Positions 1-64,000 of a DNA stretch of 64,000 nucleotides are shown here, piece by piece. Each line of letters begins with the position of its first letter. Positions within the stretch are counted from its first letter, which is position 1. The notes beneath the pieces are model-generated. The model saw only the letters and a list, made by a program, of their open reading frames with translations. It had not been told where the DNA came from and did no database searches. The stretch spans positions 124,001-188,000 of the IMG/VR virus record IMGVR_UViG_3300020578_000006. One strand, 5' to 3'. Both the position numbers and the translations under genes were made by a program.

Positions 1-1
1 A

Positions 2-403
2 GCTGTAATATACTCCGTTTACCGTAAAATAAGAATATCTTGGTATAGTATAAATTCCTACTGGAAGCGAAGACGGGGCCGATGCTTTAAAGCTTAATAT
101 ACTAGACTGTGCACCTACCGGGTTATAGTTTAATGCCTTAACAATCTTGTTCATATTTTCATATAACTGAGATTGAGAGAACTGACTCTCACTACCTGTC
201 TTGTTCAAGTAAAATAATAAAACGTGATAACTGTAGGCTATAATATCTAGCAAACTATTAAAATTACTTCCTTCAAAAATTTGATCAGTAAACACCCCGC
301 CTTGAGAAAGACGGGATTGCATTAATGTTTTTAAAGATGTAGCATCGAATGCTGCATACGCATTAAACGGCAAGTTAAACTGATTGCTAGTCGTATTGTT
401 CAT
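2..403 (-). CDS. gp6: Baseplate wedge subunit gp6, N-terminal part (runs off the window start; not in the ORF track)
   Basis: Manual translation from ATG at 403 (TAATG overlap with the gp25 stop): MNNTTSNQFNLPFNAYAAFDATSLK...FTDQIFEGSNFNSLLDIIAYSYHVLLFYLN...SE, matching the gp6 N-terminal FEGSN/LLD-LAY motif; follows gp25 as in T4-like phages. Confidence 0.85.
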   Translation of the reverse strand, partial: MNNTTSNQFNLPFNAYAAFDATSLKTLMQSRLSQGGVFTDQIFEGSNFNSLLDIIAYSYHVLLFYLNKTGSESQFSQSQLYENMNKIVKALNYNPVGAQSSILSFKASAPSSLPVGIYTIPRYSYFTVNGVYYS

Positions 404-870
404 TAGTTAAAGTAGTATCCTGACTCAGATAAAACACCCTTTAAGGATACTCCTGTAATATTTAACGTCGGAACATTAATTATCATTATAATATTGTATT
501 GATTATTATCATTATCTAGCTGTATGTTAAGCTTTTGTAGTTGTATTCTAGGTTCAAATTTTTGTATTCCTTTAAGAATAGCCTCTCCTATAATTTGGCC
601 TTGTGTCTCTGAAACAGGTGTGAATAGATATTGTGTTAAATTTAAGCCATATAAAGGTGTAAGAATTTTTTGGCCAGGCATTGTTGTAAATAGATTAAAG
701 AGACTATTCTTTACCGCGCCTATATCTTCTGAAATTTGAATATCTTTTATCTCTCTGCGCTTTAAGAGTTGAGTATTCTTTGTGTAAGCGACTTTAAGAT
801 CTAATAGTAAATCCTTGTAAATAGGTGAAGATAATGGTGCGGAAATAGTATTTAAAACTATGGCTGCCAT
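403..870 (-). CDS. gp25: Baseplate wedge subunit gp25
   Basis: EDIGAVKNSLFNLFTTMPGQKILTPLYG...IQKFEPRI gp25 signature; start moved from 1059 to ATG 870, 5 nt after a TATAAATA box. Confidence 0.9.
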   Translation of the reverse strand: MAAIVLNTISAPLSSPIYKDLLLDLKVAYTKNTQLLKRREIKDIQISEDIGAVKNSLFNLFTTMPGQKILTPLYGLNLTQYLFTPVSETQGQIIGEAILKGIQKFEPRIQLQKLNIQLDNDNNQYNIIMIINVPTLNITGVSLKGVLSESGYYFN

Positions 871-875
871 AGTAT

Positions 876-883
876 TATTTATA
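876..883 (-). promoter_or_regulatory. T4-type late promoter TATAAATA (gp25)
   Basis: Exact TATAAATA, 5 nt before ATG 870. Confidence 0.8.
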
Positions 884-905
884 CGGGGATATTTGTTCCT
901 TGAAA

Positions 906-913
906 CATAAATA
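906..913 (+). promoter_or_regulatory. Late promoter CATAAATA
   Basis: 5 nt before ATG 919; divergent from the gp25 promoter. Confidence 0.7.
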
Positions 914-918
914 TAGAT

Positions 919-1521
919 ATGAATAAATTTACCGCTATCTACGAGTCTGCCATTCAACGCTACACTCGAGGTGGTTTTTTGACAGGAGATTTGGTAAAAT
1001 TTACAGAAAATGCATTTCGTGATGATTTCTTTAAAAAACAAGCGCCTAACTACATTCAAAAGGCTAAATCATTTAGCGAAAGCGGTTTAAACATAAGAGT
1101 TAGTGCTATAAAAGCAATAAGACCTACTATGCATTCTGGAAACATACAGAATGAAGCGGAATCATTTTTGGTGGATATAGTACAAGAGGTTGCACCTGGT
1201 TTATACAGAGAATTCATAACAGTACCTGCCCACGTTCTACAGCCTATCGATACCGGTATTAATCTAGCCCCAGTTCCAGATAGTCTAAAAAGACCCAATG
1301 ATACTTCTATCACACCTCACCCTGTTAGCTTGAAAGATGAAAACGAACTAATGCTTTCCCCTCACCGTCAAACACAAACAAGTGATATGGGCAACCACAA
1401 GGACTCAGAAGGTGATCGTAAGCTTAATAATGTAAATGTAAAAATACCTAGTTCACCGGCTAAAGGTGAGAACAGCCCAAGTGTAGAGAGCGGCACCCAC
1501 AGGTATCTTCCTAAGCGTTAA
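919..1521 (+). CDS. Hypothetical late protein, putative head-packaged (N-terminus MNKFTAIYE)
   Basis: 200-aa ORF with late promoter and an I-x-E site near the N-terminus. Confidence 0.6.
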   Translation: MNKFTAIYESAIQRYTRGGFLTGDLVKFTENAFRDDFFKKQAPNYIQKAKSFSESGLNIRVSAIKAIRPTMHSGNIQNEAESFLVDIVQEVAPGLYREFITVPAHVLQPIDTGINLAPVPDSLKRPNDTSITPHPVSLKDENELMLSPHRQTQTSDMGNHKDSEGDRKLNNVNVKIPSSPAKGENSPSVESGTHRYLPKR

Positions 1522-2443
1522 TTTCAGTTAACGCCAATACAAGACAATAAAAATTAATTTCTTGATCAACAACAAACGCGGATCTATACATATATTCCCC
1601 AATAGTTATCAACCATAGTTTCTTTTGTTGTTCGGATAATGAATAGTTACCCTCACAAACATTATCAAATAACGACTTCATAAGTAGACTGTAATCCCCG
1701 TGAAACGTCTCCTCATTTTCTATAACATGTTTTCTTGCATTAAATACTTTTTTACTAACAATAAACGTTATTAGTTTTATAATAAAGTCGTCCTTTACAT
1801 CAAGGGACGGTATAGTTAATATCCCTATAGTACTAAATTTTTGCAATTCATTAATACACTTTCGTATATCTGGAAAATATTTTCTAATTAACCCAATTAA
1901 CTTAACTTTATTTTCTTCATCAACTTTAATATTCTCAGCCTTTAGAATAGTATAACAACGCTTTACAACCTCTTGTAAGTTAGGCTCTAAATCTATAAAC
2001 TGGCACCTACTTTGAAGAGGTGCAATAACTTTGTGTTTGTAATTGCACGTTAAAATAAATCTACAGTGGCCGGCATATTCTTCCAATACATTTCTTAAGG
2101 AACGTTGCGCTTCAATTGAAGCCATTCCATCTATTTCATCTAGCAATACTATTTTTTTCTTACCGTTAAAACTCTTAGTTCTACTAAAACTAGTTATATC
2201 ATTTCTTACCGCGTCTATGCCTACTTCAGAGCAATTTTGATAGATGTATTCAGCCTCTAGTGTGTTAATAAGAACTTTTGATGTAGTTGTTTTGCCTATT
2301 CCTTGATGACCGCAGAACATTAAGTTAGGTATTTCATCATTCTTAATAAAAGATGTTAGTATTTTTCTAGTTTCTGAAGACAGTATAACCTCGTCTATAG
2401 TTTTAGGTCTGTATTTTTCAACCCAAAATTTATCTACATCCAT
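1511..2443 (-). CDS. gp44: Clamp loader ATPase subunit gp44 (RFC-like AAA+)
   Basis: WVEKYRP, GHQGIGKT Walker A, LLDEID Walker B, LQSRC; start set at MDVDK (2443), directly after the dUTPase stop. Confidence 0.93.
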   Translation of the reverse strand: MDVDKFWVEKYRPKTIDEVILSSETRKILTSFIKNDEIPNLMFCGHQGIGKTTTSKVLINTLEAEYIYQNCSEVGIDAVRNDITSFSRTKSFNGKKKIVLLDEIDGMASIEAQRSLRNVLEEYAGHCRFILTCNYKHKVIAPLQSRCQFIDLEPNLQEVVKRCYTILKAENIKVDEENKVKLIGLIRKYFPDIRKCINELQKFSTIGILTIPSLDVKDDFIIKLITFIVSKKVFNARKHVIENEETFHGDYSLLMKSLFDNVCEGNYSLSEQQKKLWLITIGEYMYRSAFVVDQEINFYCLVLALTEINA

Positions 2444-2444
2444 T

Positions 2445-2891
2445 TTATTTACCGCTACTTCCGAAGCCTTTTTCACCTCTGTCAGTTTGTTCTACTTGAC
2501 CCCACCCCACAACCATGTGAATATTATAATGAACGATTAATTGTGCAATTCTATCGCCTTTCTTCACTTCATATTGCTCTTGACGATGATTGTAAAGTAA
2601 TACCCCAAGATCTCCTCTGTAATTTTGATCTATGATCCCGGGGTGAGCTAAAATACCACTCTTAAAGCTAAGACCGGATCTAGATCCCACTTGCAACCAG
2701 TAGCCTGGCTCTAGATAGGCAAGTTTTAAACCAACTGGCACGACTGCTTGACCAAGCCCCGGTATAACCGTATTTTCTACCGCTGCTAAATCCCACCCAG
2801 AGTCAGTATCAAAGTTCTTTTTTGGTAATTGGGCATCTGGGTGAGTCTTTTCAAATTTAATAGCAGGTAAATAAGGTGGTAATGACGACAT
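2445..2891 (-). CDS. dut: Trimeric dUTPase
   Basis: SGWDL, GSRSGL, GIIDQNYRG, RIAQLI and RGEKGFGSSG motifs I-V. Confidence 0.96.
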   Translation of the reverse strand: MSSLPPYLPAIKFEKTHPDAQLPKKNFDTDSGWDLAAVENTVIPGLGQAVVPVGLKLAYLEPGYWLQVGSRSGLSFKSGILAHPGIIDQNYRGDLGVLLYNHRQEQYEVKKGDRIAQLIVHYNIHMVVGWGQVEQTDRGEKGFGSSGK

Positions 2892-2897
2892 ACCTAA

Positions 2898-2925
2898 ATT
2901 ATAAGGTATGGTATAATATTTTCAA
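2898..2925 (-). promoter_or_regulatory. Sigma70-type promoter TTGAAA-N16-TATAAT (dut)
   Basis: 6 nt before ATG 2891. Confidence 0.75.
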
Positions 2926-2927
2926 CG

Positions 2928-2935
2928 TATAAATA
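2928..2935 (+). promoter_or_regulatory. Late promoter TATAAATA
   Basis: 4 nt before ATG 2940. Confidence 0.8.
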
Positions 2936-2939
2936 TAGA

Positions 2940-3440
2940 ATGGAAGATAATGAATTTAGCGTTAATGACCTTATTAAAGAGCTTAATATAAACACTAAGG
3001 AGAATAAGGATAAGCTTAATAATGAAGAGTTTAATTTACCAAAGGACAAACTAGAAGACTTTGTATTGAGTAGTACTGGGAAGCTCGTTACACAAGGGCT
3101 TGATATTGTCGAAGGGGTAAAGGAATATGTTATGAACAACCCGGAAAGCCGAGAAGTTCAAGCATTAGCAGAGGCATTAAAGGCCGTAGCTAGTGCCTTG
3201 TCGGTTGTTAAGGATATTCACATTACACAGGTAAGAAGAGAAAGTGCAAAGGAATTAAAAACCATGGAAATAGAGGCTAGAAAAGAAATTAAACAGGAAG
3301 AAAATACAACCAAACTTTACATTACACGGGATGAGATTTTTAGGAAAATAATGGAAGATGCAAAGACTATAGAAGCAGAAGCCATTAATATCAATACAGC
3401 TACGCCTTCAGCACTCCCTGAGAAGTCAGAGAACTCGTAA
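2940..3440 (+). CDS. Probable terminase small subunit (gp16-like)
   Basis: Helical LVTQGLDIVEGVKEY...SREVQALAEALKAVAS segment resembles the gp16 core (ESEHPRAYEVAGQLIKTVA type); size and late promoter fit. Confidence 0.5.
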   Translation: MEDNEFSVNDLIKELNINTKENKDKLNNEEFNLPKDKLEDFVLSSTGKLVTQGLDIVEGVKEYVMNNPESREVQALAEALKAVASALSVVKDIHITQVRRESAKELKTMEIEARKEIKQEENTTKLYITRDEIFRKIMEDAKTIEAEAININTATPSALPEKSENS

Positions 3441-4242
3441 CATCTTTTAACTGATTAAACAATAAATCTTGATTTAATTTGTTACCTTCTACGTCAACAG
3501 TAATGTTTACATTAGGAACAAACTGTAAATTATTAGAAGATGATCTAGGATTATAGTTTATGTAATACAAAATTACATTGTAAAGCTCTTTAAATTCTCC
3601 TTGTATTTTTTGTTGTATAGTGGGAGCAAGTTGTTTCATTCTTTTGAAATGCTCTGTATCAGGTATAAGGTTTTCCCCTTGAGCTTTAGTATTACTTTCT
3701 ACTTTGTTCTGAATGCTTTGAATGTTTTTTCTAAACACTAGATTAGTTTTTTTACTTAATTCAGAGTGTAAAAGTAAAGTGGCTGGGCTTATCTTATTTG
3801 ATAAAGTAGCACCATATCTAAAAGGCGAGAGAACAGATTCGCTATTAATATCACTAACAAGTTGTAATGAATCATCGAGATAGTTTTCTATTCTTGCTAA
3901 GCTTCCCATACAATCACTAAAGGATTTGTAGAATGTACCTTCACCTATTTTTATTCTTACTTGATTTTTTACTTCATCTATCGCGGTATCAAAAGTTTTT
4001 ATCCAATTAGCTGCAAATTGAGGAGACATTTTTTTCATCTGACCATCTAAATCTGCAAAAAAATCTCTTTGCGCCGTAATTACATCGTTTTGAACTTTAG
4101 TTAAATTATATTTTATACCAGTTTCTAATTCTTTAGAATAACTTTGAATAGTAGATAAAAAGTTACTTGCTTTGTTGTAAAATTCTTTTTTGTAAAAAAG
4201 ATTAATTTTGGTGAGAAACGGATCGATTGTTTGATTATTCAT
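3400..4242 (-). CDS. Hypothetical baseplate-operon protein
   Basis: 280-aa ORF coupled (ATGA overlap) to the upstream baseplate genes. Confidence 0.55.
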   Translation of the reverse strand: MNNQTIDPFLTKINLFYKKEFYNKASNFLSTIQSYSKELETGIKYNLTKVQNDVITAQRDFFADLDGQMKKMSPQFAANWIKTFDTAIDEVKNQVRIKIGEGTFYKSFSDCMGSLARIENYLDDSLQLVSDINSESVLSPFRYGATLSNKISPATLLLHSELSKKTNLVFRKNIQSIQNKVESNTKAQGENLIPDTEHFKRMKQLAPTIQQKIQGEFKELYNVILYYINYNPRSSSNNLQFVPNVNITVDVEGNKLNQDLLFNQLKDVTSSLTSQGVLKA

Positions 4243-5747
4243 ATGGATTGTTGAGTGTTATTTGATTTGTCGTGTGTATAGGTTTTAACACCTATAATAT
4301 TATTGTAGTAACTACCTGAGGCAAACACATGTTCAACCGTTGTTGTCAAATACATACCTAACGATTTATTATCAAACTTATTGTCTGGGTAATTATCCCC
4401 TCTTGAAATTGTAAAAAATCTTCCTGGAGATCTTGCAACATTGCCTCTACATTTAAAAGATATAGCACTATTTAAAAACAAACTAGATATTAAAAATCTA
4501 TTTCTACCAGAATTAAGCCGTGCGTTAGAGTCTCTATTTGGATTAAATTTATTTACTACCACTTTCTTATCCATAAAAGTTTGATTCATAGGCAAATTCA
4601 TACTCGGTGAGCTATTTAAACCCCCTTTTTGAGTTCTAACAAAAAATTGCTTGTAAATTTGAAGATTTTTTTCAATATTATTTTCTTTAATATCTAAGCT
4701 AAAGGTTTTTTTGTTAACATCATATCCATGCACAATATGAGAAGTTAAATTATTAACTACGTCTGTGGGTGAGGGATCAACAAACTGAAAATTATCAACC
4801 GTAACATAATCAGGCATATCCAAAGAAAAAGGAGAGATAGGGGATCTTCTAATTTTATCTAAAGAAGAAGAACCGGCAGTCATTCTTCCTATTATAAACT
4901 GCTCGGTTAAAAGTGGCCCGCCAAGGTTACTTTCACCTAAATAACTATTTTTAAAAAATTCAGTAATTGGCACTAATGACCATTTATCTCTATCTTTCAT
5001 GAGTAGTGAAGGTGCATACTGATTAGACGCATCACTAACATGGTTGTCGAGCAAATAATGTAAATCATCTATTGCTTTATATTGAGCCGGGCTACTGTAA
5101 AATATCTTGGTTCCTCCTTTATCCCATTTACTTTCTTTGAATTGTAAGTTATAGTCTACTAAAGTAGTTTCAAGGAGCTTTTTTATTGCTTCACCTGTAT
5201 ACATACTACGTTCTTCATTCCCAGTACCTTTAGAGAATTTTCCTGTACTGAAATACGAGCTTTTTTCTTTAAGCATAAAATATGCATAGTCATGAAAATA
5301 TAGCTTTTTTAATTTAGAATTGTTATCGTAAATCAATTCCTCATAGTCATAAACTGAAAATACATAATTTAAGGATAGATCCGTGACCTTATTAGGTAAT
5401 TCATTTTCTATAGAAGGCTGAATACTAACAAGTAAAAAATCTCTTCCATCTCCTCTAAAATTATAACTGTTAAAATTGTTACTTACAGAACCATCTAAAT
5501 CGTTACCAAGGCTGTTAAATCCCTCTAGGGTATTAAGATCATTATTAAAAACTATATGACCTTCTGCATAAAAATTTGTCATTCTTTCTACAATTCTAAA
5601 ATCTGAGATAGCAGAAAAATTTATACGAACCATATCTCCATTTGTATTGAACAGTGTTACGTTAAATTTATAACGGTTATCTGTAATAGTTACTATAGAG
5701 GAATTTTCATTATCGATTCCTAAATTTTGAATTAGTGGGTTAATCAT
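4239..5747 (-). CDS. Putative baseplate hub protein (gp27/VgrG-like)
   Basis: 502 aa, after gp53; C-terminal FKCRGNVARSPGRFF...GMYLTTTVEHVF resembles hub beta-barrel ends. Confidence 0.5.
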   Translation of the reverse strand: MINPLIQNLGIDNENSSIVTITDNRYKFNVTLFNTNGDMVRINFSAISDFRIVERMTNFYAEGHIVFNNDLNTLEGFNSLGNDLDGSVSNNFNSYNFRGDGRDFLLVSIQPSIENELPNKVTDLSLNYVFSVYDYEELIYDNNSKLKKLYFHDYAYFMLKEKSSYFSTGKFSKGTGNEERSMYTGEAIKKLLETTLVDYNLQFKESKWDKGGTKIFYSSPAQYKAIDDLHYLLDNHVSDASNQYAPSLLMKDRDKWSLVPITEFFKNSYLGESNLGGPLLTEQFIIGRMTAGSSSLDKIRRSPISPFSLDMPDYVTVDNFQFVDPSPTDVVNNLTSHIVHGYDVNKKTFSLDIKENNIEKNLQIYKQFFVRTQKGGLNSSPSMNLPMNQTFMDKKVVVNKFNPNRDSNARLNSGRNRFLISSLFLNSAISFKCRGNVARSPGRFFTISRGDNYPDNKFDNKSLGMYLTTTVEHVFASGSYYNNIIGVKTYTHDKSNNTQQSI

Positions 5748-6139
5748 TTTTTAAGCTGTTGAGTGATATCGTCTAGTAATTGTGGAATAAATTTAGGCTT
5801 AATTATATTAATTTTAGATCCAGCAGCGGGAAACTGTATAGGGTTAATTATGTTATTGGCTAATACAATCAACCACCACAAATTCACAGTTTCATACTCA
5901 TCATAACTTATAACTGTCCATGGTACTGATTTAGTCAGAGTAATGGTATAAAAGGTACCAGCGGCTAAAGGAGTAGGAATGTGTATACTATTAAGAATAT
6001 TATAAAATAAAAAATTTTCTGTTTTATCTTCAGTTTCAACAGGGTACATTCTAAAAATATTCTCATACATATAGTTTGATATTTGAGGTAAAACCTCAAG
6101 ATCATTATGAAAAAATCCAATGGTAGATAAACCTATCAT
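5744..6139 (-). CDS. gp53: Baseplate wedge subunit gp53 (LysM-like)
   Basis: PWTVISYDEYETVNLWWLIVLANNIINP...GSKINI signature. Confidence 0.8.
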   Translation of the reverse strand: MIGLSTIGFFHNDLEVLPQISNYMYENIFRMYPVETEDKTENFLFYNILNSIHIPTPLAAGTFYTITLTKSVPWTVISYDEYETVNLWWLIVLANNIINPIQFPAAGSKINIIKPKFIPQLLDDITQQLKK

Positions 6140-7644
6140 TTAGGTGCAGCTCCCGGGGTACCATTAAATAAACCCAAATCTCTTAGTTCAGAGGAAACTC
6201 TATCTGTAAAGATGTCCGGGCTTAACGTATCAAGCATTGATTGCTGAATATTAGTTCCAAAAGACGCCAATGTACCTGCTTCATTAAACTGTCTTACGTT
6301 AGTCACAGAAATAACATTGTATTTGTCATAGAGCATAGAATATAAAAAGTTCTGAGATTCTCTGGTCAATGCTCTCAATCTAATAGTGACATCATACGCT
6401 TCTGGTATCTGTGTAACTATTTTTAAAAGACCAGAACCGTAAGGAACAGGAATTTCCATGGTTCTTACAGATCCTAAAAATGAAACTTTCATCTCTTCTA
6501 TGTAAGCATAAGGGTAATATCTAGTTCCAGGCATACTCACCTCATAAATTACCGGAGGATCAACTAGATCTCTACTTCTCCTGTTAGGTCTATTTTGATA
6601 CATTAGCATGAATAGTAATTGCCAATTCTTACAAACATCGTAGTAATTTGACCACCCGGTGTTAACAAGCGGGAAATTAAAGGATATAGCTTCACCAGTA
6701 TCCGTGCCAAAATCAAAAAATTTAGGTTTTTCTATATAAATGCCAGGTGCAGACATATCAGCATAGGCCCCGAAAGTAGTTGCAAGCTGAGGCAGGGTGT
6801 TAGAAAACATATCGTAAAGATCTCCCAATGGTCCAATAACTTGTTTTGGATCTATCATCGGGGTATTACTAAAAGAATTTTGAATATTATTCCAGTTATT
6901 AACAAAATAAGGAAACCTGTACATTATATTGGTGTCTTGAGTTAAATACAAGCCTTCATAAGCAAGAAGATACTTACTGGCTAAACTATCAACATCTAAG
7001 TTTATTCCAAAGCCTTTTTGAAGAAAATTTAATCCGAAATTTGCAATCCCTGTAATGCCTGATAATACCCCACTACCGCCTACAGCAGCCCCACCAAGCA
7101 TTCCACCTGCTCTCAAAACACCTGTTATTAACTCTGGTGCTGTAACAGCGGTAACAAGTCCCAGAGGACCGGCCCGGGAGACGAGCGCTCTAGCCGCAGG
7201 TGTAGCAGCTTCTGATAAAAACTTTCCTCCAAGCTTATCTACAGCGAAGGCACCCAGTAGTGAATCTGCTACTAACCCCATGAAAGGGTTAGCATCTTTT
7301 AGTCGTTGTAGGCCTGCTGCTGCATCTGCTGTAGAACCCTGCAATGCTAGACCGTAATATGCCGCTTGGGCAATAAACGCATTAGCCCTCAATCTCTTTT
7401 CTTTTAGTCTTATCTCCGGTATGTCTGTTCTGCCTCTTAAGGGGGTTGTTGTCCAGTTAAAATCATTAATAACGTCAAATAGTGAATAACTACTAATATT
7501 ATTTTTTATGTTACCGGCACCGCCTGTTGAAGTTTTTATAGCATAAGAGCTACCAGGTACTAGTCTTGGCGCTCCAGTACCGTTCCCTCTTATACCGGCC
7601 TGATAATTTTCAGAAAAGGAATAAAGTTGTGGTAATTGCTTCAT
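6136..7644 (-). CDS. Baseplate tail-tube cap (gp48-like) with Gly/Ala-rich insert
   Basis: C-terminal tube fold EKPKFF...ISFNFPL...DPPVIYEV...YPYAYIEEMKVSF; synteny with gp53 and gp54. Confidence 0.6.
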   Translation of the reverse strand: MKQLPQLYSFSENYQAGIRGNGTGAPRLVPGSSYAIKTSTGGAGNIKNNISSYSLFDVINDFNWTTTPLRGRTDIPEIRLKEKRLRANAFIAQAAYYGLALQGSTADAAAGLQRLKDANPFMGLVADSLLGAFAVDKLGGKFLSEAATPAARALVSRAGPLGLVTAVTAPELITGVLRAGGMLGGAAVGGSGVLSGITGIANFGLNFLQKGFGINLDVDSLASKYLLAYEGLYLTQDTNIMYRFPYFVNNWNNIQNSFSNTPMIDPKQVIGPLGDLYDMFSNTLPQLATTFGAYADMSAPGIYIEKPKFFDFGTDTGEAISFNFPLVNTGWSNYYDVCKNWQLLFMLMYQNRPNRRSRDLVDPPVIYEVSMPGTRYYPYAYIEEMKVSFLGSVRTMEIPVPYGSGLLKIVTQIPEAYDVTIRLRALTRESQNFLYSMLYDKYNVISVTNVRQFNEAGTLASFGTNIQQSMLDTLSPDIFTDRVSSELRDLGLFNGTPGAAPK

Positions 7645-9143
7645 ATAGTAAATCCTGGGTAAGAACCTCTAGTATTCTTTATATCAATTATATTGCTCCC
7701 TGTCTGGTTTCTAATTTCATTTTTATAGTTATTTATCATACCAGAATTAATGGTATTGGCACCATTACTTTTACCTGCAAGCTGGGTATTAATTGTCGAT
7801 CCTCCTTGAATCCCCGGTATCATAGCAGCTATTTGATCTACAGTACCCTTTACACCTTCCATAGATACTCTAATTTCTTTTAAAACCGTGGTAATAGATT
7901 TTACAACTGCGTCTAAATTAGTATTAATTGCTTTTAATGTTTGTTCTGAAGGAGATGTAATTTCAGCAGGGGCTTGAGTAATTGGAATATTAAATTTTGA
8001 TGCTAATCCTGGTAATGTAGGTTGTTGACTGACATTAAAAATGTTAGATGTGACTGCTCCGGTTTCATTAGCTTGACCTGCAAGACCCTGAGATGTCCCC
8101 GCAGAGGGTTGAGTTGGTAATTCTTTCTTTAACCCAGATAAATTTTTAAAATTATCTATCATAGCTTGAATTACATCTATTTCCCCATTCTTTAAATTTG
8201 CATTAAGAGGAAGACTGGTAGCCGCTTTAGGTTCATTACCTGGTAATACGGGTTGTTCAGGGGCAACAGTATTAGATTCTGAAGCAGGCAAAGTTAAGTT
8301 GTTAGCTTGAGAAATCTCTGGTTTAGGTTGTACAGTTTGATCTGTTACAGGTAAACTCTTAGAAGGCTCTTCAAACGCTTTGTGCATGGGATGTTCTAGT
8401 AAATTATCTACCATTTTATCTATATTCTTCTGTGCCGGTTTGTTGTCTTCTGCTATTTTTAATGGTTCTTTTTTAACTGGTTCCTCTACAATACTTGGTG
8501 GCTCAGCTAAATGAGCCGTTTCCATTTTTAATCTTTTATCCAAATCAGTTATATCAGGGACATCTAGCTTTTTAGGCTCTACAACTACCTGTGGGTTGTT
8601 TTGCTGTTCTATAGGCTTTTCTGCTTGTTTGGTTATTTGCTCTGGCTTTACTTCTACAGCTTCTTTGACTGGCTCTTTTACAGGTTCTACAATTTTTTCT
8701 ATTGTCTTTTCTCTTATTACTTCTGGTTTGTTGGGTTCTACAGGCTTAACAGGCTGTTCTGGTTTAGAGTTCTCTGTAATAGAGGTGGAAGTATTATTAT
8801 TGATGTCTGTGCTTAAAGGTATAGATTTAGCCGCGCTACTGGTTGTAATGTTTAATTCTGATTCTGCAGGTTCTTTTGATACGGGTGCCTGTGGGGTATC
8901 AGCAAGAGGGGGGTTAATTACCTCTTTAGCTCCCGCTTCATCTTTTCTAAGCGCTACATTTACCGGTTCAATTTTTTTAAATTGAACTTTGTTAGCTCTT
9001 TTCTTAAATGCAGTTTCAAACTGTTCTAATTCATCTATACTTACATCTTCTAAATCTTCTCTAGGTACACCATATAATTTAGAATACATATCTTTAAAAG
9101 ATGATTCTGCCTTTTGTAAATTGTCTACTGAATCGTTTTCCAT
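7641..9143 (-). CDS. Low-complexity Pro/Glu-rich baseplate-region protein (position of gp29/tape measure)
   Basis: 500-aa ORF immediately upstream of the gp48-like gene and coupled to it. Confidence 0.45.
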   Translation of the reverse strand: MENDSVDNLQKAESSFKDMYSKLYGVPREDLEDVSIDELEQFETAFKKRANKVQFKKIEPVNVALRKDEAGAKEVINPPLADTPQAPVSKEPAESELNITTSSAAKSIPLSTDINNNTSTSITENSKPEQPVKPVEPNKPEVIREKTIEKIVEPVKEPVKEAVEVKPEQITKQAEKPIEQQNNPQVVVEPKKLDVPDITDLDKRLKMETAHLAEPPSIVEEPVKKEPLKIAEDNKPAQKNIDKMVDNLLEHPMHKAFEEPSKSLPVTDQTVQPKPEISQANNLTLPASESNTVAPEQPVLPGNEPKAATSLPLNANLKNGEIDVIQAMIDNFKNLSGLKKELPTQPSAGTSQGLAGQANETGAVTSNIFNVSQQPTLPGLASKFNIPITQAPAEITSPSEQTLKAINTNLDAVVKSITTVLKEIRVSMEGVKGTVDQIAAMIPGIQGGSTINTQLAGKSNGANTINSGMINNYKNEIRNQTGSNIIDIKNTRGSYPGFTI

Positions 9144-9144
9144 A

Positions 9145-9972
9145 TTACAACGTTACAGCCTCCTTCTCACTATTAAAATTGTTCAAATATATATCACACT
9201 CAAACGGGGTAAGATTATTGATTGAATTAAGATCTATTCCTAATTTAGATAATAAAAAGTATTTTTTCTTATAAAAATTTTGTGCATAAGGAATAAAAAT
9301 TGCTTTTAAAAAATCAAATAATGTGTTATCTATAATATCAAATCTTACTGAATAAAATTCTTTGAGATTCTTATCATTTTTAAGAATATGTAAAGTATTA
9401 TAAAGACTTCTATATTTTTCTAAATGCTCTTTTAATTCATTTACTACATCCACAGGAATACTGTTAAAGAATCTTATTTTTTTATCTGTAGAAAATGCCT
9501 TAGGATAATATTTTTTATTATTCATATATACTCTAAAGATGTTTTCAAAGATATAATTTTCAGTATATAAATCTTTGGATGTTTTAAATTCTATTTTTAA
9601 ATCATCTAATTCTAATGTGGGTATTTCGTCCATTCCAATTTCAGATAAATTTGTTAAAGTATCAAATAAGCTAAAAGAAGCTAAGCATGGATTATTTTGT
9701 TGATCTTTTAAATTATAATGTAACATACTAGAGATAGAACTGGCCCTTAAAAACGTCAATATAAACCATTTATCAAATTTTGTTAATTTAGAATATATTT
9801 CTTTTTGAACTAAATTTTCTAGAACTATTTCATTGAATACAGAATTAATATTCTCATTATCTTCATTTAGCATATATTTGGTTAATACTTCCAATTGATA
9901 CATTTTTAATTCTGCTAATTTAAAATAATTTTTTAAGCTAGGAACCCAGCAATTGAGATAAAAGCTATTCAT
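9145..9972 (-). CDS. Hypothetical baseplate hub assembly protein (gp26/gp51-like position)
   Basis: 275-aa ORF in the tail operon; TAATG overlap with the upstream gene. Confidence 0.45.
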   Translation of the reverse strand: MNSFYLNCWVPSLKNYFKLAELKMYQLEVLTKYMLNEDNENINSVFNEIVLENLVQKEIYSKLTKFDKWFILTFLRASSISSMLHYNLKDQQNNPCLASFSLFDTLTNLSEIGMDEIPTLELDDLKIEFKTSKDLYTENYIFENIFRVYMNNKKYYPKAFSTDKKIRFFNSIPVDVVNELKEHLEKYRSLYNTLHILKNDKNLKEFYSVRFDIIDNTLFDFLKAIFIPYAQNFYKKKYFLLSKLGIDLNSINNLTPFECDIYLNNFNSEKEAVTL

Positions 9973-10910
9973 TAAAAGAATCCAGCAGGGTTAAGAACGC
10001 GAGTGGCAGCGTCTTGTAAAGGTGATACTTGGGGAGTATAGCTACCATTAATAATGCCGCTGACGTTGTTAATAATATCGGCAAGAGGAAAATACATACT
10101 GTTTTCTACTGTATAATTTGTGTACGCAAAATTTACATCATAAATTATTGCTTGGTCTGGCTCTCTGTAATCTAAATTTATATTGTTAATAAGTGTAGGT
10201 ACACAATTATAAAACTTATATACTTTTCTAGGTATTTGGCTTATGTTTTGATAGCTTCTCGTATAGCAAAGCAGTGTAATATTACACTTAATATTTCTGT
10301 AATCCTTTTGACCAGGTATATCGTTTGGGTATGCAACCATTCCTAAATGGCTAGCCAAAATAACCCAAGGCCTGAATACATTATCTACAATACTAGTATT
10401 GGTTTCAAGAAATCCTAATCTTAGTGGCGTTTGCGAATATCCTGTTCTATTTTCTGACATAACACCTTGCACAAACCCTCTGCTTTTACCGGTAGTACCA
10501 ATTGTTATGTCTCGAGTTGTAAAGGTTTCCTGGGGTATCATCGCAGTTTGGGCGAACACACACCCAATAACTTTTTGAAATGGAAAACTTGTTAATAATA
10601 TTTTTGCTTGATCAATATCATACCCTCTCTTACCTCCATCTGTTCGTTCCAATCTTTGTAATAGTTGAGAATTTAGCGCTCTCGGAAAAGAGTCAATAAC
10701 TGCGATCCATTGCGATTGTAAAGGTATACTTGTAAGCCAGCTTTGAAGTTGAAGTAGGAAATAATCTCTTGTACTGATTAGCGGTACACCGGGTATATTA
10801 AAACCCAGTAAATTAGTAATTTGAGGTTCAGATAAAGGGTTAGTACCGCGGCCGATACCTAAAACGTTATTAGTAAGACCTTGAAAGGCATTAGTAATAG
10901 GGTTATTCAT
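9972..10910 (-). CDS. Tail-tube-fold baseplate protein (gp54-like tube initiator)
   Basis: LRLGFLETN...FRPW...YKFYNCVP...YDVNFAY gp19/gp54-family pattern; own late promoter. Confidence 0.6.
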   Translation of the reverse strand: MNNPITNAFQGLTNNVLGIGRGTNPLSEPQITNLLGFNIPGVPLISTRDYFLLQLQSWLTSIPLQSQWIAVIDSFPRALNSQLLQRLERTDGGKRGYDIDQAKILLTSFPFQKVIGCVFAQTAMIPQETFTTRDITIGTTGKSRGFVQGVMSENRTGYSQTPLRLGFLETNTSIVDNVFRPWVILASHLGMVAYPNDIPGQKDYRNIKCNITLLCYTRSYQNISQIPRKVYKFYNCVPTLINNINLDYREPDQAIIYDVNFAYTNYTVENSMYFPLADIINNVSGIINGSYTPQVSPLQDAATRVLNPAGFF

Positions 10911-10916
10911 CCCTAT

Positions 10917-10924
10917 TATTTATA
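10917..10924 (-). promoter_or_regulatory. Late promoter TATAAATA
   Basis: 6 nt before ATG 10910. Confidence 0.8.
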
Positions 10925-10936
10925 ATACAGATTTAA

Positions 10937-11482
10937 TTATGACTTACGAATGAAGTAATGATATGCCAAACCAACATCAAATGTAACGACATCACCCTTA
11001 CCACTAGAGAAATCATACTTAATACCACCAACTTCTCTAATACTAACACCAACAAGCTGATATTGAGCTACTTTTTCCATCTGTGAATCTAGTTGAACTA
11101 AGTCAATAGTGCTAGATTGGGTAGGTGTAAAATAGTTACCAGTGCTGTTAGTATCATTAAATGTATCGCGAGTCCAATCTTCAAACTTCTGTCTAAGATT
11201 GTTTTTAGCATCATTATAGAATGTTAATTGATAGTTTGCACTGTTGGGGTAGTTTACAACACCTGGAATATTGAAATTTAACCCCATGTAAGTTGTTGTA
11301 ACATTATTAATGGCACGCGCAGGTAGAGAAGCAGATCTAGCATACACTAGATCATCTTCACCAAATGTCTGTGTTGTGCCGCCTGGAGATATACTAAGCA
11401 CTCTAAAATGAATATCGCGTTGAAAGTCACGCGCAGAAGCTACTCTGTAAAAATCAGCAATTAATTGTTTTACGGCTGCCAT
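10937..11482 (-). CDS. gp19: Tail tube protein gp19
   Basis: ARSASLP...YMGLNFNIPG...LRQKFEDW...FDVGLAYHYF; directly downstream of gp18. Confidence 0.88.
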   Translation of the reverse strand: MAAVKQLIADFYRVASARDFQRDIHFRVLSISPGGTTQTFGEDDLVYARSASLPARAINNVTTTYMGLNFNIPGVVNYPNSANYQLTFYNDAKNNLRQKFEDWTRDTFNDTNSTGNYFTPTQSSTIDLVQLDSQMEKVAQYQLVGVSIREVGGIKYDFSSGKGDVVTFDVGLAYHYFIRKS

Positions 11483-11489
11483 AATGTAT

Positions 11490-11497
11490 TATTTATT
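11490..11497 (-). promoter_or_regulatory. Late promoter AATAAATA (gp19)
   Basis: 7 nt before ATG 11482. Confidence 0.65.
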
Positions 11498-11509
11498 CTC
11501 CATTATATT

Positions 11510-13900
11510 TTACGCTAGTAACTCCTGGAAGTTTTGACTTGTACGGGTAGCATAGAAGCTTACCAAGATAAACTCTGCTGTGCGTACTGGCTTGAGGTAG
11601 ATGTCCACCTTTAGCTCATTATTGTCAATTACATCAGGTGTATTGTTACGCTCATCACATATGATAAGGTAGTCATAAACACCTTCTGTATTCTTAGCAT
11701 TTTCAAAGATTGGTGTAATTGTATTTACAACTTGGGTACGCGTAAATAGTGTGTTAGGTTCAAACACGAAGTATTTAACCGTATCGCGTGTTGCAATTTC
11801 AAGATTTAAGAACAATCTACGCACATTAATACGATCAAACGCACTAGGTTTCTTTAAAAGTGTTTTCTGACCGTATATTACAAATCCTTCTACAGGGAAG
11901 AAAGCAACTGGATTTAAGCCAATCTTGTAAAGTTGATCTCTTTGCTTCATCTTTGGATATACACCAAGATCATTAACCCCTACTAATACCCCACGAGTAA
12001 ACCCAGCAGGGGCAAACCATGGCTGGAAGTTAGCATCTGTATTCCCCATAGCAGCAGCTGCAAAGCCACTAAATGGTACCCAAACTTGTCTATTTGTTAC
12101 TGGATCTAATACTTGAGCAACATTGGCGTATGTACAAGCATAGCTGGTATCGGTTAGTCCAAACTGATGTCTTAGCGGCCAGTAAATATGTTGACTAAAG
12201 TTAGTATTTGAAAATCCAGCTGCAGATGGATTTGGATCTAAACCAGCATTTGGACCAAATAGCTTAGCTGTATTGATAATCTTATTATTGTCACCCTGGA
12301 CAAAAATGTGTCTTAAGGCATCTAGAATAACCAAGAAATCTTTTCTTTGATTTTGAGCTTGATTAACAAATATACTAGCTACTGCATTGTAGTTAGCTCT
12401 AATAGCCAAGCCTTCTTCAGTAAGATTTTCACTGTTTGTTGTGTAAAACGCGCTTAATGCATTAAATGGTGTATTATCAATGTACGGACCGCACGCAGAA
12501 AGAGGTTTTCCAGCAAGTACTGATTGATTTGCAACATGCGCAAATATACTACCTAAGCCAGCTTCACAAGCAATATTAATTGGATGAAGATCTGGGTTTT
12601 CGACTAATTCAAACACTCTTTCAAGTTTTTGAGGTAGATTGCCGATGTCTTTATTAATAGCAATGGTATCAGTATAAACACCGAGGGGGAACAAGGAGTT
12701 TGTTGCACCGTTATCTGTTAAAGCTTGTTGTGCGTCTGCTGATGCAACACCAACACGGGTAATGTAGCTTGTGTTAGTATCTACAAAGCCAGGTACGTTG
12801 AAAGGTGATACTAGTCTTGGAGAGAGCATTCTTACCTTCTTCGTAGGAATACCATCACCGCCAAGCCATGTTGTACGGTTTTTGTTACTCAAGAAAGGAT
12901 TAACAAGAACTCTGATATTGGGTGAGTTTTGAGTGACGCTACCTAAGAAAAAGCTCTTTGCTGGTCCACCATTAGAATCAGCAATTTGTCTGTGATAGTC
13001 TAGTGAACCGACATAGCTCTCAGTAAGAACATAATCAAGAGCAATTACATCGGGTGAGAATACAGATTGACGTAGTTTAAATATTCCTAATGACAATGTA
13101 TCGTCGTACTCACGGGGGCTTAGATCGTAGTTAGAGATATTTTCCATTACTTCGCTAACGCTTGTACCGTCACCAAACTTAGTTGCACTTAGGGCAAAAT
13201 TTAATCTAGGTCTTGGAATATTTACGTAATTATAAACTGCTGTACTATTTGTACCGATACCCTGTACACCTAAAACACCATCAAAGGGAGTAGCAGGGTT
13301 GTTATTATTGTTATCAGTTAGTGCAACATAATAACCTTCAAACTTGTTGTTAACAGAAGTTTGAGATCTATTTAAAATAATTAGCCCCGCGCCTCCTAGT
13401 TTATCAAAAGTAAACGAAGGGGGTGATGTTAAAACTGTACTCGGATCATCAACCCAATTGATATCATCGTTTAATAAAGCTTGATATTGTTCTATGCTTA
13501 ATTCAAGATGAGTTGGTTTTCCAAACATGTAAACTGTATTTTCTGATAAACTCGTATTGATAGTGCCATAAGGCGCGGCCGGGTAAACTAAAGCACTGTA
13601 TTTCCATTCTGCAAAACCTTCACCTTTAGCAGTGCCGTAAGGTAGTCTGGAAACCTTTAGTTGAACTGGTGACTGTAGAACAGCCTTTACTGTATGGTAG
13701 AAATATCTTTCAGCCGCATTTGTTGGTGTACCGTAAATTTGTTCAAATTCGCTAATACTTGTAGGTTGAAGTACTTCGTCAACAGGTCCTTGATTAGAAA
13801 ACCCTGTGATAAAAACACTTGTACCTTGATTAACAACTGGTCTTAGTGTTAAATCTACTTCTCTAATTTCTACACCTGGACTTTGTATTGTTCTTGCCAT
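11510..13900 (-). CDS. gp18: Tail sheath protein gp18
   Basis: SPGVEIREVDLT N-terminus; PWFAPAG, SAFDRINVRRLF, FEPN and IYLKPVRTAEFI sheath motifs. Confidence 0.96.
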   Translation of the reverse strand: MARTIQSPGVEIREVDLTLRPVVNQGTSVFITGFSNQGPVDEVLQPTSISEFEQIYGTPTNAAERYFYHTVKAVLQSPVQLKVSRLPYGTAKGEGFAEWKYSALVYPAAPYGTINTSLSENTVYMFGKPTHLELSIEQYQALLNDDINWVDDPSTVLTSPPSFTFDKLGGAGLIILNRSQTSVNNKFEGYYVALTDNNNNNPATPFDGVLGVQGIGTNSTAVYNYVNIPRPRLNFALSATKFGDGTSVSEVMENISNYDLSPREYDDTLSLGIFKLRQSVFSPDVIALDYVLTESYVGSLDYHRQIADSNGGPAKSFFLGSVTQNSPNIRVLVNPFLSNKNRTTWLGGDGIPTKKVRMLSPRLVSPFNVPGFVDTNTSYITRVGVASADAQQALTDNGATNSLFPLGVYTDTIAINKDIGNLPQKLERVFELVENPDLHPINIACEAGLGSIFAHVANQSVLAGKPLSACGPYIDNTPFNALSAFYTTNSENLTEEGLAIRANYNAVASIFVNQAQNQRKDFLVILDALRHIFVQGDNNKIINTAKLFGPNAGLDPNPSAAGFSNTNFSQHIYWPLRHQFGLTDTSYACTYANVAQVLDPVTNRQVWVPFSGFAAAAMGNTDANFQPWFAPAGFTRGVLVGVNDLGVYPKMKQRDQLYKIGLNPVAFFPVEGFVIYGQKTLLKKPSAFDRINVRRLFLNLEIATRDTVKYFVFEPNTLFTRTQVVNTITPIFENAKNTEGVYDYLIICDERNNTPDVIDNNELKVDIYLKPVRTAEFILVSFYATRTSQNFQELLA

Positions 13901-13901
13901 A

Positions 13902-13937
13902 TTAGATTAAACCTCCAAGAGAAACTTTTTGACTCAT
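13902..13937 (-). other. 11-aa upstream mini-ORF MSQKVSLGGLI containing GGAGGT, ending 1 nt before the gp18 ATG
   Basis: ATG AGT CAA AAA GTT TCT CTT GGA GGT TTA ATC TAA T ATG read directly; 8 nt after a CATAAATA box. Confidence 0.45.
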
Positions 13938-13945
13938 ATCATTTA

Positions 13946-13953
13946 TATTTATG
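13946..13953 (-). promoter_or_regulatory. Late promoter CATAAATA (gp18 leader)
   Basis: 45 nt upstream of the gp18 ATG. Confidence 0.65.
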
Positions 13954-13991
13954 TGTTGTGCTGCTAACTTTTACAAAATTTTTATTCTTTT

Positions 13992-14576
13992 TTATAAAAG
14001 TGTCATCTTTAACTGATGATAAGCAAACTGAAAGCCACATTCCATTTCATTAGGGTCTCTATCATTATAATTAACACCCTCTAGACCTATAGGAAACGAA
14101 CGAATATAGTCAAATTTTACTGTTCTTTTATTGTATTCGTCCAAGCCATATATAGAGATGTCTGTCATATATTCTGGTGTATTAGAGTCTATATTAGGGT
14201 TTTTTGGGTCAAAAATACCTGTTGTGGCATTATTGAATATATCTAGCCATTTGTAAAGCACCCAATAGTTGTTAAATTGATTATCAACTGTAAAGCTTAC
14301 CTTAAGACTTGGAAAATCTGGTCTTGCATAAGAAGTTACCTTGAGTGTTTGTCCAGAATAAGGAAGTAAGACCGGTGGAACCTCTATAGGAGGTGCAACC
14401 GCACCCCATATACTAAACTGTAAAGTATTAAAATTTACTACGGAATTTCTTCTTGCAATCTCTGCAACTTTATCTTTTAAAATTGTAGGAATGGTTAGAA
14501 CCAAAATAAATTTATCCCTACGCTGCTTGTTAAAAGGGCTTTGAAAAATTGGAGTCTGATTTACAGGGGTCGCCAC
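13992..14576 (-). CDS. Tail completion / tube terminator (gp3-like, gp19 fold)
   Basis: KFILVL...PYSGQTLKV...LKVSFTVDNQFNNYWVLYKWL...FPIGLEGVNY; GTG start. Confidence 0.65.
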   Translation of the reverse strand: MATPVNQTPIFQSPFNKQRRDKFILVLTIPTILKDKVAEIARRNSVVNFNTLQFSIWGAVAPPIEVPPVLLPYSGQTLKVTSYARPDFPSLKVSFTVDNQFNNYWVLYKWLDIFNNATTGIFDPKNPNIDSNTPEYMTDISIYGLDEYNKRTVKFDYIRSFPIGLEGVNYNDRDPNEMECGFQFAYHQLKMTLL

Positions 14577-16306
14577 GGATTATTTATACCTTTACTCGGA
14601 TCTCCCGGAAAATACCACCCCTGTTGTCTTAGGTCTTCTATTTCTGCATCTACAATTGGCATCTTGTCATCCATTACAACAGGTAAAATACTATTGTCGT
14701 TATTTTCTAATTTTTCATTTGAGTATACGCTAAACGGACTTATTACGCCTTTAATACCGTAATCTAGGCTCTTAATAACTTGTGGCCTGTCACAAGCGTC
14801 AAGAGATACAACATCAAAATATCTAACACATATTTCATTTTCCAATGCCATTAACGCCCATATTAATGCCATCACTCTATCATCCCAACTATCGGATCCC
14901 GGTCTTGCACCCCACGTATTATTCGGGTATCTAATAAAACTTTTTAATTCTCTCAAGGTATACGTATCACGAAGCTTTACAGCTTTAAGCTCGTTAACCC
15001 AATATCTCATATTCATTACCCCTCTATATTTGGTATTGGTATGAGAGTATATTCCTAACCGTTTTATTTTTTGAATATTATTTTCACCTGCTTTTGACCC
15101 CCACGATACTATATTTTCATATCTGTGAGTAAATTTTAATTGCTCTACTACTTGTGCACCACAACTATTTCTTTCTATTAATACAGGGGGTCTGCCCCAT
15201 TGATTCAAAACTTCCAGTAATTTGGCCGTAAACGAAAAAGGAATTGTATCTCTAGTATGATATATTGCTACCTGCTCTATAGACGTAAGATCTGTAACAT
15301 CCAAAATTTGAATTACACTTGCTGCCTCTCCGACCCCCTCGCTGATATCAACCCCAACTACATATAATCTTTCTTCTTTAGGTTCTTCCCAAACCAAATA
15401 TCTACCCTCATCAAATATAAATTCTGGCTCTCTTATTTCCCGGCTCAAAACCCCGAAAAGAGCTTCATCTACTGAACTTTCCCCTCCATGCAAAAATTCA
15501 TTTCCAAACTCTTGTGCAAACGCCTCCTGGCTTCCTAATGTCTTAATTGTATCGTTTTTCCATTTTTCATCTCTTCCGGGAATTTCCCACCAATCAATTC
15601 TTTCTGATTTCCAGTTATTATCTCCCGATTGTGCTCCAGCATATAGTTGATAAAATAAATTATCCGTTCCATTTGGAGTACTTGCTATAAAAATTTTAGA
15701 TTTTTTTGAACTTGAAATAATTGGATAGACAGATTCCCAGAATTTTTCTACAATATGATTATCGATAAAAGCCAACTCATCAAGAATAAGACAATTACAA
15801 CTATCACCTCTACCTGCATCACTACTTGTTGTACTAATACCAATACTACTACCATTAGTTAGAGTCATACTTGTCTGCCCATATTCTACAACTCCTGGTT
15901 TTAAAAAGTTAGGTAACATTTCATAAGCCATTCTAACTCTTTTAAAGATGTTTTTTGCAGTTTGTTCTTTATTAGCAACAATCAAAATTCTCTGATCGTC
16001 ATTAAAACATGCATTCCATAAACAATAAATGGTCATTAAAGTTGTTTTACCTATCTGTCTAGAAGCAAGTAATATTACAAACCTACCGTCTCTTAAACTT
16101 CTAAGAATTCTCTTTTGACAAGAATATAGCTTAATTTTTTCTTTTCCTCTATCTAGATTAATAATGTAGAAGTAATTTTCTGCAAAATGTAATAAGTTTT
16201 TCTTACATTTTTTTAATTCACTTATCATTTCTGCCGTATACTCATGCTTAGTATTGACGGTTGGTAATCTTTCATTACCTAGATAAAATTTCTCTTTTTT
16301 CTCCAT
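14561..16306 (-). CDS. gp17: Terminase large subunit gp17
   Basis: ASRQIGKT Walker A, LILDELAF Walker B, STPNG, FAQEF, VGVDISEG and DDRVMAL nuclease motifs. Confidence 0.97.
   Translation of the reverse strand: MEKKEKFYLGNERLPTVNTKHEYTAEMISELKKCKKNLLHFAENYFYIINLDRGKEKIKLYSCQKRILRSLRDGRFVILLASRQIGKTTLMTIYCLWNACFNDDQRILIVANKEQTAKNIFKRVRMAYEMLPNFLKPGVVEYGQTSMTLTNGSSIGISTTSSDAGRGDSCNCLILDELAFIDNHIVEKFWESVYPIISSSKKSKIFIASTPNGTDNLFYQLYAGAQSGDNNWKSERIDWWEIPGRDEKWKNDTIKTLGSQEAFAQEFGNEFLHGGESSVDEALFGVLSREIREPEFIFDEGRYLVWEEPKEERLYVVGVDISEGVGEAASVIQILDVTDLTSIEQVAIYHTRDTIPFSFTAKLLEVLNQWGRPPVLIERNSCGAQVVEQLKFTHRYENIVSWGSKAGENNIQKIKRLGIYSHTNTKYRGVMNMRYWVNELKAVKLRDTYTLRELKSFIRYPNNTWGARPGSDSWDDRVMALIWALMALENEICVRYFDVVSLDACDRPQVIKSLDYGIKGVISPFSVYSNEKLENNDNSILPVVMDDKMPIVDAEIEDLRQQGWYFPGDPSKGINNPWRPL
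14581..14588 (-). promoter_or_regulatory. Late promoter TATAAATA
   Basis: 4 nt before GTG 14576. Confidence 0.8.
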
Positions 16307-16312
16307 TTAATA

Positions 16313-16320
16313 TATTTAGA
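16313..16320 (-). promoter_or_regulatory. Variant late promoter TCTAAATA (gp17)
   Basis: 6 nt before ATG 16306; one mismatch. Confidence 0.45.
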
Positions 16321-16322
16321 GG

Positions 16323-16330
16323 TATAAATA
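16323..16330 (+). promoter_or_regulatory. Late promoter TATAAATA
   Basis: 5 nt before ATG 16336. Confidence 0.8.
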
Positions 16331-16335
16331 GATAT

Positions 16336-17280
16336 ATGACAAGAGTAAAAAGTATCAGCGATATTAGTCAGGTATATGAACAAATGTTAGAATCTAAAAA
16401 GGCTGATCAAACAAATACTCAGGAAGTAGTTGAGGAAAAAGCAGTTAAAAAGCTAGAATCATTTCCAAAAGCTACAGATAAAAAGGTTAACGTGGCAAAG
16501 ATTATGGCCAAGGGGTCTGATAAAAATGCTTTTGCACATAAAGATTCTGGGCCAGAGGCTGTATTAGGTGTTAATAAGAAAATTGTCGATCCAAAGACAG
16601 CAAAAAAGAATAATTACTTTGAACCAGAAAAATTTTCAGATAATACTAGAAAATTAGCTAAAGAGAATATAAATAATCATATGAAGTCAATTTTTGATAA
16701 ACTATATGAAGATGTAATTGGTAGCGACAAGCTCGATATCGGCTTACAAGCCGGTCCAGAAGGTGAAGCTACAGATGCTAAGGACCTCGATCTTAGCGGC
16801 GGTAGTGAAGATACCGTTACAGTAAAGCTTGATAGAGATTTAGCTCAAAAATTACATGATGCTCTTATGGATGTTCTTGGTGGTGAAGAAGAGCACGGTG
16901 ATGAAGATCTTGGTGATGAAGCCGCTCCTCTAGAAGATAAGGAAGAGGCTGAAGAAAAGAAGGAAGATAAGAAAGACGAAGCTGAAGAGGCTGAAGAAAA
17001 GAAGGAAGATAAGAAAGAAGTTGCCGGTGAAGGTACTGATCTTAAAGAAGTCTCCCCTAAGGCTGGTCAGTCTCTAGTAGGCCATGGCACAACACATGCT
17101 GGTAAAGTACCTACTGTTGGTAAGATCCGCGCTTCTGGCGGTAAGGCTAGCGGTGATGTAGCTGGTGTAGTTGATGGTAAGGGCAAAACCTTATCTCCCG
17201 CTGGTGGTCATGGCTTGACAAAGCCTGGTAGCATTAATGTAGGTGCTGCTGGTTACAAAGTTGGCGATTTTTTTAAATAA
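16336..17280 (+). CDS. Acidic, putatively abundant head core/internal protein (long form)
   Basis: Start moved from 16261 to ATG 16336; Glu/Lys-rich centre, Gly-rich C-terminus; followed by a terminator. Confidence 0.65.
   Translation: MTRVKSISDISQVYEQMLESKKADQTNTQEVVEEKAVKKLESFPKATDKKVNVAKIMAKGSDKNAFAHKDSGPEAVLGVNKKIVDPKTAKKNNYFEPEKFSDNTRKLAKENINNHMKSIFDKLYEDVIGSDKLDIGLQAGPEGEATDAKDLDLSGGSEDTVTVKLDRDLAQKLHDALMDVLGGEEEHGDEDLGDEAAPLEDKEEAEEKKEDKKDEAEEAEEKKEDKKEVAGEGTDLKEVSPKAGQSLVGHGTTHAGKVPTVGKIRASGGKASGDVAGVVDGKGKTLSPAGGHGLTKPGSINVGAAGYKVGDFFK
16668..16675 (+). promoter_or_regulatory. Internal late promoter TATAAATA
   Basis: Exact box inside the CDS, 5 nt before in-frame ATG 16681. Confidence 0.7.
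16681..17280 (+). CDS. Nested in-frame short form (199 aa, MKSIFDKLYE...)
   Basis: 16681-16336 = 345 nt (in frame); own late box and L-x-E N-terminus. Confidence 0.5.
   Translation: MKSIFDKLYEDVIGSDKLDIGLQAGPEGEATDAKDLDLSGGSEDTVTVKLDRDLAQKLHDALMDVLGGEEEHGDEDLGDEAAPLEDKEEAEEKKEDKKDEAEEAEEKKEDKKEVAGEGTDLKEVSPKAGQSLVGHGTTHAGKVPTVGKIRASGGKASGDVAGVVDGKGKTLSPAGGHGLTKPGSINVGAAGYKVGDFFK
16942..17018 (+). repeat. 35-nt direct repeat, period 42 nt (EEAEEKKEDKK x2)
   Basis: gaagaggctgaagaaaagaaggaagataagaaaga at 16942 and 16984. Confidence 0.85.
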
Positions 17281-17302
17281 TTTAAAAGTAGCTTAAATAG
17301 AG

Positions 17303-17328
17303 AAGCCGTCAGTAATGACGGCTTTTTT
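17303..17328 (+). terminator. Rho-independent terminator
   Basis: Stem AAGCCGTCA / TGACGGCTT, GTAA loop, T tract. Confidence 0.88.
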
Positions 17329-17330
17329 AT

Positions 17331-17338
17331 TATAAATA
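17331..17338 (+). promoter_or_regulatory. Late promoter TATAAATA
   Basis: 5 nt before GTG 17344. Confidence 0.8.
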
Positions 17339-17343
17339 ACATT

Positions 17344-17745
17344 GTGAGTCTCTTCGAAAAAGTATTTGTATCGCTTCTCGAAAAAGAATTAATAAATTCG
17401 GCCGCTACCTGGAATACCGGTATTATGCCAATTCATTATACCCCTCCACCCAAACCATTTCGACCTATGAATCCAGATAAACCAAGAGAAAGACATAGAA
17501 AAATTATTAAAGATCCTAAATTTAGAAAAAATGTTCAAACAGTACCTGACATGCACAAGGCAGATCCTACAGCAATAAGTGCGGTTACTAACGCAAGAGG
17601 TCAAAAATTATCTGAAGACGAATTAAAGCAAATATGTAGTAAGTATGGTATTTCTAGGCTTAACTCTAATTCACCTAAAAGCTTAGGTAATACAGGTAAA
17701 GTTTTAAAGTTTAGTCCAGAAATACAAGGATATGTAATTCAATGA
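17344..17745 (+). CDS. Hypothetical late protein (MSLFEKVFVSLLE)
   Basis: ORF with late promoter; ATGA-coupled to gp14. Confidence 0.6.
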   Translation: MSLFEKVFVSLLEKELINSAATWNTGIMPIHYTPPPKPFRPMNPDKPRERHRKIIKDPKFRKNVQTVPDMHKADPTAISAVTNARGQKLSEDELKQICSKYGISRLNSNSPKSLGNTGKVLKFSPEIQGYVIQ

Positions 17746-18497
17746 GCATGGACAAATATACGGGGGTAAATTGTATTAGAAAATACCCCCTACAATATAC
17801 TACAAGCACGCTCCGATTTACAGATAAAGAAAACAATGAGTGTGAACGTCAATTATACAGCAATTACTGGAGAGAACAAATTGACCTTTACGGGCAAAAA
17901 GTTTTGTATTATAGACATACATACGACACTTTAAGTGCAGATAATATTTACGGGGAAATGCCATTAGCAAAATTCGAAGAGCCAAAATCCTTTATAATGT
18001 CAATAAGGTTAACAGAAAATGCATTAGTATTAAGTAAATTTGGATTTCAAAGTGACGATCAAGTTACAGCATATGTCCATATAAGTTCTTTTTACGCGGT
18101 TTACCCACCCAACATAGAACCTAAAGCTGGTGATGTTTTCAAGTTAGTAGAATATGGGAGTGATAGACCTGGGGAGCGGGACGGTAAAATGTTTGAAATA
18201 ACTGAACGTGTTGATGAAGATAACTCTCAAATAAACCCATTAATGGGCCATTACGTTTGGATGTTAAAGGCTAAGCGCTTTGATTATTCATTTGAGCCTA
18301 ATATTCAATTTGAAAAAGGAAGCAACCAAGTACAAGACACCCCAAAATATGGCACATTAAGCGCAGCTTTTACAACTCTACCTGGTTCTTTTGTTCAAAG
18401 AACAAGCAGTTACCCCGGTGATGCAAACACCACTAGCAAGGATAGAGTCTTTAATATGGATGTAAACGAAACGCTGGAATACGGCGGTTATTATTAA
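17742..18497 (+). CDS. gp14: Neck / head completion protein gp14
   Basis: EQIDLYGQKVLYY, IYGE...KFE, FGFQSDD, PKAGD, FEITE and YVWMLKAKRFDYS neck-protein pattern. Confidence 0.8.
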   Translation: MSMDKYTGVNCIRKYPLQYTTSTLRFTDKENNECERQLYSNYWREQIDLYGQKVLYYRHTYDTLSADNIYGEMPLAKFEEPKSFIMSIRLTENALVLSKFGFQSDDQVTAYVHISSFYAVYPPNIEPKAGDVFKLVEYGSDRPGERDGKMFEITERVDEDNSQINPLMGHYVWMLKAKRFDYSFEPNIQFEKGSNQVQDTPKYGTLSAAFTTLPGSFVQRTSSYPGDANTTSKDRVFNMDVNETLEYGGYY

Positions 18498-18838
18498 CCA
18501 GTTAAGTCTTCTGGAATTAACTCCGGCTCTACATCCTCTTCTTCAACAGGTTCATCTTTATCAATAAACTTAGGTATCGAAGTAAGGATAATATCTTTTT
18601 TAAATTCTTCTCTCTCTACATCAAGAACCATTGTTTCAAGCCGCTGTTCAATATACTTTTGAAAAGCTAATGGTTTAACCCAAAAGTCATCAGAAACCAT
18701 ATCAGTTTTTAGCTCTACAGCTTTACGTTCGACAAGATCTATAGCCTCAATCAGACAAAGCCATCTTGCATACTCCTCTTTTTTCATCTTAAAAGTCTTA
18801 GTATTGCCCTGTATAGTTATAATTTCTGGTGAATTCAT
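18494..18838 (-). CDS. Hypothetical protein, acidic C-terminus
   Basis: ORF with sigma70-type promoter. Confidence 0.6.
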   Translation of the reverse strand: MNSPEIITIQGNTKTFKMKKEEYARWLCLIEAIDLVERKAVELKTDMVSDDFWVKPLAFQKYIEQRLETMVLDVEREEFKKDIILTSIPKFIDKDEPVEEEDVEPELIPEDLTG

Positions 18839-18844
18839 GTTTAA

Positions 18845-18873
18845 AGTATATAAAGAAATCTAATGAACGTCAA
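18845..18873 (-). promoter_or_regulatory. Sigma70-type promoter TTGACG-N17-TATACT
   Basis: 6 nt before ATG 18838. Confidence 0.75.
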
Positions 18874-18878
18874 GCAAA

Positions 18879-19280
18879 TTATCTCAACTTACCTAATATA
18901 AACCCGGCAACTGCACAATAAAAAGTTACAACGTCAAACCCACACCCCGTCTTATACAATAGTCTAAACGTACTTCTCAATACGTCAAATGCCTCTTTAA
19001 CCAATAATATTTTTTCTGGCGATGTTTTGTCTTTATCATTTTCTTTTAGCTGTAATTTTAAAGACGTCTCTAGAGTGTCAAAAAAAGACTCTACTAACTC
19101 TGCTGTGGTTTTATTAATACCAGTAGAGCCTGCCAAAGCATTTTTATACGTTTTGTAAGGTAGTTGACCTTTTGAGAAAAAGAAATCATTAGCCACATTT
19201 CTTATTTTAGATAACTCTAGTGGGGTTTCTATACCAGATATAGGCATAATTTGACTTGATTGTACTTCTACATAGTTCAT
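18879..19280 (-). CDS. Hypothetical protein
   Basis: 133-aa ORF, ATGA-coupled. Confidence 0.55.
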   Translation of the reverse strand: MNYVEVQSSQIMPISGIETPLELSKIRNVANDFFFSKGQLPYKTYKNALAGSTGINKTTAELVESFFDTLETSLKLQLKENDKDKTSPEKILLVKEAFDVLRSTFRLLYKTGCGFDVVTFYCAVAGFILGKLR

Positions 19281-19705
19281 TTTTCTACCTCACCTATTAA
19301 TTGCTGTTGTAATACTTGCTGTGCATCAGCTACAACAGGGATAGTAGCTATAGCCGTTTTTAAGTTAACATGCACATTAACTTGTTTTTTACACCCGGGG
19401 CACATATAATCATTCTTTTCATTCAATACAATAGGTACAAACGTCTGTACCGCTCTATCGCATGGACAGGTTACTACAGAACCTTGCTTACTTAATTCTG
19501 CTTCCCGGGCTATAGTTAATTTTTCAGCTTCTACAGCAAGTTTTTTTTCCGTTATGTCTCTGTAAAAATAAAAACCTACAAATTGTAATGCAGTAAAAAA
19601 ACCAAGCGCGCTAAAAAAATTAATTCCCAAAAAAGTAAAAGGCCAGGCAAGAACCGACCCAACAAGTATAGTTAACCCAGCGCTGGTTAAAAGCTTAAAT
19701 ACCAT
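19277..19705 (-). CDS. Hypothetical membrane protein with CxC...CxxC zinc ribbon
   Basis: Two N-terminal hydrophobic segments; CPCD and CPGC. Confidence 0.6.
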   Translation of the reverse strand: MVFKLLTSAGLTILVGSVLAWPFTFLGINFFSALGFFTALQFVGFYFYRDITEKKLAVEAEKLTIAREAELSKQGSVVTCPCDRAVQTFVPIVLNEKNDYMCPGCKKQVNVHVNLKTAIATIPVVADAQQVLQQQLIGEVEK

Positions 19706-19711
19706 GATATT

Positions 19712-19739
19712 AGTATAAATTACTCTTCTTTGTTTTCAA
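19712..19739 (-). promoter_or_regulatory. Sigma70-type promoter TTGAAA-N16-TATACT
   Basis: 6 nt before ATG 19705. Confidence 0.75.
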
Positions 19740-20100
19740 CTATTTGATTAAGTTCTTCTGTACACGACACAATTATGTTTTGTATCTCGGCAATTTTTTC
19801 ATTTAACTGTCTTATAGCCTTTATGCTATTTTCGTTTTCTTTAATTACAGGGTAGGAAATACTACTGGCCATAAGACGTCTCATATCAGCGCACTTAACA
19901 AACAAATCGCCAAGAGCGTCTACAGCATTGTTTAAAGGAAACGGTAATTGCTTGGAAGCTTGAGTTCTATTTCTATATCTATTAACAATATCCGCAACTG
20001 TTATTACTTCTGGTTGTAAATCTCTTTTTGCTATTCCGCTAACCCATTGATTATAAAGCTTCATTGAATCTTCATTTAATACACTGGGTCGTTTCTTCAC
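19720..20100 (-). CDS. Hypothetical late protein (MKKRPSVLNE)
   Basis: GTG start 4 nt after AATAAATA. Confidence 0.55.
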   Translation of the reverse strand: MKKRPSVLNEDSMKLYNQWVSGIAKRDLQPEVITVADIVNRYRNRTQASKQLPFPLNNAVDALGDLFVKCADMRRLMASSISYPVIKENENSIKAIRQLNEKIAEIQNIIVSCTEELNQIVENKEE

Positions 20101-20104
20101 ATTA

Positions 20105-20112
20105 TATTTATT
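20105..20112 (-). promoter_or_regulatory. Late promoter AATAAATA
   Basis: 4 nt before GTG 20100. Confidence 0.65.
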
Positions 20113-20126
20113 ATTAGCATAGAATA

Positions 20127-20134
20127 AATAAATA
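20127..20134 (+). promoter_or_regulatory. Late promoter AATAAATA
   Basis: 5 nt before ATG 20140. Confidence 0.65.
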
Positions 20135-20139
20135 ATAAT

Positions 20140-20553
20140 ATGAGTTTATTTGCCAATCATTTTAACAGTATTTTAGAAGCAGACGAAGTAGATGTGAATG
20201 CTGCAGACACAGCAGCTGCCGAACAACAAGCGATGAAGCAGCAGCTTGACCCTACTACAGATCCAAAATCACTTAATGTAAATGTTCCTCCGGATCTAGA
20301 GGCTACTAAAGGTGCTCATACTGCCGCTCAAAAAAAATCATTAAATGAATGGATAGCAAAGATTTCAGAATTTATCAACTTCTTAAATGGTGTGGAAGGT
20401 AGTAGTGTTCAATCGCAGCTGGCTTCTGCAGGCTGTGACTCGTTGTTTGAAAAGGTTGCTTCTAGTGAAAAGAAAAGAATAGCCAGAGTTGCAATGGAGC
20501 TAAGCTCTCTTAACGAATCATTAAAGGGATACGTCATTTCAAACGACAGTTAA
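20140..20553 (+). CDS. Hypothetical late protein (MSLFANHFNSILE)
   Basis: ORF with late promoter and I-x-E site. Confidence 0.6.
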   Translation: MSLFANHFNSILEADEVDVNAADTAAAEQQAMKQQLDPTTDPKSLNVNVPPDLEATKGAHTAAQKKSLNEWIAKISEFINFLNGVEGSSVQSQLASAGCDSLFEKVASSEKKRIARVAMELSSLNESLKGYVISNDS

Positions 20554-21581
20554 TTAAGTTTCGCCAACAACATAGTACCCTTTAATCCGTTGTAAGTATT
20601 GTCAGTAATAAACTTTTCCGATATTTCATATAGCTTGTGGTGAACACAAACATCATTAATATCTTTTAATCTTTTCAACTCAGACGGCCATATAAAAACT
20701 TTACAACCTTGCTTGAGTAAGAAATTAGTCTTCTTCTTACTTGCTTGATCTATACGCTGATTATCTAATACCCAAATTTGCTCTAAACTACTATATGGTT
20801 TAAGTTGTTCTTTTTGTTTGGGTGTAAACAAATCTCCTTTACCTTCATTAATACCTGCGACCGCTATACCATTTTTTATAAAACAAGCATCCAAAGGCCC
20901 TTCAGTAATGAACAAATATTTTTTATTAAGATCTACATTATTAATACCGAATAAAGTTTTTTCGCTATTTTGTTTTGAAAGATATTTTGGAAATGTGTTA
21001 TTAGGCGTTTCAATTAACGTTCGAGTTTGATAGTGTACGATCTTATTGCTTAAGTCATAAAATGGTATTACTAATCTATTCTTATGGATCTTATCTGTTA
21101 GACTAATCCAAAATGATTCTGGACGATTACAGGCTTTTTCTAAGCGCCGATCTGAAATGGTTTTCAATGCAGCCTGTATATATTTGTTAGTTTTGTAAAA
21201 TGATACTTGACTTACATCAGATAAATTAATACTATCTTCTGGTAGGGTATCGGTATTTAAAACTACTTGTGAGTCTTCGGCAATTTCCTGCTCGTATTCA
21301 ATACTAGGGTCAACAAATTGATTATTCTCCCTCATTATCTCAACATAAGATAAATTTGCCACGGTTTGAATCCATTTAACTGGTCTCATACTTAAACCAC
21401 AATTATGACAAAAGATTAAATTCTTTTTAACAATATAATATAATCTTCTTTTCTTTCCCCATGACTTGCCCTCTCTACAAACTGGACACCCACCGTAATA
21501 AGACTTCGTTGCTTTGTTATATTTTGGATAACCAGCGTATTGGTAAAATTTAGATACGATATAGTTCTCGTTTAACAGCAC
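20550..21581 (-). CDS. gp61: DNA primase gp61
   Basis: CPVC...CHNCG zinc finger, LVIPFY, PKYL, TEGPLDA and DNQ...KDIND TOPRIM motifs. Confidence 0.93.
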   Translation of the reverse strand: MLLNENYIVSKFYQYAGYPKYNKATKSYYGGCPVCREGKSWGKKRRLYYIVKKNLIFCHNCGLSMRPVKWIQTVANLSYVEIMRENNQFVDPSIEYEQEIAEDSQVVLNTDTLPEDSINLSDVSQVSFYKTNKYIQAALKTISDRRLEKACNRPESFWISLTDKIHKNRLVIPFYDLSNKIVHYQTRTLIETPNNTFPKYLSKQNSEKTLFGINNVDLNKKYLFITEGPLDACFIKNGIAVAGINEGKGDLFTPKQKEQLKPYSSLEQIWVLDNQRIDQASKKKTNFLLKQGCKVFIWPSELKRLKDINDVCVHHKLYEISEKFITDNTYNGLKGTMLLAKLN

Positions 21582-21586
21582 AACTT

Positions 21587-21614
21587 ATTATAAGATAGGA
21601 ACTTAAAAGATCAA
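21587..21614 (-). promoter_or_regulatory. Sigma70-type promoter TTGATC-N16-TATAAT (gp61)
   Basis: 5 nt before GTG 21581. Confidence 0.75.
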
Positions 21615-21796
21615 TTAGTAGAAGGCTTTACATCTTCAATACTAACAACACCTTTACGAATAAAGGTACCGCTAGCCGGATCATACCAGTGAGCCTCTTT
21701 TACAATCTTATCTCCTACAATACGTTCAACTATCTTAGGCTCTACTGGTTGTCCGCTAATAGGGCTAGCAATCTTGCAAGGTCTGACAAAGTCCAT
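21611..21796 (-). CDS. Small hypothetical late protein
   Basis: 61 aa; ATG 6 nt after TATAAATA. Confidence 0.6.
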   Translation of the reverse strand: MDFVRPCKIASPISGQPVEPKIVERIVGDKIVKEAHWYDPASGTFIRKGVVSIEDVKPSTN

Positions 21797-21802
21797 ATAT
21801 TA

Positions 21803-21810
21803 TATTTATA
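21803..21810 (-). promoter_or_regulatory. Late promoter TATAAATA
   Basis: 6 nt before ATG 21796. Confidence 0.8.
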
Positions 21811-21825
21811 GGTTTATTATTATTT

Positions 21826-22119
21826 TCAACTAGATAAAGGTGCAATAAATGTAGTTGTAGAAGTTTTGCTTTTGTTGTACTGCGCTATACAAACAGAATA
21901 AACATCTGTGGGGAGTTTGGCCACATATGTAATTATGTCATTCTTTAGACCAGTTAAAAATGATTTCTTTGGAACCGCTCTAACTAACATCTTAGGTAAA
22001 CTGAGAAACTCATAATACAATCCATTGTCCTTTGCATAAACAAGGAATTCCCCTACATATAGACCTGTATTTACCGCGTAACACCCTCTATGGTGTGGCT
22101 TTTTACTTTGAAAGAACAT
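21826..22119 (-). CDS. Hypothetical protein
   Basis: ORF track gives 21826..22137; ATG 22119 is the more likely start. Confidence 0.45.
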   Translation of the reverse strand: MFFQSKKPHHRGCYAVNTGLYVGEFLVYAKDNGLYYEFLSLPKMLVRAVPKKSFLTGLKNDIITYVAKLPTDVYSVCIAQYNKSKTSTTTFIAPLSS

Positions 22120-22972
22120 TTCTAGCAAACAACGCAATATCTCGTTCTAAAGATTGCATCGCGGGGGGTAATTCTAAGTTATAAAGTCTTAATTTTTCTG
22201 TACTTAATACACAGTTACTTCTATTAGCGACTGTATTTAAACTACCTATATCAATAAAATTCCACCCCGGGTTTTCTATTCCATTCTTCTTAAGAAGGTC
22301 AACTATTTCTTTGGCTTCAACACCACCCGGGTTTACTACATTTATTGGACCCGCTGGAATAGTCTTAAACAAATACAAGAATTTTGCAATAAATTGATTT
22401 AAATCTAAGGTGCTTGTTAAGCTATTTTTCAAGCTAATTAAATTATTATATTTGTAAATTTTATTGAGATAATTCTTTGATGCTAATGTACCGTCAAATG
22501 GCATTCTGATTCTTAAAATATAACCATAACAATTTTGAAAAATAGTTTCAGATGCATGCTTACATTTGCTGTAAAAACTGCTCACGTCACTATACAATCC
22601 AAAATTAGGCTCATCTTCTTCAGTAAATTCTTTCTCGTGACCTGTATAAATGCACCCGCTACTAATTTGAATAGTGGGTATCATAAACATATTTGTAGAT
22701 AGAACGATATTTCTTGGCACTATAACATTCCAAAACCAGCAGTCCTGTTTATGTTTTTCACAACCGTCAACATTAGGAAACCCCGTATACCCGGAACAGT
22801 TGATTACCGCTTCAAAATTGTTATTTTCTTTTAAGTACTTTTGTAAAGTAGCAGGAGAGGTGTAATCAAGCTGCGCCCTATTAAGAGATGTAACAGTAAA
22901 ATTATTAGATATTAAATGCTGCTCTAATGCGGCCCCTATGTAACCTTTACCAAGCAGAAGAATAGGTTTCAC
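22103..22972 (-). CDS. NAD-dependent sugar epimerase/reductase (RmlD-like extended SDR)
   Basis: LLLGKGYIG Rossmann motif, INCSGYTG, SSGCIY, FYSKCK (YxxxK), LRIRMP. Confidence 0.85.
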   Translation of the reverse strand: MKPILLLGKGYIGAALEQHLISNNFTVTSLNRAQLDYTSPATLQKYLKENNNFEAVINCSGYTGFPNVDGCEKHKQDCWFWNVIVPRNIVLSTNMFMIPTIQISSGCIYTGHEKEFTEEDEPNFGLYSDVSSFYSKCKHASETIFQNCYGYILRIRMPFDGTLASKNYLNKIYKYNNLISLKNSLTSTLDLNQFIAKFLYLFKTIPAGPINVVNPGGVEAKEIVDLLKKNGIENPGWNFIDIGSLNTVANRSNCVLSTEKLRLYNLELPPAMQSLERDIALFARNVLSK

Positions 22973-23265
22973 TTATCTTCTTGCTGATTTATCGCATGAA
23001 ACAGAAACCTGTTAATAGCGGCGGATAATGCATCAGCATCCATCTGATTTTTTGCATGTATAAAACTAACCGGTGCCCCATTCATGTCGTAACCTATAAC
23101 TACAAACGCACTAAGGTACTCAGAAATCACGTTAGCTAAATTTTGAATATTTTTAGACTTTTCCGACTTGCTGAGCGCATGGTGCATCATGTAATCATTC
23201 ATTACAGACCTAATAAGATCCTCCATCTGGCCTTTTTGAATCTTTTTGGAATTATCCGGCTTCAT
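22969..23265 (-). CDS. Hypothetical protein
   Basis: Start placed at MKPDN (GGGGA 5' of ATG) to avoid overlap with the upstream gene. Confidence 0.5.
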   Translation of the reverse strand: MKPDNSKKIQKGQMEDLIRSVMNDYMMHHALSKSEKSKNIQNLANVISEYLSAFVVIGYDMNGAPVSFIHAKNQMDADALSAAINRFLFHAINQQEDK

Positions 23266-23281
23266 ACTATCCCCGTCGCTA

Positions 23282-23644
23282 TTATGTTTGCTTGGGTGCT
23301 TCACATGTATATTTAGGGCGCTCAGCATAATATGGTGTGTTTTTGGCATTGTTGTTAATACCTCTTTCAATAAGATATCTAATAATCACTTCAATACTAT
23401 CGGTTTTAATACAATAATTTTTGTTAATTCGAATACCACCGTCATTTAATTCAAACATTATATCGTTTAAAAAATCCTTATTCTGAAAGCAAGTAATAAA
23501 CAAGCTCGCGCCGCCTGGATCGACCAATACCGTCCATCTTCTTGGGTCGTGTGCACCATATCCATTGAATGTTTTTAAAACAATAAAACCGTTATCCCTA
23601 AGTCTCTTAACGAAATAACCTGGTGTTGTAATTTTGTTTTTCAT
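23282..23644 (-). CDS. Hypothetical protein
   Basis: 120 aa, TAATG-coupled to gp45. Confidence 0.6.
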   Translation of the reverse strand: MKNKITTPGYFVKRLRDNGFIVLKTFNGYGAHDPRRWTVLVDPGGASLFITCFQNKDFLNDIMFELNDGGIRINKNYCIKTDSIEVIIRYLIERGINNNAKNTPYYAERPKYTCEAPKQT

Positions 23645-24372
23645 TATTTTACTAGTGACGAAGCTATGTAACGTGTTTTAACAACTCCGTCTAAAAGTTG
23701 AAACATTATAACTCCTAATTTTGGATTAATTTTACACTCTAACTGCTTTACTCTCACACTACTAATTATTCGGATTAACTCAAAATTCAAGCATAAAGAT
23801 TCTAGCGGACTGCCAGTGTAATCCCCTAAAGGTAAGGAAATATTGTCAACATTATGTCTTGCTTTATCTGTTAAATCGCCATATATTTTACCATCCTGTG
23901 AGTAGATATATAACTTGTTACTTTCAGTTGCAAATGTAGAGCCTCTCAACAGATCAACTAACGACTTGTATTGTATGTTAAATGTTATAGGAAACGATAA
24001 GCTTGCAAGCTTAGAAACGTCGACTTTTGGGGGTATAATAATACCGTCTTCGAGTAGATGGTATTTAAACCTAATTTCTGGCCCTGAATAGCTAATATTA
24101 TTTTTATCAATTGTTAGAGTAAAATTATTATCTTGTACGCATTCTAAAGCCTTAATAACCTTTTTAATATCCGAAATGTTTAATCTTAAGGTTGTTTCGG
24201 TATCAAGCTCGGTATTATATGCAGAGTGCAATATAACGGAAGCGTCGGTTGTACTAACAACACTAGAAAACCCTTCACCGGTAACCGTTATTACGCAACT
24301 ATCATTTATCTTACTAAGAGGGAGTAAGAAGCCATTTAAAAAAAGCTTACGGTCTGGGATATGAACATTCAC
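23644..24372 (-). CDS. gp45: Sliding clamp gp45
   Basis: 242 aa; size, LLPLSKIN, LNISDIKKVIKAL and KYHLLE pattern; replication-module position. Confidence 0.75.
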   Translation of the reverse strand: MNVHIPDRKLFLNGFLLPLSKINDSCVITVTGEGFSSVVSTTDASVILHSAYNTELDTETTLRLNISDIKKVIKALECVQDNNFTLTIDKNNISYSGPEIRFKYHLLEDGIIIPPKVDVSKLASLSFPITFNIQYKSLVDLLRGSTFATESNKLYIYSQDGKIYGDLTDKARHNVDNISLPLGDYTGSPLESLCLNFELIRIISSVRVKQLECKINPKLGVIMFQLLDGVVKTRYIASSLVK

Positions 24373-24378
24373 AGAAAT

Positions 24379-24406
24379 ATTATAACAAGAATATACTAGA
24401 AAGCAA
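24379..24406 (-). promoter_or_regulatory. Sigma70-type promoter TTGCTT-N16-TATAAT (gp45)
   Basis: 6 nt before GTG 24372. Confidence 0.75.
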
Positions 24407-24408
24407 GA

Positions 24409-24819
24409 TTATGATTTGGATAGTTTATCAATAATTCTATCCAATTTATCTAAAATACGATCTAGTTTATTATTAACAATATCAGGAGTAATTTTTTGAT
24501 TAAAATCAAAGACTAATTGATTAGGGTCTTCAACTACTTCAGGTTGTTGTTTTTGCGGAGGCGGCGTAAAGGTAACAGTTACTTGACTATTGGCCGGGGC
24601 AGATACTGTTGCTGGTGATTGAGCCGGCTGTACTGCTGATTCAACCGTGGTTCTAAAAACATTTTCTAAATTAGTTCTATTACCAGAAACAAATTTAGAT
24701 GAACCTATAACGCTTTTATCAATATTTTTTAACTCTGCTAACGTAGTACCCAAAAGATTAATAATAGCCTCTTTTGCTTGAGGGCTATTCGGATCTAATG
24801 GTACAAGTGCATCAGACAT
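24409..24819 (-). CDS. Hypothetical protein with QLVFDF motif and C-terminal coiled segment
   Basis: 136-aa ORF between gp32 and gp45. Confidence 0.55.
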   Translation of the reverse strand: MSDALVPLDPNSPQAKEAIINLLGTTLAELKNIDKSVIGSSKFVSGNRTNLENVFRTTVESAVQPAQSPATVSAPANSQVTVTFTPPPQKQQPEVVEDPNQLVFDFNQKITPDIVNNKLDRILDKLDRIIDKLSKS

Positions 24820-24821
24820 TA

Positions 24822-25646
24822 TTAATTTTCGTCAAGCCCAGCAAGAAGCTTCTGAACGGTCTCATCTTCTAAGACTTCTTGTTCTGCTACTACCGGGGTG
24901 GCAGCTTCTACTCTCTTCGAAGGTGCTGGTGTAGACTCACTCTTGCAATAGTAATGCTCTTCTAGCATAGTCTTTAATTCATCATAACTCTTAACAGGAA
25001 ATACCGTTTCAAGTTCAAATGTATTTTTATAAATCTCGTCAGCTTTTTTCTTATCAACCCCTTCGATAGCCTTGGGCAAAGAGAACTTACTACTAACGTA
25101 AGTAGGAAAATCTCCTTGCTGCTCTACCTTAATCTTCAAACTAGAGCCCTTATCAGTAAGGTCAAAAATTCTAGCGCCAAGATCTTCAGCTCCTTCACCT
25201 TCAATAGCGTCGCTAATAATCTTATGAAGCTGCTTACCATATCGAACAATCATTGTCTTACCAGTATTTGCCTCGTTCACCGGGTCGTTAATAACATAAG
25301 CATTAACTAACCACTTTTCTGTTCTAAGAATTGCTCGGGCCTTGGCCTTATCTTCCTCTGTACCGGTCTTTAAGATGCGATAACGAGCCTCTGCAATAGG
25401 GTCTCTTTCACCGAAAGTGGTAGGGCTAATTGCAGAAACATATTGACCGGTTGCAAAGCTTGTCCACCCAAAAGTATAGTAGTGAAAAAATGTCTTAGCC
25501 GGTTCTTTTACATTAGGTAAAAGTCTGACGGTATAGGTATTCCCTACTTCAAGTTTAAGAATATCTTTATTTCTAGAAGAAGTATTGTTATTTTTTGCCA
25601 GTGCAGTCTTAATGCTCTCAAACATCGTATTGGTAATTGTACTCAT
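24822..25646 (-). CDS. gp32: Single-stranded DNA-binding protein gp32
   Basis: TVRLLP, YVINDP...TGK..IVRYGKQLHKII, FDLT..G..LKIKV, YVSSKF; acidic tail. Confidence 0.88.
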   Translation of the reverse strand: MSTITNTMFESIKTALAKNNNTSSRNKDILKLEVGNTYTVRLLPNVKEPAKTFFHYYTFGWTSFATGQYVSAISPTTFGERDPIAEARYRILKTGTEEDKAKARAILRTEKWLVNAYVINDPVNEANTGKTMIVRYGKQLHKIISDAIEGEGAEDLGARIFDLTDKGSSLKIKVEQQGDFPTYVSSKFSLPKAIEGVDKKKADEIYKNTFELETVFPVKSYDELKTMLEEHYYCKSESTPAPSKRVEAATPVVAEQEVLEDETVQKLLAGLDEN

Positions 25647-25653
25647 ATTAATT

Positions 25654-25681
25654 ATGATAATATGTCCTAACTAGAAATCAA
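25654..25681 (-). promoter_or_regulatory. Sigma70-type promoter TTGATT-N16-TATCAT (gp32)
   Basis: 7 nt before ATG 25646. Confidence 0.72.
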
Positions 25682-26316
25682 GATTTATTTCCTAAAATCT
25701 TTTTCAACCCTTGCATTGCTAAGTATTTGGCAGTTTTACTAGAAAAATATTTTGTACGAAAAACAGGTATATTGTCGTAAATATCACCTAGTGTAAATCT
25801 TAGTAAGTCTGGATCGTTTTGCTGTAAGCACTTATCAAAGTTTTCAAATGCAAACAAATTATAAAGACTAATTTTTCTATCTTTTAAATGAGTTATAAAA
25901 GCATGTTGTACCCCATCTTTGAACAGGGGGTATTCCTGTACCGTTATTGCCTTGTCTTTGCAAAATTGTTTTATAAAAGCTAATCCCTTTGCAATACTGT
26001 TAAGGTGAAATTTGTCATCAGGCGGAAGAAGTAGTTTTTGCTTCATAGCTAAAGTGTATACTTTTATTGCATTTTGTGATGAATAAAACTTTAAATCAAA
26101 CCCGCTCTCACCTGGGTATATAGTATAAGGTGCAATAAAAAATTCGGCTAAATCAACACTATGATTTCTTGAAAAGAAATTTTTTAGTTTTAAAACATAC
26201 GGGTATGCCTCTGACGTTTCAAAATTGTCCCATTGTTTTCTAAACCTAAACGGTAAACCGCTCTTGGTTCTAGAAATTTTTAGAAACGTGTTATAAATTA
26301 TTTTTTCGGAAATCAT
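25678..26316 (-). CDS. Probable helicase loader (gp59-like)
   Basis: 212 aa, next to gp32; FITHLKDRKISLYNL resembles gp59 IFKLLQSNIISFETF. Confidence 0.5.
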   Translation of the reverse strand: MISEKIIYNTFLKISRTKSGLPFRFRKQWDNFETSEAYPYVLKLKNFFSRNHSVDLAEFFIAPYTIYPGESGFDLKFYSSQNAIKVYTLAMKQKLLLPPDDKFHLNSIAKGLAFIKQFCKDKAITVQEYPLFKDGVQHAFITHLKDRKISLYNLFAFENFDKCLQQNDPDLLRFTLGDIYDNIPVFRTKYFSSKTAKYLAMQGLKKILGNKS

Positions 26317-27029
26317 TTAAAATAATCAGCTAAATGCTTTAATTCATTTTCCCTATTCCACGAATTAGCCCCCACAATATTTGTTCTTCTAAAAAACTGC
26401 TTGTCACATATGGGTCTTTGTGAATTAGTTTTGGTAAATTTATGCTTTAAATAGAATTCAGCAGACCATATATCTGGATATGAAAAATACTGATCATCGT
26501 GTATAGTTTCTAATGCATAGTCAATGTCTGCGCAGTATGAAGCATCGTCCCAAGGCCACCAACCCTTTTCTTCAAACCAGCTAGTATTTATATCCAATAC
26601 ATTAAACCCGTTTGCATTGACTAGTGTGGTAGGGTTGCCAGAGCCGTCAAAATGCTCTATACAAAAATACGGTAAGCTTGTTGTTTTAGCAAAGTCCACA
26701 AGTTCATTATAAAGGCTTAAATCTTTTAAACAAGAAAAAGCATCATCTTGAATAAAAAAAAGTTTTCTTACACCTTTTTCCTTAAGCTTGGTTAAAGCTA
26801 GTTTTAAAGCGGCAGGATAATCCCCAGAGATAGTACCAAAAGTAAAATTAAAACCGTCAAGCAGTTTGCTGTTTTTAACATTATCAATGTACTCATTGGG
26901 TGAATTATGAAAAAGATATAAGTTTAAGTCTAGTAAATTTCTAAAATGTTTGTCGGATAAATCTTTAGATTTGTACTCAACTAATTCAAGCCTTTTATCC
27001 CCGTATGTAAAAGTTAAACTGCCAATCAT
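26313..27029 (-). CDS. Hypothetical protein, possible GT-A-fold glycosyltransferase
   Basis: LFFIQDDAF acidic motif after a hydrophobic strand; weak. Confidence 0.35.
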   Translation of the reverse strand: MIGSLTFTYGDKRLELVEYKSKDLSDKHFRNLLDLNLYLFHNSPNEYIDNVKNSKLLDGFNFTFGTISGDYPAALKLALTKLKEKGVRKLFFIQDDAFSCLKDLSLYNELVDFAKTTSLPYFCIEHFDGSGNPTTLVNANGFNVLDINTSWFEEKGWWPWDDASYCADIDYALETIHDDQYFSYPDIWSAEFYLKHKFTKTNSQRPICDKQFFRRTNIVGANSWNRENELKHLADYFK

Positions 27030-27301
27030 TTTTTATGCTTATTCAAATATTTCATAATATATTTGCTTTTGCAAAGAGAAGGGTCAAATTCTAAAAATAT
27101 TCTTACCGCAGATACATCATCCTCTACATCCATCATGCTCTTAAAAAAATTTTTTATTGATGTATTTTGAAGAAAAAGAAGTAATATGTTAGCTAAATTA
27201 TATTTTTTATTGTAGCATATACAAACATAACTACAAAAACATCTAAAAAGGTGATCTGTTTCCTCGTGGTTAATGTTACTAAAATTCATTGATAATAACA
27301 T
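27026..27301 (-). CDS. Hypothetical protein
   Basis: 91-aa ORF in the replication operon. Confidence 0.5.
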   Translation of the reverse strand: MLLSMNFSNINHEETDHLFRCFCSYVCICYNKKYNLANILLLFLQNTSIKNFFKSMMDVEDDVSAVRIFLEFDPSLCKSKYIMKYLNKHKK

Positions 27302-27326
27302 TTATACATCAATTTAACAAAATCCC

Positions 27327-28676
27327 TTATGAATTGTCGCTTAACACTGTCAGAGTCTTAGAAAACTGCATCGCTTCCGCACTTTCATTTACTGTTTCGT
27401 CTTCCGAAATAATTAAAGTATTGTAATCAATCTTTAAAGCAATACTACCAAAATTAGGTCCAAATCTATTTTTTGACATACCTACATTTATTATTCCAAG
27501 CTCCTTATCCTCATCTTTTTGCCATATTGATATAATAGCATCAGATGTTGTGGCTAAACCAATACTCTCAGAAATTGTTTCTAGACCGGGATTGTCTACA
27601 TTATAGCCAGATCTATTTAACTGAGTGGCAGTAACTATAGGACACATAACATCATAGCTAATCGCTCTAACCTGCTGAGCGGAGTATAAAATTCGTTCAT
27701 AACTATTATTACCAACAGGACTATGCAACAGATTTAAATAGTCGAGCACTATTAAATCAATTTTAATACCTTTTTGCATTAGTTTCTTAACATAGCTTTT
27801 CAATTGATGAGGTGTTAGGGTAGATGGAGGGAACTCTTTGATAAAAATTTTTGATTTTTTATCATTATGAATTTCCTTTATTACTTTCTTAAGAGAATCA
27901 GAATCCTCCTTTAAATGACTAAGAGGAATATTAGTAATTGAAGAAGAAAGTCTTCTTGCATACATTATTTCACTCATTTCAAGAGAAACTAACAATACAG
28001 TCTTACCTTGAAGAGCTACGTTAGTAGCTACGTTACCTAGAAAAATACTTTTACCAACATTAGTTTCACCTGCAAAAACATACATTGAGCGTCCATTCTC
28101 TAAAAACCCACCCCCAAGCTTATTATCTAACCATTTCCAACCAGTCTTAATGCAGGGATCTTCTCTATGTAGCTCTTCTATAAACCTATCTACTTCTGTA
28201 AAAATCTCTAAACCTAAATTTTGAGTTAAATTAACACCAACAGCTTTTTCCATTTTAGTTAAAAGATCAGATGTATTAAGTTGTTTATTATCTAGCTTCT
28301 CTGCTGCGTCTAATAAGGTATTGTATACGGCCTTTTCTTTTAAGAAAATTTCTGTATTTTCCACTAGCTCTTGTTTATTAAAATTTTTATCTATGTCAGA
28401 AAAAGAAAGAACAACCCTCTTAAAGCTTTCCTTTAAATCGTCCGAGGTTAGGTAGGCTTTTAACTCTGTATTAGTCGGTACAGTGCCATGTTGCTTAAAG
28501 AAACTTAATATAATTCTGACTACAGTACTAATATCCTTATCTTTAAAAAATTTTACATCCAAAAAATCAATAATAGAAGATAGATAAACCGGGTCCACTA
28601 AGCAGTTATATGCTACGATTTTCTCGTAATAGTCTAAATCTAAGGACCGCTTTTTAATTTCTGTATTCATTTCCAT
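27327..28676 (-). CDS. gp41: Replicative helicase gp41 (DnaB-like)
   Basis: AGETNVGKS, SLEMSE, IKEFPP, LIVLDYLNL, ATQLNRSG, ISESIG, KNRFG. Confidence 0.96.
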   Translation of the reverse strand: MEMNTEIKKRSLDLDYYEKIVAYNCLVDPVYLSSIIDFLDVKFFKDKDISTVVRIILSFFKQHGTVPTNTELKAYLTSDDLKESFKRVVLSFSDIDKNFNKQELVENTEIFLKEKAVYNTLLDAAEKLDNKQLNTSDLLTKMEKAVGVNLTQNLGLEIFTEVDRFIEELHREDPCIKTGWKWLDNKLGGGFLENGRSMYVFAGETNVGKSIFLGNVATNVALQGKTVLLVSLEMSEIMYARRLSSSITNIPLSHLKEDSDSLKKVIKEIHNDKKSKIFIKEFPPSTLTPHQLKSYVKKLMQKGIKIDLIVLDYLNLLHSPVGNNSYERILYSAQQVRAISYDVMCPIVTATQLNRSGYNVDNPGLETISESIGLATTSDAIISIWQKDEDKELGIINVGMSKNRFGPNFGSIALKIDYNTLIISEDETVNESAEAMQFSKTLTVLSDNS

Positions 28677-29323
28677 TTTTCAATAAATTTCTTATTACTC
28701 TCGGTCCAATGTGAGTCATCTATATTTCTTAATCCCGGGCTTTGATGATACAATAAAACAGGCCACACACCTAATTTAAGCTTGTACGTGTTACATGTCA
28801 AGCAAAAATCTATATCGTAATGATGCCACATAAATCTTTCATCAAAGCGGGCCCCGGTCCCTCTTACCTTTTTTATATCTAAAGCTAAAAATACACCATC
28901 TAACAAAGTGACTCTAGCCGGTGAAGGTCCAAATTGTGTTATGTACATCAAATCACTATCATCTGCAAAATGACCTGCAAATCCTCTATAGTAATCTTTA
29001 GTCATCATCCAATGCCATAAATTCTTATCTTTAATAGTAGGGTTAAGGCCACCTGCAACACCAAGCACATCATACTTTCTCAAGCCTTCATGAAGGGTGC
29101 TAAGATTTGCATATTCTAGCGTTATATCATGATGACATAGAACAACAATATCATATTTGCTATTTTCTTTGTTGTTTATAATGCTGTTATAGTACTCCGG
29201 TAATCCGACCTTTTTATTGTTATAGACTATGTGTAAGTCTATATCCTTTAACTTCTTACAACTTTGCTCCAATAAGCAGTTTTCTTCTAATGGACTTACG
29301 GCGAAAATACCTATTTTACTCAC
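28667..29323 (-). CDS. GT2-like glycosyltransferase
   Basis: YNSII...VVLCHHDI, LGVAG, TLLDGVFLA, WHHYDIDFCL. Confidence 0.72.
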   Translation of the reverse strand: MSKIGIFAVSPLEENCLLEQSCKKLKDIDLHIVYNNKKVGLPEYYNSIINNKENSKYDIVVLCHHDITLEYANLSTLHEGLRKYDVLGVAGGLNPTIKDKNLWHWMMTKDYYRGFAGHFADDSDLMYITQFGPSPARVTLLDGVFLALDIKKVRGTGARFDERFMWHHYDIDFCLTCNTYKLKLGVWPVLLYHQSPGLRNIDDSHWTESNKKFIEKWK

Positions 29324-29329
29324 TAATAA

Positions 29330-29357
29330 ATGATAATTTATCGATATAAATAATCAA
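29330..29357 (-). promoter_or_regulatory. Sigma70-type promoter TTGATT-N16-TATCAT
   Basis: 6 nt before GTG 29323. Confidence 0.72.
29345..29352 (+). promoter_or_regulatory. Late promoter TATAAATA (inside the divergent sigma70 promoter)
   Basis: 10 nt before ATG 29363. Confidence 0.75.
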
Positions 29358-29362
29358 GTATT

Positions 29363-30241
29363 ATGGACTTAGATAGTAAGTTAATTTTTGAGGCATACTC
29401 TCAAGCTAAATCAAAAATCTTGACAGAAGCTCCTATAGAGATGTCTGGTGACATTACAACAGAGCCTATAACTCAAAAAACTATGCCTGGGCAAGGAAAA
29501 GCATATGGAGCTGGTGCAATTGCAAAGATTGCCGTAGCTACAAAAAAGACGGAGGAACAAATTGGAGAAGATATGGCAAACTTTATTAAAGGTCATCCTG
29601 AACTTACAAAAAAATTAATAGACAATAAAGAGCAACTATATTACCCTGGTGACCCACAAACTTTTATTAATGAGCTTGTACAGGGGAGAAAAGATTATCC
29701 ATCATTTACTCAAAAATTCGGAGTTGTTCGCTCTCAAGCAGGCTTTACTATAAACTATGTTTTAAACTATCTTTTAGGTGCAAAAAAGACAAAGGGTGGC
29801 CTGGTTATGGATGCAGCAAGAAAAAAAGAAGTAAAAGCCGCTAAAGCAGCAGCTGCTCCAAAAACAGAAACAGTTTTTGAAATTGATAAAGCTGTCAAAT
29901 TAGAAAACAAAGCATTAAGACCAATTGTAATGAGCCTACCTGATGATGATGTACCAGAAAAAGAAATTTTAGGCGTTCTAAAGACCGCTATCAACGAATA
30001 TAATGATCGTCCTGGTATTGAACCTCTAAAAATTAAATCTTTTGATTTGTTTGATATTTTAAAGACAGCTGGTGTAATTAAAGAAAAACAAGTTGAGAAA
30101 AAAGCTAAAGAAGGTGAAGGTTCGGGAGAAGTAGAGACAATAGACGAATACCCAGAAGGGGACGATGTTCATATGGCGGCTAAAGAGCTGTTTAATATTA
30201 GAAGTACCCCTGGGGACCCCAACTACGGAGATTTTAGTTAA
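29363..30241 (+). CDS. Hypothetical late protein (MDLDSKLIFE...KILTE)
   Basis: 292-aa ORF with late promoter. Confidence 0.6.
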   Translation: MDLDSKLIFEAYSQAKSKILTEAPIEMSGDITTEPITQKTMPGQGKAYGAGAIAKIAVATKKTEEQIGEDMANFIKGHPELTKKLIDNKEQLYYPGDPQTFINELVQGRKDYPSFTQKFGVVRSQAGFTINYVLNYLLGAKKTKGGLVMDAARKKEVKAAKAAAAPKTETVFEIDKAVKLENKALRPIVMSLPDDDVPEKEILGVLKTAINEYNDRPGIEPLKIKSFDLFDILKTAGVIKEKQVEKKAKEGEGSGEVETIDEYPEGDDVHMAAKELFNIRSTPGDPNYGDFS

Positions 30242-30927
30242 GTAAAAAACGGACTGTTAAAATCAAAATTTGCCACTGAAGTTAATCCTTCTGTTGTGAG
30301 TTCATAGATCACACCCTCTTCTAAAGGTTCGCTGTTTTTAAATCTAACACTACTAAACTCATTTTCGAGCATATTTGCAAAAACTGTACTACCACATCTT
30401 GCTAAATTAACTTTCCTTTCATTGGTGTTTGCTATCCATAATCCGAAAGTACCTTCTAGTTGTGATAATGTTGAAACGATAACTTGAAGGGGATCAAACT
30501 CTCCTTCACCCGAGGCCTCTATAGTGTGTAGCATATATGGTATAATGCTCGAGTCTACTGGGTTCGGCCATTTAGGATTATATTCTTTTTTAATACTATC
30601 AAAGTTGGAAAGAACACCATTATGTGCCACTACCCAGTTTTCATATACAAATGGATGTGATGTTTCACGGGAGAATTTACGCTTGCTAGATGTAGGAGCT
30701 TGAGTGTGTCCGAGATAAAAATACGGCTGTATCTTTTGTTTTTTAATACTCTCATCCAACTCTTTGCTAGCGTCTTTCAAAGAAATGGATCCATTCCACC
30801 TATGAACAACTAAATCACTTGTTGTTGTAAAAATAACTAATGAAGTGGAAAAGCTACCCCTTTTTCTATTCAAATCATATAAATCGAGAAACGATTCTTT
30901 TTTTACAGCTCCAAATATACCGCACAT
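30238..30927 (-). CDS. Class II glutamine amidotransferase (Ntn), QueC-associated
   Basis: MCGIFG (catalytic Cys2), LGHT, HPF, VAHNG, VDS; abuts queC. Confidence 0.88.
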   Translation of the reverse strand: MCGIFGAVKKESFLDLYDLNRKRGSFSTSLVIFTTTSDLVVHRWNGSISLKDASKELDESIKKQKIQPYFYLGHTQAPTSSKRKFSRETSHPFVYENWVVAHNGVLSNFDSIKKEYNPKWPNPVDSSIIPYMLHTIEASGEGEFDPLQVIVSTLSQLEGTFGLWIANTNERKVNLARCGSTVFANMLENEFSSVRFKNSEPLEEGVIYELTTEGLTSVANFDFNSPFFT

Positions 30928-31671
30928 TTAATTATTATAGGTATCGTAGCTTATTATTCTACAGTTATATTTTTCCCAAACAGGCTTTAAGTCTTGTCTA
31001 TAGGGTAAGGGGTCAATATAACCTGCATTAGCAAAACCTTTAATTCTTAATGCACTACTCGGTGAATTTGCATCACATAAATTTTCACCAGAATAACAAG
31101 TATATGTTTTGCTAAATTTTACTTTTAGTCTTACGCCCTCCTTTACTATTTCAGCCTTATCCATTTCTATCAACGGTGCCTCTATTTTTATTCTTGTTTC
31201 TCGGTTCAACGCCAACACACCATTAATAGTAGGCAAAAATTCAGGACTTGCATCCCAATACCCGGCCAAACTATCTACTTTAGTTGCACCGTGATATACA
31301 ATACAAGCGCCTACAGCTTCTGCATAGGATGCAGCAATACTTAAAAATATCATATTACGATTAGGTACGTATGATTTTGGCTGAGCTTCTCCCGCTATCT
31401 GTCTTATATCAGGGGTCTCTATGTCATTGTTTGTAAGACTACTTGTGGGTGCAAGTTTCTTAATAAAAGACGTATCAATAGTCTGCCACTCTTTTATCTT
31501 AAGCTTTTCAACATGGTATTCAGCTAATTTTAATTCTCTTTTATGTCTTTGACCATAATCATATGAAAGTCCAAAAACGTTTTCTGATCCAAATTGCTCA
31601 ACAGCTTTGTACAGTATTACTGTACTGTCCATTCCTCCAGATATAGGAACTACAACCTTATTCTTTTTCAC
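30928..31671 (-). CDS. queC: 7-cyano-7-deazaguanine synthase QueC
   Basis: ISGGMDST PP-loop, YGQRH, YVPNRNMIFLSIA, TYTCY. Confidence 0.95.
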   Translation of the reverse strand: MKKNKVVVPISGGMDSTVILYKAVEQFGSENVFGLSYDYGQRHKRELKLAEYHVEKLKIKEWQTIDTSFIKKLAPTSSLTNNDIETPDIRQIAGEAQPKSYVPNRNMIFLSIAASYAEAVGACIVYHGATKVDSLAGYWDASPEFLPTINGVLALNRETRIKIEAPLIEMDKAEIVKEGVRLKVKFSKTYTCYSGENLCDANSPSSALRIKGFANAGYIDPLPYRQDLKPVWEKYNCRIISYDTYNN

Positions 31672-32740
31672 CTACATCCTCACCAGATACATTTCCATAC
31701 TTGTATGCAGTTTCAAGCTTTTTATCTAATAGAGGGATAAGCTCTTCATAGAACTTTGGCTCTTTAGTAAAGTTCTTAGCATATCCTAGCTTGGTACCGT
31801 CTGGTTTGGTGTAAGTAGAACCGGTTTGAATAATCAAACCATGGTTAACAGCCATCTCGAGCAACCCACTATATTTGTCGAGACCAGTTAAATAATTTAA
31901 ATTAATACTCGCTTCTAAGAAAGGCGGTACAAATCTATTTTTGACCGTTAGTGCACGAAGAGTGACACCGTTATAATTTTTAGCTTCAGGTAAAATAGCC
32001 TCATCTTCACTTTCTTGTTTTTCGTTCTTTTTAGCCAGCTGAACAATCACACTAGCCATGTATAGCGGGCCGCTTCCACCACTTTGATTTTGTACTAATG
32101 AAGGATATAGAGAGGCAGGATCACTATAAGTGTGATTAGTCATCAAAATAGGAACACCAGCTCTACCTGCCTTGTATGTAAGAAGACGTAACATGCTCTT
32201 AAGCCCCTTTGCTCTAGTGCCCATATCAGCAGCACTCTTGTCCTTCTCTACATCTGTTACTTCTTTACTACCGGCAAGATTACCTAGACTATCTAAACTG
32301 ATAATAAATTTACCCTGTAAATTGTTCTCAACAATACTATCTAAAAATGTACTAATTTGATTACGAGCATTTTCAATAGTATAGACAGGAACATATTTTG
32401 TTTTATCTGGATCCAAGCCTACCCCGGCTGTAGTTGTCTTATCGATAGCAAACTCAGTATCAAATATAACAGGTACAACACCTCTTTTCTGGGCTAAGCC
32501 TAAAATTTTATTAACAAGAAGAGTTTTACCGGTCTGTGAAGGGCCTGCAAAAATTGTTATGCGACCCTTAGGTATACCGCCCCCTCTTAATTTCCCAGAA
32601 ACAATGGCATTTAATGCATAGCAACCTGTATCATACCAAGTGTCTACATTACAAAGCGCATTTTCTGAAAGAAACGTAGCTTCAGGGTTTAAAGCATCTA
32701 GAGCCTTAAATGCTTTTGACAACAGCTCGTCTTGCTTCAT
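31658..32740 (-). CDS. uvsX: RecA-like recombinase UvsX
   Basis: DTGCYALNAIVSG, AGPSQTGKT, DSLGNL, DMGTRAK, TNHTY, SGGSG, KNRF. Confidence 0.95.
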   Translation of the reverse strand: MKQDELLSKAFKALDALNPEATFLSENALCNVDTWYDTGCYALNAIVSGKLRGGGIPKGRITIFAGPSQTGKTLLVNKILGLAQKRGVVPVIFDTEFAIDKTTTAGVGLDPDKTKYVPVYTIENARNQISTFLDSIVENNLQGKFIISLDSLGNLAGSKEVTDVEKDKSAADMGTRAKGLKSMLRLLTYKAGRAGVPILMTNHTYSDPASLYPSLVQNQSGGSGPLYMASVIVQLAKKNEKQESEDEAILPEAKNYNGVTLRALTVKNRFVPPFLEASINLNYLTGLDKYSGLLEMAVNHGLIIQTGSTYTKPDGTKLGYAKNFTKEPKFYEELIPLLDKKLETAYKYGNVSGEDVGEKE

Positions 32741-32742
32741 TA

Positions 32743-33096
32743 TTATTCGTCGAACAGCTTAATAACTGGTGCATCCTTGCCTTTGCCCTCGTTTACAGGC
32801 TTGACAGCTGCAAAAATTCTAGTATACTGCTCGGCAATCTTAGGTTCGAGCTTTACTGAAGAAGTAACAATACTACCCCTATTAAAGGTAAATTGAGCGC
32901 CGTCATTACGGGACTTTTCTTCAATAAATTCCTTAAAGAACATAGGAATCAATTGAACTTGCAATTGACCGGTTTGGCTAGGGCTAACATGCAACACAGC
33001 AGGGTTCTTAACAGTAAGACCGCTGTCATTGTCGCTGACTAGCTCACCTAAAATTGTTTGACCTACATGATTGACAAATACTGTAATATTACTCAT
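32743..33096 (-). CDS. Hypothetical protein (possible Sm-like fold)
   Basis: 117 aa between gp43 and uvsX; own promoter. Confidence 0.6.
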   Translation of the reverse strand: MSNITVFVNHVGQTILGELVSDNDSGLTVKNPAVLHVSPSQTGQLQVQLIPMFFKEFIEEKSRNDGAQFTFNRGSIVTSSVKLEPKIAEQYTRIFAAVKPVNEGKGKDAPVIKLFDE

Positions 33097-33102
33097 ATAG
33101 TT

Positions 33103-33130
33103 AATATAATATAATTTTTTGAAAAATCAA
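33103..33130 (-). promoter_or_regulatory. Sigma70-type promoter TTGATT-N16-TATATT
   Basis: 6 nt before ATG 33096. Confidence 0.7.
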
Positions 33131-35718
33131 GCACCTAAAAGTTGAAATAAATCACACTGTGTGGCTTCGCCCGGTTTACGGGGTGTCCAGTTGACAGACT
33201 CATAAAACCTTTCAACAGCACTAAAGATGATTTTATCAAACATTAATTCACTATCTGGTTGAAATATTTTACTAAATTCTTCTGGATAGTAATATTTGTA
33301 TGCAATTGCGTTTATACCATATCTATTAGGTTGCTTGACATAGAAGTATCTAATCTTATCACCGCTGGCAATCTGTTCGTACTTCTTTTCAATACCAAAT
33401 GTTCTAAGTAACAAATTATGATAATAAGCCGCCTTAACATGTAATGGCATGGACTTAACAGTTTTGAATCCATCACATCTGCCTGAATATTTTTCATATC
33501 CCTTCAAACCCATAACAAATGATATATCGCTTATTGGTAGCGTTTTGAACAAATCGTAAGTTTCAGCTATAATTTCATTTGTTTTTTGTTGGTTCTGAGT
33601 AAGTAGCATTGTTTCAACAATTTTCTTGGCTAAGGGTTTAATTGGATCTGGCATCGTGGTCCTAGCAATTTCAACACCGGTATATTTAAATTTTTTACAC
33701 GCTATACCCTCTTCGTCAAGCACATGAATTACATATCTCTTCTTCTGTAAGAACATTCCTACGTCACAGATAGCCTCTCTCTTAAACGTAATTCTACTGT
33801 CTATACTATTAAGATTCTTTTCACACCATGTTTTAATTTCAATATTAAGATGATGTTCAATTTCATCTACGAGTTTATAAAAATCTTGAGTTACTTTGAA
33901 ATTATTGTCAATGGCCGTAATACCTAGTTTTTTTACCAATGGTTCAAGTGAAATATAGCTTGAATCAGTATCATTATAAATAATAGGAGTATTTTGTGAA
34001 ATTTCTTCTTTTGTGAGATTGCCTTTTCTTTGTATAAAATCTTCTAGAATTTTATTACCCTGCTTAATAACAGCTTGACCTGTTAAAGTAATACTCCTTG
34101 CCAAGTCATCATCGCCAAGAGGAAAGACTTTATTGCCGAGCGCGCCATATACAGTATTAATAAAAATCTTAAATGTATGTTGCTTAATGTTTAATCTCGA
34201 TAATTCATCTTTTAAGGCTCTGTATGTTGGGTCTTTTTTATCGAGTGTGCTAAGTTGTTTTTTAATTTTTTTGTGTTCTTTTCTAACTAGAACTCTCAAT
34301 TTATAGTATTGATCAACCATCTCTGGAATAATACCTTTGTGCTTCTGACTAAAAAGTACTTTAGCCTTACTAATAGCTAGTTTTTCTGTTGTGACGAGCT
34401 TTGCAAATTTTGTCTTTGGTATTGTTACTGTTTTTCCGTTTACTTCTCTAATAGTAATATCTGTTTCTGTTTGCTGCTCTATAACCCCCATCTTAGTTTC
34501 TGGAGAAAGGTTTAATGTTATCATTACTGAGGGATATAGACTGTTTGCATCAAAACTAACTATGTATTTCTGAAACCCTCTTTTTGGGTCCCCTACATAT
34601 GCTCCCTCATTTTGCTTTCCGTCATCTTCACCTCTTACAAACGTAGGAATTTTACGATTTCTATATCTTGCACGAATAGCACAGGCTCCAATAATAACGC
34701 TCATACTACCCATAGCCGCTTCCATTGTCGTGAGCCCGGTATAACTTAACATTCTAAGTAGCTGAAAGTATTGTAATTTTTCTTCTAACTTAACAAGCAG
34801 ACGAACGTCCTGAACGTTATATTCAACAAACTTATCCCAATCCACATCTGCTAACTCACTTAAGTTTGAATTACCATAGTCTATTTTTGATTCTCCTAGC
34901 TCTGTGCGCGCTATGTTATCTAGTTTGTAATTTTCTCTTAATACTAAGCAGAACCGTTTATAGATGTCTAGGTAATCAAGACAAGATATTCCATCTATAA
35001 ACCAACGGGTCTGCTCTCTACCAAATTGACCTCTTAATGTTTTGCTATATACTCTTCCCATTGGGCTGAGTCGCCCTACAGTTTCATCATCAAATAACAC
35101 TCTTATACGATTAACTAGATAGGGTAAATCAAATAGAACTGAGTTCCAGCCCATTATTACATCTGGATAATCACTTTCAATAAACCCAATAAATTTGCTA
35201 AGCATTTCTTTTTCCGTTTTACAAAAAATAAATTTATGATCTGGTGTAATTTTTGCGTACGGTTTTGTGCCCCAAGTAACATATTTGTTGGAGAGACTGT
35301 CATGTATGGTAATTACATTGATACAGTGGTTGGCCTGTTCTACGATAGGAAAATCATCAACAGAATAAGTTTCAATATCTAAGAAGAATGTCTTTAGCTG
35401 ATTTTTAGAGAAATCCGCAGTCTCGTTGTGCTCCCAGAAATTATCAATTAAGAATTGTTGTGCAGGTGAAAGGTTTTCAAATACCCTAGTAATGCCTGAT
35501 TCTTTGAGATATTTTGATTTTTCAAATTGATTTTTAAATACTTTTTTCTTTAAGTTGGTATTAAAAATGCTAATAGCATCTTTAGCATTGTTAGACTCTA
35601 GATATATGTAGGGTTTATAAGTGGAATCTATAGCAATTCTATTACCGTTTGTATCCCAAGTAAATAGTCGTATTAACTCCTGTCTGGGGTCGTATGCTAT
35701 GTTTCTATACCCAATCAC
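33127..35718 (-). CDS. gp43: Family B DNA polymerase gp43
   Basis: LDIET, GWNSVLFDLPY, YNVQD exonuclease motifs; SFDANSLYPS, KIFINTVYG, YNDTDS, KKRY; uninterrupted. Confidence 0.97.
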   Translation of the reverse strand: MIGYRNIAYDPRQELIRLFTWDTNGNRIAIDSTYKPYIYLESNNAKDAISIFNTNLKKKVFKNQFEKSKYLKESGITRVFENLSPAQQFLIDNFWEHNETADFSKNQLKTFFLDIETYSVDDFPIVEQANHCINVITIHDSLSNKYVTWGTKPYAKITPDHKFIFCKTEKEMLSKFIGFIESDYPDVIMGWNSVLFDLPYLVNRIRVLFDDETVGRLSPMGRVYSKTLRGQFGREQTRWFIDGISCLDYLDIYKRFCLVLRENYKLDNIARTELGESKIDYGNSNLSELADVDWDKFVEYNVQDVRLLVKLEEKLQYFQLLRMLSYTGLTTMEAAMGSMSVIIGACAIRARYRNRKIPTFVRGEDDGKQNEGAYVGDPKRGFQKYIVSFDANSLYPSVMITLNLSPETKMGVIEQQTETDITIREVNGKTVTIPKTKFAKLVTTEKLAISKAKVLFSQKHKGIIPEMVDQYYKLRVLVRKEHKKIKKQLSTLDKKDPTYRALKDELSRLNIKQHTFKIFINTVYGALGNKVFPLGDDDLARSITLTGQAVIKQGNKILEDFIQRKGNLTKEEISQNTPIIYNDTDSSYISLEPLVKKLGITAIDNNFKVTQDFYKLVDEIEHHLNIEIKTWCEKNLNSIDSRITFKREAICDVGMFLQKKRYVIHVLDEEGIACKKFKYTGVEIARTTMPDPIKPLAKKIVETMLLTQNQQKTNEIIAETYDLFKTLPISDISFVMGLKGYEKYSGRCDGFKTVKSMPLHVKAAYYHNLLLRTFGIEKKYEQIASGDKIRYFYVKQPNRYGINAIAYKYYYPEEFSKIFQPDSELMFDKIIFSAVERFYESVNWTPRKPGEATQCDLFQLLGA

Positions 35719-35724
35719 CTTAGT

Positions 35725-35752
35725 ATTATAATTGCAATTATGTACTTAGCAA
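35725..35752 (-). promoter_or_regulatory. Sigma70-type promoter TTGCTA-N16-TATAAT (gp43)
   Basis: 6 nt before GTG 35718. Confidence 0.72.
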
Positions 35753-35763
35753 TAAATTATTAT

Positions 35764-35967
35764 ATGGAGAAAATAATTCAATTCTTTGACCACAATTTAC
35801 CTTGTCCGAGTGAAATTCCTGATTGTGAAAAGAGAAGAGTTGAATATACAGAAAAATTAGATGCATTAAAGAGAAGTGGTGGGTGTACAAAGTGTGCAGA
35901 AAATAGAATTAAAAACGAGTTTATTCTTCAATTACAACACTTAATAAATACTAACCAACTCCGTTGA
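35764..35967 (+). CDS. Small Cys-containing hypothetical protein
   Basis: Probable start MEKIIQFF, 5 nt after AATAAATT; CPSEIPDC...GCTKC. Confidence 0.5.
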   Translation: MEKIIQFFDHNLPCPSEIPDCEKRRVEYTEKLDALKRSGGCTKCAENRIKNEFILQLQHLINTNQLR

Positions 35968-37177
35968 TTTTATTTAAAATTTTTCGTTCAGGGCTTCCGT
36001 ACGGGTGATTAAACAGTTCGTAATAAGTTTCAATATTATCCTCTAACCATCTTTGATCTGCATTTTTACGAGCCGCAGAACAAACATTCATGTATCTACC
36101 CTTCTTACTCAACACATCCCTAACCACCTTTATCATCTCGTCGCCTGTCTTAAATTTAAATTCGGCGTCTTTGTATGTGCAGAGATCTTGGCAAGCAATG
36201 GGAAGACCCAAGCAATTTGCCTCAATCCATTTTAAATCGGATTTGCTTTTATTAAACGTATTATCCTGTAGAGGCGCAACAAGCATATTCACTTTAAGAT
36301 TTTTTAGCTTTTCACCATAATTATACAGATTAACCCAAGGGTGAAACTCCACTAGGCCCCTCTCGACTAGAGGTCTTAGCGGTAGCGGAAACGCGCCTAA
36401 GAACACCCACTGAAATTCATTGTAAGTATCATATATTGCCTTAATAACGTGAGCAAAATCGTCATTTTGCTCTACTCTATTCTCAACATCAAAATGTGCG
36501 CCTGATCCTGCATATAAAATTCTTGGCTTGTTTTTATAGGTATCATAGTTCGAGCTGATACTCTTTTCATCATAAAACCTGCCTAGCCAGAACTTAGGAG
36601 GAAAGTTAGGAATAATTGTAATGTTTTTATGACCTGTTTTTTCCGCATAATAGTCTTTCATGAATTGACATGTAACAGTAATCTCATTGCAAAGAGACAT
36701 AATCTCCTGTGCATTTTTACGAATTTCGGGATCTACGAAAGCTGTTTTAAATTTATTGTAATCAGGTATGTCTTCATGAAATACTAAATCATCAATCTCA
36801 TATATAATTCTGAAACCGTGGTGTTGCGACACCTCTTTTAAGAATTTAACAAACTGCAGCTGTGAAGATGTAGCTTGTCTTTGAACTCTAACCACCTTAA
36901 CATTCTGGTACCATCTTGGGTCTAGAACCATCACTGTACTACCATGAACAGTCATCCGGCCAAAAGCATTAAGCAAATGCTCTGGCCAAAGCATTCTCCA
37001 AAATCCACAACCTGAATAATCTGCATAATATTGTATTGCTCTAGGTAAATTAACATCCGGAGGCGGTGAGTTATCTGGCTGTAGAACAGGCTTTTGTGGT
37101 GAGCTAGGTATGTTTAATGTACCGGCAAGACCAGATTGACGTAGTATTGGGGGTGTAAATTCTCCGGTGAAAAACAT
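35951..37177 (-). CDS. GT-B-fold glycosyltransferase (GT4-like)
   Basis: SGCGFWRM, YEIDD, ITVTC, VAPLQDNTFNKSKSDLKWIEA. Confidence 0.8.
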   Translation of the reverse strand: MFFTGEFTPPILRQSGLAGTLNIPSSPQKPVLQPDNSPPPDVNLPRAIQYYADYSGCGFWRMLWPEHLLNAFGRMTVHGSTVMVLDPRWYQNVKVVRVQRQATSSQLQFVKFLKEVSQHHGFRIIYEIDDLVFHEDIPDYNKFKTAFVDPEIRKNAQEIMSLCNEITVTCQFMKDYYAEKTGHKNITIIPNFPPKFWLGRFYDEKSISSNYDTYKNKPRILYAGSGAHFDVENRVEQNDDFAHVIKAIYDTYNEFQWVFLGAFPLPLRPLVERGLVEFHPWVNLYNYGEKLKNLKVNMLVAPLQDNTFNKSKSDLKWIEANCLGLPIACQDLCTYKDAEFKFKTGDEMIKVVRDVLSKKGRYMNVCSAARKNADQRWLEDNIETYYELFNHPYGSPERKILNKINGVG

Positions 37178-37207
37178 TTGAATTAGATATTCCTTTTTTT
37201 ACAGAAA

Positions 37208-39016
37208 TCAAGTCCCTCGCGATAATAAAGTCGTTATACCGTTTCTTTTCTCCAATGTAATCAAATCCCCATTTACAAACTTGACACACTCTTTTCTATG
37301 GGAGATTATATAAATACCAAACGTATTTTTCGTAACAAACTCATTTAGCAAATTTAAAACTAACTCTACCCCGGTTTCATCTAAGCTAGTATCAAGCAAT
37401 TCATCATAAAATTGAATATTATAAAAGATATTTCCCTGAAGGCGAAGCATATCAATAAACGTAAACATTATTGCTAAATCTATAGCTTTTCTTTCTGCAC
37501 CGCTAAAATTAAAATAGCTTGTTAGTTTGCCCTTCTCATTAATAATTTGTTCTTCAAAATATTCATTAAAGGTTATAATAGCGGTTGAGTTTAGTTTTTT
37601 AAGATAATATGTTAGCTTGTTATTAAAGAGATCTAATATTCTTTTTACAATCAAGCTCTTAACACCTTCCTCGCTTACAATAAACTTAACCGTATCCATC
37701 AGATTTAACACGTGTTTTAGGCCTGTTACTTTATCTGTAAGGTCTTTTAATTTTTGATTAGCTTCAGTTATTGTTGATGTAAGAGATAAACTAGTGTCCG
37801 TTAGATGCTGCAAGTCTTGTGCTACCTGCTCGTTGTATTGGAGTAACTGAGCAATTCTCTTGGCGTCATGCTCTTTTTGCTGCTTCTGTAATTTGCCTTG
37901 ATGAATATTATTTTGCCCTGTCTTGATCGCATCGTTTATTTTTGTTTTTAAAATATTAAGCTCATTTATCTTTGTATCAAATGCCTTGATTTCTTTTTCT
38001 CTAGAAGAAATTTCATTCTTTAAGGTTGCTTTACTACTTTTGATATTGTCATGATCGAGGCGTGTAATATGTCTCAGGCATGTAGGACAAACATCTTTAT
38101 CTGTACCAATCTTACTCATCGTAGTAAAACAGATGTCATTAGTCGTTTCAAGAGCAGTCATTTGTTTACCTAATTCTTGAATTTGCTTATCACAATTTTC
38201 TAGCTTTGTAGTCAATAGCGATACATTTTTGGTTATCTCCTCTACATTTAATTCTTTCTCTGTATTATTTTTTGTATTAAGAACATTTAGTTCATTTGTA
38301 TTATCTACCTGTCTTTTTTCCAAAAGTACCTTTCTGGTAATATAATCATCGTGAGACTTTTTCTGTTGCTCGAGAAGCGTGTCTATTGATTTTTTAACTT
38401 CATCCTCTCTAGCACTTTCAATTTCATAATTTGATTTTATTTCTGATTGTTCATCTCTTAATTGAGAGAGCATTTTACTAAAAATTTCTAAATTAAAAAT
38501 ACTTTCTATAAATTTTCTTTTTTCTAGTTTCTTTTTAGCCATGAACGGTGTAGTGTTGTTAACTGTCATTACTACGCAATTTTGAAACAATTCAGAATTA
38601 CATCCAATTAAAGAAATAATATATTCTGTAGTATTAGCTATACTATCTCTTGTCACATCTCGTTGATTGTGAAAAAGATAACATCTGCTTGGCTCTAACG
38701 TTCTAACTATCTCATATTGATCAGTTTTCTTGCCGCTTGTTATATGAAAAGAAAGCGATACCTCGCAGGTTTGACCGGTGATATTATTAATAATAAACTC
38801 TTTTCTCAGCTCTCTAATTGTTGTACCAAACAAAGCAAAATGCATCGCATCAGGTACTGTACTCTTACCTACACCGTTTCTTCTATCTATTTGATCTCGG
38901 TTTATTCCTGTAATGCCATGTAGACCAGGTCTAAAATCAATTACAACAGGTGTATTACCCACACTTAAGAAGTTTTTTATTATTAATTTTTCAAAAATTA
39001 CTTTTTTCATTTGCAA
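37208..39016 (-). CDS. gp46: Recombination ATPase gp46 (SbcC/Rad50-like)
   Basis: KNFLSVGN, NGVGKS, CPTC zinc hook, FSGAE, FYDELLD, IISH. Confidence 0.96.
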   Translation of the reverse strand: MQMKKVIFEKLIIKNFLSVGNTPVVIDFRPGLHGITGINRDQIDRRNGVGKSTVPDAMHFALFGTTIRELRKEFIINNITGQTCEVSLSFHITSGKKTDQYEIVRTLEPSRCYLFHNQRDVTRDSIANTTEYIISLIGCNSELFQNCVVMTVNNTTPFMAKKKLEKRKFIESIFNLEIFSKMLSQLRDEQSEIKSNYEIESAREDEVKKSIDTLLEQQKKSHDDYITRKVLLEKRQVDNTNELNVLNTKNNTEKELNVEEITKNVSLLTTKLENCDKQIQELGKQMTALETTNDICFTTMSKIGTDKDVCPTCLRHITRLDHDNIKSSKATLKNEISSREKEIKAFDTKINELNILKTKINDAIKTGQNNIHQGKLQKQQKEHDAKRIAQLLQYNEQVAQDLQHLTDTSLSLTSTITEANQKLKDLTDKVTGLKHVLNLMDTVKFIVSEEGVKSLIVKRILDLFNNKLTYYLKKLNSTAIITFNEYFEEQIINEKGKLTSYFNFSGAERKAIDLAIMFTFIDMLRLQGNIFYNIQFYDELLDTSLDETGVELVLNLLNEFVTKNTFGIYIISHRKECVKFVNGDLITLEKRNGITTLLSRGT

Positions 39017-40050
39017 TTACTGTAAAGGGCTATTGTGTAATCTATTACTTCTTTTTTATTTTGTATATCAAGCATATTAACAAAATCAGTTATTGCTTGG
39101 GTTATATCTACACCACTTAAATCTACATCAGTTTGCCCAGCGTTACCAAATTTATCAAATACGGCTGACTGGTCTACAACTAGGCTTTGCGGTTTAAAGC
39201 CGCCTAGTTTAACAGTTATTTTTTCTAAATCATTATTATCAATAATCTTGTCTACAGCTAATTTAATAATATTATTTTTAAATAAATCTTTACCCCTTTG
39301 ATTGAAGTTATCTATCTTAATAAGTTCAGATAAATTCATCTTAATGTGTTTTGGGGATATTTCATTAGGGTAAAAAGTGTATGACGAATCTTTTAAATCA
39401 AGAATATAATAGCCCTTCGTTGTTTGTGTGTCACCGAAATCTAATTCAAACGGACAGCCAACATATAAGATAGTCCCATTATCATATTTTCTTTCCTCTC
39501 TTAAGTGAAAATGACCGGAGATAATTAAAGGGGCATAATTAAGCAATTCTTTTGACTTTATACCATCTTCACACATTTTATACGCATTCATTTTAAAACT
39601 TTCTATTTCAAAATGACCGAAAATAATATCGCACTGCTGTAATTCTTGTACTGTTGTACCCCAAGGGGCAAAGAACAATTCTTTGCCGCCAATTTGTTTT
39701 AAGCAAGGCTTATCAATTATTTCTATATTCTTTCTTCCATTTAATATACTAATACTATTCACCCTACTATCGTGCTTGTAAAAACAATCATGATTACCAG
39801 TTATCATTATAATATTAAAATCTTTAAATACGTCTAATATACTAGAAGCATGGTGAAGAGTGTTGACAGTGATTTCGCTTCTACTATGAAAAAAGTCACC
39901 ACAAAAAATAATATCAGTAATATCCTTATCAATCAATTCATTCTTTATCCAATTAGCCCAAGCTAAAGAAACGTCGTGCCACGTTGAGCTATTTAAATGA
40001 ACGCCCAGGTGTAAATCGGAAAATACAGCTATCTTAGAATTCTGCTTCAT
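39007..40050 (-). CDS. gp47: Recombination nuclease gp47 (SbcD/Mre11-like)
   Basis: FSDLHLG, GDFFH, GNHD, GHFE, SGHFH metallophosphoesterase motifs. Confidence 0.95.
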   Translation of the reverse strand: MKQNSKIAVFSDLHLGVHLNSSTWHDVSLAWANWIKNELIDKDITDIIFCGDFFHSRSEITVNTLHHASSILDVFKDFNIIMITGNHDCFYKHDSRVNSISILNGRKNIEIIDKPCLKQIGGKELFFAPWGTTVQELQQCDIIFGHFEIESFKMNAYKMCEDGIKSKELLNYAPLIISGHFHLREERKYDNGTILYVGCPFELDFGDTQTTKGYYILDLKDSSYTFYPNEISPKHIKMNLSELIKIDNFNQRGKDLFKNNIIKLAVDKIIDNNDLEKITVKLGGFKPQSLVVDQSAVFDKFGNAGQTDVDLSGVDITQAITDFVNMLDIQNKKEVIDYTIALYSNCK

Positions 40051-40059
40051 TAATAACGC

Positions 40060-40677
40060 TTAAGCGTTACTTTGATTATATACACTATTATCTAAAACTC
40101 CATGGTCTTTTGTAAAGACCCTAATTCCTGTCTCTTCTTCATCTCTATTAATAAGACTATCATAATTACGCTCTCTGAAGTCGGCAATTATTTGATGATG
40201 CTTCTTTTCTTTTTTAATTCTGCTAATAAATGCGTGAAAAGCAATAGTTGTAAAATAACTAAAAGGACTAAAGCCGTGGTCAAGTTTAAACTTTTTATAT
40301 TTTAAAGCCTGATACATTTTGACTATAGCGTCGCCCATCATTTCATCTCTATAGCTATAATTAATAAAATTAGGGGCAAACGATAGCCCGTAAGCAATTC
40401 TTTTTATTGCATCAGCAAGATAATCTGTAAGGTTATTAGATTTATAGTACTTACGAATTTCGTCCTCGAACTGCTTACTATTTACATAGTGCGGCTTCTC
40501 AGAAGGTTTTAGTTTTTTAGTAGTATTTTTAGTAGCGGAAGGCTCTACTTCACCGGTAATAGAGGCTACTACTGTCTTAATTAACTTATCATCAGGTACT
40601 GTATCATCTAGTTCAATCTTTTTAGACTTTGCTAGTTGTTTATCTTTTTTAAGCTTCTGAGGTTTTTTCTTTATCAT
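40060..40677 (-). CDS. gp55: Late transcription sigma factor gp55
   Basis: HYVN...IAYGLSFAPNFINYSYRDEMMGDAI...PFSYFTTIAFHAFISRIKKEKK. Confidence 0.95.
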   Translation of the reverse strand: MIKKKPQKLKKDKQLAKSKKIELDDTVPDDKLIKTVVASITGEVEPSATKNTTKKLKPSEKPHYVNSKQFEDEIRKYYKSNNLTDYLADAIKRIAYGLSFAPNFINYSYRDEMMGDAIVKMYQALKYKKFKLDHGFSPFSYFTTIAFHAFISRIKKEKKHHQIIADFRERNYDSLINRDEEETGIRVFTKDHGVLDNSVYNQSNA

Positions 40678-40693
40678 AAATCGTATTCTTTAC

Positions 40694-42163
40694 TTATACT
40701 TTTTCGGTCAACGTTTTTATAACGAAAGGTATTTTTTCCTGTGAATATAACGCTTGCCTCTTTAATTCATGGCGTTTACCGTATGTAAATTGATCTGCTA
40801 AGTCTATAATGTGTAATTTTTCCTTATTAGCATGTAATCTTAAGCCTCTACCTATACTTTGAATAATACGAACTTTAGCTTTGCCGCCACCTGCAAACAC
40901 AATATAATGTAGGTTCTTTATATTAATACCAGTACTAAAGATTTTACTAATAGCCACGCACACAATATTATTATTACGTTCCATTAAATCCCTTATTTTT
41001 TCTCTGTCATCTACTTCAACATCCCCCCTGATAAAGAAAATTTTCTTTCTTGAACAAATAGCTGTCAAAGTGTTGTATAGCTCTTCACCATGTCTTATGT
41101 AGTCGATTAACACTAACACATTATTTGGCGCATTGTTACATATAGAACCAATTGTATTGTTCCTAAAAGTGTTGGTAAACAAAAACTCAAGCTCTGTTCT
41201 ATATTTTTCTGATGGATTAGAGCTCTCTATATCATAGTTAGGTCGGTTATTATAATTTAATTGAATGGCAGTCACTAGAACGTTCGATACAAATCTTTCT
41301 TCGCGAAGCTGAAAACTATTTTTTTCATATATAATGGGCCCAATTTTACCTATAATATTCCATTGATCTAATTTTTCTTCTGGTAGCGTACCGGTAAATC
41401 CAAATCTAATATTAGTTTTAATATTTTTTAAAATTTTATTAATTTGATTTCCTCTTCTCGCTTTATGAATCTCATCAAACAACAATACATCAATATTACT
41501 AAGCCAACTTAAATCTGATTTTTCCGATTGTAAGATACCCAAATTAGCTATGATTACATTTGCACCTAAATCTAAATTATCATTACCTGTCCACTTGCTA
41601 CAGAAAAAAGGAACATTGTAGTTTTTAAAATCACTATAGGTTTGTGAGACTAATCCCAAGTCAGGTACAATTAAAAGACATTTAAAATTTTTATTAAAAT
41701 TAAAAAAGTTTGACAACAAAGAGGCCATAATGAGTGTTTTACCGCCTGCAGTCGCTAAAACCACCACGCCTCTACCTGAATCTAAACATTTAGTAACAAT
41801 AGCCTTTTGATAATTTCTTAGTTGCAGAGACAGATTATCATAAGGCTGATTAGTATAATGAATACTCTTTTGATAAGTGGTTGGACCGGGAATAATACTA
41901 TCTAAAAAAGTTTTTGAAGCTTTTATCTGATCCTTCGTACAAAAATTATTTTGTAGTAAAAATTTAGCTATTTCAAAAAATAAACATGGATCTACCTTGC
42001 CAGCGGGAGTTATAGCATACGTTCGTGAAGGAATAAACCGCCCTCTCATTCTTGCAAACCTAGCACCTTCATTTTTAACAGAGAAATGCTCTCTTATATC
42101 GTTAAAAAAATCACCAGAAAGCACCCCATACTCACCTCCCTTATTCAAGTCAAAATATACCAT
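40694..42163 (-). CDS. uvsW: SF2 helicase UvsW
   Basis: LRNYQ, ATAGGKT, DEIH, GFTGTL, FSTGINIKNLH, QSIGRGLR. Confidence 0.95.
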   Translation of the reverse strand: MVYFDLNKGGEYGVLSGDFFNDIREHFSVKNEGARFARMRGRFIPSRTYAITPAGKVDPCLFFEIAKFLLQNNFCTKDQIKASKTFLDSIIPGPTTYQKSIHYTNQPYDNLSLQLRNYQKAIVTKCLDSGRGVVVLATAGGKTLIMASLLSNFFNFNKNFKCLLIVPDLGLVSQTYSDFKNYNVPFFCSKWTGNDNLDLGANVIIANLGILQSEKSDLSWLSNIDVLLFDEIHKARRGNQINKILKNIKTNIRFGFTGTLPEEKLDQWNIIGKIGPIIYEKNSFQLREERFVSNVLVTAIQLNYNNRPNYDIESSNPSEKYRTELEFLFTNTFRNNTIGSICNNAPNNVLVLIDYIRHGEELYNTLTAICSRKKIFFIRGDVEVDDREKIRDLMERNNNIVCVAISKIFSTGINIKNLHYIVFAGGGKAKVRIIQSIGRGLRLHANKEKLHIIDLADQFTYGKRHELKRQALYSQEKIPFVIKTLTEKV

Positions 42164-42558
42164 TACATGGTCTCCATCTTTAATAACTCTATTAGATTCT
42201 TTATATCAAAACCAATACTATGAATAGTCTTCTCAACACGTTCTAGAAATTCAACAACACTCTCTCTTTCCTTAATCTCTAAGTTAAGATCTGCAACAGC
42301 TGAGTGTCGTTCCGCAGCCTCTTTAAGAGAGGGGTATGTCATTTTTACAGGAGACTCTGCCTTTACCGCTTCGATTACGGAAGACACTAAAATGTTTTTT
42401 TTCTTAGTTAGCTCTATAAGCTCACTTTTCTCTAACATCAAGCGAGACACCCATTTTGCTTTTTTACCGGGTAGTGTTAATGCTGCCTCTTTGAGGTTAA
42501 GCTCATCTAGCTTTACATCTTCTTCTAGCTCTGCTACATATTTTTGCAGTAAAGTCAT
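42163..42558 (-). CDS. uvsY: Recombination mediator UvsY
   Basis: EDVKLDELNLKEAALTLPGKKAKW; C-terminal GFDIKNLIE; upstream of uvsW. Confidence 0.8.
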   Translation of the reverse strand: MTLLQKYVAELEEDVKLDELNLKEAALTLPGKKAKWVSRLMLEKSELIELTKKKNILVSSVIEAVKAESPVKMTYPSLKEAAERHSAVADLNLEIKERESVVEFLERVEKTIHSIGFDIKNLIELLKMETM

Positions 42559-42565
42559 AAATATG

Positions 42566-42593
42566 ATTGTAATACCTTATAGTGAAAAATCAA
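42566..42593 (-). promoter_or_regulatory. Sigma70-type promoter TTGATT-N16-TACAAT (uvsY operon)
   Basis: 7 nt before ATG 42558. Confidence 0.72.
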
Positions 42594-42595
42594 TC

Positions 42596-42811
42596 ATGAT
42601 AACATTTAAACAATTTGTAATGAATGAAGAAAATGTAGCCGGGGACGGAGGTGTTTTTGGATCAGCTGCTAGTATGGGACATGGAGGTGATGTCGGCAAT
42701 ACTGATTTTTACGCACCCGGTGCAGCATTTTTGGCCAAACCTCTTTTTAAAGTAAAAGGCAAAAAAAATAAAATACTTGTACAAAGAAGAAATAAGTTTA
42801 AATACTTCTGA
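42596..42811 (+). CDS. Small putative head-packaged protein (MITFKQFVMNE)
   Basis: True start probably ATG 42596 (in frame with track ORF 42392); capsid-targeting-like N-terminus. Confidence 0.55.
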   Translation: MITFKQFVMNEENVAGDGGVFGSAASMGHGGDVGNTDFYAPGAAFLAKPLFKVKGKKNKILVQRRNKFKYF

Positions 42812-43227
42812 TGGACCTAGGTCATTGGATTTTAAAAGAGGGTATATCTTTTAATGAATCGTCATTTGGATTCATTTATGAGATATGCAATACAGTTACA
42901 GGTAGAAAATATGTAGGTAAAAAGCAATGTCAGAGTAAACTAAAGCGTAAACCCTTAAAGGGCAAGAAAAATAAAAGAATAGAAATAAAAGAGTCTGATT
43001 GGAAAAGCTATACAGGGTCGTCAAAAGAGCTTAATGAAGATATTGAAAAGTACGGTAAAGACAAATTTACTTTTACTATATTACATGCATGTGGGTCTAA
43101 ATGGGAATTAGGATATAGAGAAATAAAAGAGCAGATAGAAAGAGATGTAATCTTAAGAGATGATTATTATAATGGCATTCTAAATGTCAGGATAGGGACG
43201 CCGCCTAAGAATTTTAGTATTGACTAG
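42811..43227 (+). CDS. denA: GIY-YIG endonuclease (T4 EndoII/DenA-like)
   Basis: GFIYEICN...RKYVGKK...SDWKSYTGSS...YYN. Confidence 0.8.
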   Translation: MDLGHWILKEGISFNESSFGFIYEICNTVTGRKYVGKKQCQSKLKRKPLKGKKNKRIEIKESDWKSYTGSSKELNEDIEKYGKDKFTFTILHACGSKWELGYREIKEQIERDVILRDDYYNGILNVRIGTPPKNFSID

Positions 43228-43247
43228 TACTAAAATTCTTTTATAAT
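43220..43247 (+). promoter_or_regulatory. Sigma70-type promoter TTGACT-N16-TATAAT
   Basis: 6 nt before ATG 43254. Confidence 0.8.
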
Positions 43248-43253
43248 TTAAAG

Positions 43254-43787
43254 ATGAGAGGAGTTTATTTTGAAGATAAAAACCTTGGCATACGATTTGC
43301 AAGTTGTCAAGTTATTTTTGATAGGGAAATAGAGCCACAATTGACAGAGGATGTTATTAAGTATGGGCTTGAAAAGAATAATCGTTTAAAAAGACAGTTT
43401 ATAGTATACAGGGTGGCCTCGTTTTTTACAGATTCTCTTGGTAATAGTATCAATGTTAAGACTGTTTTCTTGCTTCCAACAAAAATAATCTCTCAACATT
43501 TTAGCGGAGAAGATATTTTTATATACAACAGTTTTAGAAATATTTTTAATATTTTATCAATTAATTTTCTTAATACAGATTTATCTCAAGCAGACTTTCA
43601 GAACATACTTGGCAAGAATACGGGAGAAAGTAAAGAACTTAAAGCAAGAATAACTAATAATTTATATAAGCGCGGTACACCTAACCTTACAAAACTCTAT
43701 TCTTATCTTAAGAAATACAAAATACATAAGCTACAAGAGGATATATCTCAAAACATTAAGATCAAATTAGGGTTGTTTGTAGCATAA
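43254..43787 (+). CDS. Hypothetical protein
   Basis: 177-aa ORF with sigma70-type promoter. Confidence 0.6.
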   Translation: MRGVYFEDKNLGIRFASCQVIFDREIEPQLTEDVIKYGLEKNNRLKRQFIVYRVASFFTDSLGNSINVKTVFLLPTKIISQHFSGEDIFIYNSFRNIFNILSINFLNTDLSQADFQNILGKNTGESKELKARITNNLYKRGTPNLTKLYSYLKKYKIHKLQEDISQNIKIKLGLFVA

Positions 43788-43790
43788 ATA
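43783..43790 (+). promoter_or_regulatory. Late promoter CATAAATA
   Basis: 7 nt before ATG 43798. Confidence 0.65.
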
Positions 43791-43797
43791 TAATATA

Positions 43798-44154
43798 ATG
43801 AAGTTTTTAGCTAAGCTAGCAGAAGAATATAATAAACTAGAAGTTGAAAAGCCTCAATGGGTGGAAGAATATGTTACACCCACAACACCATCTTCAACAG
43901 TTGCAACCACACCCTCTACATCAATAACAGGTACTAAGCCAGGTAGTAATCTAGGTAAAGCCATACAAGACACTCTTGATGTTCAAATTGACCCGGAATT
44001 GGCTAAGAAAAAAGAAGAATTAGATAATGTTTATAAGCAAGTAGCGGATGCCCTTAAGAAAAAGGCAATGGACGCAACAAATAAGCTTAAACAAACATCG
44101 AGTGAATTAGCCGCTACCCCAACGACAGCAGTGCCGTCGGTTCCAGCGGTATGA
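43798..44154 (+). CDS. Hypothetical late protein (MKFLAKLAE), Thr/Pro-rich
   Basis: ORF with late promoter. Confidence 0.6.
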   Translation: MKFLAKLAEEYNKLEVEKPQWVEEYVTPTTPSSTVATTPSTSITGTKPGSNLGKAIQDTLDVQIDPELAKKKEELDNVYKQVADALKKKAMDATNKLKQTSSELAATPTTAVPSVPAV

Positions 44155-44495
44155 AATTTAATAAATTACTAGAAACAAAATATAGAGAGCTTTTCGAGCA
44201 AGTACCTCCTCAAGATTTAAACATACCTGCTCCGGAAGCTCCTGTAGCTGCACCGGCGCCGGCTGCTGCTGTTCCTCCAGCTGAACCGCCTCAGCAGAAG
44301 CCATTAACACCTGAAGGCGAAGTATTTTTAATTAATCTTATCCGTAAAGCCTTGTTTATGAACCCTGATGATCTAGGATTAAAGACAATTAAGGAGTTAC
44401 CAGAAGTAAATGCAAAAAACGCGTCTGAGATTTTAGATAAGATTGTCAAGTTAATGCAAGTAGAAGCTATTGATTTGGATGTAAATACGAAATAA
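44151..44495 (+). CDS. Hypothetical late protein (MKFNKLLE), Pro/Ala-rich
   Basis: ATGA-coupled ORF. Confidence 0.6.
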   Translation: MKFNKLLETKYRELFEQVPPQDLNIPAPEAPVAAPAPAAAVPPAEPPQQKPLTPEGEVFLINLIRKALFMNPDDLGLKTIKELPEVNAKNASEILDKIVKLMQVEAIDLDVNTK

Positions 44496-44549
44496 TTAAA
44501 AAGTATTCTAATACTATTGACGTTATTACTAATAAGGAAGTTGGTGGTC

Positions 44550-44557
44550 AATAAATA
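44550..44557 (+). promoter_or_regulatory. Late promoter AATAAATA
   Basis: 5 nt before ATG 44563. Confidence 0.65.
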
Positions 44558-44562
44558 ATATT

Positions 44563-45447
44563 ATGAATAGGGACATTAAGTTATTGTTTGAGGCTTATAA
44601 TAGTATTAAAGAGGCAGAAGATACTAACATAGACACCTTTCATAAAGAATTGGCCAAACAATGGGCTAGTTTATTCTTAGATAAATTACATGAGTATCCT
44701 ATTACCAGTAGATCGGCACACTTAGAAAGATTGCTTGATGGTTCATTAGAAGTTTTTAAGAAGTATATTCTAGATGATATTAAATCTAAAAAACTATCTT
44801 ATTTAAAGGCAGACGCTTTTTCAAAAAGCGAAGATGCTCAAAGCATTGTAAAAAAATTCACAGTAGTAAGTGGAGGTGTAGATAACACCAGTGATGTAGG
44901 TTTTGATTTGAGTGAAGTGGACCACGAGCAAGCCCAGAGCTTGCAAGATGTAGTAGACAGAACAATTGAAGACATGGAGAATGATGAAGATTTTGCAGAT
45001 ACTTTTCCTCAAGAATACAGAGAATTTAAGAACAATATGTTTATTATGTCCACCGATAGTGGTGATTTTGTGGCTGTACTTCCAGGGCATTTAGACGAGA
45101 AGCAAGTATTTGCAAAATTGGCATCAGCTTTCAGTGAAGATAAAAAAGGCCTATCAGATCAAGAATATCACCAAGCCCGTAAATTTGGGCTTGAAAGCGC
45201 AGGAGAAGTGGTCGGTAAAGGCCCTATAAAGATTCAGCTGACTAAAGACCAGACTTTATTATGCACAAGAGATGGACGGGAGCAAGAAGTAAAGTTCGTT
45301 AAAGGTGTTATATTTAATTGTGATGAATGGGTAGGGGATTATTATCATTGTGAATCAAAGAAATATGGTGGTGTTGCCGTATTTCCTCCAGACATTAAGC
45401 TATTAAGCGCCCCAGAGGGCACAATTACTCATCTAACTCCAGAGTAA
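44563..45447 (+). CDS. Hypothetical acidic late protein (MNRDIKLLFE)
   Basis: 294-aa ORF with late promoter. Confidence 0.6.
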   Translation: MNRDIKLLFEAYNSIKEAEDTNIDTFHKELAKQWASLFLDKLHEYPITSRSAHLERLLDGSLEVFKKYILDDIKSKKLSYLKADAFSKSEDAQSIVKKFTVVSGGVDNTSDVGFDLSEVDHEQAQSLQDVVDRTIEDMENDEDFADTFPQEYREFKNNMFIMSTDSGDFVAVLPGHLDEKQVFAKLASAFSEDKKGLSDQEYHQARKFGLESAGEVVGKGPIKIQLTKDQTLLCTRDGREQEVKFVKGVIFNCDEWVGDYYHCESKKYGGVAVFPPDIKLLSAPEGTITHLTPE

Positions 45448-45483
45448 ATGTAAAGGTTTACCTGTTTACTTAGTTTATTAACA

Positions 45484-45491
45484 TATAAATA
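45484..45491 (+). promoter_or_regulatory. Late promoter TATAAATA
   Basis: 4 nt before GTG 45496. Confidence 0.8.
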
Positions 45492-45495
45492 ACAA

Positions 45496-46665
45496 GTGGC
45501 TTACATATCCCTAAAAGACCTATATTTTGAAGACGTAGCCGGCATAACTGTGCCTCCGCTGCCTAGACAACAGGTAAATACACCCCCGGTCAAAGTTTTT
45601 GTGCCGGGTGATGAATATGTACCTCAAACACCGTGGACAGAATACGATATATCTCCAGATTTATTTCAAAAAACAGCAGGTGGGGATAAGGAAGGTACTG
45701 GTAGAGGAGAATACAGTATAGCATGTATATTGTATGGGTTCAAGACTAAGGAACAAGTGGATAAAGCATCTGGTAGAATTATACAAGGCGGGGGAGCTTC
45801 TTTTGACGTGGTAGGACCAGATAAACGCAAGTATGAGGTAAAAGAATTAACTAAAGCTGTACGTACAGGAACGGAAGGAACCGGGGTTTTTACAGATATC
45901 CTTAATTCGACAATAGAATTGTTAGATGCTATACTAAAGGAATTTAATACGCTAGACGCCCAGGGTAAGCAGACCATAAACAATATGATTCTAAATAGCA
46001 ATACAGTAAAAAGCACTATTCTTAACAGAAAAAGTCAAAAGGGACATTTTGACGCTATTAAAGACAGGTGGAGCTTAGATGAATATTTAAATGACATAAA
46101 GCGTAAAGCCCCAAGAGAGCTCTCTAAAGGTATTCTTATTTCTCCTATTTTAAATTTAGGTCAATATAAAGAAGAGCGCCCTTACGTAATTTTTTCCTTA
46201 AAACAATTAGTTGATGTATTAAACGAGATTGCCTCTACACAAGTCGCAACAGGCAATGAAGAAGGTACACCTAATCCAGCTGTAAGGGATATCGCCGATA
46301 CTATCAATAAACATTACAGCGTACAAGGTGATGAGAAAGAAAAAGAATTTTTCAAAAAAGAGGCAGAGAAAATTGATAGGGCATTAATTCAAAAGAGATG
46401 TAAGGAATTTAAAAAATGTACTGATGAATTATCTTTTAGAAAGCAAATAATAGCACTTAATTTGTCAGGAATGCTTAAGCTAATTCAAGATAAAACTCAA
46501 GATATTGTTGAGAATTTATTTCCAAATGATGGGTTATTTGCAGTAAACAGCCAAGGCTTTCAATACATTCCGCATAGTAAGTTAAATACCTATCTTGCTT
46601 TTGATACAATAAGTTCAGGAAGTGTAAAGATCAAGCAAAAAATAGCTAGTAATGAAACCATTTAA
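45496..46665 (+). CDS. Hypothetical late protein with PD-(D/E)xK-like nuclease motif
   Basis: GRGEY...FDVVGPDKRKYEVK pattern. Confidence 0.5.
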   Translation: MAYISLKDLYFEDVAGITVPPLPRQQVNTPPVKVFVPGDEYVPQTPWTEYDISPDLFQKTAGGDKEGTGRGEYSIACILYGFKTKEQVDKASGRIIQGGGASFDVVGPDKRKYEVKELTKAVRTGTEGTGVFTDILNSTIELLDAILKEFNTLDAQGKQTINNMILNSNTVKSTILNRKSQKGHFDAIKDRWSLDEYLNDIKRKAPRELSKGILISPILNLGQYKEERPYVIFSLKQLVDVLNEIASTQVATGNEEGTPNPAVRDIADTINKHYSVQGDEKEKEFFKKEAEKIDRALIQKRCKEFKKCTDELSFRKQIIALNLSGMLKLIQDKTQDIVENLFPNDGLFAVNSQGFQYIPHSKLNTYLAFDTISSGSVKIKQKIASNETI

Positions 46666-47278
46666 ACAATTTCTTACAGAACAAAATGGTAGTAGTATAG
46701 GTTTTTTTCCTGGAGCATTTAAACCGCCTCACAAAGGCCATTTTGATACTGCAAAACAAGCTGCAACAATTAATGATGCAGCAGTAATTTTAGTTTCAAA
46801 AATAGATAGAGATAACATATCAGCCGACGACTCAATGTTTGTCTGGGAGACTTATAAACAGTATCTACCAAAAAACTTGTATGTGTTTTCAGTTCAAGGG
46901 TCCCCTGTTTTAACTATATATCAAATTACAGACATCCTTAACAATGGTGTTTTTACCCCCACACCTAGAGCCCCTACCCCTCTACCTGCGGCAACAGAAA
47001 TAGCAGATTTGTTAAGAAAGTTTAACCCACCTTACAGTGTTAACCTTTATGCAAGTCAAGAAGATACAGAAAGATTTAAATCATTCTATGGACCAAGTAA
47101 AGAGATTTTCCAAGGAAAAAACGTACAAAGTATTGCTATGAAAGATATTTCTCGACTAGCGTCTGCGACAGATGCACGTGCAGCATTGTTAAAAAATAAT
47201 GCAAAGGGGTTTCATTCTTTATTACCAAATATTGCAGATCAAAGTAAAGAGGCTATCTTTAATCGATTAAAAAAATGA
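46652..47278 (+). CDS. HIGH-motif nucleotidyltransferase (NMNAT/PPAT/cytidylyltransferase-like)
   Basis: FPGAFKPPHKGH (HxGH) and C-terminal SATDAR (SSTxxR-like). Confidence 0.82.
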   Translation: MKPFKQFLTEQNGSSIGFFPGAFKPPHKGHFDTAKQAATINDAAVILVSKIDRDNISADDSMFVWETYKQYLPKNLYVFSVQGSPVLTIYQITDILNNGVFTPTPRAPTPLPAATEIADLLRKFNPPYSVNLYASQEDTERFKSFYGPSKEIFQGKNVQSIAMKDISRLASATDARAALLKNNAKGFHSLLPNIADQSKEAIFNRLKK

Positions 47279-48636
47279 AATCTTTTAAACAATTCTTGCT
47301 CAAAGAGCAAATTATAAAAGAAGAGCGTACTTCTTATTTTTCACCACATCTCTCACATTTAGAAGACTTAGCTGTAGAGAACGGTAAAGCAGGATTTAAA
47401 GATTTTCTGACACATGTAAATTTAATTTCTAAAAAGATTCAAGGCTACGAATCAGAGCAAGAAATTAATGCAAAAATAGATGGAAGCCCTGCTATTTTGT
47501 TTGGTATTGATCCAAAAACTAAGACTTTTTTTATATCATTAAAATATGTAGTGGATGAATCTACCGATACAATAAAAGAAAATGCAAAACTCTTTCATAC
47601 ATCAGAAGAGATAGATCAAGCTATGTCGGATAGACCAGATTTTGCATCTAGGCTTAAAAATTTATTAGAGCAGTTAACACCAGCTTATGATAATTCTGGG
47701 TTAATATATCAAGGTGATGTTTTATACGCTAGTCAAGAAGATAAAAAAAGAGTGAAAATAGGTACAGAAGAGTTTATTACTTTTGAACCAAACACTATAA
47801 TGTATGCTATTCCTATGGATGATAAATCAGAACTATTTCATAAAGTATTAAACTCTTCAGTGGGGGTAGTTGTTCATGATAGTTTTAAAGGGGTAGTAGA
47901 TAAAGAATCGGGGATAATAAAACTTGTACCGGCGTCTAAAAACATTGACAGTTTGATTGCTAGTAGTACAAATTCAAAAGCATTCATAAAAGGTAGCAAT
48001 TATCGTACTTTTGCTTTTGATATACCCGATAAATTTTTTGATAATCTTAATACACTTATAGTGGACGCTAGTAAGCATATAAACTCTATTTCTGATGAAT
48101 TTAATAATGAATATGTGTCGCCTGGTAGGGGGGCGCCTTCTAGCCAAATCCTAGATATGTTAAAGCGCTATTTAAATAAGCAACTTGACCTAGAGGACTC
48201 AGGACTGTTTGGGGCAGCAAAGACTAGCGGTAGATTAAACTTTAATGCATTTTACAAGGGGTTTCAACAATATGTTGAGTCGCAGATAACAAAAGGTATA
48301 GAAGGACTTGGACCTAAGGGTCAAGCCCAACGCCAGCAAAGACTTAGTATTGTTCAAAGCTTTTTACAGAACAACGCAGCTAATTTTGAGCATCTATTAA
48401 CAGCTACCTTTGAGATGGTAAAAATTAAGTACCTTATTTTTAATATACTGTCTCAACTAGATACTAAGCTAACACAGCATGCTTTTTACAGACTTCCCGA
48501 TGGCTCGTATGTTAAAACAAAAGATGAAGGCTATGTTTTGTTTGCTGGTAATAATCAAGTAAAGATTGTAGATAGAGTAGATTTTTCTAAGATGAACCGC
48601 TTAGTTGGCGGTAGGCGCAGAACCCTTATTACCTGA
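47275..48636 (+). CDS. Ligase-like covalent nucleotidyltransferase (KxDG; probably DUF6267-type)
   Basis: HLEDL, AKIDGSPA (motif I), YQGD, DEGYVL (motif IV), QVKIVDR (motif V). Confidence 0.62.
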   Translation: MKSFKQFLLKEQIIKEERTSYFSPHLSHLEDLAVENGKAGFKDFLTHVNLISKKIQGYESEQEINAKIDGSPAILFGIDPKTKTFFISLKYVVDESTDTIKENAKLFHTSEEIDQAMSDRPDFASRLKNLLEQLTPAYDNSGLIYQGDVLYASQEDKKRVKIGTEEFITFEPNTIMYAIPMDDKSELFHKVLNSSVGVVVHDSFKGVVDKESGIIKLVPASKNIDSLIASSTNSKAFIKGSNYRTFAFDIPDKFFDNLNTLIVDASKHINSISDEFNNEYVSPGRGAPSSQILDMLKRYLNKQLDLEDSGLFGAAKTSGRLNFNAFYKGFQQYVESQITKGIEGLGPKGQAQRQQRLSIVQSFLQNNAANFEHLLTATFEMVKIKYLIFNILSQLDTKLTQHAFYRLPDGSYVKTKDEGYVLFAGNNQVKIVDRVDFSKMNRLVGGRRRTLIT

Positions 48637-49215
48637 TTCGTTAATAGCATTTAATGCTTCAAGATTAAAAATTGTTTGGCGTAATACAGATTCTAGAACT
48701 TCTTTACCCTCACCGTACAGCATATCTCTTATTTTAGATACTATTTTTAATTCATGTGAATTTTCATCTGCATCAAACTCACCGTCTTTTCTAAATTTGT
48801 TATATTCAAGATAGTTTTTAACACTCTCAATATAGCTTGCAGCTAATGTAATTTTACTGAATACCCAAGGTTCTAAATCTTGATTGTCTTTTAGTAGATT
48901 GTAAAGAGCTTTTGACCCGTTATGAATTTTATATAGTTCGTTCTTTGCCATATCAGCTTCAGATTCACCAGAACCGGTAGAGGGTTCAACAGGGGTAATT
49001 TTTGAAGAATCTTCACAATTTTCACTATTTTTACACTGTAAACAATCTTCACCATCTTCACACCCACAAGATTTTTTATTAAGCTTTATTACTGTTGATG
49101 TGTTATTGGAAGGTACCATATTCGTGGTTTCGGCCGCGGGGCCCAGGTTTAATTCATTAACTACAATCTGGGTATAAGCTTCGGAAATTTTTTCTAATTC
49201 ACCTTTTCTGCTCAT
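48601..49215 (-). CDS. Hypothetical late protein (MSRKGELEKISE) with Cys cluster
   Basis: ORF with late promoter; EADMAKNEL...PWVFSKIT helical segment. Confidence 0.6.
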   Translation of the reverse strand: MSRKGELEKISEAYTQIVVNELNLGPAAETTNMVPSNNTSTVIKLNKKSCGCEDGEDCLQCKNSENCEDSSKITPVEPSTGSGESEADMAKNELYKIHNGSKALYNLLKDNQDLEPWVFSKITLAASYIESVKNYLEYNKFRKDGEFDADENSHELKIVSKIRDMLYGEGKEVLESVLRQTIFNLEALNAINESGNKGSAPTAN

Positions 49216-49221
49216 TTTATA

Positions 49222-49229
49222 TATTTATT
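49222..49229 (-). promoter_or_regulatory. Late promoter AATAAATA
   Basis: 6 nt before ATG 49215. Confidence 0.65.
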
Positions 49230-49231
49230 CA

Positions 49232-49239
49232 AATAAATA
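49232..49239 (+). promoter_or_regulatory. Late promoter AATAAATA
   Basis: 8 nt before ATG 49248. Confidence 0.6.
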
Positions 49240-49247
49240 CATAATAT

Positions 49248-49664
49248 ATGCGTAGTTACAAAGAATTTTTCTATGAACAAATACTAGGGGCTACGGAAGG
49301 TATTACTATTCAACATGTTGGAAACGTTAGAGCCACTGTAGACACTGGTAACAGCGGTTATAATGTACTTCATGCAGAAATAATTGATGGTGCAAAAGAG
49401 GGACATGTAAAATTTAAAACAGTAAACGACAAAGTGTTAGAATTGCCTGTAAAAGAGTTTATAACGGTATCCGGAAATAATAATACCAACGATAGACCAG
49501 TAGTAGAGTTAGACTGTAGCTTGGGCCAAGAACAATTTAATAAAGTTCCTTTCAGCCTTGCGGACAGAAGTCAGCAAGATACCCCTGTTCTCTTAAGTAA
49601 AGATTTTATAAAATTAAATGGCGGTGTTGTTAATGTTAATATTAACAGCGAAATTAAAAAATAA
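49248..49664 (+). CDS. Retropepsin-like aspartic protease (RimB/'ATP-dependent Zn protease' family-like)
   Basis: ATVDTG catalytic motif, RPVVEL, FSLADRS...PVLL; N-terminus MRSYKEFFYE. Confidence 0.75.
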   Translation: MRSYKEFFYEQILGATEGITIQHVGNVRATVDTGNSGYNVLHAEIIDGAKEGHVKFKTVNDKVLELPVKEFITVSGNNNTNDRPVVELDCSLGQEQFNKVPFSLADRSQQDTPVLLSKDFIKLNGGVVNVNINSEIKK

Positions 49665-49950
49665 CATTGCTTACCCCTATACAACTTAAGACATATCTTA
49701 AATTGTATGCGTTAATTTTATCTACCACACACACGGTAGGTGAGTAAACAAATTCACTATCAACCCTCATTCCGATCTCTTCCCCAGGTAACAAAATATC
49801 ATCCACATAGTCCATAGCCCCTCTTCTTTTTAAAAAAGAATAATATGGGTCTTTCGGCTCACCTTCTACAATTACATTATAATGACAAAACTCGTGTGCA
49901 TAAAAGGTAAGATCTCTAAAACAAGAAATACTGGAAGGAGGATTAACCAA
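49654..49950 (-). CDS. Hypothetical protein
   Basis: 98-aa ORF downstream of folE; start uncertain. Confidence 0.45.
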   Translation of the reverse strand: MVNPPSSISCFRDLTFYAHEFCHYNVIVEGEPKDPYYSFLKRRGAMDYVDDILLPGEEIGMRVDSEFVYSPTVCVVDKINAYNLRYVLSCIGVSNVIF

Positions 49951-49991
49951 CTCCCCGCGTATAATTAAATTACACTAATTATTTAGTCAAA

Positions 49992-50648
49992 TTAGATTAA
50001 TTTTCGGTTTTGTGCGAACTCAATAAACTTGTAAAATTCGTTTCTAGAATTATCTTTATCATCTAGAAAAGCACCAGACATTCTTGCGGTACGCATAGTT
50101 GAATCATGTCTAATGCCACGGTTAGAGCAGCATGTGTGAGCGGCCTCAATCATAACAGCTACTCCTTTATTCTTAATACAAACTTCATCAATATACTTGT
50201 GAATTTGCATTGTAAGGTTTTCTTGTACTTGAGGGCGACGAGAAAACCAATCCACAATACGATTTAATTTACTCAATCCAATCACCTTACCGTCCTTTGC
50301 AGGAATATAAGCAACGTGGGCAAACCCCATAAAAGGTGCGTGGTGGTGTGAGCAGAGCGATGTAACTTTAATATTGGTTTGAGATACAATACCATCATAC
50401 TTATCTACATTATCAAACGCGGTAATCTTAGGCGGCTCACTATAACATCCCCAGGCAAAGTCTTCTACAAATGCCTTAGCAACCCTAAAGGGGGTGTTGG
50501 CACTATTTGGATCGTTTCTCCAATCATAACCCAAAGCGTCCATGTATGCTTCATACGCGGCCGCGGCCTTTAGTATAATTTGATTTCTCTCTTCCTCGGA
50601 ATGTGGATGGTTATGATTGGCAAAAGCTAGCTTTTTCTTATTAAACAT
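49992..50648 (-). CDS. folE: GTP cyclohydrolase I FolE
   Basis: TPFRVAK, SLCSHHHAPF, GLSKLNR, RPQVQENLT, HTCCSNRG. Confidence 0.96.
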   Translation of the reverse strand: MFNKKKLAFANHNHPHSEEERNQIILKAAAAYEAYMDALGYDWRNDPNSANTPFRVAKAFVEDFAWGCYSEPPKITAFDNVDKYDGIVSQTNIKVTSLCSHHHAPFMGFAHVAYIPAKDGKVIGLSKLNRIVDWFSRRPQVQENLTMQIHKYIDEVCIKNKGVAVMIEAAHTCCSNRGIRHDSTMRTARMSGAFLDDKDNSRNEFYKFIEFAQNRKLI

Positions 50649-50654
50649 ATTATT

Positions 50655-50681
50655 ATTATATCAATAATGTTAGATAATCAA
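50655..50681 (-). promoter_or_regulatory. Sigma70-type promoter TTGATT-N15-TATAAT (folE)
   Basis: 6 nt before ATG 50648; 15-nt spacer. Confidence 0.6.
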
Positions 50682-50689
50682 GATAAATA
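50682..50689 (+). promoter_or_regulatory. Late promoter GATAAATA
   Basis: 12 nt before ATG 50702. Confidence 0.5.
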
Positions 50690-50701
50690 ATCAAACATTC
50701 T

Positions 50702-52027
50702 ATGTTAAACAAATTAATAGAAAATACCTTTAAGAACACACGTTTAAAGCGAGTTAGGGTAAAGTCTGATCCGTCAATACCGCCTGTGTTTGGATATGAA
50801 AATGTAAGCTGTTTTGAAGGTTATGTACTTGAGGAATGTGGTGAAGGTATGGTGAACGTTTATATTATAAATGCTCCACCAGCAGCAGATCCTATCCAGC
50901 AAGTAAGTGTAGCGCAATTAGAGCCGGTTGAAACAATATCTGCTACTCCTCAAATTTCAGATATAAAAACAGCACTTTTAAGAGCCTTAATCAAAGCAGG
51001 TCATGGAGAAGAGACCCCTGTCTATAATCAGATTAGAAATACTAGTAGTATAGATTTTATAAAAGCTTTTTTAGCCCAAGCCAATATTAGTATAGAGGAT
51101 TTAATGGCAATTAATAATGAAAGCACTCTTCTGCCTTCTCCTTCAGCTGATGAAGATGTAAAAATTAAAAATAAAGCAGAAGATATATTTGGAACCCGCG
51201 AAGGTAAATTTGATAGGTTATTAAAGGCTACGGGTAAAGGTTTAAATCTTTTAACTAAAACAGTAGGTGCAGGTGCAGAGCTGGTCCTAGGAAAGGATAA
51301 TATAGTTGCAAGAGTTAACAGGTTTTTAAAATCTTTTGAAATAGGTGATCTTGTTGATATTAAAAAAGTAACCGATAGGGCTAGAACAAAGGACTATTCA
51401 CATTTACCTTACAATAATGAACCTGTTGTAATAACAGGCTTACCAAAGTTATCTTATCAGAAATATAATGAGGTTAAATACCAATTAATGGGTAGAATAA
51501 AAAATGTAAAGCTTTCCACCGACGGTATAATGTATGTTGTTGGGGATATACAACCAGAGTTAAATAAGATAAAAAAAATATTGTTAGATTTTACCTATCT
51601 TGATAACCCTTCTAAGGTAGGCAAAATTATTTTTGAAGATGTTGAGGGGGCAAGATTTTACAATAGGGGTACTATTGTATATTCTAATAGTGTGTGGTTG
51701 GTCAAGTTAGGTTCTCTAAACATTAACGATAAAACATCGGAGAATAAGAAAGATAATGCTTTCATAGCGGCCTCAATAAATCTTCTTAAAGAATCTTTAG
51801 GCACTAATTATGACGATTTGGCTAGAAGACCAGATTACAGTCTTATAGTAATTGAGGTTGCTATAGAGCTTAAGAAGCATAACCCGGAGACTATGGCGCA
51901 AATTGGAAAGTTTTTTAAGGAATATCTCCCCAAACAAGAAGAATATTTTAAATTATCAACAGATGAAAAGATAAATAGTATTAGAGGTTATTTAAAAAAG
52001 TTTAAGGAAACAACAAATGCCATCTAA
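50702..52027 (+). CDS. Hypothetical late protein (MLNKLIE)
   Basis: 441-aa ORF. Confidence 0.6.
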   Translation: MLNKLIENTFKNTRLKRVRVKSDPSIPPVFGYENVSCFEGYVLEECGEGMVNVYIINAPPAADPIQQVSVAQLEPVETISATPQISDIKTALLRALIKAGHGEETPVYNQIRNTSSIDFIKAFLAQANISIEDLMAINNESTLLPSPSADEDVKIKNKAEDIFGTREGKFDRLLKATGKGLNLLTKTVGAGAELVLGKDNIVARVNRFLKSFEIGDLVDIKKVTDRARTKDYSHLPYNNEPVVITGLPKLSYQKYNEVKYQLMGRIKNVKLSTDGIMYVVGDIQPELNKIKKILLDFTYLDNPSKVGKIIFEDVEGARFYNRGTIVYSNSVWLVKLGSLNINDKTSENKKDNAFIAASINLLKESLGTNYDDLARRPDYSLIVIEVAIELKKHNPETMAQIGKFFKEYLPKQEEYFKLSTDEKINSIRGYLKKFKETTNAI

Positions 52028-52244
52028 AACAGAAAAACAGAAGAGATTTTTTGGTGCCGTTATGGGGGCGAAGAAGGGTCAGTCTAAAGTTTCCGGTAAA
52101 GCAAGAGAAGTTGCCAAAGAAATGCCTAAAAAAGAAATTAAAAAGTACTTAAAAAAAGAAAATTTTGATAATGTGGTTAATCATTTACTAGAGAAATTCT
52201 TTAAAGAAGGTATGACATTAGAAAAGAATTACACCTGTAAATAG
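52017..52244 (+). CDS. Small basic phage protein (MPSKTEKQKRFFG type); possible C-terminal extension past TAG
   Basis: Basic N-terminus; frame stays open for 21 codons after the TAG. Confidence 0.6.
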   Translation: MPSKTEKQKRFFGAVMGAKKGQSKVSGKAREVAKEMPKKEIKKYLKKENFDNVVNHLLEKFFKEGMTLEKNYTCK

Positions 52245-52306
52245 GCTAAAGAAAAGAATTGTGATTGTGATGGTTGTTCAGATTGTATCGAAAATCAGTC
52301 TAGCGC

Positions 52307-52334
52307 TTGATTTATCACTATAAGTTAATATACT
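52307..52334 (+). promoter_or_regulatory. Sigma70-type promoter TTGATT-N16-TATACT (queD)
   Basis: 6 nt before ATG 52341. Confidence 0.78.
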
Positions 52335-52340
52335 ATATAG

Positions 52341-52994
52341 ATGTCATTTCAATTTGAAAGTACAAAAATTATTGATTTAGGTAGTTGTGCGTTTAGACAA
52401 TGGAGAGCTGATAGTCATTGTAAGTTTATTCATGGCTACAGGCTGCAAGCTAAATTCTGGTTTGGTTGTAACAATTTAGACGAAAAGAATTGGGTTGTAG
52501 ATTTTGGAGGTTTAAAGCAATTAAAATTAACTTTAGAGAAACAGTTTGATCACACATTATGCATTGCTGGTGATGATCCTTTATTAGAAGATTTTAAAAA
52601 CCTACATAACAAAGGTGCTGTTGATTTAAGAATTATGCCAACAGGTGTAGGTATAGAGCGTACAGCACAATGGTGTTTTATAAATGCTGACATTATTATA
52701 AGATCCCAGACAAATAATAGATGTTGGGTTGAAAGAGTAGAGGTATGGGAGCATGATAAAAATTCTGCTATTGTAACGCGAGACTATGTTACAGTACCAC
52801 AACATGATCCTTATGTTTCAGAGAAACATAATGCAGAACAATTTGAACTACCTTTTCAACCACAGGCTACCACGGTTGCTGCTCCTGCTCCAGAGATACA
52901 AAACGCAGTTACAAGGAGTAATGCAGCTGCGGTCGGTAATGAAATGTCTACCGGTTGGGGCAATCCATTTGGTGGTACTAGCTGGGGTTCTTAA
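52341..52994 (+). CDS. queD: 6-carboxytetrahydropterin synthase QueD with long C-terminal tail
   Basis: SHCKFIHGY, WVVDFGGLK, FDHT, VEVWEHDKN. Confidence 0.92.
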   Translation: MSFQFESTKIIDLGSCAFRQWRADSHCKFIHGYRLQAKFWFGCNNLDEKNWVVDFGGLKQLKLTLEKQFDHTLCIAGDDPLLEDFKNLHNKGAVDLRIMPTGVGIERTAQWCFINADIIIRSQTNNRCWVERVEVWEHDKNSAIVTRDYVTVPQHDPYVSEKHNAEQFELPFQPQATTVAAPAPEIQNAVTRSNAAAVGNEMSTGWGNPFGGTSWGS

Positions 52995-53715
52995 TAGTCT
53001 TAACTATAGAAACTATAAACTTTAGTAGCTTGCTCCTGGTAATATCGTCTTCGGTAAAGTGAAACGTTTCAATACCATGTTCCTTGCTGTTTTCACAACT
53101 GAAAGCTTTCATAAAACTCTGAAAGCCAGATTTAGGAATATCAGATTGCAAGGAATCACCAATAACAAATAACTTACAACCCTTACCAAATCTAGTTAGA
53201 ATTGTTGTTAATTCATTATGCTCTAGATTTTGTGCCTCATCAACAATTACCACATTGTTGGAAAACGTTGCTCCTCGTAAAAAATTAACAGGTATACATT
53301 TTAAATATTCATTCTCAAAGAGTATATTAGCTATTTGCTTACCCACAAGCTCATCACATTTTTCTACTAATGGTATGCTCCATGGCTTAAACTTATCGTC
53401 TACCTCCCCCGGTAAACTACCTAGTTTTCTAGAAGCTGATTCAACAATACTCCGTATATACACAATTTCATCTGCCTTTCGCTCTTTAAGTAATGTTAAG
53501 GCAACATACACAGCAAGATATGTTTTTGAGCTTCCTGCTGGTCCATCTGCAAAAATGATGTTTGTTTTATCATCAAAAGCCTTCTCTGCAAAAGCTTTGT
53601 GATGTTCATTTAAATGAAACTTTTGATCAATTTTAAAATTTAGAAGAATATCAGACTTAATGAGTTTTTCTTCAAATTTAGCAGCCTTTCTGGCTGCTCT
53701 AGCCATCTTAGACAT
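52978..53715 (-). CDS. phoH: PhoH-family ATPase
   Basis: GPAGSSKT, LGSLPG, FLRGATF, VDEAQN, GDSLQSD, EDDITRS. Confidence 0.95.
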   Translation of the reverse strand: MSKMARAARKAAKFEEKLIKSDILLNFKIDQKFHLNEHHKAFAEKAFDDKTNIIFADGPAGSSKTYLAVYVALTLLKERKADEIVYIRSIVESASRKLGSLPGEVDDKFKPWSIPLVEKCDELVGKQIANILFENEYLKCIPVNFLRGATFSNNVVIVDEAQNLEHNELTTILTRFGKGCKLFVIGDSLQSDIPKSGFQSFMKAFSCENSKEHGIETFHFTEDDITRSKLLKFIVSIVKTIKNPS

Positions 53716-53721
53716 CTGTAT

Positions 53722-53729
53722 TATTTATT
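53722..53729 (-). promoter_or_regulatory. Late promoter AATAAATA (phoH)
   Basis: 6 nt before ATG 53715. Confidence 0.62.
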
Positions 53730-53740
53730 CAAAATCTACA

Positions 53741-53768
53741 TTGATTAATGCAAAGTTAACCTTATAAT
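53741..53768 (+). promoter_or_regulatory. Sigma70-type promoter TTGATT-N16-TATAAT (queE)
   Basis: 6 nt before ATG 53775. Confidence 0.8.
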
Positions 53769-53774
53769 AATACT

Positions 53775-54521
53775 ATGTCTTTAGATACAACAATATTTTT
53801 AAGTGATGATAAGGTTTTTTATACAATAGAAGGGGAAGGCGAATATGTAGGTCACCCATCGGTGTTTATGAGATTATCGATGTGTAATTTAACGTGTAAA
53901 GGGTTTGCTTCTGCTGATTCACCTCACGGGTGCGATAGCTTTATAAGTTGGTCAGTAAAAAATCATTTTAAAATTAAAGACATTTTAGATTTACTGGATA
54001 ATGAGGGGTATACAAAGCATTTACGTGAAGGGGCCATCTGGAAGATTACAGGGGGTGAGCCTCTAATTCAACAGAAAAACCTATTAGAACTGGTTAGAGA
54101 GTTTGCTAAGCGTAATGGGTTTATACCAAAAATAGATTTTGAGACTAATGCAACTATTCAACCTTTAGATGACTGGACAGCATACCGGGTAACATATACA
54201 ACCTCTCCAAAGCTATCTAATAACGGTGACCCAGAAGAAAAGCGCTATAAACCTGCCGTACTTAAATGGCACGTTAGTGCCGGTTCCGGATTCAAATTTG
54301 TAATTAACGAGCAAAAAGACTTAGACGAAGTATATGAGAAGTATATCAACCACCCAGATATATTGTTGCCAAGACATAGAGTATGGTTAATGCCGTGTTG
54401 TGGTAGTAGGCAAGAGCATACAGAAAAAGCTTCTATGGTAGCAGAATTATGTAAAACACATGATATGAAATTTAGTCCAAGGTTGCAGCTAGTAATTTGG
54501 GATAAAGCATTAAAAGTATAG
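53775..54521 (+). CDS. queE: 7-carboxy-7-deazaguanine synthase QueE (radical SAM)
   Basis: FYTIEGEG, RLSMCNLTC...CD, ITGGEPL, FETNAT, TSPKL, SPRLQ. Confidence 0.94.
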   Translation: MSLDTTIFLSDDKVFYTIEGEGEYVGHPSVFMRLSMCNLTCKGFASADSPHGCDSFISWSVKNHFKIKDILDLLDNEGYTKHLREGAIWKITGGEPLIQQKNLLELVREFAKRNGFIPKIDFETNATIQPLDDWTAYRVTYTTSPKLSNNGDPEEKRYKPAVLKWHVSAGSGFKFVINEQKDLDEVYEKYINHPDILLPRHRVWLMPCCGSRQEHTEKASMVAELCKTHDMKFSPRLQLVIWDKALKV

Positions 54522-54549
54522 TTGATTTTTTATACTCTTTATTTAAATT
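54522..54549 (+). promoter_or_regulatory. Sigma70-type promoter TTGATT-N16-TAAATT
   Basis: 5 nt before ATG 54555. Confidence 0.6.
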
Positions 54550-54554
54550 AACTT

Positions 54555-54752
54555 ATGAACGTAAACATCGATGTAACTATTTCTGGTGAAAATGGTGGTG
54601 ATGAATCATTTAGAGTACTATTAAATCAGGATGAACTTACCAATATTATTAAAACTGAAGGTCTAGAAGCTGGTAATAAGGCATTAGATACTTTTGTAGA
54701 TAAGTTTGTATTGCAGTTTAAGTCTAAGCTTGCTTCTGTTATCAATCGCTAA
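54555..54752 (+). CDS. Small hypothetical protein
   Basis: 65-aa ORF with promoter. Confidence 0.55.
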   Translation: MNVNIDVTISGENGGDESFRVLLNQDELTNIIKTEGLEAGNKALDTFVDKFVLQFKSKLASVINR

Positions 54753-54756
54753 TTAT

Positions 54757-54764
54757 AATAAATA
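54757..54764 (+). promoter_or_regulatory. Late promoter AATAAATA
   Basis: 4 nt before GTG 54769. Confidence 0.62.
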
Positions 54765-54768
54765 ATTG

Positions 54769-55638
54769 GTGATTCTTAATAAGTTTGATAAGAAAGCAAA
54801 CGAAATTTTACAAATTTTACAAGAGAACCCTGCGGCCGCAGCGGTTGCTATACCCGCATTAACTAAAGTGGCCCCGTGGGTAGCAGGTCTTTTTTCTGTA
54901 TTAGTAGGAACCCTGGTCGGTGTGGGGGGTGGTGCTTGGGCGCCTCCATTACCGACTCCAACAGAAACAGATGTAAAACCTGAAATAGATAAAAATAAGC
55001 CTAAAACATATCCACCCTTAGTTCCTCCAATACCTTCAACTAATGCACCAGATGTAGTTGGTGGTAGTACCCCTGGGGTTTCTCCAGCACCAGATGTAGT
55101 CGGGGGTACGCCTGAAATTTCTGCACCGGCGCCAGCAGGTGTAAAAACACCTGATGCAGCACAACCAGTACCAGTAGATCAAGCAGTGCCAGTAGATCAA
55201 GCAGTTCCTGTTGATCGATCAATTACTAATACTGCACAAAATGTTGGTGCTAAAGAAAAAGAAATTGCTGTAGCCAAAGATGCTGTACAAGATAAAACGG
55301 CTGGTCAAGCACCTATCGTAGCCCCACCACCACAATTAAAATTTTCTAAAACAGGCAATTTTAAATTAGAACGTCCAGAAGAAGGGTTTCCTAACTACCA
55401 ATCACTAACACCTTATGCTATGGGACAATCCTATACTGACAACTCTAATCTATCACCTAATAGTGTGTGGAAGCAAGTTATGAAAGGTAAGCAGCCCATA
55501 GAAGAGCTTCCCGCTGATATGCAGTCCCCTGAAGAAGTGGCCCAAAGATTTAAGAAGTGGAAAGCAGATCAAAAGAAAAGAAAATACGAGGCCCCTGGTG
55601 CTTTTGGTGGTTTAGTCGGGGAACCCAATCTAGATTAA
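54769..55638 (+). CDS. Pro-rich late protein with N-terminal hydrophobic segment
   Basis: VAPWVAGLFSVLVGTLVGVGGG segment; APDVVGG and VPVDQA repeats. Confidence 0.6.
   Translation: MILNKFDKKANEILQILQENPAAAAVAIPALTKVAPWVAGLFSVLVGTLVGVGGGAWAPPLPTPTETDVKPEIDKNKPKTYPPLVPPIPSTNAPDVVGGSTPGVSPAPDVVGGTPEISAPAPAGVKTPDAAQPVPVDQAVPVDQAVPVDRSITNTAQNVGAKEKEIAVAKDAVQDKTAGQAPIVAPPPQLKFSKTGNFKLERPEEGFPNYQSLTPYAMGQSYTDNSNLSPNSVWKQVMKGKQPIEELPADMQSPEEVAQRFKKWKADQKKRKYEAPGAFGGLVGEPNLD
55171..55205 (+). repeat. Tandem 18-nt repeat (PVDQAV)
   Basis: ccagtagatcaagcagt at 55171 and 55189, followed by a degenerate third copy. Confidence 0.8.
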
Positions 55639-55658
55639 TTACAATTATATTATAAAAT
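55631..55658 (+). promoter_or_regulatory. Sigma70-type promoter TAGATT-N16-TAAAAT
   Basis: 5 nt before ATG 55664. Confidence 0.6.
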
Positions 55659-55663
55659 AAGAT

Positions 55664-56359
55664 ATGCGTATAGCTTTTAGCGGAGCCGCTTGTACAGGTA
55701 AAACAACAACAATTAGCGCCTTTTTAGCCAAATGGCCAAATTACAAGTCTCCAGAAACTTCATACAGAACATTAATATCAAATAATAAGCATAGTAAGAG
55801 AACAGATAAAAAGATTCAACGTAGTATTTTGCAGTTTATGGTAGATCAACAAAAAGGATATACCTTACATGATAATATTGTTTATGATAGGTGTGGGCTT
55901 GATAACGTAGTATATTCGCTATGGTGCCATGATAAGGGTATAAAAGGGTTTAACAAGCAATATATAGATGAATCAATAGAACTTGTAAAAGAGAGTATGA
56001 GAACCTTGGATATTATATTTCTATCAACCAGAGATTTAATGGGACCTATAGTCAATAATAATATAAGAGAAGTTGACCCAGAGTTTGTTATGGAAACTGA
56101 TAATATTTTTAGGGCTATTTACAGTCAGCTTCTATCAACAGGTGCTTCACCCTTCTTTCCTCCTCACGATAGCCCGGGGCTAATTGAACTTAAAGGGACA
56201 ACAGAAGAAAGAATAGATCTTATTAGTATGTATATTACCCCAGAAGGTAGTATGTATGGTGAAGAACAAAGCCTAGTAAATATGGATGAAATCGCCAAAA
56301 TGGAAAGCCTTCTAAGAGAACAAAAAGGGTTAGCTGCTAAAGAAAAAGGTATTTTGTAA
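55664..56359 (+). CDS. P-loop nucleotide kinase (dNMP/thymidylate kinase or NadR-type AAA_28)
   Basis: IAFSGAACTGKTT, IVYDRCGLD. Confidence 0.75.
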   Translation: MRIAFSGAACTGKTTTISAFLAKWPNYKSPETSYRTLISNNKHSKRTDKKIQRSILQFMVDQQKGYTLHDNIVYDRCGLDNVVYSLWCHDKGIKGFNKQYIDESIELVKESMRTLDIIFLSTRDLMGPIVNNNIREVDPEFVMETDNIFRAIYSQLLSTGASPFFPPHDSPGLIELKGTTEERIDLISMYITPEGSMYGEEQSLVNMDEIAKMESLLREQKGLAAKEKGIL

Positions 56360-56365
56360 TAAATA
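56358..56365 (+). promoter_or_regulatory. Late promoter AATAAATA
   Basis: 5 nt before ATG 56371. Confidence 0.62.
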
Positions 56366-56370
56366 TCTTA

Positions 56371-56601
56371 ATGTTATTTGATAAAAATTACAATTTTATA
56401 ATGGAAAGTTTTAAGTCAATTAAAACCATTCATAGACTGTTTTATCCAAGAAACTTTAATCTATCTGAAGAATTTATAAATTCTTTTCGAAAAGAATATG
56501 CAAGGTTAAAGTCAATGAATATTGATGATAGAAGAATTTTACAGAAAATGATTAAGGCGCTACCCTTTCATAAGGATAACGTAAATATTAATACTCTATA
56601 A
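56371..56601 (+). CDS. Small hypothetical late protein (MLFDKNYNFIME)
   Basis: 76-aa ORF with late promoter. Confidence 0.55.
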   Translation: MLFDKNYNFIMESFKSIKTIHRLFYPRNFNLSEEFINSFRKEYARLKSMNIDDRRILQKMIKALPFHKDNVNINTL

Positions 56602-57415
56602 TAACAACCCCGGCTGCTCCACTACCACCAGCACCGCTTGCAGAACCTCCACCACCGCCGGCTCCCGTATTATCTGAACCGTTTTGACCGCTCACGTTAC
56701 TACCATTACCACCGCGACCGGCTCCTGAGCCCATAAACCCTGGTCCGCCTCGTCCGCCTGCAGCAAACGCCGCAGTACTCCCCGCAATACCATTTTCACC
56801 AGAAGAGCCTGCTAAAGGTATATCACCACCAGACCCTGCTAATCCCCCTGCCCCACCGGCGACCGCACCTCCAGCAGACCCAACAGTGCCACCAGAACCT
56901 CCCGGTGCTATAACCTGTGTTTCTCCTGTAACCGTAAAGGTGGACTGACCGCCTGCTGCAGCTGCAGCACCACCGGCGCCAACCACATAAGAATATGTTT
57001 TACCTCTTACATTTGTAAAATATTTTATGTTTGTACTGCCCCCGCCACCACCACCTCCAGCTCCTGAGCTGCTGGAGCCGCCTCCACCTCCCCCGCCACC
57101 TACTATAGTCACCTTAATATTGTTAACACCGGCGGGAAATGTTACACCGGATGCTGACCCCCCACCAGTAGGTGCGTATCTAATAACAGTGGTAAACCCT
57201 GGTTGGCGAGACTCTACCGTAGCACTCAAGGTATTAACCCGACTACTAATAGTGGCTACAGATGTATAAAAACTAGTATTGTTTGGCCCTATTACAAAAT
57301 CTTTAAAATCTATAATGTTTGTGCCTGTACTATTTTCAACAATAAGATAATTGCCGTTGACAATTTCCTCTATTTGGTTTAACTCTTTAATATTAACCTT
57401 GTTAAACGTCGACAT
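56588..57415 (-). CDS. Glycine-rich tail fibre/baseplate appendage protein
   Basis: VTIVGGGGGGG...YSYVVGAGG...GGSGAAGVVIIEY glycine-rich domain; late promoter. Confidence 0.75.
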   Translation of the reverse strand: MSTFNKVNIKELNQIEEIVNGNYLIVENSTGTNIIDFKDFVIGPNNTSFYTSVATISSRVNTLSATVESRQPGFTTVIRYAPTGGGSASGVTFPAGVNNIKVTIVGGGGGGGGSSSSGAGGGGGGGSTNIKYFTNVRGKTYSYVVGAGGAAAAAGGQSTFTVTGETQVIAPGGSGGTVGSAGGAVAGGAGGLAGSGGDIPLAGSSGENGIAGSTAAFAAGGRGGPGFMGSGAGRGGNGSNVSGQNGSDNTGAGGGGGSASGAGGSGAAGVVIIEY

Positions 57416-57421
57416 ATCAGT

Positions 57422-57429
57422 TATTTATT
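57422..57429 (-). promoter_or_regulatory. Late promoter AATAAATA
   Basis: 6 nt before ATG 57415. Confidence 0.62.
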
Positions 57430-57475
57430 ACTTTAGATATAGTTGCAATACAATTATTTTTAATATAATAAACGT

Positions 57476-58285
57476 ATGACGGGTGTAGGAATTGTAACAT
57501 GTAATCGACCGAAATTTTTTCTTAAATGCTTTAGAACTATTCCCAAAGATGTTGAGCTTGTTGTAGTTAATGACGGTTCGAAATTTGAAGATTGGGAGAG
57601 ACTATTAAACGAAAGACCTTTTAAATTTATACAAAACGAACAAAATCTAGGCGTAGGCAAATCAAAAAATAAGCTGCTTAAAGCGTTGCTTGAAAAGGGT
57701 TGCACAGATCTTTTTTTAATTGAGGATGATATTATAGTTAAAGATCCAGAGGTATTCAATGAATATATTAGAGCCAAAGACATAACAGGTATACAGCACT
57801 TTAATTTTGGATATCATGGCCCGGCTAATAAGGGAAATATATCCGGTGGTGCACCAACACCTCGATATATTATAGATTACGGTGATATAAAGATAGCATT
57901 TAATGCACACAGTGTTGGTGCTTTTTGTTATTATTCGAAAGCATGTTTAGATAAAGCAGGCTTAATAGATGAAGACTATACAAATGCTTTTGAACATGTT
58001 GATCATGATTATAGAATTTTTAAAGTTGGTATGGGGGCACCCTACTGGCATTTTCCGGATATAGCAAATAGTATGGATTATTTAGATGAAATAGAATGTT
58101 CAGAAAAAAGTAGTGCAATAAGACCGAGAACAGATTGGCGGTCAAATATAGAGCACGGGGTAAAGCTTTTCAAAGAGAAGCATGGTTATTTACCCGCTTG
58201 GCAAGGTGCAGTTCCAGATATGGATGAAAAGAAAGTTAGAAGAATTTTAAAAGACCTGCAACGCTTTTACGCAAAGAGAGATTAA
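57476..58285 (+). CDS. GT2 glycosyltransferase
   Basis: IVTCNRP, VVNDGS, NLGVGKSKN, LIEDDI, FEHVD. Confidence 0.88.
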   Translation: MTGVGIVTCNRPKFFLKCFRTIPKDVELVVVNDGSKFEDWERLLNERPFKFIQNEQNLGVGKSKNKLLKALLEKGCTDLFLIEDDIIVKDPEVFNEYIRAKDITGIQHFNFGYHGPANKGNISGGAPTPRYIIDYGDIKIAFNAHSVGAFCYYSKACLDKAGLIDEDYTNAFEHVDHDYRIFKVGMGAPYWHFPDIANSMDYLDEIECSEKSSAIRPRTDWRSNIEHGVKLFKEKHGYLPAWQGAVPDMDEKKVRRILKDLQRFYAKRD

Positions 58286-59170
58286 ATGCCAGCTAATAAA
58301 AAGATTGCTTTCGGGGTAAATTTGTTCGGTAAATCAGTTCGAACTGATTTATGTATAGAATCACTTCTTGTAGTAAAAAGCAAATATCCAGATATTATAG
58401 ACTTATACAATATTCAATTTGAAGACAAAGCTATCAAAGGTAGAGAGCATCCGGGTATAAAAACCCTATTTGTATTAAAAGAATCTAATAAAGACTATGT
58501 AAAAGAATCAACACGGACTATACCTATGTTGAGAGAAGTTTTTGATAAATTAGCTGATTTAAATTATGAATATTTTGCATTTACTAATGATGATATTATA
58601 ATTTCGGACAGACTAATAAAAGTTTTCTTAGAGACAGACTACGATTCATGGCCAGCGAGTAGGCTGGCCATTGAGCCTATTTTTACTTTATCTGAACCAA
58701 TTTCAGGCGATCATTATCAGGTTGCAGGTTTTGATACATTTATTTTTAAGACTTCTTGGTGGAAAAAGAAACGATTAGAGTTTCCGAATTATATCCTAGG
58801 CCATCCTTGTTGGGATGTACATTACGCTACATTATGCTTAAGGCATGGAAAATCTAAATTCTGTAACGACTGGCCACCACCCACCTTTCATATAAAACAC
58901 GGCGGGGGAGATCAATACTCCACACTGGAAGTAGATTATAATAATAGTTTATACTGGGTACCCTGTAGATTTGATGTTGATATGTGGCATCACTACCTCT
59001 TTAATGTCTTACTAGTGAGACCAGGTATAAATTATTGGACGCCGCATAAAAATGAAGCTGAATTAGAGAAGGTCTGTTTCAATGATACTTGGTTTAAAAC
59101 GAATTATTGGTCTTATTCGGGTGCGCAAGCAGCTGCACAAGCACAACTTTTAAAAAGTTTCTACCAATAA
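58286..59170 (+). CDS. Putative GT-A glycosyltransferase
   Basis: YEYFAFTNDDIII (DD motif), GHPCWD; cluster context. Confidence 0.55.
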   Translation: MPANKKIAFGVNLFGKSVRTDLCIESLLVVKSKYPDIIDLYNIQFEDKAIKGREHPGIKTLFVLKESNKDYVKESTRTIPMLREVFDKLADLNYEYFAFTNDDIIISDRLIKVFLETDYDSWPASRLAIEPIFTLSEPISGDHYQVAGFDTFIFKTSWWKKKRLEFPNYILGHPCWDVHYATLCLRHGKSKFCNDWPPPTFHIKHGGGDQYSTLEVDYNNSLYWVPCRFDVDMWHHYLFNVLLVRPGINYWTPHKNEAELEKVCFNDTWFKTNYWSYSGAQAAAQAQLLKSFYQ

Positions 59171-60027
59171 GTTCCACCCTCAATCTTCATATAACCCTCC
59201 GGCGTCTCTTCAGCAGAAGGCCTTACCCAGGCATTATTATAAAAATGATTAAAAATTCTCATTTGTTCCCATCTTTTACCTTTTATACCAAATAACATTT
59301 GAAGTGCCCCGCCTAAATGTACTGCTTGTTTATTCATATTTTTGGCAAAAGCTGCTAGCGGTAATGATGATGCGCCTGTACCTATCAATGCTACATCGTA
59401 ATCAGCTTGAAACATTTGATATTTGATATCATCGATCATTTCTTTCCATGTTAGATATTTGTTCTTATCACCAGTAATAGCCTTACTTGTCGGGTGAAAA
59501 ATTGTTTTTAAATCAAATTGCGGGAGTACTTCCGGATTTCGCCAGATACTCAATCTATTTGAATATTGTTTTTTTATCGTTTCGGTAAAAGGGCTTATAA
59601 CCAAAACTCGCTTATCCTTTAGAAGACTAGTCCAAGGCAATCCATGATAAAAAGATTCTAATGATTGAAGATCAACCAATACACTGGAAGGATTTCTGCT
59701 TTTTATAAATCTTAGTTCAAAATCCCCTAATCCATTATTCCAAGGTGAAATAATATCTGTAGCTGTTACCGCGTCGGATAGTTGTTCACAAAAATATATT
59801 CTAGCCTCTTCTGTCTGAGGAAAGACCCCAGCATTAACAAAAATTTCATTTACAACTGTCGGGTTCCAGGAAATTGGGCTTTGATTGTGATGTTTGGCAA
59901 AAAAATAATTGTACGCACACATTAATTCGGCATTACCTATCTTACCTATACACAACGGTTTACCAGTTTTTAAAGCCTCATATATTTCCACACCGCCTTC
60001 CAAAAAGTTTAACACTTTAAAATCCAT
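59161..60027 (-). CDS. Polysaccharide-locus-type protein (GT-D-like)
   Basis: KIGNAE, LKDKRVLVISPF, DVALIG...PLA...KQAVHLGG. Confidence 0.55.
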   Translation of the reverse strand: MDFKVLNFLEGGVEIYEALKTGKPLCIGKIGNAELMCAYNYFFAKHHNQSPISWNPTVVNEIFVNAGVFPQTEEARIYFCEQLSDAVTATDIISPWNNGLGDFELRFIKSRNPSSVLVDLQSLESFYHGLPWTSLLKDKRVLVISPFTETIKKQYSNRLSIWRNPEVLPQFDLKTIFHPTSKAITGDKNKYLTWKEMIDDIKYQMFQADYDVALIGTGASSLPLAAFAKNMNKQAVHLGGALQMLFGIKGKRWEQMRIFNHFYNNAWVRPSAEETPEGYMKIEGGTYW

Positions 60028-60032
60028 ACTTT

Positions 60033-60060
60033 ATTTTAATGTATATATCATTGAAATCCA
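60033..60060 (-). promoter_or_regulatory. Sigma70-type promoter TGGATT-N16-TAAAAT
   Basis: 5 nt before ATG 60027. Confidence 0.5.
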
Positions 60061-60078
60061 TTGATTATGATATAAAAT
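60051..60078 (+). promoter_or_regulatory. Sigma70-type promoter TTGAAA-N16-TAAAAT
   Basis: 6 nt before GTG 60085. Confidence 0.7.
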
Positions 60079-60084
60079 TAATAA

Positions 60085-60816
60085 GTGAAGACTGTACTGG
60101 TAAGCTTTGCAAACGAGCGTTTTTTTCGCAGTCAAGGCATGTTAGTTGAATCTGGTAAAAAGTATTTTTCCGGACATGCCTCTTATACAATAGACTTGCT
60201 CAATAATGAATTTAAGGACAAAAATAAGCATATCTTACAGCAACCTAGAGGGTGTGGTTATTGGCTATGGAAACCATATATTATACTCAATACATTAAAC
60301 CTTCTCAAAGACGGTGATTTGGTGTTTTATGTAGATAGTGGTAATTTAATAATAAATGATCCAAAGCCTGTAATAGATCTTTGTTTAAAAGAAGAAACCG
60401 GTATTTTATTATTTGAGAATAGAGATGGTGCACCCCCAGGGACAATATGGAAAAATTACATGTGGACAAAATATGATTGTTTTGAACGTATGGGCTGTAC
60501 AGGTGAAAAATATACAGAGGGCAATCAAATAGATGGTTCATACATCATAGTGCAGAAGAATAAGTTTTCTGTTAAGTTTTTTAACGAATATTTAAAATGG
60601 TGTGAAACTGATGAAATTATTACCGATTTGCCAAGCAAAAAGCCAAACCACAAAGATTACAAAGACCACAGGCACGATCAATCCATTCTTTCGCTTTTGG
60701 CTATTAAGTATAATATTACTTTAGCAAGAGAACCATCTGAGTGGGGTAATTCTTATATAACTGAAAAATATGATTACCCTCAATTATTTCAACATCATAG
60801 AGGTTTAATATGTTAG
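60085..60816 (+). CDS. Putative glycosyltransferase
   Basis: GYWLWKPYII, FYVDSG, HRHDQSILSLL. Confidence 0.6.
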   Translation: MKTVLVSFANERFFRSQGMLVESGKKYFSGHASYTIDLLNNEFKDKNKHILQQPRGCGYWLWKPYIILNTLNLLKDGDLVFYVDSGNLIINDPKPVIDLCLKEETGILLFENRDGAPPGTIWKNYMWTKYDCFERMGCTGEKYTEGNQIDGSYIIVQKNKFSVKFFNEYLKWCETDEIITDLPSKKPNHKDYKDHRHDQSILSLLAIKYNITLAREPSEWGNSYITEKYDYPQLFQHHRGLIC

Positions 60817-61499
60817 AAGAAAAATTTTATGTAAGGTCACATATGGGTCTAGGTGACATGATATTATGTAACGCTATCGTACGTAATATATGTAAAAAAT
60901 ATAAAAACGTTGTCACTTTCGTAAAGCCTGAATATGAAAAAAGTATTAAGTTTATGTATAGGGACATACCTAACCTAGAATTGATTGTGATTAATGAGTG
61001 TGATATTGATAAACTTTTAGATACAGTAGATGTAAAAAATAAAATATGGCTTGGTTTTGGTAATATAGAGCATCTATTAGAAAAATATAGGTTTGATGAA
61101 TGTTTTTATAGGCAGGTTGGCTTAAAATACGAGCGCAGATGGACAGATTTTTATGTAGAGAGAGATAAAATATCAGAAGAAAATCTTTTTAGTAAAAGCG
61201 GCCTAGTGAAAGGAGAATATATTTTTATTCATGATGACAAGGAGAGGGGGCTCTTGATACCTGACAAGATGCTACCTCAAGGGATTACACATTACAGGCC
61301 AGATAGAGCGGTTGAAAATATATTTGATTACTGTACTATAATTGAAAATGCCAAGCAAATCCATGTTATGGATAGTTGTTTTAAGCATATTGCAGATTCT
61401 CTTGACTTAACTAATGAGTTGTACTATCATGTTTATTTACGAAGTAATCGTAATCACAACGTTACCAATAGTAGATTGAGCTGGAATTATATTATATGA
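60810..61499 (+). CDS. Putative GT-B (GT9-like) glycosyltransferase
   Basis: HMGLGDMIL...IFDYCTIIENAKQIHVMDS. Confidence 0.55.
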   Translation: MLEEKFYVRSHMGLGDMILCNAIVRNICKKYKNVVTFVKPEYEKSIKFMYRDIPNLELIVINECDIDKLLDTVDVKNKIWLGFGNIEHLLEKYRFDECFYRQVGLKYERRWTDFYVERDKISEENLFSKSGLVKGEYIFIHDDKERGLLIPDKMLPQGITHYRPDRAVENIFDYCTIIENAKQIHVMDSCFKHIADSLDLTNELYYHVYLRSNRNHNVTNSRLSWNYII

Positions 61500-62323
61500 A
61501 AATTACAGCTGGTATGATTGTTTTTAATGCAGAAAAATTTGCTCCAGTTGGTATGCTTCAGGCTCAGTTGGAACAGTTATATTTTCTTGCAGATCAAATA
61601 GTTATCGTAGAAGGTGCAACAAAATCAGATAATAAAACCCATTATTTTGATGGTGATGCAACCTGGTGTACTGAGGATGGTAAGTCTAATGATAGTACTG
61701 TTAGTATTATCAAGAATTTTCCAGATCCTCAAAATAAGATTATTTTAGTAGAAGCAAAAGGATTCTGGAATGGTAAAACACAAATGTGTAATGAGTGGAG
61801 CAAAGTAGCCAATGGTGATTACATCTGGCAAATCGATGTAGATGAATTTTATCACAAAAAAGATATATTGAAAATAAAAAATATATTGCAAAAGTATGAG
61901 CCTAATGCAGTACATTTTTTTGCAAATCATTTTTGGGGAGATTATTTTAATTGTATAGATGAATCCTGCCCCTACACATGGGGAAACAATTTACCTTGGA
62001 GACGTATTTTTAGACACAAACCAGGAAGCAAGTGGCAGAGCCACGAACCACCTGTATATTTGTTACCAGATGGAACAGATTGCAATACCTTGCAATTGAT
62101 ACCAAGAGAGGAAACACTAAAGGTTGGATTGAAAATGTTTCACTATTCTTATGTAACACCAGAGCAAATTAGTTTTAAAGCCCGTTTCTATAAGCAATCT
62201 TGGACGGAGCAAACATATAAAGATTGGTTAGTAGATAAAGCTACACCTGTTAATGGTTCTTCTACAAAACCTTTTACAGGTCAGCACCCTGAGTGGCTTA
62301 CCAAAATTATACCTATAAAATAA
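61496..62323 (+). CDS. GT2-like glycosyltransferase
   Basis: MIVFN, IVIVEG..S.DST, DYIWQIDVDEF (DxD). Confidence 0.75.
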   Translation: MKITAGMIVFNAEKFAPVGMLQAQLEQLYFLADQIVIVEGATKSDNKTHYFDGDATWCTEDGKSNDSTVSIIKNFPDPQNKIILVEAKGFWNGKTQMCNEWSKVANGDYIWQIDVDEFYHKKDILKIKNILQKYEPNAVHFFANHFWGDYFNCIDESCPYTWGNNLPWRRIFRHKPGSKWQSHEPPVYLLPDGTDCNTLQLIPREETLKVGLKMFHYSYVTPEQISFKARFYKQSWTEQTYKDWLVDKATPVNGSSTKPFTGQHPEWLTKIIPIK

Positions 62324-62326
62324 TTT

Positions 62327-62935
62327 ATGACCGATTTAACAACTTTTGTAATGCATCATTCTCCTTTAGGTTATAGAAAAGAAGCTCTTCTAAATGATCT
62401 AAAAGCTGTTTCTTTTCCATACAAAACTGTATGGGTAGAAAGCTTTCCACCATCTCTTTTTCAAGGTACTAATAAAATTACGGCTGGGGAAATGTCTCTT
62501 TCGTTTAAACATTATCATTCATTTTGTACCCAATTAGAAAATAATATAGATGTCGCGCTTTATATTGAAGATGATGTTGCGTTACTAAGTGTGCCTAACG
62601 CTATAGAATTTATAGAGACATGTATTAAGGAAATGAAAGAAACTGATGGAGATATTTGTTGGGTAGGTGGTGTGCATTACCTAGGCATTAGAGAGCCTGA
62701 GATAAGCGGTAAACACCTATATTATAGAGAGGATTATACTACAAGATGTACTCATGCGTTTCTAGTAAATAAAAAATGTATCCCAACTATACTTTCAAAT
62801 TATCATTTTCAAAACCAGGTTGATATAATGTTAAATACAATAATATCTACACAAAAACTAAAAAATAGTTGGACTAGTCCGTTTTTTGATCAAAAAAGTC
62901 ATTATGATTCGAATTGGAAATGCTCAGTTAAATGA
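62327..62935 (+). CDS. GT25-like glycosyltransferase
   Basis: GEMSLSFKH, ALYIEDDV, RCTHAFLV, QVD. Confidence 0.72.
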   Translation: MTDLTTFVMHHSPLGYRKEALLNDLKAVSFPYKTVWVESFPPSLFQGTNKITAGEMSLSFKHYHSFCTQLENNIDVALYIEDDVALLSVPNAIEFIETCIKEMKETDGDICWVGGVHYLGIREPEISGKHLYYREDYTTRCTHAFLVNKKCIPTILSNYHFQNQVDIMLNTIISTQKLKNSWTSPFFDQKSHYDSNWKCSVK

Positions 62936-63549
62936 CCCCATCCTTTCGAGCTGTCTCTTATACATACGGTAATATTCCTTCAGAAGTTGTTGAATATCAA
63001 AAAAAAGTTTTTGATTTTCTAAATTTGCCTATCGATCAATATATAGGTGGGTACGATCATGGTCAGTTTTTAGAAAAAATCTTAACAGAGGCGAAAACAG
63101 ATTATACTATATTTTTTGACATAGACTGTATTCCATTAGTACCTAATTTTGATTCTATTATACAAGAGGAATTATTAAAAGAAGAATGTTTAATTGGTAT
63201 TGAGCAGACGGGCCATCCGAGATATCATATATATGCCGGGCCAGGGTGTATGGGATTATCTTCTAATTTGTATAAAAAATTAGAATCCCCTCAGTTAAAT
63301 CAAAACTTTAGAAGTGATGTTGCTGAAGAGTTGACTTGGCGATGTGAAGAGAGGGCAATTAAAGTAAAGTTTTTTAAGGTGTCAAGTATTGAGCAACCTA
63401 AATGGCGATTAGGTTATGATAGAGAGTTTGGAATAGGGACTACTTACAAATATAGTAATATAGACGTATTATATCATCAGTTTGAAATTAGATACAATTA
63501 CGGCAATTTTATAGAAAAATGTAAGTCAATACTAGGGACAAGTACTTAA
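62932..63549 (+). CDS. Putative GT-A glycosyltransferase
   Basis: TIFFDIDCIPL (DxD), DVAEE; cluster context. Confidence 0.5.
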   Translation: MTPSFRAVSYTYGNIPSEVVEYQKKVFDFLNLPIDQYIGGYDHGQFLEKILTEAKTDYTIFFDIDCIPLVPNFDSIIQEELLKEECLIGIEQTGHPRYHIYAGPGCMGLSSNLYKKLESPQLNQNFRSDVAEELTWRCEERAIKVKFFKVSSIEQPKWRLGYDREFGIGTTYKYSNIDVLYHQFEIRYNYGNFIEKCKSILGTST

Positions 63550-63553
63550 TATT

Positions 63554-64000
63554 TTAAATTACTTGAAATTCTATTGTGTAATTTGTATTTGCCCCTAATT
63601 GCTGCACTCGCATAGTATAAGAGCCTTGATTATAGGGAGCAGAAGCGGTAAGAATTTCTTGATTTATGTTACCGGGTCCAAAGTGTTGTTGTGCTAGCAT
63701 TTGATCTGGATTATCTCCTGCTGTCCATTGAGACCCTGATTGAATTCCCAACCATGCTACATTATCTACTGAATTGTAATTCCTAAGTATAATTTTATTT
63801 AATATCTTATTATTCCCTACATTAAAGGTAAAATAATCACTATTTCCAGCTACAGAAGCAACAACTAAGCCATTACCAGTGTTTAAAGTTACAGGTGTAG
63901 GAACAAGTGCTATGTTTGAAAAAGGACCATTAATATTTTCTGCCCATATTGTATAACTAGGAGGCTCGGGGGAAGGTGATGGAGGGCAAGCACTTAAGAA
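63554..64000 (-). CDS. C-terminal part of a virion/surface protein with a beta-sandwich (PPC-like) domain; starts outside the window
   Basis: Frame open from 64000: FLSACPPSPSPEPPSYTIW...SDYFTFNV...GSYTMRVQQLGANTNYTIEFQVI; the TTG start in the ORF track is internal. Confidence 0.6.
   Translation of the reverse strand, partial: FLSACPPSPSPEPPSYTIWAENINGPFSNIALVPTPVTLNTGNGLVVASVAGNSDYFTFNVGNNKILNKIILRNYNSVDNVAWLGIQSGSQWTAGDNPDQMLAQQHFGPGNINQEILTASAPYNQGSYTMRVQQLGANTNYTIEFQVI

What the first reader, a model, noticed from the sequence alone, without database searches (positions are those of the whole stretch)
870..57429. Late genes also appear leaderless, and downstream genes are started by stop/start overlaps
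Of 24 NATAAATA late boxes directly upstream of genes, 22 lie 4-8 nt before the start codon. T4 late transcription begins about 5-6 nt after this box, so these mRNAs would have no or almost no leader. Genes lacking their own promoter are mostly joined by ATGA, TAATG or TGATG overlaps (403, 4239-42, 5744-47, 6136-39, 7641-44, 9972, 17742-45, 19277-80, 22969-72, 23644, 26313-16, 27026-29, 42163, 42811, 44151-54, 47275-78, 61496-99, 62932-35). The phage appears to avoid SD initiation almost completely.
Basis: partly seen in the sequence, partly recalled or inferred. Interest (0 to 1): 0.6.

Follow-up and report, generated by a model that had tools for sequence, protein, structure and literature searches.

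The report
Promoters abutting start codons: leaderless phage genes
In this lake-water relative of phage T4, late and early promoters sit so close to the start codons that about 40% of genes should be made from messenger RNAs with no leader and no ribosome-binding site. This layout is conserved across its uncultured relatives but is absent from T4 itself.

Summary
The window has 24 ATAAATA boxes within 12 nt upstream of long ORFs, and 21 lie 4-8 nt before ATG or GTG. ATAAATA-N4-6-RTG occurs 18 times against 3.7 expected. All 18 listed stop/start overlaps are real.

Across the 229.7-kb genome, 64 genes carry a TAAATA box 4-7 nt upstream. Another 57 carry a sigma-70-type TTG/TAnnnT promoter whose -10 ends about 6 nt upstream. 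A gp55-like late sigma factor is encoded. Annotated box-bearing genes are mostly tail, packaging and lysis genes; the sigma-70-type set is replication and nucleotide metabolism.

Box, spacing and R-TG start are conserved in relatives down to 42-58% protein identity. T4 and cyanophage Syn9 keep 12-35-nt SD-bearing leaders. Pelagibacter phage HTVC008M shares the late-gene layout.

The leaderless reading is well supported by sequence, but no RNA data exist. "Avoids SD almost completely" is overstated: 26% of starts without such a promoter have a correctly spaced SD core, against 7% of decoys. The tail sheath gene has a conserved GGAGG. Overlap coupling is as frequent in T4, so it is ordinary. I class this as a new variant of known kinds.

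The parts
868..882 (-). Late box ATAAATA + 5 nt + ATG; gene 403-870, baseplate wedge-like
907..921 (+). Late box + 5 nt + ATG; gene 919-1521. Divergent partner of 870, with 48 nt between the two start codons
2929..2942 (+). Late box + 4 nt + ATG; gene 2940-3440
10908..10923 (-). Late box + 6 nt + ATG; tube-like gene 9972-10910. Box conserved in relatives, where GTG starts are common
11480..11496 (-). Late box + 7 nt + ATG; tail tube gene 10937-11482. TAAATA conserved in 45 distinct relatives
14574..14587 (-). Late box + 4 nt + GTG; tube paralogue 13992-14576. The box lies inside the 3' end of the terminase gene
16304..16319 (-). CTAAATA + 6 nt + ATG; large terminase gene 14561-16306
16324..16338 (+). 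Late box + 5 nt + ATG; gene 16336-17280. Only 29 nt separate it from the divergent terminase start
16669..16683 (+). Late box + 5 nt + in-frame internal ATG inside gene 16336-17280; possible shorter 199-aa product
17332..17346 (+). Late box + 5 nt + GTG; gene 17344-17745. A terminator-like hairpin plus T-run ends 17 nt before the GTG
20098..20111 (-). Late box + 4 nt + GTG; gene 19720-20100
20128..20142 (+). Late box + 5 nt + ATG; gene 20140-20553. Divergent pair with 20100, 39-nt spacer
21794..21809 (-). Late box + 6 nt + ATG; gene 21611-21796
43784..43800 (+). Late box + 7 nt + ATG; gene 43798-44154
44551..44565 (+). Late box + 5 nt + ATG; gene 44563-45447
45485..45498 (+). Late box + 4 nt + GTG; gene 45496-46665. 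The first in-frame ATG is 163 codons downstream
49213..49228 (-). Late box + 6 nt + ATG; gene 48601-49215
49233..49250 (+). Late box + 8 nt + ATG; gene 49248-49664. Divergent pair with 49215, 32-nt spacer
53713..53728 (-). Late box + 6 nt + ATG; PhoH-like gene 52978-53715
54758..54771 (+). Late box + 4 nt + GTG; gene 54769-55638
56359..56373 (+). Late box + 5 nt + ATG; gene 56371-56601
57413..57428 (-). Late box + 6 nt + ATG; tail-fibre-like gene 56588-57415
40060..40677 (-). gp55-like late sigma factor, next to gp47- and gp46-like genes (SbcC-like match for 37208-39016); T4 has the same 55/47/46 neighbourhood
   Evidence: tblastn with T4 gp55, E 8e-8; PHROG_234, E 1.8e-24
35716..35765 (-). 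Example of the early class: TTGCTA-N16-TATAAT + 6 nt + GTG of the DNA polymerase gene 33127-35718. The arrangement is conserved in relatives
13898..13952 (-). Exception: tail sheath start (ATG 13900). Late box at 13946-13952, then 8 nt, then an 11-codon mini-ORF at 13902-13937 (MSQKVSLGGLI). The mini-ORF contains GGAGG (13912-13916) and stops 1 nt before the sheath ATG
4239..4242 (-). ATGA stop/start overlap. The same type occurs at 5744-47, 6136-39, 7641-44, 17742-45(+), 19277-80, 26313-16, 27026-29, 39007-10, 44151-54(+), 47275-78(+), 61496-99(+) and 62932-35(+)
9970..9974 (-). TAATG overlap. The same type occurs at 403, 23644 and 42163; TGATG at 42811(+); GTGA at 22969-72

Best explanation
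The window belongs to a deep-branching T4-like myovirus from lake water (229.7 kb, 34.5% GC).

Proposed mechanism, all steps inferred:
1. Promoters are placed so that RNA polymerase starts at, or within 1-2 nt of, the first base of the start codon. Late genes use a gp55-type box, (A/C)TAAATA, 4-6 nt upstream. Early genes use a sigma-70-type TTGnnn-N16-TAnnnT with the -10 hexamer ending about 6 nt upstream.
2. The first cistron of each unit is therefore translated from a leaderless 5'-AUG or 5'-GUG mRNA with no SD.
3. Following cistrons are reached mainly by termination-reinitiation at ATGA, TAATG or near-abutting junctions.
4. About a quarter of these later cistrons, including the tail sheath gene, also have a conventional SD.

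Shown by sequence: the motif geometry, its statistics, its conservation, the gp55 gene, the split by gene function, the lack of SD at these starts, and the contrast with T4 and Syn9.

Inferred only: the transcription start points and the mode of ribosome binding.
For: 1. Geometry. Sixty-four genes have TAAATA 4-7 nt before ATG/GTG (spacers 4/5/6/7 nt = 22/25/15/2). Fifty-seven have TTG-N15-19-TAnnnT with the -10 ending 6 nt upstream in 36. Decoy rates at internal RTGs are 0.3% and 1.5%.
2. The T4 late box occupies -13..-6 (PMC2988020), so a 5-nt spacer puts the start-codon purine at +1. For a sigma-70 -10 hexamer at -12..-7 (general knowledge, not checked here), a 6-nt spacer does the same.
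3. A gp55 homologue is encoded.
4. Function split. Box-bearing genes with a PHROG name: baseplate wedge, three tube paralogues, terminase, tail fibres, sheath stabiliser, peptidase, PhoH-like, radical SAM. Sigma-70-type genes: dUTPase, primase, SSB, DNA polymerase, GTP cyclohydrolase, QueD, QueE.
5. Position -1 is T in 64% and 54% of the two classes (34% at coupled starts). Starts are ATG or GTG, almost never TTG. GTG accounts for 20 of 121 starts here against 4 of 159 elsewhere, p = 4.5e-5. This fits a pyrimidine(-1)/purine(+1) transcription start.
6. No SD: core 4-mers occur at 5% and 0% of these starts.
7. Eleven divergent gene pairs in the window have only 21-60 nt between their start codons, which leaves no room for leaders.
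8. Conservation. The box is kept before the tube gene in 45 distinct relatives while flanks diverge. The same holds for two tube paralogues, with ATG/GTG interchange. The DNA polymerase -10 + 6 nt + RTG is kept in relatives of 58-100% identity (one 79% locus showed no clear -10) and at 7 nt in a 46% relative, whereas a 30% relative has an SD leader.
9. Controls. T4 boxes lie 12-35 nt from starts and 58-60% of T4 starts have an SD core. Syn9 boxes lie 14-39 nt upstream. Pattern counts against the reversed control: this genome 46 vs 12, relatives 22 vs 2 and 25 vs 3, HTVC008M 11 vs 4, Syn9 4 vs 4, T4 3 vs 3.
Against: - No transcript data: all 20 runs that hold the sequence are DNA metagenomes.
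- My gene model is home-made, and the choice of start among candidates was partly guided by the motifs. The motif-first counts do not depend on it.
- Spacers of 4 and 6-7 nt need flexible start-site choice or leave 1-2-nt leaders. In Caulobacter each added 5' nucleotide roughly halves leaderless translation, and non-AUG starts are poor there (bioRxiv 10.1101/2020.05.06.081141).
- No gp45 clamp was detected, and gp33 was not searched for.
- Predicted folding of the first 40 nt does not differ between classes.
- Only two terminator-like hairpins were found just upstream of such promoters, so read-through transcripts covering these starts probably also exist.
Confidence: 0.75

Rival explanations
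1. The TAAATA-N4-7 element is not a promoter here. It is an A/U-rich, non-SD ribosome-loading element (S1-type or Kozak-like) read on longer transcripts that start further upstream.
For: The sequence just upstream of all starts is A/T-rich and G-poor. About half of the box-bearing genes follow a same-strand gene within 10-67 nt, so read-through RNA is plausible. Few terminators were seen.
Against: The motif sits at only 22% of genes and separates cleanly by gene function. It equals the T4 late box, and gp55 is present. The parallel class has a full -35/-10 pair at the same distance, which an RBS model cannot explain. TTG starts are avoided while GTG is enriched. ATAAATA is depleted elsewhere in the genome. 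If these boxes are not the late promoters, no other late-promoter candidates are visible: TATAAATA is not above its control count genome-wide, 35 vs 33.
Confidence: 0.1
2. The boxes are true promoters, but the leaderless transcripts contribute little protein. Most translation comes from longer polycistronic RNAs, on which these starts are reached by reinitiation, 70S scanning or distant SD-like sequences.
For: Many tube-gene relatives keep GGAG or AGGA just 5' of the box, about 13 nt from the ATG. Some relatives replace the leaderless layout with a short SD leader, for example TAAATAtaatGGAGtaa ATG. The sheath gene uses a leader with GGAGG.
Against: Eleven divergent pairs in the window and many unit-first genes have no upstream same-strand gene to supply such RNA. 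SD cores are absent from 95-100% of promoter-adjacent starts. The exact spacing to the start codon would not need to be conserved under this model.
Confidence: 0.1
3. Chance, or an artefact of calling starts: in an AT-rich genome, AT-rich words fall near ATGs.
For: The genome is 65% A+T, and starts were chosen by a simple model.
Against: Shuffles gave 3.7 against 18 observed. Composition-matched permutations gave 2-12% against 47%. T4 (36% GC in the stretch used) and Syn9 show no excess. The arrangement is conserved in relatives.
Confidence: 0.02

Closest known systems
Phage T4 late transcription (gp55/gp33/gp45, TATAAATA box)
   Same: The same box sequence, here relaxed at its first two bases to (A/C)TAAATA. 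A gp55 homologue is present, next to gp47- and gp46-like genes as in T4. Boxes precede virion and packaging genes, on both strands.
   Different: In T4 the box lies 12-35 nt (mostly 23-28) before the start codon, and the leader carries an SD. Here it lies 4-7 nt before the start and no SD is present. No gp45-like clamp was detectable by sequence.
Pelagibacter phage HTVC008M (cultured T4-like pelagimyophage that encodes bS21)
   Same: At least ten genes in its first 50 kb have TAAATA exactly 5-6 nt before the annotated ATG; the ATAAATA form occurs 11 times genome-wide against 4 in the control. It has similar G+C and also encodes bS21.
   Different: In HTVC008M 44% of annotated starts have an SD core. 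The starts printed for its first 50 kb show SD-bearing leaders rather than a -10 hexamer abutting the ATG (its early promoters were not mapped). Core proteins are not close: the best DNA polymerase and terminase matches to any GenBank phage are 30-38%. I found no paper that describes this layout for HTVC008M.
Leaderless-rich bacteria (Deinococcus-Thermus, Actinobacteria) and, from memory, Thermus phages phiYS40 and P23-45
   Same: A -10 element directly adjacent to the ORF gives 5'-AUG/GUG mRNAs for a large share of genes (D. deserti 47-60%, PMC4007540; Deinococcus-Thermus survey, PMC12340547; mycobacteria with abundant GUG leaderless starts, PMC4633059). I recall that phiYS40 middle and late transcripts are mostly leaderless (Sevostyanova et al. 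2007, J Mol Biol 366:420; the paper could not be opened).
   Different: Here the late class uses a T4-type phage sigma factor and box, in an AT-rich T4-like genome from a lake. The host is unknown.
Cyanomyoviruses (Syn9, S-PM2): NATAAATA late promoters
   Same: The same relaxed late-box consensus (PMC2984593). These phages give the nearest GenBank matches for DNA polymerase and terminase.
   Different: In the Syn9 stretch examined, boxes lie 14-39 nt before the starts, and the genome shows no excess of box-N4-6-RTG.
Translational coupling by stop/start overlap (ATGA, TAATG)
   Same: Eighty-three junctions have the start within -8..+5 nt of the upstream stop; 35 are ATGA.
   Different: Only the SD content differs from the ordinary case: 30% of coupled starts have an SD core here, against 53% of coupled starts in T4.

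Membership tests
T4-type gp55-dependent late promoters | TATAAATA-like box | tested here: met
   ATAAATA or CTAAATA before 64 genes. The box is depleted elsewhere in the genome and conserved in relatives.
T4-type gp55-dependent late promoters | Phage-encoded gp55 late sigma factor | tested here: met
   Window 40060-40677(-): tblastn with T4 gp55, E 8e-8; PHROG_234 'late sigma transcription factor', E 1.8e-24.
T4-type gp55-dependent late promoters | gp45 sliding clamp as activator, and gp33 co-activator | tested here: inconclusive
   No match to T4 gp45, PF09116 or PF02916 in the genome. A gp44-like clamp loader is present at 1511-2443. gp33 was not searched for.
T4-type gp55-dependent late promoters | Box precedes late (virion, packaging, lysis) genes | tested here: met
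   Baseplate wedge, tube, terminase, fibres, sheath stabiliser and peptidase genes carry the box. No replication gene does.
T4-type gp55-dependent late promoters | Transcription starts about 6 nt after the box and depends on gp55 | not testable with these tools
   No RNA runs hold this sequence.
Leaderless mRNA | Transcript 5' end at, or within a few nt of, the start codon | not testable with these tools
   Inferred only, from promoter-to-start spacing.
Leaderless mRNA | Promoter -10-type element 4-8 nt upstream of the ORF (the in-silico criterion used for Deinococcus-Thermus and Actinobacteria) | tested here: met
   121 of 293 genes, with decoy rates of 0.3-1.5%.
Leaderless mRNA | No SD, and an AUG or GUG as first codon | tested here: met
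   SD core at 5% and 0% of these starts.
Termination-reinitiation coupling | Start codon overlaps or abuts the upstream stop | tested here: met
83 junctions genome-wide and 23 in the window.
Termination-reinitiation coupling | Downstream translation depends on upstream translation | not testable with these tools
   Needs reporter fusions with premature stop codons.
SD-led initiation | GGAG/GAGG/AGGA 5-10 nt upstream of the start, above background | tested here: met
   Met only for a minority: 41 of 159 starts without an adjacent -35/-10-type or late-box promoter, against 7% of decoys, with a peak at -12..-10. The sheath GGAGG is conserved.

The most novel reading that the evidence does not exclude
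A whole clade of abundant freshwater T4-like phages, and for late genes the marine pelagiphage HTVC008M, may have moved to leaderless translation as their main mode of expression. The ribosomal protein bS21 that these phages encode may be the factor that retunes host ribosomes towards 5'-AUG/GUG or SD-less phage messages during late infection. In this genome the bS21 gene itself sits 4 nt behind a TAAATA box. That would give phage bS21 a concrete, testable function.
Probability: 0.2. Interest if true: 0.85.

Novelty: new variant of a known kind. Interest (0 to 1): 0.62.

Why it matters
T4 late transcription and leaderless translation are both well studied, but they are not known together. In T4 and in the cyanophage examined, late messages carry SD leaders.

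A clade of T4-like phages common in lake metagenomes appears to place promoters of both temporal classes directly against the start codon. This would imply three things:
- Their unknown hosts translate 5'-AUG and 5'-GUG messages efficiently.
- Standard gene callers and promoter scans will mis-set starts and miss promoters in these genomes.
- gp55-type polymerase start-site choice sets the reading frame directly.

The same late-gene layout in the cultivable HTVC008M/Pelagibacter system makes the idea testable at the bench. The co-occurring phage bS21 gene gives a specific hypothesis for why phages carry that ribosomal protein.

Tried and rejected
- RNA evidence. The look-up of sequencing runs returned only lake-water DNA metagenomes. 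Read laying was therefore not used, because contigs cannot show transcript ends.
- DNA similarity to GenBank phages: none. The best protein matches are 30-38%, so there is no cultured close relative.
- Host. A genome-contig scan with the phage bS21 found nothing. The host stays unknown. The sigma-70-type TTGAnn/TATAAT early promoters argue against a Bacteroidota-type promoter; this rests on my own knowledge of the TAnnTTTG consensus.
- Initiator tRNA. The two phage tRNA-Met genes do not have the three G-C pairs next to the anticodon loop, so there is no phage initiator tRNA.
- 5' folding energy of the first 40 nt: no difference between classes, so it is uninformative.
- Terminators just upstream of promoter-adjacent starts: only two by my strict rule. 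This is useful as an anecdote for 17344, not as statistics.
- '-10 only' starts without a -35: 13 genes against an 11% decoy rate, which is not significant. I did not count them as leaderless.
- gp45 clamp: not found.
- Literature. Searches on leaderless plus T4-like, cyanophage, pelagiphage or bS21 returned only citations of GeneMarkS-2 or unrelated work. The phiYS40 paper could not be opened.
- The large protein searches, structure tools and other genetic codes were not needed. No contig looked human.

Full report
**What the window is.** The window is bases 124,001-188,000 of a 229,717-bp IMG/VR virus record, with 34.5% G+C. It encodes:
- a gp43-type DNA polymerase, tail sheath, large terminase, gp46-like nuclease, helicases and a DnaB-like helicase;
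- a gp44-like clamp loader and a T4 baseplate protein;
- tail tube paralogues and a baseplate wedge protein;
- a gp55-like late sigma factor at 40060-40677(-).

The best GenBank phage matches for polymerase and terminase are only 30-38% identical; they are cyanophages, Caulobacter phage Cr30 and Sinorhizobium phage phiM9. The sequence is held at full length by about 20 lake-water DNA metagenomes and by no RNA run. It is therefore a deep-branching T4-like myovirus of a lake, and its host is unknown.

**Checking the observation.**
- The window has 32 ATAAATA copies.
- Twenty-four lie within 12 nt upstream of a start codon that opens an ORF of at least 50 codons, and 21 lie at 4-8 nt.
- ATAAATA-N4-6-RTG occurs 18 times against 3.67 +/- 1.91 in shuffles.
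- Genome-wide, ATAAATA is the rarest of all 21 permutations of its letters (102 against 145-278 copies). Yet 47% of its copies sit 3-8 nt before a long ORF, against 2-12% for non-overlapping permutations.
- The conserved core is TAAATA, preceded by A (47 cases) or C (17 cases). Seventy-five copies lie 4-7 nt before ATG or GTG.

**A second class.** The upstream listings show a second set of genes with TTGAtt-N16-TATAAT whose -10 hexamer ends 6 nt before ATG or GTG. Fifty-two such sites occur, against 3-11 for scrambled -35 words, with a sharp peak at 6 nt.

**Classification of gene starts.** I used a home-made model of 293 genes. The classes are:

| Class | Definition | Genes | Decoy rate |
|---|---|---|---|
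| L | TAAATA 4-7 nt before ATG/GTG | 64 | 0.3% |
| E | TTG / TAnnnT promoter, -10 ending near the start | 57 | 1.5% |
| C | start within -8..+5 nt of the upstream stop | 83 | n/a |
| M | -10 hexamer only | 13 | 11% (not significant) |
| O | other | 76 | n/a |

In the window the counts are L 21, E 16, C 23, M 3 and O 17.

**Why these are read as promoters that give leaderless messages.**
1. The T4 late box occupies -13..-6 (PMC2988020). A 5-nt spacer therefore places the first base of the start codon at +1. The observed spacers are 4, 5 and 6 nt in 22, 25 and 15 genes.
2. The late sigma factor is present.
3. Gene function splits cleanly between the classes. L genes with a PHROG name are baseplate wedge, three tube paralogues, terminase, several fibre proteins, a sheath stabiliser, a peptidase, PhoH-like and a radical SAM protein. 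E genes are dUTPase, primase, SSB, DNA polymerase, GTP cyclohydrolase, QueD and QueE.
4. Position -1 is T in 64% (L) and 54% (E) of cases, against 34% at coupled starts. The start codon is ATG or GTG and essentially never TTG. GTG is enriched, 20 of 121 against 4 of 159, p = 4.5e-5. This is the pyrimidine(-1)/purine(+1) preference of transcription starts, and it is hard to explain for an internal ribosome-binding element.
5. SD cores are absent from these starts.
6. Eleven divergent gene pairs in the window have only 21-60 nt between their two start codons. For example, 29 nt lie between the terminase start and gene 16336.
7. At 17344 a hairpin plus T-run ends 17 nt before the GTG, and the box lies in between.

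**Comparative evidence.**
- IMG/VR holds many relatives.
- The box before the tube gene is kept in 45 distinct relatives of 58-100% protein identity, at 5-9 nt, while the surrounding intergenic sequence changes.
- The two tube paralogues keep box-N4-6-RTG with ATG/GTG interchange down to about 42-56% identity.
- In 41 relatives with at most 63% tube identity, 162 of 469 TAAATA copies lie 4-7 nt before a long-ORF start.
- The polymerase gene keeps TATAAT or TATACT + 6 nt + GTG or ATG in relatives of 58-100% identity (one 79% locus showed no clear -10), and 7 nt in a 46% relative. A 97% relative has ATG where this phage has GTG. A 30% relative has a normal tataat...aaaggagtaca ATG leader.

**Controls in known phages.**

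| Genome | Box-to-start distance | ATAAATA-N4-6-RTG, observed vs reversed control |
|---|---|---|
| This genome | 4-7 nt | 46 vs 12 |
| Two large relatives | not examined separately (their tube-region loci are in the set) | 22 vs 2 and 25 vs 3 |
| HTVC008M | 5-6 nt at about ten genes in the first 50 kb | 11 vs 4 |
| Syn9 | 14-39 nt in the stretch examined | 4 vs 4 |
| T4 | 12-35 nt, mostly 23-28 | 3 vs 3 |

In T4, 58-60% of starts carry an SD core. In HTVC008M, 44% of starts keep an SD core.

The mean anti-SD pairing energy upstream of starts is at background: -1.7 against -1.65 at random positions and -5.14 in T4. That average hides a minority. GGAG, GAGG or AGGA beginning at -17..-8 occurs at 30% of coupled starts and 21% of other starts, against 7% of internal-ATG decoys, with a peak at -12..-10. 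Roughly 30 genes more than chance predicts therefore use an SD.

The clearest case is the tail sheath gene. Its late box at 13946-13952 lies 8 nt before an 11-codon mini-ORF (13902-13937, MSQKVSLGGLI). The mini-ORF contains GGAGG and ends 1 nt before the sheath ATG. Box, mini-ORF frame, SD and abutting stop are kept in 17 distinct relatives of 71-100% identity. More distant relatives (≤66% identity) put a TAAATA box 5-12 nt before the sheath ATG instead.

Stop/start coupling accounts for about half of the genes without an adjacent -35/-10-type or late-box promoter. It is no more frequent than in T4, where 30 of 83 starts are coupled. What differs is that fewer coupled starts carry an SD: 30% here against 53% in T4.

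**Mechanism proposed.** RNA polymerase starts at the purine of the start codon. It carries the phage late sigma at late boxes and the host primary sigma at early promoters. The 5'-terminal AUG or GUG is bound directly by ribosomes, as described for other leaderless messages (PMC10491246; PMC4007540; PMC4633059). Downstream cistrons are read by reinitiation at overlapping or abutting stop/start signals, helped by an SD in about a quarter of cases. The abundance of GUG resembles mycobacterial leaderless messages rather than those of Caulobacter. This may say something about the host's ribosomes, but I could not identify the host.

**Caveats.** No transcript ends were seen. Start choice in my gene model is partly guided by the motifs, although the motif-first counts and the comparative data are independent of it. 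Read-through transcripts probably also cover many of these starts. No gp45 clamp was found.

**Novelty.** Leaderless-rich genomes are known (Deinococcus-Thermus, Actinobacteria). From memory, the Thermus phage phiYS40 has mostly leaderless middle and late transcripts. T4-type late promoters are also known. My searches found no description of T4-type late boxes abutting start codons, nor of a T4-like phage with both temporal classes leaderless. I rate it a new variant of known kinds.

**Link to bS21.** The phage encodes ribosomal protein bS21 outside the window (G000:39317-39520), behind GTAAATA + 4 nt + ATG. One large relative and HTVC008M also encode bS21; Syn9 does not. Loss of bS21 changes how the anti-SD is held and favours leaderless messages in E. 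coli (PMC10491246). Phage bS21 has been proposed to bias initiation towards phage messages (PMC9723584). A link between phage bS21 and the leaderless layout is therefore plausible but untested.

Noticed in passing
G000:C1:39317-39520 (-), outside the window (locus L091:1474-1677): The phage encodes a ribosomal protein bS21 homologue of 67 aa (PF01165, 28.2 bits, above the cut-off). Its ATG lies 4 nt after GTAAATA, so it looks like a late leaderless gene. A 108-kb relative (G001) and HTVC008M also carry bS21, but without an adjacent box. Syn9 has none.
   Followed up: partly
window 13902-13952 (-): A conserved 10-11-codon mini-ORF (MSQKVSLGGLI) lies between a late box and the tail sheath ATG. 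It contains the sheath's GGAGG and stops 1-5 nt before the ATG. The frame is kept in 17 distinct relatives despite substitutions and a one-codon length change. It may be a near-leaderless leader peptide that couples into sheath translation.
   Followed up: partly
window 16669-16683 (+), inside gene 16336-17280: An in-frame internal ATAAATA + 5 nt + ATG could give a shorter 199-aa C-terminal product of a strongly codon-biased 314-aa gene of unknown function. Internal in-frame starts are known in T4 genes 17, 21 and 49.
   Followed up: no
window-wide, e.g. 2891, 18838, 25646, 33096, 35718, 42558, 43254, 50648, 52341, 53775, 57476: Early-type promoters (TTGAtt-N16-TATAAT) end 6 nt before ATG or GTG of replication and nucleotide-metabolism genes. 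The early class therefore looks leaderless too, and this is conserved for the DNA polymerase gene in relatives.
   Followed up: yes
window 35718, 14576, 17344, 20100, 45496, 54769, 21581, 29323, 60085: GTG starts are concentrated at promoter-adjacent genes (20 of 121 against 4 of 159 elsewhere), and mostly at 4-nt spacers among the late boxes. Close relatives swap ATG and GTG at the same position.
   Followed up: partly
Pelagibacter phage HTVC008M, NC_020484 (locus L093): A cultured marine T4-like phage has TAAATA exactly 5-6 nt before the annotated ATG of at least ten genes in its first 50 kb. I found no mention of this in the searchable literature.
   Followed up: partly
relatives' loci L011-L083, upstream of the tube gene (window 11482 equivalent): Many relatives keep GGAG or AGGA immediately 5' of the late box, about 13 nt from the ATG. 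That is too far for a normal SD. It may serve on read-through transcripts.
   Followed up: no
window 9972-10910, 10937-11482, 13992-14576 (-): Three tail-tube (PHROG_45) paralogues flank the sheath gene, and each has its own late box.
   Followed up: no
window 49992-50648, 52341-52994, 53775-54521; also 30238-32740: GTP cyclohydrolase, QueD-like and QueE-like genes, plus an amidotransferase-like gene starting MCGIFG, suggest a 7-deazaguanine pathway and possibly DNA modification.
   Followed up: no
G000:C1:7195-23732, outside the window: Eight tRNA genes (Glu-UUC, Met x2, Leu-UAA, Arg-UCU, Thr-UGU, Gln-UUG, Ile-UAU) mostly read A-ending codons. This hints that the host has a higher G+C than the phage. 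Neither tRNA-Met looks like an initiator.
   Followed up: partly
whole genome: ATAAATA is the rarest of the 21 words with its composition (102 copies against 145-278). This suggests selection against stray late boxes.
   Followed up: yes

What the first reader, a model, noticed from the sequence alone, without database searches (positions are those of the whole stretch)
919..56601. About 19 putative late proteins share a T4 capsid-targeting / gp21-cleavage-like N-terminus: a large injected cargo
T4 internal proteins begin with a capsid-targeting peptide (IPIII MKTYQEFIAE) that the prohead protease gp21 removes after (I/L)-x-E. Here, ORFs start MNKFTAIYE (919), MTRVKSISDISQVYE (16336), MKSIFDKLYE (16681), MSLFEKVFVSLLE (17344), MKKRPSVLNE (20100), MSLFANHFNSILE (20140), MDLDSKLIFE (29363), MITFKQFVMNE (42596), MKFLAKLAE (43798), MKFNKLLE (44151), MNRDIKLLFE (44563), MAYISLKDLYFE (45496), MKPFKQFLTE (46652), MKSFKQFLLKE (47275), MSRKGELEKISE (49215), MRSYKEFFYE (49248), MLNKLIE (50702), MILNKFDKKANEILQILQE (54769) and MLFDKNYNFIME (56371). 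Almost all have a late box or are coupled to a gene that does, and most are unannotated. They could form a large head-packaged toolkit delivered with the DNA, including enzymes (see separate findings).
Basis: partly seen in the sequence, partly recalled or inferred. Interest (0 to 1): 0.75.

Follow-up and report, generated by a model that had tools for sequence, protein, structure and literature searches.

The report
Head-targeting leader peptides on late proteins
A distant, uncultured lake-water relative of phage T4 puts short T4-like "address and cut here" peptides on the front of many unrelated late proteins, including likely enzymes, which suggests but does not prove that it loads an unusually large protein cargo into its head.

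Summary
All 19 N-termini are in the sequence as described: 15 have an ATAAATA late box, 3 are coupled to a late gene and 1 (42596) has neither. The hydrophobic-x-Glu motif is loose. It occurs in about 29% of non-late proteins here, and in T4 only about 15% of such matches are known gp21 substrates. It is still enriched: 17 of 22 late-box genes in the window against 17 of 59 others (p=1e-4), and the enrichment recurs in five related genomes.

Inside the loose motif are real leader families:
- Class A, M-x-x-[FY]-[KR]-[QE]-F-phi-x-E, matches T4 IPI and IPIII at the residues T4 mutagenesis showed matter.
- Class B, M-N-K-D-S-x-L-I-F-E-A-Y, has no T4 counterpart.
- A looser class C also exists.

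These leaders are strictly N-terminal, conserved at the protein level and attached to dozens of unrelated bodies. One was swapped between orthologs. The genome encodes a gp21-type protease with catalytic His and Ser, and its scaffold is the protein richest in [IL]-x-E.

Leader-bearing proteins include an RNA-ligase-like enzyme (DUF6267), a HIGH-type nucleotidyltransferase, a PF05618 protease-like protein and a probable PD-(D/E)XK nuclease.

Packaging, cleavage and injection remain inferred. Entries 54769 and 43798 are weak, and 42596 resembles early-region T4 gp61.1.

The parts
919..1521 (+). 200-aa late protein, leader MNKFTAIYE|S
   Evidence: Late box. Orthologs in 5/5 relatives (44-74% id) keep F-x-x-L-[YL]-E|[SAT]. 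No PHROG or Pfam hit.
16336..17280 (+). 314-aa late protein with acidic C-terminal part, leader MTRVKSISDISQVYE|Q; scaffold/core-like
   Evidence: Late box. 5/5 orthologs keep L/V-Y-(x)-E at residues 13-16. Not the gp13 homolog, which is at C1:101466.
16681..17280 (+). Nested in-frame late gene (199 aa) inside 16336, leader MKSIFDKLYE|DVIG
   Evidence: In all six phages an (A/T)ATAAATA box 5-6 nt before a conserved in-frame ATG, followed by SIFDKL[YF]EDVM.
17344..17745 (+). 133-aa basic (pI 10.1) late protein, GTG start, class C leader MSLFEKVFVSLLE|K
   Evidence: Late box. G005 ortholog keeps the pattern; the G001 relative starts MTFKDYF and has no Glu. pI.
19720..20100 (-). 126-aa late protein, GTG start, leader MKKRPSVLNE|D
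   Evidence: Late box. 4/4 orthologs (29-33% id) keep phi-x-E|[DE] at residues 8-9.
20140..20553 (+). 137-aa late protein, class C leader MSLFANHFNSILE|ADE
   Evidence: Late box. 5/5 orthologs keep F-x3-F-x3-L-E|A.
29363..30241 (+). 292-aa late protein, class B leader MDLDSKLIFE|AY with a second site ILTE|AP
   Evidence: Late box. 5/5 orthologs keep LIFEAY. It belongs to the largest body family among the IMG/VR class B hits.
42596..42811 (+). 71-aa ORF, class A leader MITFKQFVMNE|ENVAGDGG; T4 gp61.1-like N-terminus
   Evidence: The regex hit is at the N-terminus. The first 19 aa match T4 gp61.1 MKTFKEFIKEDMVAGDSG. Weak phrog_1823 hit starting at this Met. No late box.
43798..44154 (+). 118-aa late protein, leader MKFLAKLAE|E
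   Evidence: Late box. Only the close relative G005 has an ortholog (MKFLLQIIE|K). Weakly supported.
44151..44495 (+). 114-aa protein coupled to 43798, leader MKFNKLLE|T
   Evidence: 4-nt overlap with the upstream late gene. Orthologs in G001 and G005 have L-L-E at residues 15-16.
44563..45447 (+). 294-aa acidic late protein, class B leader MNRDIKLLFE|AY
   Evidence: Late box. Class B regex hit at residues 7-12. No ortholog in the five relatives, so it behaves like a cassette.
45496..46665 (+). 389-aa late protein, GTG start, leader MAYISLKDLYFE|DVAG; probable PD-(D/E)XK nuclease-like core with a helical insert
   Evidence: Late box. 7 database homologs keep Y3 S5 L6 K7 L9 Y10, and 6 of the 7 keep the Glu. 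Invariant E72, D104, E114-V-K116. Atlas leads and VIA Z 4.7-5.7 point to restriction or homing endonucleases. Foldseek found nothing.
46652..47278 (+). 208-aa HIGH-motif nucleotidyltransferase-like protein, class A leader MKPFKQFLTE|Q
   Evidence: Weak Pfam CTP_transf_like and PHROG cytidylyltransferase hits. 3/3 orthologs keep the leader. An IMG/VR homolog starts MKTFKQFFTE. Overlaps the end of late gene 45496.
47275..48636 (+). 453-aa DUF6267 protein, RNA-ligase-like, class A leader MKSFKQFLLKE|Q
   Evidence: Pfam DUF6267 at 1.6e-48. Invariant K67-x-D69-G70. AF2 pLDDT 87.5 with the leader as a low-confidence helix 4-10 plus linker. VIA Z 8.6-6: 26 of the top 27 rows are RNA or DNA ligases. 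61 of 68 homologs start M-x-x-[FY]-x-x-[FY].
48601..49215 (-). 204-aa acidic late protein, class B-like leader MSRKGELEKISE|AY with a second site VNE|L
   Evidence: Late box. 5/5 orthologs keep L-x-x-E|[AI]Y or a later phi-x-E.
49248..49664 (+). 138-aa PF05618 (Zn_protease/retropepsin-like) protein, class A leader MRSYKEFFYE|Q
   Evidence: Late box. Pfam 6.3e-8. 5/5 orthologs start M-x-x-F-[KR]-x-[FY], for example MKTFKQYIQE.
50702..52027 (+). 441-aa late protein, leader MLNKLIE|N
   Evidence: Late box. 5/5 orthologs keep phi-phi-x-E at residues 7-9; only the first ~130 aa are shared with the four distant relatives.
54769..55638 (+). 289-aa late ORF, GTG (or TTG 54766) start, MILNKFDKKANEILQILQE|N; doubtful member
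   Evidence: Late box. No orthologs. A hydrophobic Ala/Val/Gly-rich stretch follows the N-terminus. No family hit.
56371..56601 (+). 76-aa basic (pI 10.3) late protein, leader MLFDKNYNFIME|S
   Evidence: Late box. 3/3 orthologs keep phi-x-E|[GS][FY] at residues 12-13. pI.

Best explanation
The window belongs to a 229.7-kb uncultured freshwater T4-like phage. The phage builds its head the T4 way, with a gp23-type capsid protein, a gp20-type portal, a scaffold and a gp21-type serine protease. Many of its late genes carry a 7-20-residue N-terminal leader that ends in hydrophobic-x-Glu. The most likely reading is that these leaders are prohead-targeting propeptides, as in T4. An amphipathic N-terminal helix docks the protein to the scaffolding core while the prohead assembles. 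The prohead protease then cuts after the Glu, in some families probably at a second phi-x-E about 10 residues further on. The mature protein stays inside the head with the DNA and may be ejected into the host. At least three interchangeable leader types exist: class A equals the T4 IPI/IPIII type, class B is M-N-K-D-S-x-L-I-F-E-A-Y, and class C is M-S-L-F-x3-F-x3-L-E. Shown here: the sequence motifs, their late-promoter context, their strict N-terminal position, their modularity and conservation, and the presence of the protease and of a cleavage-motif-rich scaffold. Inferred: docking, cleavage, residence in the head and ejection.
For: (1) T4-type head machinery. Peptidase_S77 at C1:100315-100989 (E=5.5e-36) is 33% identical to T4 gp21, with His85 (GELNHP) and Ser140 (SSR) conserved and its own N-terminus MPLRLLVE|TP like T4 MNEPQLLIE|T. 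Gp23 MCP and portal are present. The scaffold C1:99242 is the protein richest in [IL]-x-E in the genome, 12 against 3.0 expected, p=6.6e-5.
(2) Class A leaders (MKPFKQFLTE, MKSFKQFLLKE, MRSYKEFFYE, MITFKQFVMNE, and MVSYRQFIKE at C1:15636) match T4 IPIII MKTYQEFIAE and IPI MKTFKEF. The match covers residues 4 and 7 (targeting) and 8 and 10 (processing), the positions identified by mutagenesis (PMC9026906).
(3) Positional specificity. The class A regex gives 8 hits in the six-frame translation of the whole genome, 5 of them at residues 4-10 of an ORF. The class B regex gives 6 hits, all at residues 7-12 of an ORF.
(4) Modularity. The leader-bearing bodies show no BLAST similarity to each other. 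In IMG/VR, 116 of 124 matches to the class B coding pattern have a start codon 2-4 codons upstream, 94 have a TAAATA box, and the 90 unique bodies form 26 unrelated clusters. 60 of 119 matches to an FKQF-phi-x-E pattern have a start codon exactly 3 codons upstream (about 5% expected by chance), and their 50 unique bodies form 38 clusters.
(5) Leader swap. The small basic protein C1:20488 (83% identical body) has a class C leader here and MKTFKEFYLE in G001.
(6) Protein-level selection. The leaders differ at synonymous sites. The motif is retained in diverged orthologs even where the N-termini are at most 36% identical: 26/32 for late genes against 23/45 for non-late genes, p=0.008.
(7) Specificity among late genes. 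Late genes with T4 homologs outside the head interior (portal, tail tube, gp25-like, gp13, gp4) lack the motif, in this genome and, for the tail-tube and gp25-like genes checked, in their orthologs.
(8) The AF2 model of the DUF6267 protein shows the leader as a separate low-confidence helix joined by a disordered linker.
Against: There is no virion proteome, no N-terminal sequence and no isolate, so cleavage and packaging are untested. The loose motif is a poor predictor in T4: 65 of 257 T4 proteins have [IL]-x-E at residues 6-20 and only about 10 of them are known gp21 substrates. T4 gp61.1, in an early replication-gene region and not known to be packaged, starts MKTFKEFIKE, so a CTS-like N-terminus is not proof of packaging. 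Most candidates are acidic or neutral, unlike the basic T4 IPs. The residue after the Glu is often Q, D, E, N or K rather than the small residues seen in T4. The T4 gp23 cleavage site is not conserved in the MCP alignment; only a nearby conserved LLE|NQE..WC..E|[AG] is present. One homolog of 45496 has Gly in place of the Glu. Enzymes such as an RNA-ligase-like protein and a nucleotidyltransferase could equally act in the cytoplasm.
Confidence: 0.55

Rival explanations
1. The leaders are conserved N-terminal helices with another shared role, such as binding a common chaperone, assembly factor or membrane, or regulating the attached enzyme. They are neither cleaved by the prohead protease nor used for packaging.
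For: T4 gp61.1 carries a class A-like N-terminus in an early gene region. Several bodies look like cytoplasmic enzymes. 61 of 68 DUF6267 homologs keep the N-terminal segment, as if it were part of the protein.
Against: The same leaders sit on dozens of unrelated bodies and are exchanged between orthologs. Class A matches the experimentally defined T4 CTS at all four key residues. The terminal Glu with a hydrophobic residue two positions before it fits the gp21 cleavage logo. The protease and scaffold carry the same motif.
Confidence: 0.2
2. Most of the 19 are chance matches to a very loose motif, helped by the general composition of N-termini. Only the handful of class A proteins are true T4-type internal proteins.
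For: Background rates are high: 29-33% of non-late proteins and 26% of internal windows match. False positives include the gp32-, clamp-loader- and sheath-homologs and PhoH. The predictive value in T4 is about 15%.
Against: Enrichment in late-box genes has p=1e-4 in the window and is repeated in related genomes. The motif is retained in 79-81% of diverged orthologs of late genes. Class B and C leaders are also position-specific and modular. The PhoH match, by contrast, is lost in all 5 orthologs.
Confidence: 0.15
3. The N-terminal similarity reflects nucleotide-level constraints on translation start of leaderless late mRNAs (an A/T-rich 'downstream box') rather than a protein signal.
For: The late box ends 4-6 nt before the ATG in 40 of 52 genes and there is no Shine-Dalgarno sequence, so the first codons could matter for initiation.
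Against: The leaders vary at synonymous positions while the amino acids are kept. Late genes with the same promoter geometry, such as the tube, portal and gp25-like genes, lack the motif. Class A leaders also occur in IMG/VR contigs without this promoter geometry.
Confidence: 0.05

Closest known systems
T4 internal proteins IPI, IPII, IPIII and Alt with their capsid-targeting sequence (Mullaney & Black 1996, as reviewed in PMC9026906, PMC3012670 and PMC5694885)
   Same: A 10-19-residue N-terminal propeptide ending in [IL]-x-E. It has an aromatic residue at position 4 and Phe at 7. It sits on otherwise unrelated late proteins in a phage with a gp21-type protease. The class A leaders here are near-copies (MKPFKQFLTE against T4 IPI MKTFKEF and IPIII MKTYQEFIAE).
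   Different: There are many more candidate carriers, about 25-30 in the genome against about 5 in T4. At least two further leader types (class B and class C) have no T4 counterpart. Most bodies are acidic or neutral and several look like enzymes, not small basic DNA-binding proteins. Many are conserved across the clade rather than hypervariable. No experimental evidence exists.
T4 prohead core and shell proteins processed by gp21 (gp21, gp22, gp24, gp67, gp68; the inh N-terminus is similar)
   Same: N-termini of the type M-x(3-7)-phi-phi-x-E: T4 MNEPQLLIE, MLKEQLIAE, MAKINELLRE, MEGLIE and MIDKDYIAE. Here the protease starts MPLRLLVE and the scaffold is rich in [IL]-x-E.
   Different: Apart from the protease and MCP, none of the leader-bearing proteins is a detectable homolog of these T4 proteins.
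Inner-body and ejection proteins of phiKZ-like giant phages (phiKZ, 201phi2-1, SPN3US), processed by gp175/gp245 (PMC5694885, PMC9026906)
   Same: A large set of head-internal proteins, including enzymes, loaded through N-terminal propeptides. A gp21-related protease removes the propeptides after Glu. Redundant cleavage sites occur within propeptides.
   Different: Those phages use S/A/G-x-E motifs, and most of their N-terminal propeptides exceed 100 residues. Here the leaders are short and T4-like, and the residue two before the Glu is hydrophobic.
T4 gp61.1 (54-aa hypothetical protein upstream of the primase gene)
   Same: It shares the first 19 residues with the window ORF at 42596: MKTFKEFIKEDMVAGDSG against MITFKQFVMNEENVAGDGG. 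Both lie next to replication genes.
   Different: It is not known to be packaged, and similarity ends after residue 19.

Membership tests
T4-type CTS-bearing head-internal proteins | N-terminal propeptide with an aromatic residue at 4, Phe at 7 (targeting), an aliphatic residue at 8 and Glu at 10 (processing) | tested here: met
   Met by class A only: 46652, 49248 and C1:15636 exactly; 47275 and 42596 with the Glu at 11. The key residues come from PMC9026906. Class B, class C and the remaining leaders share only phi-x-E.
T4-type CTS-bearing head-internal proteins | The phage encodes a gp21-family (Peptidase_S77) prohead protease with catalytic His and Ser | tested here: met
   C1:100315-100989, E=5.5e-36. 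33% identity to T4 gp21; H85 and S140 align.
T4-type CTS-bearing head-internal proteins | Late expression together with the head genes | tested here: inconclusive
   15 of 19 have an ATAAATA box at the same 4-13 nt spacing as the protease, portal and tail genes, and 3 are coupled to such a gene. This is promoter prediction only. No RNA run holds this phage.
T4-type CTS-bearing head-internal proteins | Unrelated mature domains that share only the leader | tested here: met
   No body-to-body BLAST hits in the genome. The IMG/VR bodies form 26 (class B) and 38 (class A) unrelated clusters. A leader swap occurs between orthologs.
T4-type CTS-bearing head-internal proteins | Physical presence in the capsid, cleavage after the Glu, and ejection with the DNA | not testable with these tools
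   The phage is uncultured and known from lake-water metagenomes. No proteome is available.
T4-type CTS-bearing head-internal proteins | Small, basic, DNA-associated mature protein (IPI-III type) | tested here: not met
   Only a minority are basic (17344, 56371, 46652, C1:15636, C1:20488 with pI 9.3-10.7). Most are acidic or neutral. Alt shows that this feature is not obligatory in T4.
phiKZ-like inner-body/ejection proteins | S/A/G-x-E cleavage motif, with most N-terminal propeptides over 100 residues (PMC5694885) | tested here: not met
   Here the leaders are 7-20 residues long with a hydrophobic residue two before the Glu.
Covalent nucleotidyltransferase (RNA/DNA ligase) superfamily, for 47275 (DUF6267) | Motif I KxDG lysine and the ligase nucleotidyltransferase fold | tested here: met
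   K67, D69 and G70 are invariant in 26 homologs. VIA Z 8.6 to Naegleria RNA ligase, with 26 of the top 27 rows being RNA or DNA ligases. The Foldseek E-values are weak. Activity is untested.
PD-(D/E)XK nucleases, for 45496 | D...(D/E)-x-K catalytic motif on the restriction-endonuclease core fold | tested here: inconclusive
   D104, E114-V-K116 and E72 are invariant in 8 sequences. Atlas leads point to R.HinP1I, Eco47II and SmaI. VIA Z is only 4.7-5.7 to NhoI, HinP1I, HhaI and I-Ssp6803I. Foldseek found nothing.

The most novel reading that the evidence does not exclude
This clade of freshwater T4-like phages runs a much enlarged, modular protein-delivery system. Several interchangeable N-terminal address tags (the T4-type MKTFKxF-phi-x-E, a new MNKDSxLIFEAY type and others) load 20-30 different proteins into the head. 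These include an RNA-ligase-like enzyme, a nucleotidyltransferase, a protease-like protein and a nuclease-like protein. The proteins are released by the prohead protease and co-injected as a ready-made takeover or counter-defence kit. The different tag classes may set the copy number, place or order of loading.
Probability: 0.3. Interest if true: 0.8.

Novelty: new variant of a known kind. Interest (0 to 1): 0.6.

Why it matters
If the leaders work as in T4, three things follow. First, the T4 capsid-targeting sequence is far older and more widespread than the T-even phages: it is recognisable in a phage whose capsid protein is only about 29% identical to T4's. Second, a second portable head-targeting tag (class B) exists that could be tested as a packaging signal. 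Third, phage heads can carry a broad set of enzymes into the cell ahead of gene expression, which bears on how phages pre-empt host defences. It also gives a sequence-only way to predict virion-internal proteins in uncultured T4-like phages. The practical test is simple: leader-reporter fusions with the cognate protease, or viral-fraction metaproteomics.

Tried and rejected
- Megablast and blastn of the window and of the head module against GenBank phages gave no match. tblastn of the MCP found only about 34%-identical cyanophage proteins, so no cultured relative with a virion proteome is available.
- PHROGs and Pfam left most candidates without any family.
- tblastn of a 27-aa class B leader against GenBank phages gave no match.
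- ESM Atlas gave nothing usable for 29363 and 50702.
- Foldseek against PDB for the 45496 model returned only helical-bundle noise.
- 16336 as a gp13-type neck protein was rejected: the gp13 homolog is at C1:101466.
- Paralogy as the source of the shared N-termini was rejected: there is no body similarity.
- Nucleotide-level conservation was rejected because of the synonymous differences.
- The internal FFKEFIEE motif in the 117-aa protein at 32743-33096 is preceded by Leu, not Met, in relatives. I treated it as an internal motif, not a start.
- A search for RNA runs to map transcription starts found no run that holds this phage.
- My first attempt at the T4 calibration failed on ambiguous bases and was repeated.

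Full report
WHAT THE WINDOW IS. The window is bases 124,001-188,000 of a single 229,717-bp IMG/VR virus record. At least 20 lake-water metagenome runs hold it. It is a distant T4-like phage. It has a Gp23-family major capsid protein (C1:97692-99167, E=7.8e-91), a T4-type portal (C1:42652-44466) and a Peptidase_S77 prohead protease (C1:100315-100989, E=5.5e-36). Within the window it has large terminase, tail sheath and tail tube genes. The capsid protein is only about 34% identical to the nearest GenBank phages, which are cyanophages, and 29% identical to T4's. Hundreds of related contigs exist in IMG/VR. I fetched five related genomes or large fragments (G001-G005, MCP 75-92% identical) in full.

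CHECK OF THE OBSERVATION.
- All 19 N-termini are present at the stated coordinates.
- Four start with GTG: 17344, 45496, 54769 and 20100 on the minus strand.
- Two are in-frame internal starts of longer ORFs: 16681 and 42596.
- Fifteen have an ATAAATA box within 22 nt upstream.
- 44151, 46652 and 47275 overlap the end of an upstream late gene.
- 42596 has no box.

IS IT MORE THAN CHANCE? The motif as written (hydrophobic-x-Glu somewhere in residues 6-20) is loose. In my 297-gene set it matches 33% of non-late proteins and 26% of internal control windows. False positives include the gp32, clamp-loader and tail-sheath homologs (motif, homology) and PhoH. As a calibration I ran the same test on T4 itself. 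There, 65 of 257 proteins have [IL]-x-E at residues 6-20, and only about ten are known gp21 substrates.

The motif is nevertheless clearly enriched in genes with a late box:
- Glu at residues 7-14: 24/52 late-box genes against 56/245 others (p=0.001).
- [IL]-x-E: 20/52 against 33/245 (p=8e-5).
- In the window: 17/22 against 17/59 (p=1.2e-4).
- The same direction is seen in all five relatives.

On statistics alone, about 10-11 of the window's late-box matches are in excess of chance.

WHAT IS INSIDE THE LOOSE MOTIF. The N-termini fall into recognisable leader families.

Class A is M-x-x-[FY]-[KR]-[QE]-F-phi-x(1,2)-E:
- MKPFKQFLTE (46652)
- MKSFKQFLLKE (47275)
- MRSYKEFFYE (49248)
- MITFKQFVMNE (42596)
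- MVSYRQFIKE (C1:15636, outside the window)

I fetched the T4 sequences rather than rely on memory. IPII and IPIII start MKTYQEFIAE|A, and IPI starts MKTFKEFTSTTTPVSTITE|A. T4 mutagenesis places targeting at residues 4 and 7 and processing at residues 8 and 10 of this peptide (PMC9026906). Class A keeps all four.

Class B is M-[ND]-x-D-x-x-L-[IL]-F-E-[AN]-[YF]:
- 29363 and 44563 in the window
- C1:215683, C1:8086, C1:17430 and C1:17031, with C1:7470 as a variant
- 48601/49215 is a looser relative (…L-x-x-E|AY)

Class C is M-S-L-F-x3-F-x3-L-E: 17344, 20140 and C1:20488. Class B families often carry a second phi-x-E about ten residues on (ILTE|AP, LLSE|AP, HLNE|MA). This recalls the 19-residue IPI propeptide and the redundant sites in giant-phage propeptides (PMC5694885).

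THE LEADERS ARE POSITION-SPECIFIC, MODULAR AND UNDER PROTEIN-LEVEL SELECTION.
1. Position in this genome. In a six-frame translation of the whole genome the class A regex has 8 hits, 5 of them at residues 4-10 right after a start codon. The class B regex has 6 hits, all at residues 7-12 of an ORF.
2. Unrelated bodies. The bodies behind the leaders show no BLAST similarity to one another.
3. Amino-acid-level conservation. Leaders differ at synonymous positions (GAC/GAT, TTA/TTG/CTT, ATT/ATA/ATC, GAG/GAA, GCA/GCT/GCC), so the amino acids are what is kept.
4. Class B in IMG/VR. Of these, 116 have a start codon 2-4 codons upstream and 94 have a TAAATA box. Some loci carry two or three such genes in tandem. 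The 90 unique bodies form 26 unrelated clusters.
5. Class A in IMG/VR. A scan for F-K-Q-F-phi-x-E with fixed codons gave 119 matches. Sixty have a start codon exactly three codons upstream, against about 5% expected, and most begin MKT, MKS or MKK. The 50 unique bodies form 38 clusters.
6. Leader swap. Orthologs of the small, very basic Cys-rich protein C1:20488 (bodies 48-83% identical) carry a class C leader here and in G003. The G001 ortholog carries MKTFKEFYLE, and those of G002 and G004 carry MKTFETIFLE and MKSFETLFLE. The leader types are therefore exchangeable.
7. Retention in orthologs. Across orthologs whose bodies are only 25-50% identical, the pattern is kept for 919, 16336, 20100, 20140, 29363, 46652, 48601, 49248, 50702 and 56371. 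Among ortholog pairs whose first 15 residues are at most 36% identical, the motif is kept in 26/32 cases for late genes against 23/45 for non-late genes (p=0.008). The PhoH match is lost in all five orthologs, as expected for a chance hit.
8. Database homologs. 61 of 68 homologs of the DUF6267 protein begin M-x-x-[FY]-x-x-[FY], ahead of the conserved domain that starts near residue 24. All 7 homologs of 45496 keep Y3, S5, L6, K7, L9 and Y10, and 6 of the 7 keep the Glu.

LINK TO THE HEAD PROTEASE. The protease is 33% identical to T4 gp21, with the catalytic His (GELNHP) and Ser (SSR) aligned. Its own N-terminus, M[AP]LRL[LI]VE|[TK]P, is conserved in all six phages and mirrors T4 MNEPQLLIE|T. 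The scaffold next to the capsid gene (C1:99242) has 12 [IL]-x-E sites against 3.0 expected. That is the highest density in the genome (p=6.6e-5), as expected for a protein that is chopped up like T4 gp22. The capsid protein does not keep T4's FLTE|A site in the alignment. It does have a conserved LLE|NQE.WC..E|[AG] at residues 52-61. Late genes with T4 homologs outside the head interior (portal, tail tube, gp25-like, gp13-like, gp4-like) lack the motif in this genome. Their tail-tube and gp25-like orthologs lack it too. The motif is therefore not a general property of late genes or of their unusual promoters.

THE NESTED GENE AT 16681. The 16336 protein family has an N-terminal leader, a variable stretch, a strongly conserved segment …ENINNxM(K)SIFDKL[YF]E|DVMG and an acidic C-terminal part. 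The codons for N-I-N-N spell AATATAAATAAT. In all six phages a late box therefore sits 5-6 nt before a conserved in-frame ATG, which is the same spacing as at ordinary late genes. The acidic tail and the two phi-Y-E sites suggest a core or scaffold-like role. This is inference.

WHAT THE CARRIERS ARE. Most have no family assignment. The exceptions are below.
- 47275 (DUF6267). Pfam E=1.6e-48. It has an invariant K-x-D-G. The AF2 model is confident (pLDDT 87.5). In the VIA-align re-ranking, 26 of the 27 best rows are RNA or DNA ligases (Z 8.6-6.5). I read it as an RNA-ligase-like enzyme. One homolog is fused to a cytidylyltransferase-like domain (P0064).
- 46652. This gene, next to 47275, is a HIGH-motif nucleotidyltransferase-like protein.
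- 49248. It matches PF05618 (Zn_protease).
- 45496. It has invariant E72, D104 and E114-V-K116. Atlas leads point to restriction endonucleases. Weak VIA matches (Z 4.7-5.7) point to NhoI, HinP1I, HhaI and I-Ssp6803I across its N- and C-terminal parts, while Foldseek found nothing. I call it a probable PD-(D/E)XK nuclease-like protein; this is not settled.
- C1:15636 and C1:20488. The first is 216 aa with pI 10.4. The second has an 82-aa mature part with net charge +21. They are the best analogs of the basic T4 internal proteins.

WEAK MEMBERS AND CAVEATS.
- 54769 has no orthologs, an ambiguous start and a hydrophobic stretch that looks membrane-spanning.
- 43798 is supported only by a close relative.
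- 42596 has no late box and shares its first 19 residues with T4 gp61.1, a 54-aa protein encoded upstream of the primase gene. A CTS-like N-terminus is therefore not by itself proof of packaging.
- Most candidates are acidic or neutral.
- The residue after the Glu is often polar or charged rather than small.
- No proteomic or transcript data exist for this phage.

VERDICT. The leaders are real, T4-like in one class and new in at least one other. The most economical explanation is T4-style prohead targeting followed by cleavage (confidence about 0.55). 'Injected cargo' is a further inference. Relative to what is known (the T4 CTS and internal proteins, and giant-phage ejection proteins), this is a new variant of a known kind: more carriers, several interchangeable leader types and enzyme-like cargo, in a distant environmental clade.

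Noticed in passing
whole window, e.g. 905-921, 16322-16338, 44549-44565: Genes have no Shine-Dalgarno sequence. The late box ATAAATA ends 4-6 nt before the start codon in 40 of 52 late-box genes. With T4-like late promoter geometry, transcription would start at or next to the ATG, so late mRNAs may be leaderless. Other genes have a TATAAT-like box at a similar distance.
   Followed up: partly
window 16654-16683: A conserved internal late promoter is encoded by the codons for N-I-N-N inside the 16336 ORF. An in-frame ATG follows it in all six related phages. This is a nested late gene.
   Followed up: yes
window 30238-31671 (-) and 52341-54521 (+): A 7-deazaguanine-type gene set is present: QueC (2e-53), a glutamine amidotransferase next to it, a PTPS/QueD-like protein and a radical-SAM/4Fe-4S protein. 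This suggests modified DNA bases.
   Followed up: partly
window 42811-43227 (+): A GIY-YIG-type homing endonuclease-like gene (PHROG hits to homing endonucleases; T4 SegE-like by BLAST) lies directly after the gp61.1-like small ORF.
   Followed up: partly
window 47275-48636 (+) and P0064: DUF6267, a Pfam family of unknown function, looks like an RNA or DNA ligase (KxDG, ligase fold). In one metagenomic homolog it is fused to a cytidylyltransferase-like domain, matching the neighbouring gene 46652.
   Followed up: yes
L376:267-431 (T4 gene 61.1): T4 gp61.1 begins MKTFKEFIKE|DMVAGDSG, a near-perfect capsid-targeting-like sequence, in a gene not known to encode a head protein.
   Followed up: partly
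G000:C1:20488-20772 (outside the window): A small, very basic Cys-rich protein has a mature part with net charge +21. Its orthologs carry different leader classes. In G002 and G004 it lies within the same gene island as the window's 48-51 kb genes.
   Followed up: partly
window 32743-33096 (-): A conserved 117-aa protein carries an internal F-[KR]-E-F-[IV]-x-E motif. It resembles class A but is preceded by Leu in relatives. It could be an internal cleavage site or chance.
   Followed up: no
   Followed up: partly
window 52978-53715 (-): A PhoH-like gene carries a late box. Its N-terminal F-E-E is not kept in any ortholog, which makes it a worked example of a chance match to the loose motif.
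   Followed up: yes

What the first reader, a model, noticed from the sequence alone, without database searches (positions are those of the whole stretch)
2898..60078. Sigma70-type promoters with a 16-nt spacer sit exactly at the start codon (leaderless early mRNAs)
Eighteen promoters of the form TTG(A/C)NN-spacer-TANNNT were read by hand upstream of early or middle genes. These include dut, gp61, gp45, gp32, gp43, uvsY, folE, queD, queE, the kinase and GT genes. The spacer is 16 nt in 16 cases (one 17, one 15), not the canonical 17. The -10 box always ends 5-7 nt before the ATG/GTG, where a sigma70 start site normally falls, and none has a Shine-Dalgarno site. The inference is that early expression is leaderless and tuned to a host RNA polymerase that prefers a short spacer. 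This would be a host-lineage fingerprint and a possible way to escape SD-dependent control.
Basis: partly seen in the sequence, partly recalled or inferred. Interest (0 to 1): 0.75.

Follow-up and report, generated by a model that had tools for sequence, protein, structure and literature searches.

The report
Promoters fused to start codons (leaderless)
An uncultured freshwater T4-like phage places both its host-type early promoters and its own late promoters so close to the start codon that about a third of its genes should give mRNAs with no leader and no ribosome-binding site, a layout conserved across a large clade of related phages.

Summary
The window lies in a complete 229.7-kb lake-water T4-like phage. 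Genome-wide, 46-51 genes (15-17 in the window) carry TTGAyw-N16-TATAAT ending 6 nt before the first ATG/GTG. That table cell holds 26 genes against about 0.3 per cell elsewhere, and Markov simulations give 0-1. Spacer 16 dominates (34 of 46), and none of the 51 has an SD-like motif.

The same method recovers this 6-nt geometry in Thermus phage phiYS40, where leaderless mRNAs were shown experimentally. It finds nothing in T4, Syn9, Cr30, RM378 or PAU. The layout is kept upstream of the DNA polymerase gene in relatives down to about 42% identity.

Another 65 genes (tail tube, terminase, tail fibres, bS21) have the T4 late-promoter core TAAATA ending 4-6 nt before the start codon. Leaderless design is therefore genome-wide, not an early-gene trait.

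The 16-nt spacer is unusual: four reference phages peak at 17. Whether it reflects the host cannot be told, because the host is unknown. No transcript data could be found, so start sites remain inferred.

The parts
2889..2925 (-). Early promoter fused to the dUTPase start: TTGAAA-16-TATAAT-6-ATG
18836..18873 (-). Early promoter, spacer 17, d=6, ATG of a 114-aa ORF
19703..19739 (-).
21579..21614 (-). Early promoter, spacer 16, d=5, GTG of the primase (gp61-like)
24370..24406 (-). Early promoter, spacer 16, d=6, GTG of the sliding clamp (gp45-like)
25644..25681 (-). Early promoter, spacer 16, d=7, ATG of the gp32 ssDNA-binding protein
29321..29357 (-). Early promoter, spacer 16, d=6, GTG of a 218-aa ORF that heads the operon with the gp41-like helicase
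33094..33130 (-). Early promoter, spacer 16, d=6, ATG of a 117-aa ORF upstream of the UvsX/RecA-like gene
35716..35752 (-). Early promoter, spacer 16, d=6, GTG of the DNA polymerase (gp43); geometry conserved in 37 of 45 scorable orthologous promoters
43220..43256 (+). Early promoter TTGACT-16-TATAAT-6-ATG of a 177-aa ORF
50646..50681 (-). Early promoter, spacer 15, d=6, ATG of FolE (GTP cyclohydrolase I)
52307..52343 (+). Early promoter, spacer 16, d=6, ATG of QueD (PTPS family)
53741..53777 (+). Early promoter, spacer 16, d=6, ATG of the QueE-like radical-SAM protein
54522..54557 (+). Early promoter, spacer 16, d=5, ATG of a 65-aa ORF
54730..54768 (+). Doubtful site: spacer 18, d=6, TTG start of a 290-aa ORF
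57443..57478 (+). Early promoter, spacer 15, d=6, ATG of a GT2 glycosyltransferase
60051..60087 (+). Early promoter, spacer 16, d=6, GTG of a 243-aa ORF
2930..2942 (+). Late box TATAAATA, 4 nt, ATG (166 aa); back to back with the dUTPase early promoter
10908..10922 (-). Late box, 6 nt, ATG of a tail-tube-like protein (312 aa)
11480..11495 (-). Late box, 7 nt, ATG of the tail tube protein (181 aa)
14574..14586 (-). Late box, 4 nt, GTG of a tail-tube-like protein (194 aa)
16304..16318 (-). Late box (CTAAATA), 6 nt, ATG of the large terminase
17333..17346 (+). Late box, 5 nt, GTG (133 aa)
20098..20142 (.). Two divergent late boxes in a 39-nt intergenic region: GTG at 20100 (-) and ATG at 20140 (+)
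21794..21808 (-). Late box, 6 nt, ATG (61 aa)
42799..42813 (+). Late box, 6 nt, ATG (138 aa)
43785..43800 (+). Late box, 7 nt, ATG (118 aa)
44552..44565 (+). Late box, 5 nt, ATG (294 aa)
45486..45498 (+). Late box, 4 nt, GTG (389 aa)
49213..49227 (-). Late box, 6 nt, ATG (204 aa)
53713..53727 (-). Late box, 6 nt, ATG (245 aa); divergent from the QueE-like gene's early promoter
56360..56373 (+). Late box, 5 nt, ATG (76 aa)
57413..57427 (-). Late box, 6 nt, ATG (275 aa); divergent from the glycosyltransferase early promoter
40060..40677 (-). gp55-like late sigma factor, the likely reader of the TAAATA boxes

Best explanation
The window belongs to a complete 229.7-kb, 35% GC, uncultured lake-water T4-like myovirus. 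Its transcription units are built so that the mRNA starts at the start codon.

Step 1 (sequence shown, function inferred). About 50 early and replication genes carry a host sigma70-type promoter, TTGAyw-N16-TATAAT. Its -10 box ends 6 nt (range 5-7) before the first ATG/GTG. A sigma70 holoenzyme normally starts 7 nt past the -10 box, so position +1 is the A/G of the start codon.

Step 2 (sequence shown, function inferred). About 65-72 late genes carry the T4 late-promoter core (A/C/T)TAAATA ending 4-6 nt (mode 5) before the start codon. In T4 this box occupies -13 to -6. With the phage's gp55-like sigma and gp45 clamp, +1 again falls on the start codon.

Step 3 (inferred). These 5'-AUG/GUG transcripts are translated without an SD, presumably by direct binding of 70S ribosomes. 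Downstream genes in each operon are read by coupling: 4-nt and 1-nt overlaps dominate, and weak SD-like sites occur inside the preceding gene.

The result is intergenic regions of about 25-60 nt that hold nothing but promoters, often two placed back to back. The 16-nt spacer is a conserved feature of this phage clade. Its cause, whether host sigma preference or phage lineage, is open.
For: - Enrichment. In one search, 39 of 43 full-pattern matches open an ORF of at least 25 aa.
- Nearly all high-scoring intergenic spacer-16 sites abut a start codon. Spacer-17 matches are mostly inside genes, which suggests chance.
- No SD: 0 of 51 early genes and 4 of 65 late genes.
- Late class: TAAATA ends at d=4, 5 or 6 in 22, 25 and 16 genes, against about 0.5 per position elsewhere. 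That is 72 sites, against 0-4 in Markov simulations.
- The two classes do not overlap and fit gene function. Early: dUTPase, gp32, primase, clamp, polymerase, FolE, QueD, QueE-like. Late: tail tube, terminase, tail fibres, sheath stabiliser.
- A gp55-like sigma is present. No sigma region 4 is encoded.
- Positive control: phiYS40 shows TANNNT at d=6 in 28 genes and TTG-17-TANNNT at d=6 in 9. Its middle and late mRNAs are reported to be leaderless (PMC3594737, citing Sevostyanova 2007). In Deinococcus-Thermus a -10 motif 6-7 bp upstream of ORFs gives leaderless mRNA (PMC12340547).
- Negative controls: T4 and Syn9 carry TAAATA 20-30 nt upstream of starts and have no early class. Cr30, BUCT-ZZ01, RM378 and PAU show no excess of the pattern.
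- Conservation: among relatives at 76-88% and at 53-61% polymerase identity, d=6/spacer=16 is again the modal cell (35 and 39 genes; background 0.25-0.36). Upstream of the polymerase, 37 of 45 scorable distinct promoters have d=6 and 31 have spacer 16, while the spacer sequence itself varies freely.
- TTG starts are nearly absent from promoter-abutting genes (at most one per class: 1 of 65 late; among early sites only the doubtful 54766), against 28 of 206 other genes. This fits a need for a purine at +1.
- The T4 late box lies at -13 to -6 relative to the start site (PMC1524935).
Against: - There is no direct 5'-end evidence. No RNA run holding this sequence could be listed.
- The host is unknown, so neither its start-site rule nor its ability to translate 5'-GUG mRNAs is known. 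About a quarter of the late starts are GTG.
- The first 40 nt of these mRNAs are no less structured than controls.
- Some genes do have leaders. The tail sheath gene has GGAGG 11 nt before its ATG, and several late boxes sit 9-12 nt upstream.
- My gene set is a greedy longest-ORF call, not a trained gene finder.
Confidence: 0.75

Rival explanations
1. The boxes next to the start codons are A/U-rich translation signals (a non-SD ribosome-binding element) on long polycistronic mRNAs. On this view they are not promoters, and the transcripts have leaders.
For: The whole genome is A-rich and G-poor just upstream of starts. The late box TAAATA has no -35 partner, so on sequence alone it could be an A/U-rich enhancer.
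Against: - The early -10 box co-occurs with TTG at one fixed spacing (26 genes in a single cell). A translation signal would not need that.
- TAAATA is the T4 late-promoter core, and the phage encodes a gp55-like sigma.
- The two motif classes separate by gene function and never overlap.
- Divergent gene pairs 39-60 nt apart must each have a promoter, and no other promoter-like element fits there.
Confidence: 0.08
2. The promoters are real, but the annotated first ATG/GTG is not the true start. Translation would begin at a downstream codon, so the mRNAs have short coding-derived leaders.
For: Six of 54 early genes have an in-frame ATG/GTG with an SD-like motif within codons 2-40, against 1 of 34 in a control stretch. 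Six early genes begin ATGATG.
Against: - The enrichment is for the first in-frame start at exactly d=6.
- Polymerase homologues from independent assemblies are all 860-866 aa and align from residue 1. The promoter-to-start distance is kept even where the start shifts by one or two codons.
Confidence: 0.05
3. Same mechanism, different cause. Leaderless design and the short spacer are by-products of genome compaction and of descent within this phage clade. They are neither an adaptation to a host polymerase that prefers 16 nt nor a way to escape SD-dependent control.
For: - Coding density is about 95%.
- Many -35 boxes lie inside the preceding gene, since gaps of 13-28 nt are shorter than the promoter.
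- Spacer 16 is kept across relatives down to about 42% polymerase identity, as a lineage trait would be.
- phiYS40 is leaderless with spacer 17, so leaderless geometry does not itself need 16.
- Internal genes still use SD-like sites.
Against: Four phages with four different hosts all peak at spacer 17 in the same scan. A shift to 16 maintained over about 50 promoters therefore suggests selection by whatever reads them, which is a host sigma.
Confidence: 0.4

Closest known systems
Thermus thermophilus phage phiYS40 (leaderless middle/late mRNAs)
   Same: A large low-GC myovirus. Its -10 box ends 6 nt before the start codon in 28 genes, 9 of them with a TTG -35 box. Leaderless transcripts were shown experimentally, and the infection shifts IF2/IF3 (PMC3594737, citing Sevostyanova 2007).
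   Different: Its spacer is 17, not 16. It has no T4-type late promoter class. Its host phylum (Deinococcus-Thermus) lacks bS21 (control), whereas this phage encodes bS21. The two phages are not close relatives.
The '-10 motif adjacent to ORFs' of Deinococcus-Thermus, and leaderless genes of Actinobacteria
   Same: A TANNNT box 6-7 bp upstream of the ORF acts as the promoter -10 region and gives leaderless mRNA (PMC12340547).
   Different: Those cellular promoters mostly lack a -35 box. Here the -35 box is strong and at a fixed spacing. Here the carrier is a phage whose host probably belongs to neither phylum (bS21 present, no WhiB).
Phage T4 and T4-like cyanophage early (sigma70) and late (gp55, TATAAATA) promoters
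   Same: The same two promoter classes, the same late-box sequence, and gp55-like and gp45-like proteins. The T4 late box lies at -13 to -6 (PMC1524935).
   Different: In T4 and Syn9 the late box sits 20-30 nt upstream of start codons, leaving room for a leader with an SD. No early promoter abuts a start, and the spacer peaks at 17.
Pelagibacter phage HTVC008M (pelagimyophages)
   Same: A T4-like, low-GC aquatic phage that encodes bS21. Ten of its genes have TAAATA ending 5 nt before the start.
   Different: It has no start-abutting early class, its spacer peaks at 17, and 44% of its genes have SD-like sites. No cultured phage shares more than about 31% polymerase identity with this one. Its genome is 147 kb, against 230 kb here.
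Lambda cI mRNA from PRM
   Same: The textbook phage leaderless mRNA with a 5'-terminal AUG (PMC10491246).
   Different: That is a single regulatory transcript, not a genome-wide design.

Membership tests
sigma70 (group 1) -35/-10 promoter | A TTGACA-like -35 hexamer and a TATAAT-like -10 hexamer | tested here: met
   Logo of 26 sites: TTGA(c/t)(t/a) and TATAAT, with T not tolerated just before TTG. 46 genes score at least 9 of 12.
sigma70 (group 1) -35/-10 promoter | Spacer of 17 +/- 1 nt between the hexamers | tested here: met
   Spacer 16 in 34 sites, 15 in 6, 17 in 5, 18 in 1. This is within the known range, but the mode is shifted to 16. Reference phages peak at 17.
sigma70 (group 1) -35/-10 promoter | Read by the host primary sigma factor | tested here: inconclusive
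   No phage-encoded sigma region 4; the only sigma-like gene is the gp55-like one. The host, and binding by its sigma, were not tested.
Leaderless mRNA genes | The -10 box ends about 6-7 nt before the start codon | tested here: met
   d=6 in 36 of 46 sites, and d=5-7 in all 46. phiYS40 shows the same.
Leaderless mRNA genes | No Shine-Dalgarno sequence | tested here: met
   0 of 51 early and 4 of 65 late genes, against 7% at random positions.
Leaderless mRNA genes | The transcript 5' end coincides with the start codon | not testable with these tools
   No RNA run was listed for this sequence.
Leaderless mRNA genes | The leaderless transcript is translated | not testable with these tools
   This needs reporter assays, ribosome profiling or proteomics.
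T4-type late promoter (gp55/gp33/gp45 system) | A TATAAATA-like box upstream of late genes | tested here: met
   65 genes, including tail tube, terminase, tail fibres and sheath stabiliser.
T4-type late promoter (gp55/gp33/gp45 system) | gp55 late sigma and gp45 clamp are encoded | tested here: met
   phrog_234, late sigma, E=1.8e-24 at window 40060-40677; phrog_223, clamp, at window 23644-24372.
T4-type late promoter (gp55/gp33/gp45 system) | gp33 co-activator is encoded | not tested
   It is a small, divergent protein and I did not search for it.

The most novel reading that the evidence does not exclude
A globally distributed, uncultured clade of T4-like phages found in lake and other metagenomes runs both its early (host sigma70) and late (gp55) programmes on leaderless mRNAs. 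It also carries its own late-expressed ribosomal protein bS21, which would retune host ribosomes toward 5'-terminal AUG/GUG mRNAs and away from SD-led host messages. On this reading the 16-nt spacer marks an as yet unidentified host lineage.
Probability: 0.15. Interest if true: 0.85.

Novelty: new variant of a known kind. Interest (0 to 1): 0.62.

Why it matters
Leaderless expression is known from Actinobacteria, Deinococcus-Thermus, archaea and a few phage transcripts. I found no report of it as the organising principle of a T4-like phage, and none for gp55-type late promoters (literature searches).

If it holds, there are several consequences.
- Gene callers and promoter finders that expect leaders and SD sites will mis-handle this abundant aquatic clade. 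Late promoters could not be found in pelagimyophages (PMC7029224), yet the same geometry appears in HTVC008M.
- The fixed promoter-to-start rule gives a simple way to correct start codons and delimit transcription units in metagenomic phage genomes.
- It raises a testable question about how a host with SD-reading ribosomes translates about 115 leaderless phage messages, a quarter of the late ones with GUG, and whether phage bS21 takes part.
- The spacer spectrum could become a host-prediction feature if it tracks host sigma factors.

Tried and rejected
- Transcript evidence. Two run searches found 24 DNA runs from lake or fresh water that hold the sequence, but no RNA run.
- Host from mis-binned contigs. 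The genome-collection scan found relatives in MAGs labelled uncultured bacterium, Melainabacteria, Bacteriovoracaceae and others, with no consistent signal.
- Host from bS21. Only phage relatives were found. PDB hits were weak and not lineage-specific. Atlas neighbours were all viral. There was no hit in cultured phages.
- Host markers. No WhiB, no psbA, and no enrichment of the Bacteroidetes-type TAnnTTTG box (24 observed against 32 expected). A Bacteroidia host is unlikely, because SD-like sites are enriched in overlapping internal genes (36 of 117). An actinobacterial or Deinococcus-Thermus host is unlikely, because the phage encodes bS21, which did not ring in the Corynebacterium, Thermus or Deinococcus controls.
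- A RegB-like SD-cutting nuclease. No match, but that control search rang nowhere, so it is uninformative.
- 5'-end structure. The mean folding energy of the first 40 nt does not differ from other genes or from internal windows (p=0.39 and 0.74).
- A hidden class of leadered spacer-17 promoters. Twenty-eight of the 34 spacer-17 matches lie inside genes, so they are probably chance.
- The original phiYS40 paper (PMC1885378) is not held. I cite it through a review.

Full report
CONTEXT
The window is bases 124001-188000 of a single 229,717-bp contig (35.3% GC, rated 100% complete by CheckV) that is a virus record. Twenty-four lake or freshwater DNA runs hold it, 20 of them at 98-100%. It is a T4-like myovirus. 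It encodes a family-B DNA polymerase, gp32, gp41-, gp45-, gp46-, gp47-, gp61- and UvsX-like proteins, a gp55-like late sigma, tail sheath and tube proteins and a large terminase. No cultured phage is closer than about 30-32% identity in polymerase or terminase. More than 100 metagenomic relatives at 59-97% polymerase identity exist.

I called 317 genes by a greedy longest-ORF rule, covering 95.5% of the genome. For each first start codon I tabulated TTGNNN-spacer-TANNNT by spacer length and by distance d from the -10 box to the start.
- The cell d=6, spacer=16 holds 26 genes. Other cells average about 0.25-0.3.
- A secondary cell at d=4, spacer=18 is mostly the same sites read in another register.
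- Working from motifs instead of genes, 25 of 58 stringent spacer-16 sites anywhere in the genome are followed at exactly d=6 by an ATG/GTG opening an ORF of at least 50 aa. Twenty second-order Markov genomes gave 0 or 1.
- The full 37-nt pattern occurs 28 times, against 7 for the reversed control.
- Allowing CATAAT as the -10 box, 39 of 43 matches open an ORF of at least 25 aa.
- With one best assignment per gene, 46 genes score at least 9 of 12. Spacer is 16 in 34, 15 in 6, 17 in 5 and 18 in 1; d is 6 in 36, 7 in 6 and 5 in 4.
- None of the 51 early-class genes has GGAG, GAGG or AGGA in -20..-5. The rate at random positions is 7%.
- High-scoring intergenic spacer-16 sites nearly all abut a start. 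Spacer-17 matches are mostly inside genes. I therefore see no separate class of early promoters with leaders.

THESE ARE PROMOTERS AND THE GEOMETRY MEANS LEADERLESS
The logo shows TTGA(c/t)(t/a), a variable 16-nt spacer, TATAAT, six variable bases, then ATG/GTG. A fixed -35/-10 pairing is what a sigma70 holoenzyme needs and what a translation signal would not. The phage encodes no sigma region 4, so a host sigma must read the -35 box. Six bases between the -10 box and the start codon put the usual +1 on the A/G of that codon; this start-site rule is established knowledge for sigma70 promoters, not something tested here.

I ran the same script on four reference phages.
- phiYS40, whose middle and late mRNAs are reported to be leaderless (PMC3594737), shows TANNNT at d=6 in 28 genes and TTG-17-TANNNT at d=6 in 9.
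- T4 and Syn9 show nothing.
- HTVC008M shows no early class.
Pattern scans of Cr30, BUCT-ZZ01, RM378 and PAU give no excess over the control. In Deinococcus-Thermus, a -10 motif 6-7 bp upstream of ORFs has been shown to act as the promoter and give leaderless mRNA (PMC12340547).

One internal check agrees. TTG start codons are almost absent from promoter-abutting genes but make up 28 of 206 other calls. This is expected if +1 must be a purine, although some of those TTG calls are probably errors of my gene caller.

CONSERVATION
Eighty related loci were fetched from IMG/VR. Upstream of the polymerase gene, 57 distinct sequences gave 45 scorable promoters. Of these, 37 have d=6 and 31 have spacer 16, in relatives down to about 42% N-terminal identity. 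The spacer and discriminator sequences differ freely, and the start codon alternates between ATG (21) and GTG (24). Over all genes in these loci, d=6/spacer=16 is again the mode: 35 genes in the 76-88% identity group and 39 in the 53-61% group, against backgrounds of 0.25-0.36. The trait belongs to a large clade, not to this one genome.

THE FINDING IS BROADER THAN REPORTED
Among genes without an early promoter, the hexamer TAAATA ends 4, 5 or 6 nt before the first start codon in 22, 25 and 16 genes. Elsewhere it occurs about 0.5 times per position. Counting from motifs gives 72 sites, against 0-4 in Markov genomes.
- These genes include tail tube proteins, the large terminase, tail fibres and the tail sheath stabiliser.
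- None overlaps the early set.
- The box is the T4 late-promoter core, which in T4 lies at -13 to -6 (PMC1524935). With 5 nt after it, +1 is again the start codon.
- A gp55-like sigma (window 40060-40677) and a gp45-like clamp are encoded.
- In T4 and Syn9 the same box sits 20-30 nt upstream of starts.
About 115 of 317 genes, and most genes that follow a gap of 25 nt or more (79 of 133), therefore look leaderless, in both temporal classes.

The remaining genes mostly overlap the preceding gene: 39 by 4 nt and 12 by 1 nt. They show a real but modest SD signal, 36 of 117 against 7% at random. A few genes have classic leaders, such as the tail sheath gene with GGAGG.

THE 16-NT SPACER
A context-free scan for good -35/-10 pairs peaks at 17 in HTVC008M, T4, Syn9 and phiYS40. 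Among start-abutting promoters here, 16 wins by about six to one. The shift is real and clade-wide. phiYS40 shows that leaderless geometry does not require 16. Whether the shift reflects the host's sigma factor or phage ancestry cannot be decided without the host.

HOST
The host is not identified. The constraints are as follows.
- The source is lake water.
- The phage has no WhiB and no psbA.
- It encodes bS21 (genome 39317-39520, minus strand, behind a late box). bS21 did not ring in the Corynebacterium, Thermus or Deinococcus controls. This argues against the two phyla best known for leaderless genes.
- SD-like sites are used inside operons, and there is no TAnnTTTG enrichment. This argues against Bacteroidia, whose ribosomes ignore SD (PMC7797042 abstract, seen).
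- MAG binning, bS21 similarity and Atlas neighbours gave nothing usable.

WHAT IS NOT SHOWN
No transcript 5' ends are available. Translation of these messages is untested. The first 40 nt of the predicted mRNAs are not unusually unstructured. A role for phage bS21 is only an idea. In E. coli the loss of bS21 eases leaderless translation (PMC10491246). In freshwater Bacteroidetes phages bS21 is expressed late (PMC9723584).

VERDICT
The host-fingerprint and SD-escape ideas remain open. This is a new variant of a known kind of gene organisation, in a phage family where I found no earlier report of it.

Noticed in passing
L133:19317-19520 (- strand; genome 39317-39520, outside the window): The phage encodes a 67-aa ribosomal protein bS21 homologue (Pfam PF01165, 28.2 bits) directly behind a late TAAATA box (d=4). 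Close homologues (72-87% identity) occur in related metagenomic phages. The C-terminus is rich in aromatic residues (WKYY).
   Followed up: partly
HTVC008M record NC_020484 (loci L098-L105): Pelagibacter phage HTVC008M has TAAATA ending 5 nt before the start codon in 10 genes, and 14 pattern matches against 4 for the control. Earlier work reported that late promoters could not be found in pelagimyophages (PMC7029224). They may have been missed because they abut the start codons.
   Followed up: partly
Genome 218,700-229,300, - strand (L140, L141; outside the window): An early region holds about 15 small ORFs (60-124 aa), each with its own start-abutting promoter. Their 16-nt spacers share a consensus close to AAATCCAAATTTCC. 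This suggests either an extra recognition element or recent duplication of a promoter cassette.
   Followed up: no
window 2892-2939, 20101-20139, 53716-53774, 57416-57475: Divergent gene pairs are separated by only 39-60 nt. These gaps hold two back-to-back start-abutting promoters (early/late or late/late) and nothing else.
   Followed up: partly
window 26699-26735 (- strand): A full TTGTTT-16-TATAAT-6-GTG site lies inside the 238-aa ORF 26313-27029, in frame. It could be a chance match, an internal promoter for a 128-aa shorter product, or a sign that the ORF start is over-called.
   Followed up: no
window 13901-13991 (upstream of the tail sheath gene 11510-13900, - strand): An exception to the rule. 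The tail sheath gene has a 91-nt upstream gap, a late-like box about 45 nt upstream, and a GGAGG 11 nt before its ATG. This is a conventional leader with an SD.
   Followed up: no
Genome-wide; for example genome 5724, 220750, 223216, 223498, 225305 (- strand): Several early genes begin with a doubled start, ATGATG. Start-codon use differs by class: GTG in 16 of 65 late and 5 of 46 early genes, and TTG almost never in promoter-abutting genes.
   Followed up: partly
window 49992-58285: A 7-deazaguanine-type gene cluster (FolE, QueD, a QueE-like radical-SAM protein, an AAA_28 protein and GT2 glycosyltransferases), each gene or pair with its own early promoter. A second radical-SAM/QueE-like gene lies at genome 56201-57355. 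This suggests modified DNA.
   Followed up: no
Genome 7195-23732 (outside the window): Eight tRNA genes (Glu, Met x2, Leu, Arg, Thr, Gln, and Ile with anticodon TAT) lie in one region (aragorn).
   Followed up: no
window 9972-14576 (- strand): Three ORFs (312, 181 and 194 aa) all match the tail tube family phrog_45, and each has its own late box.
   Followed up: no
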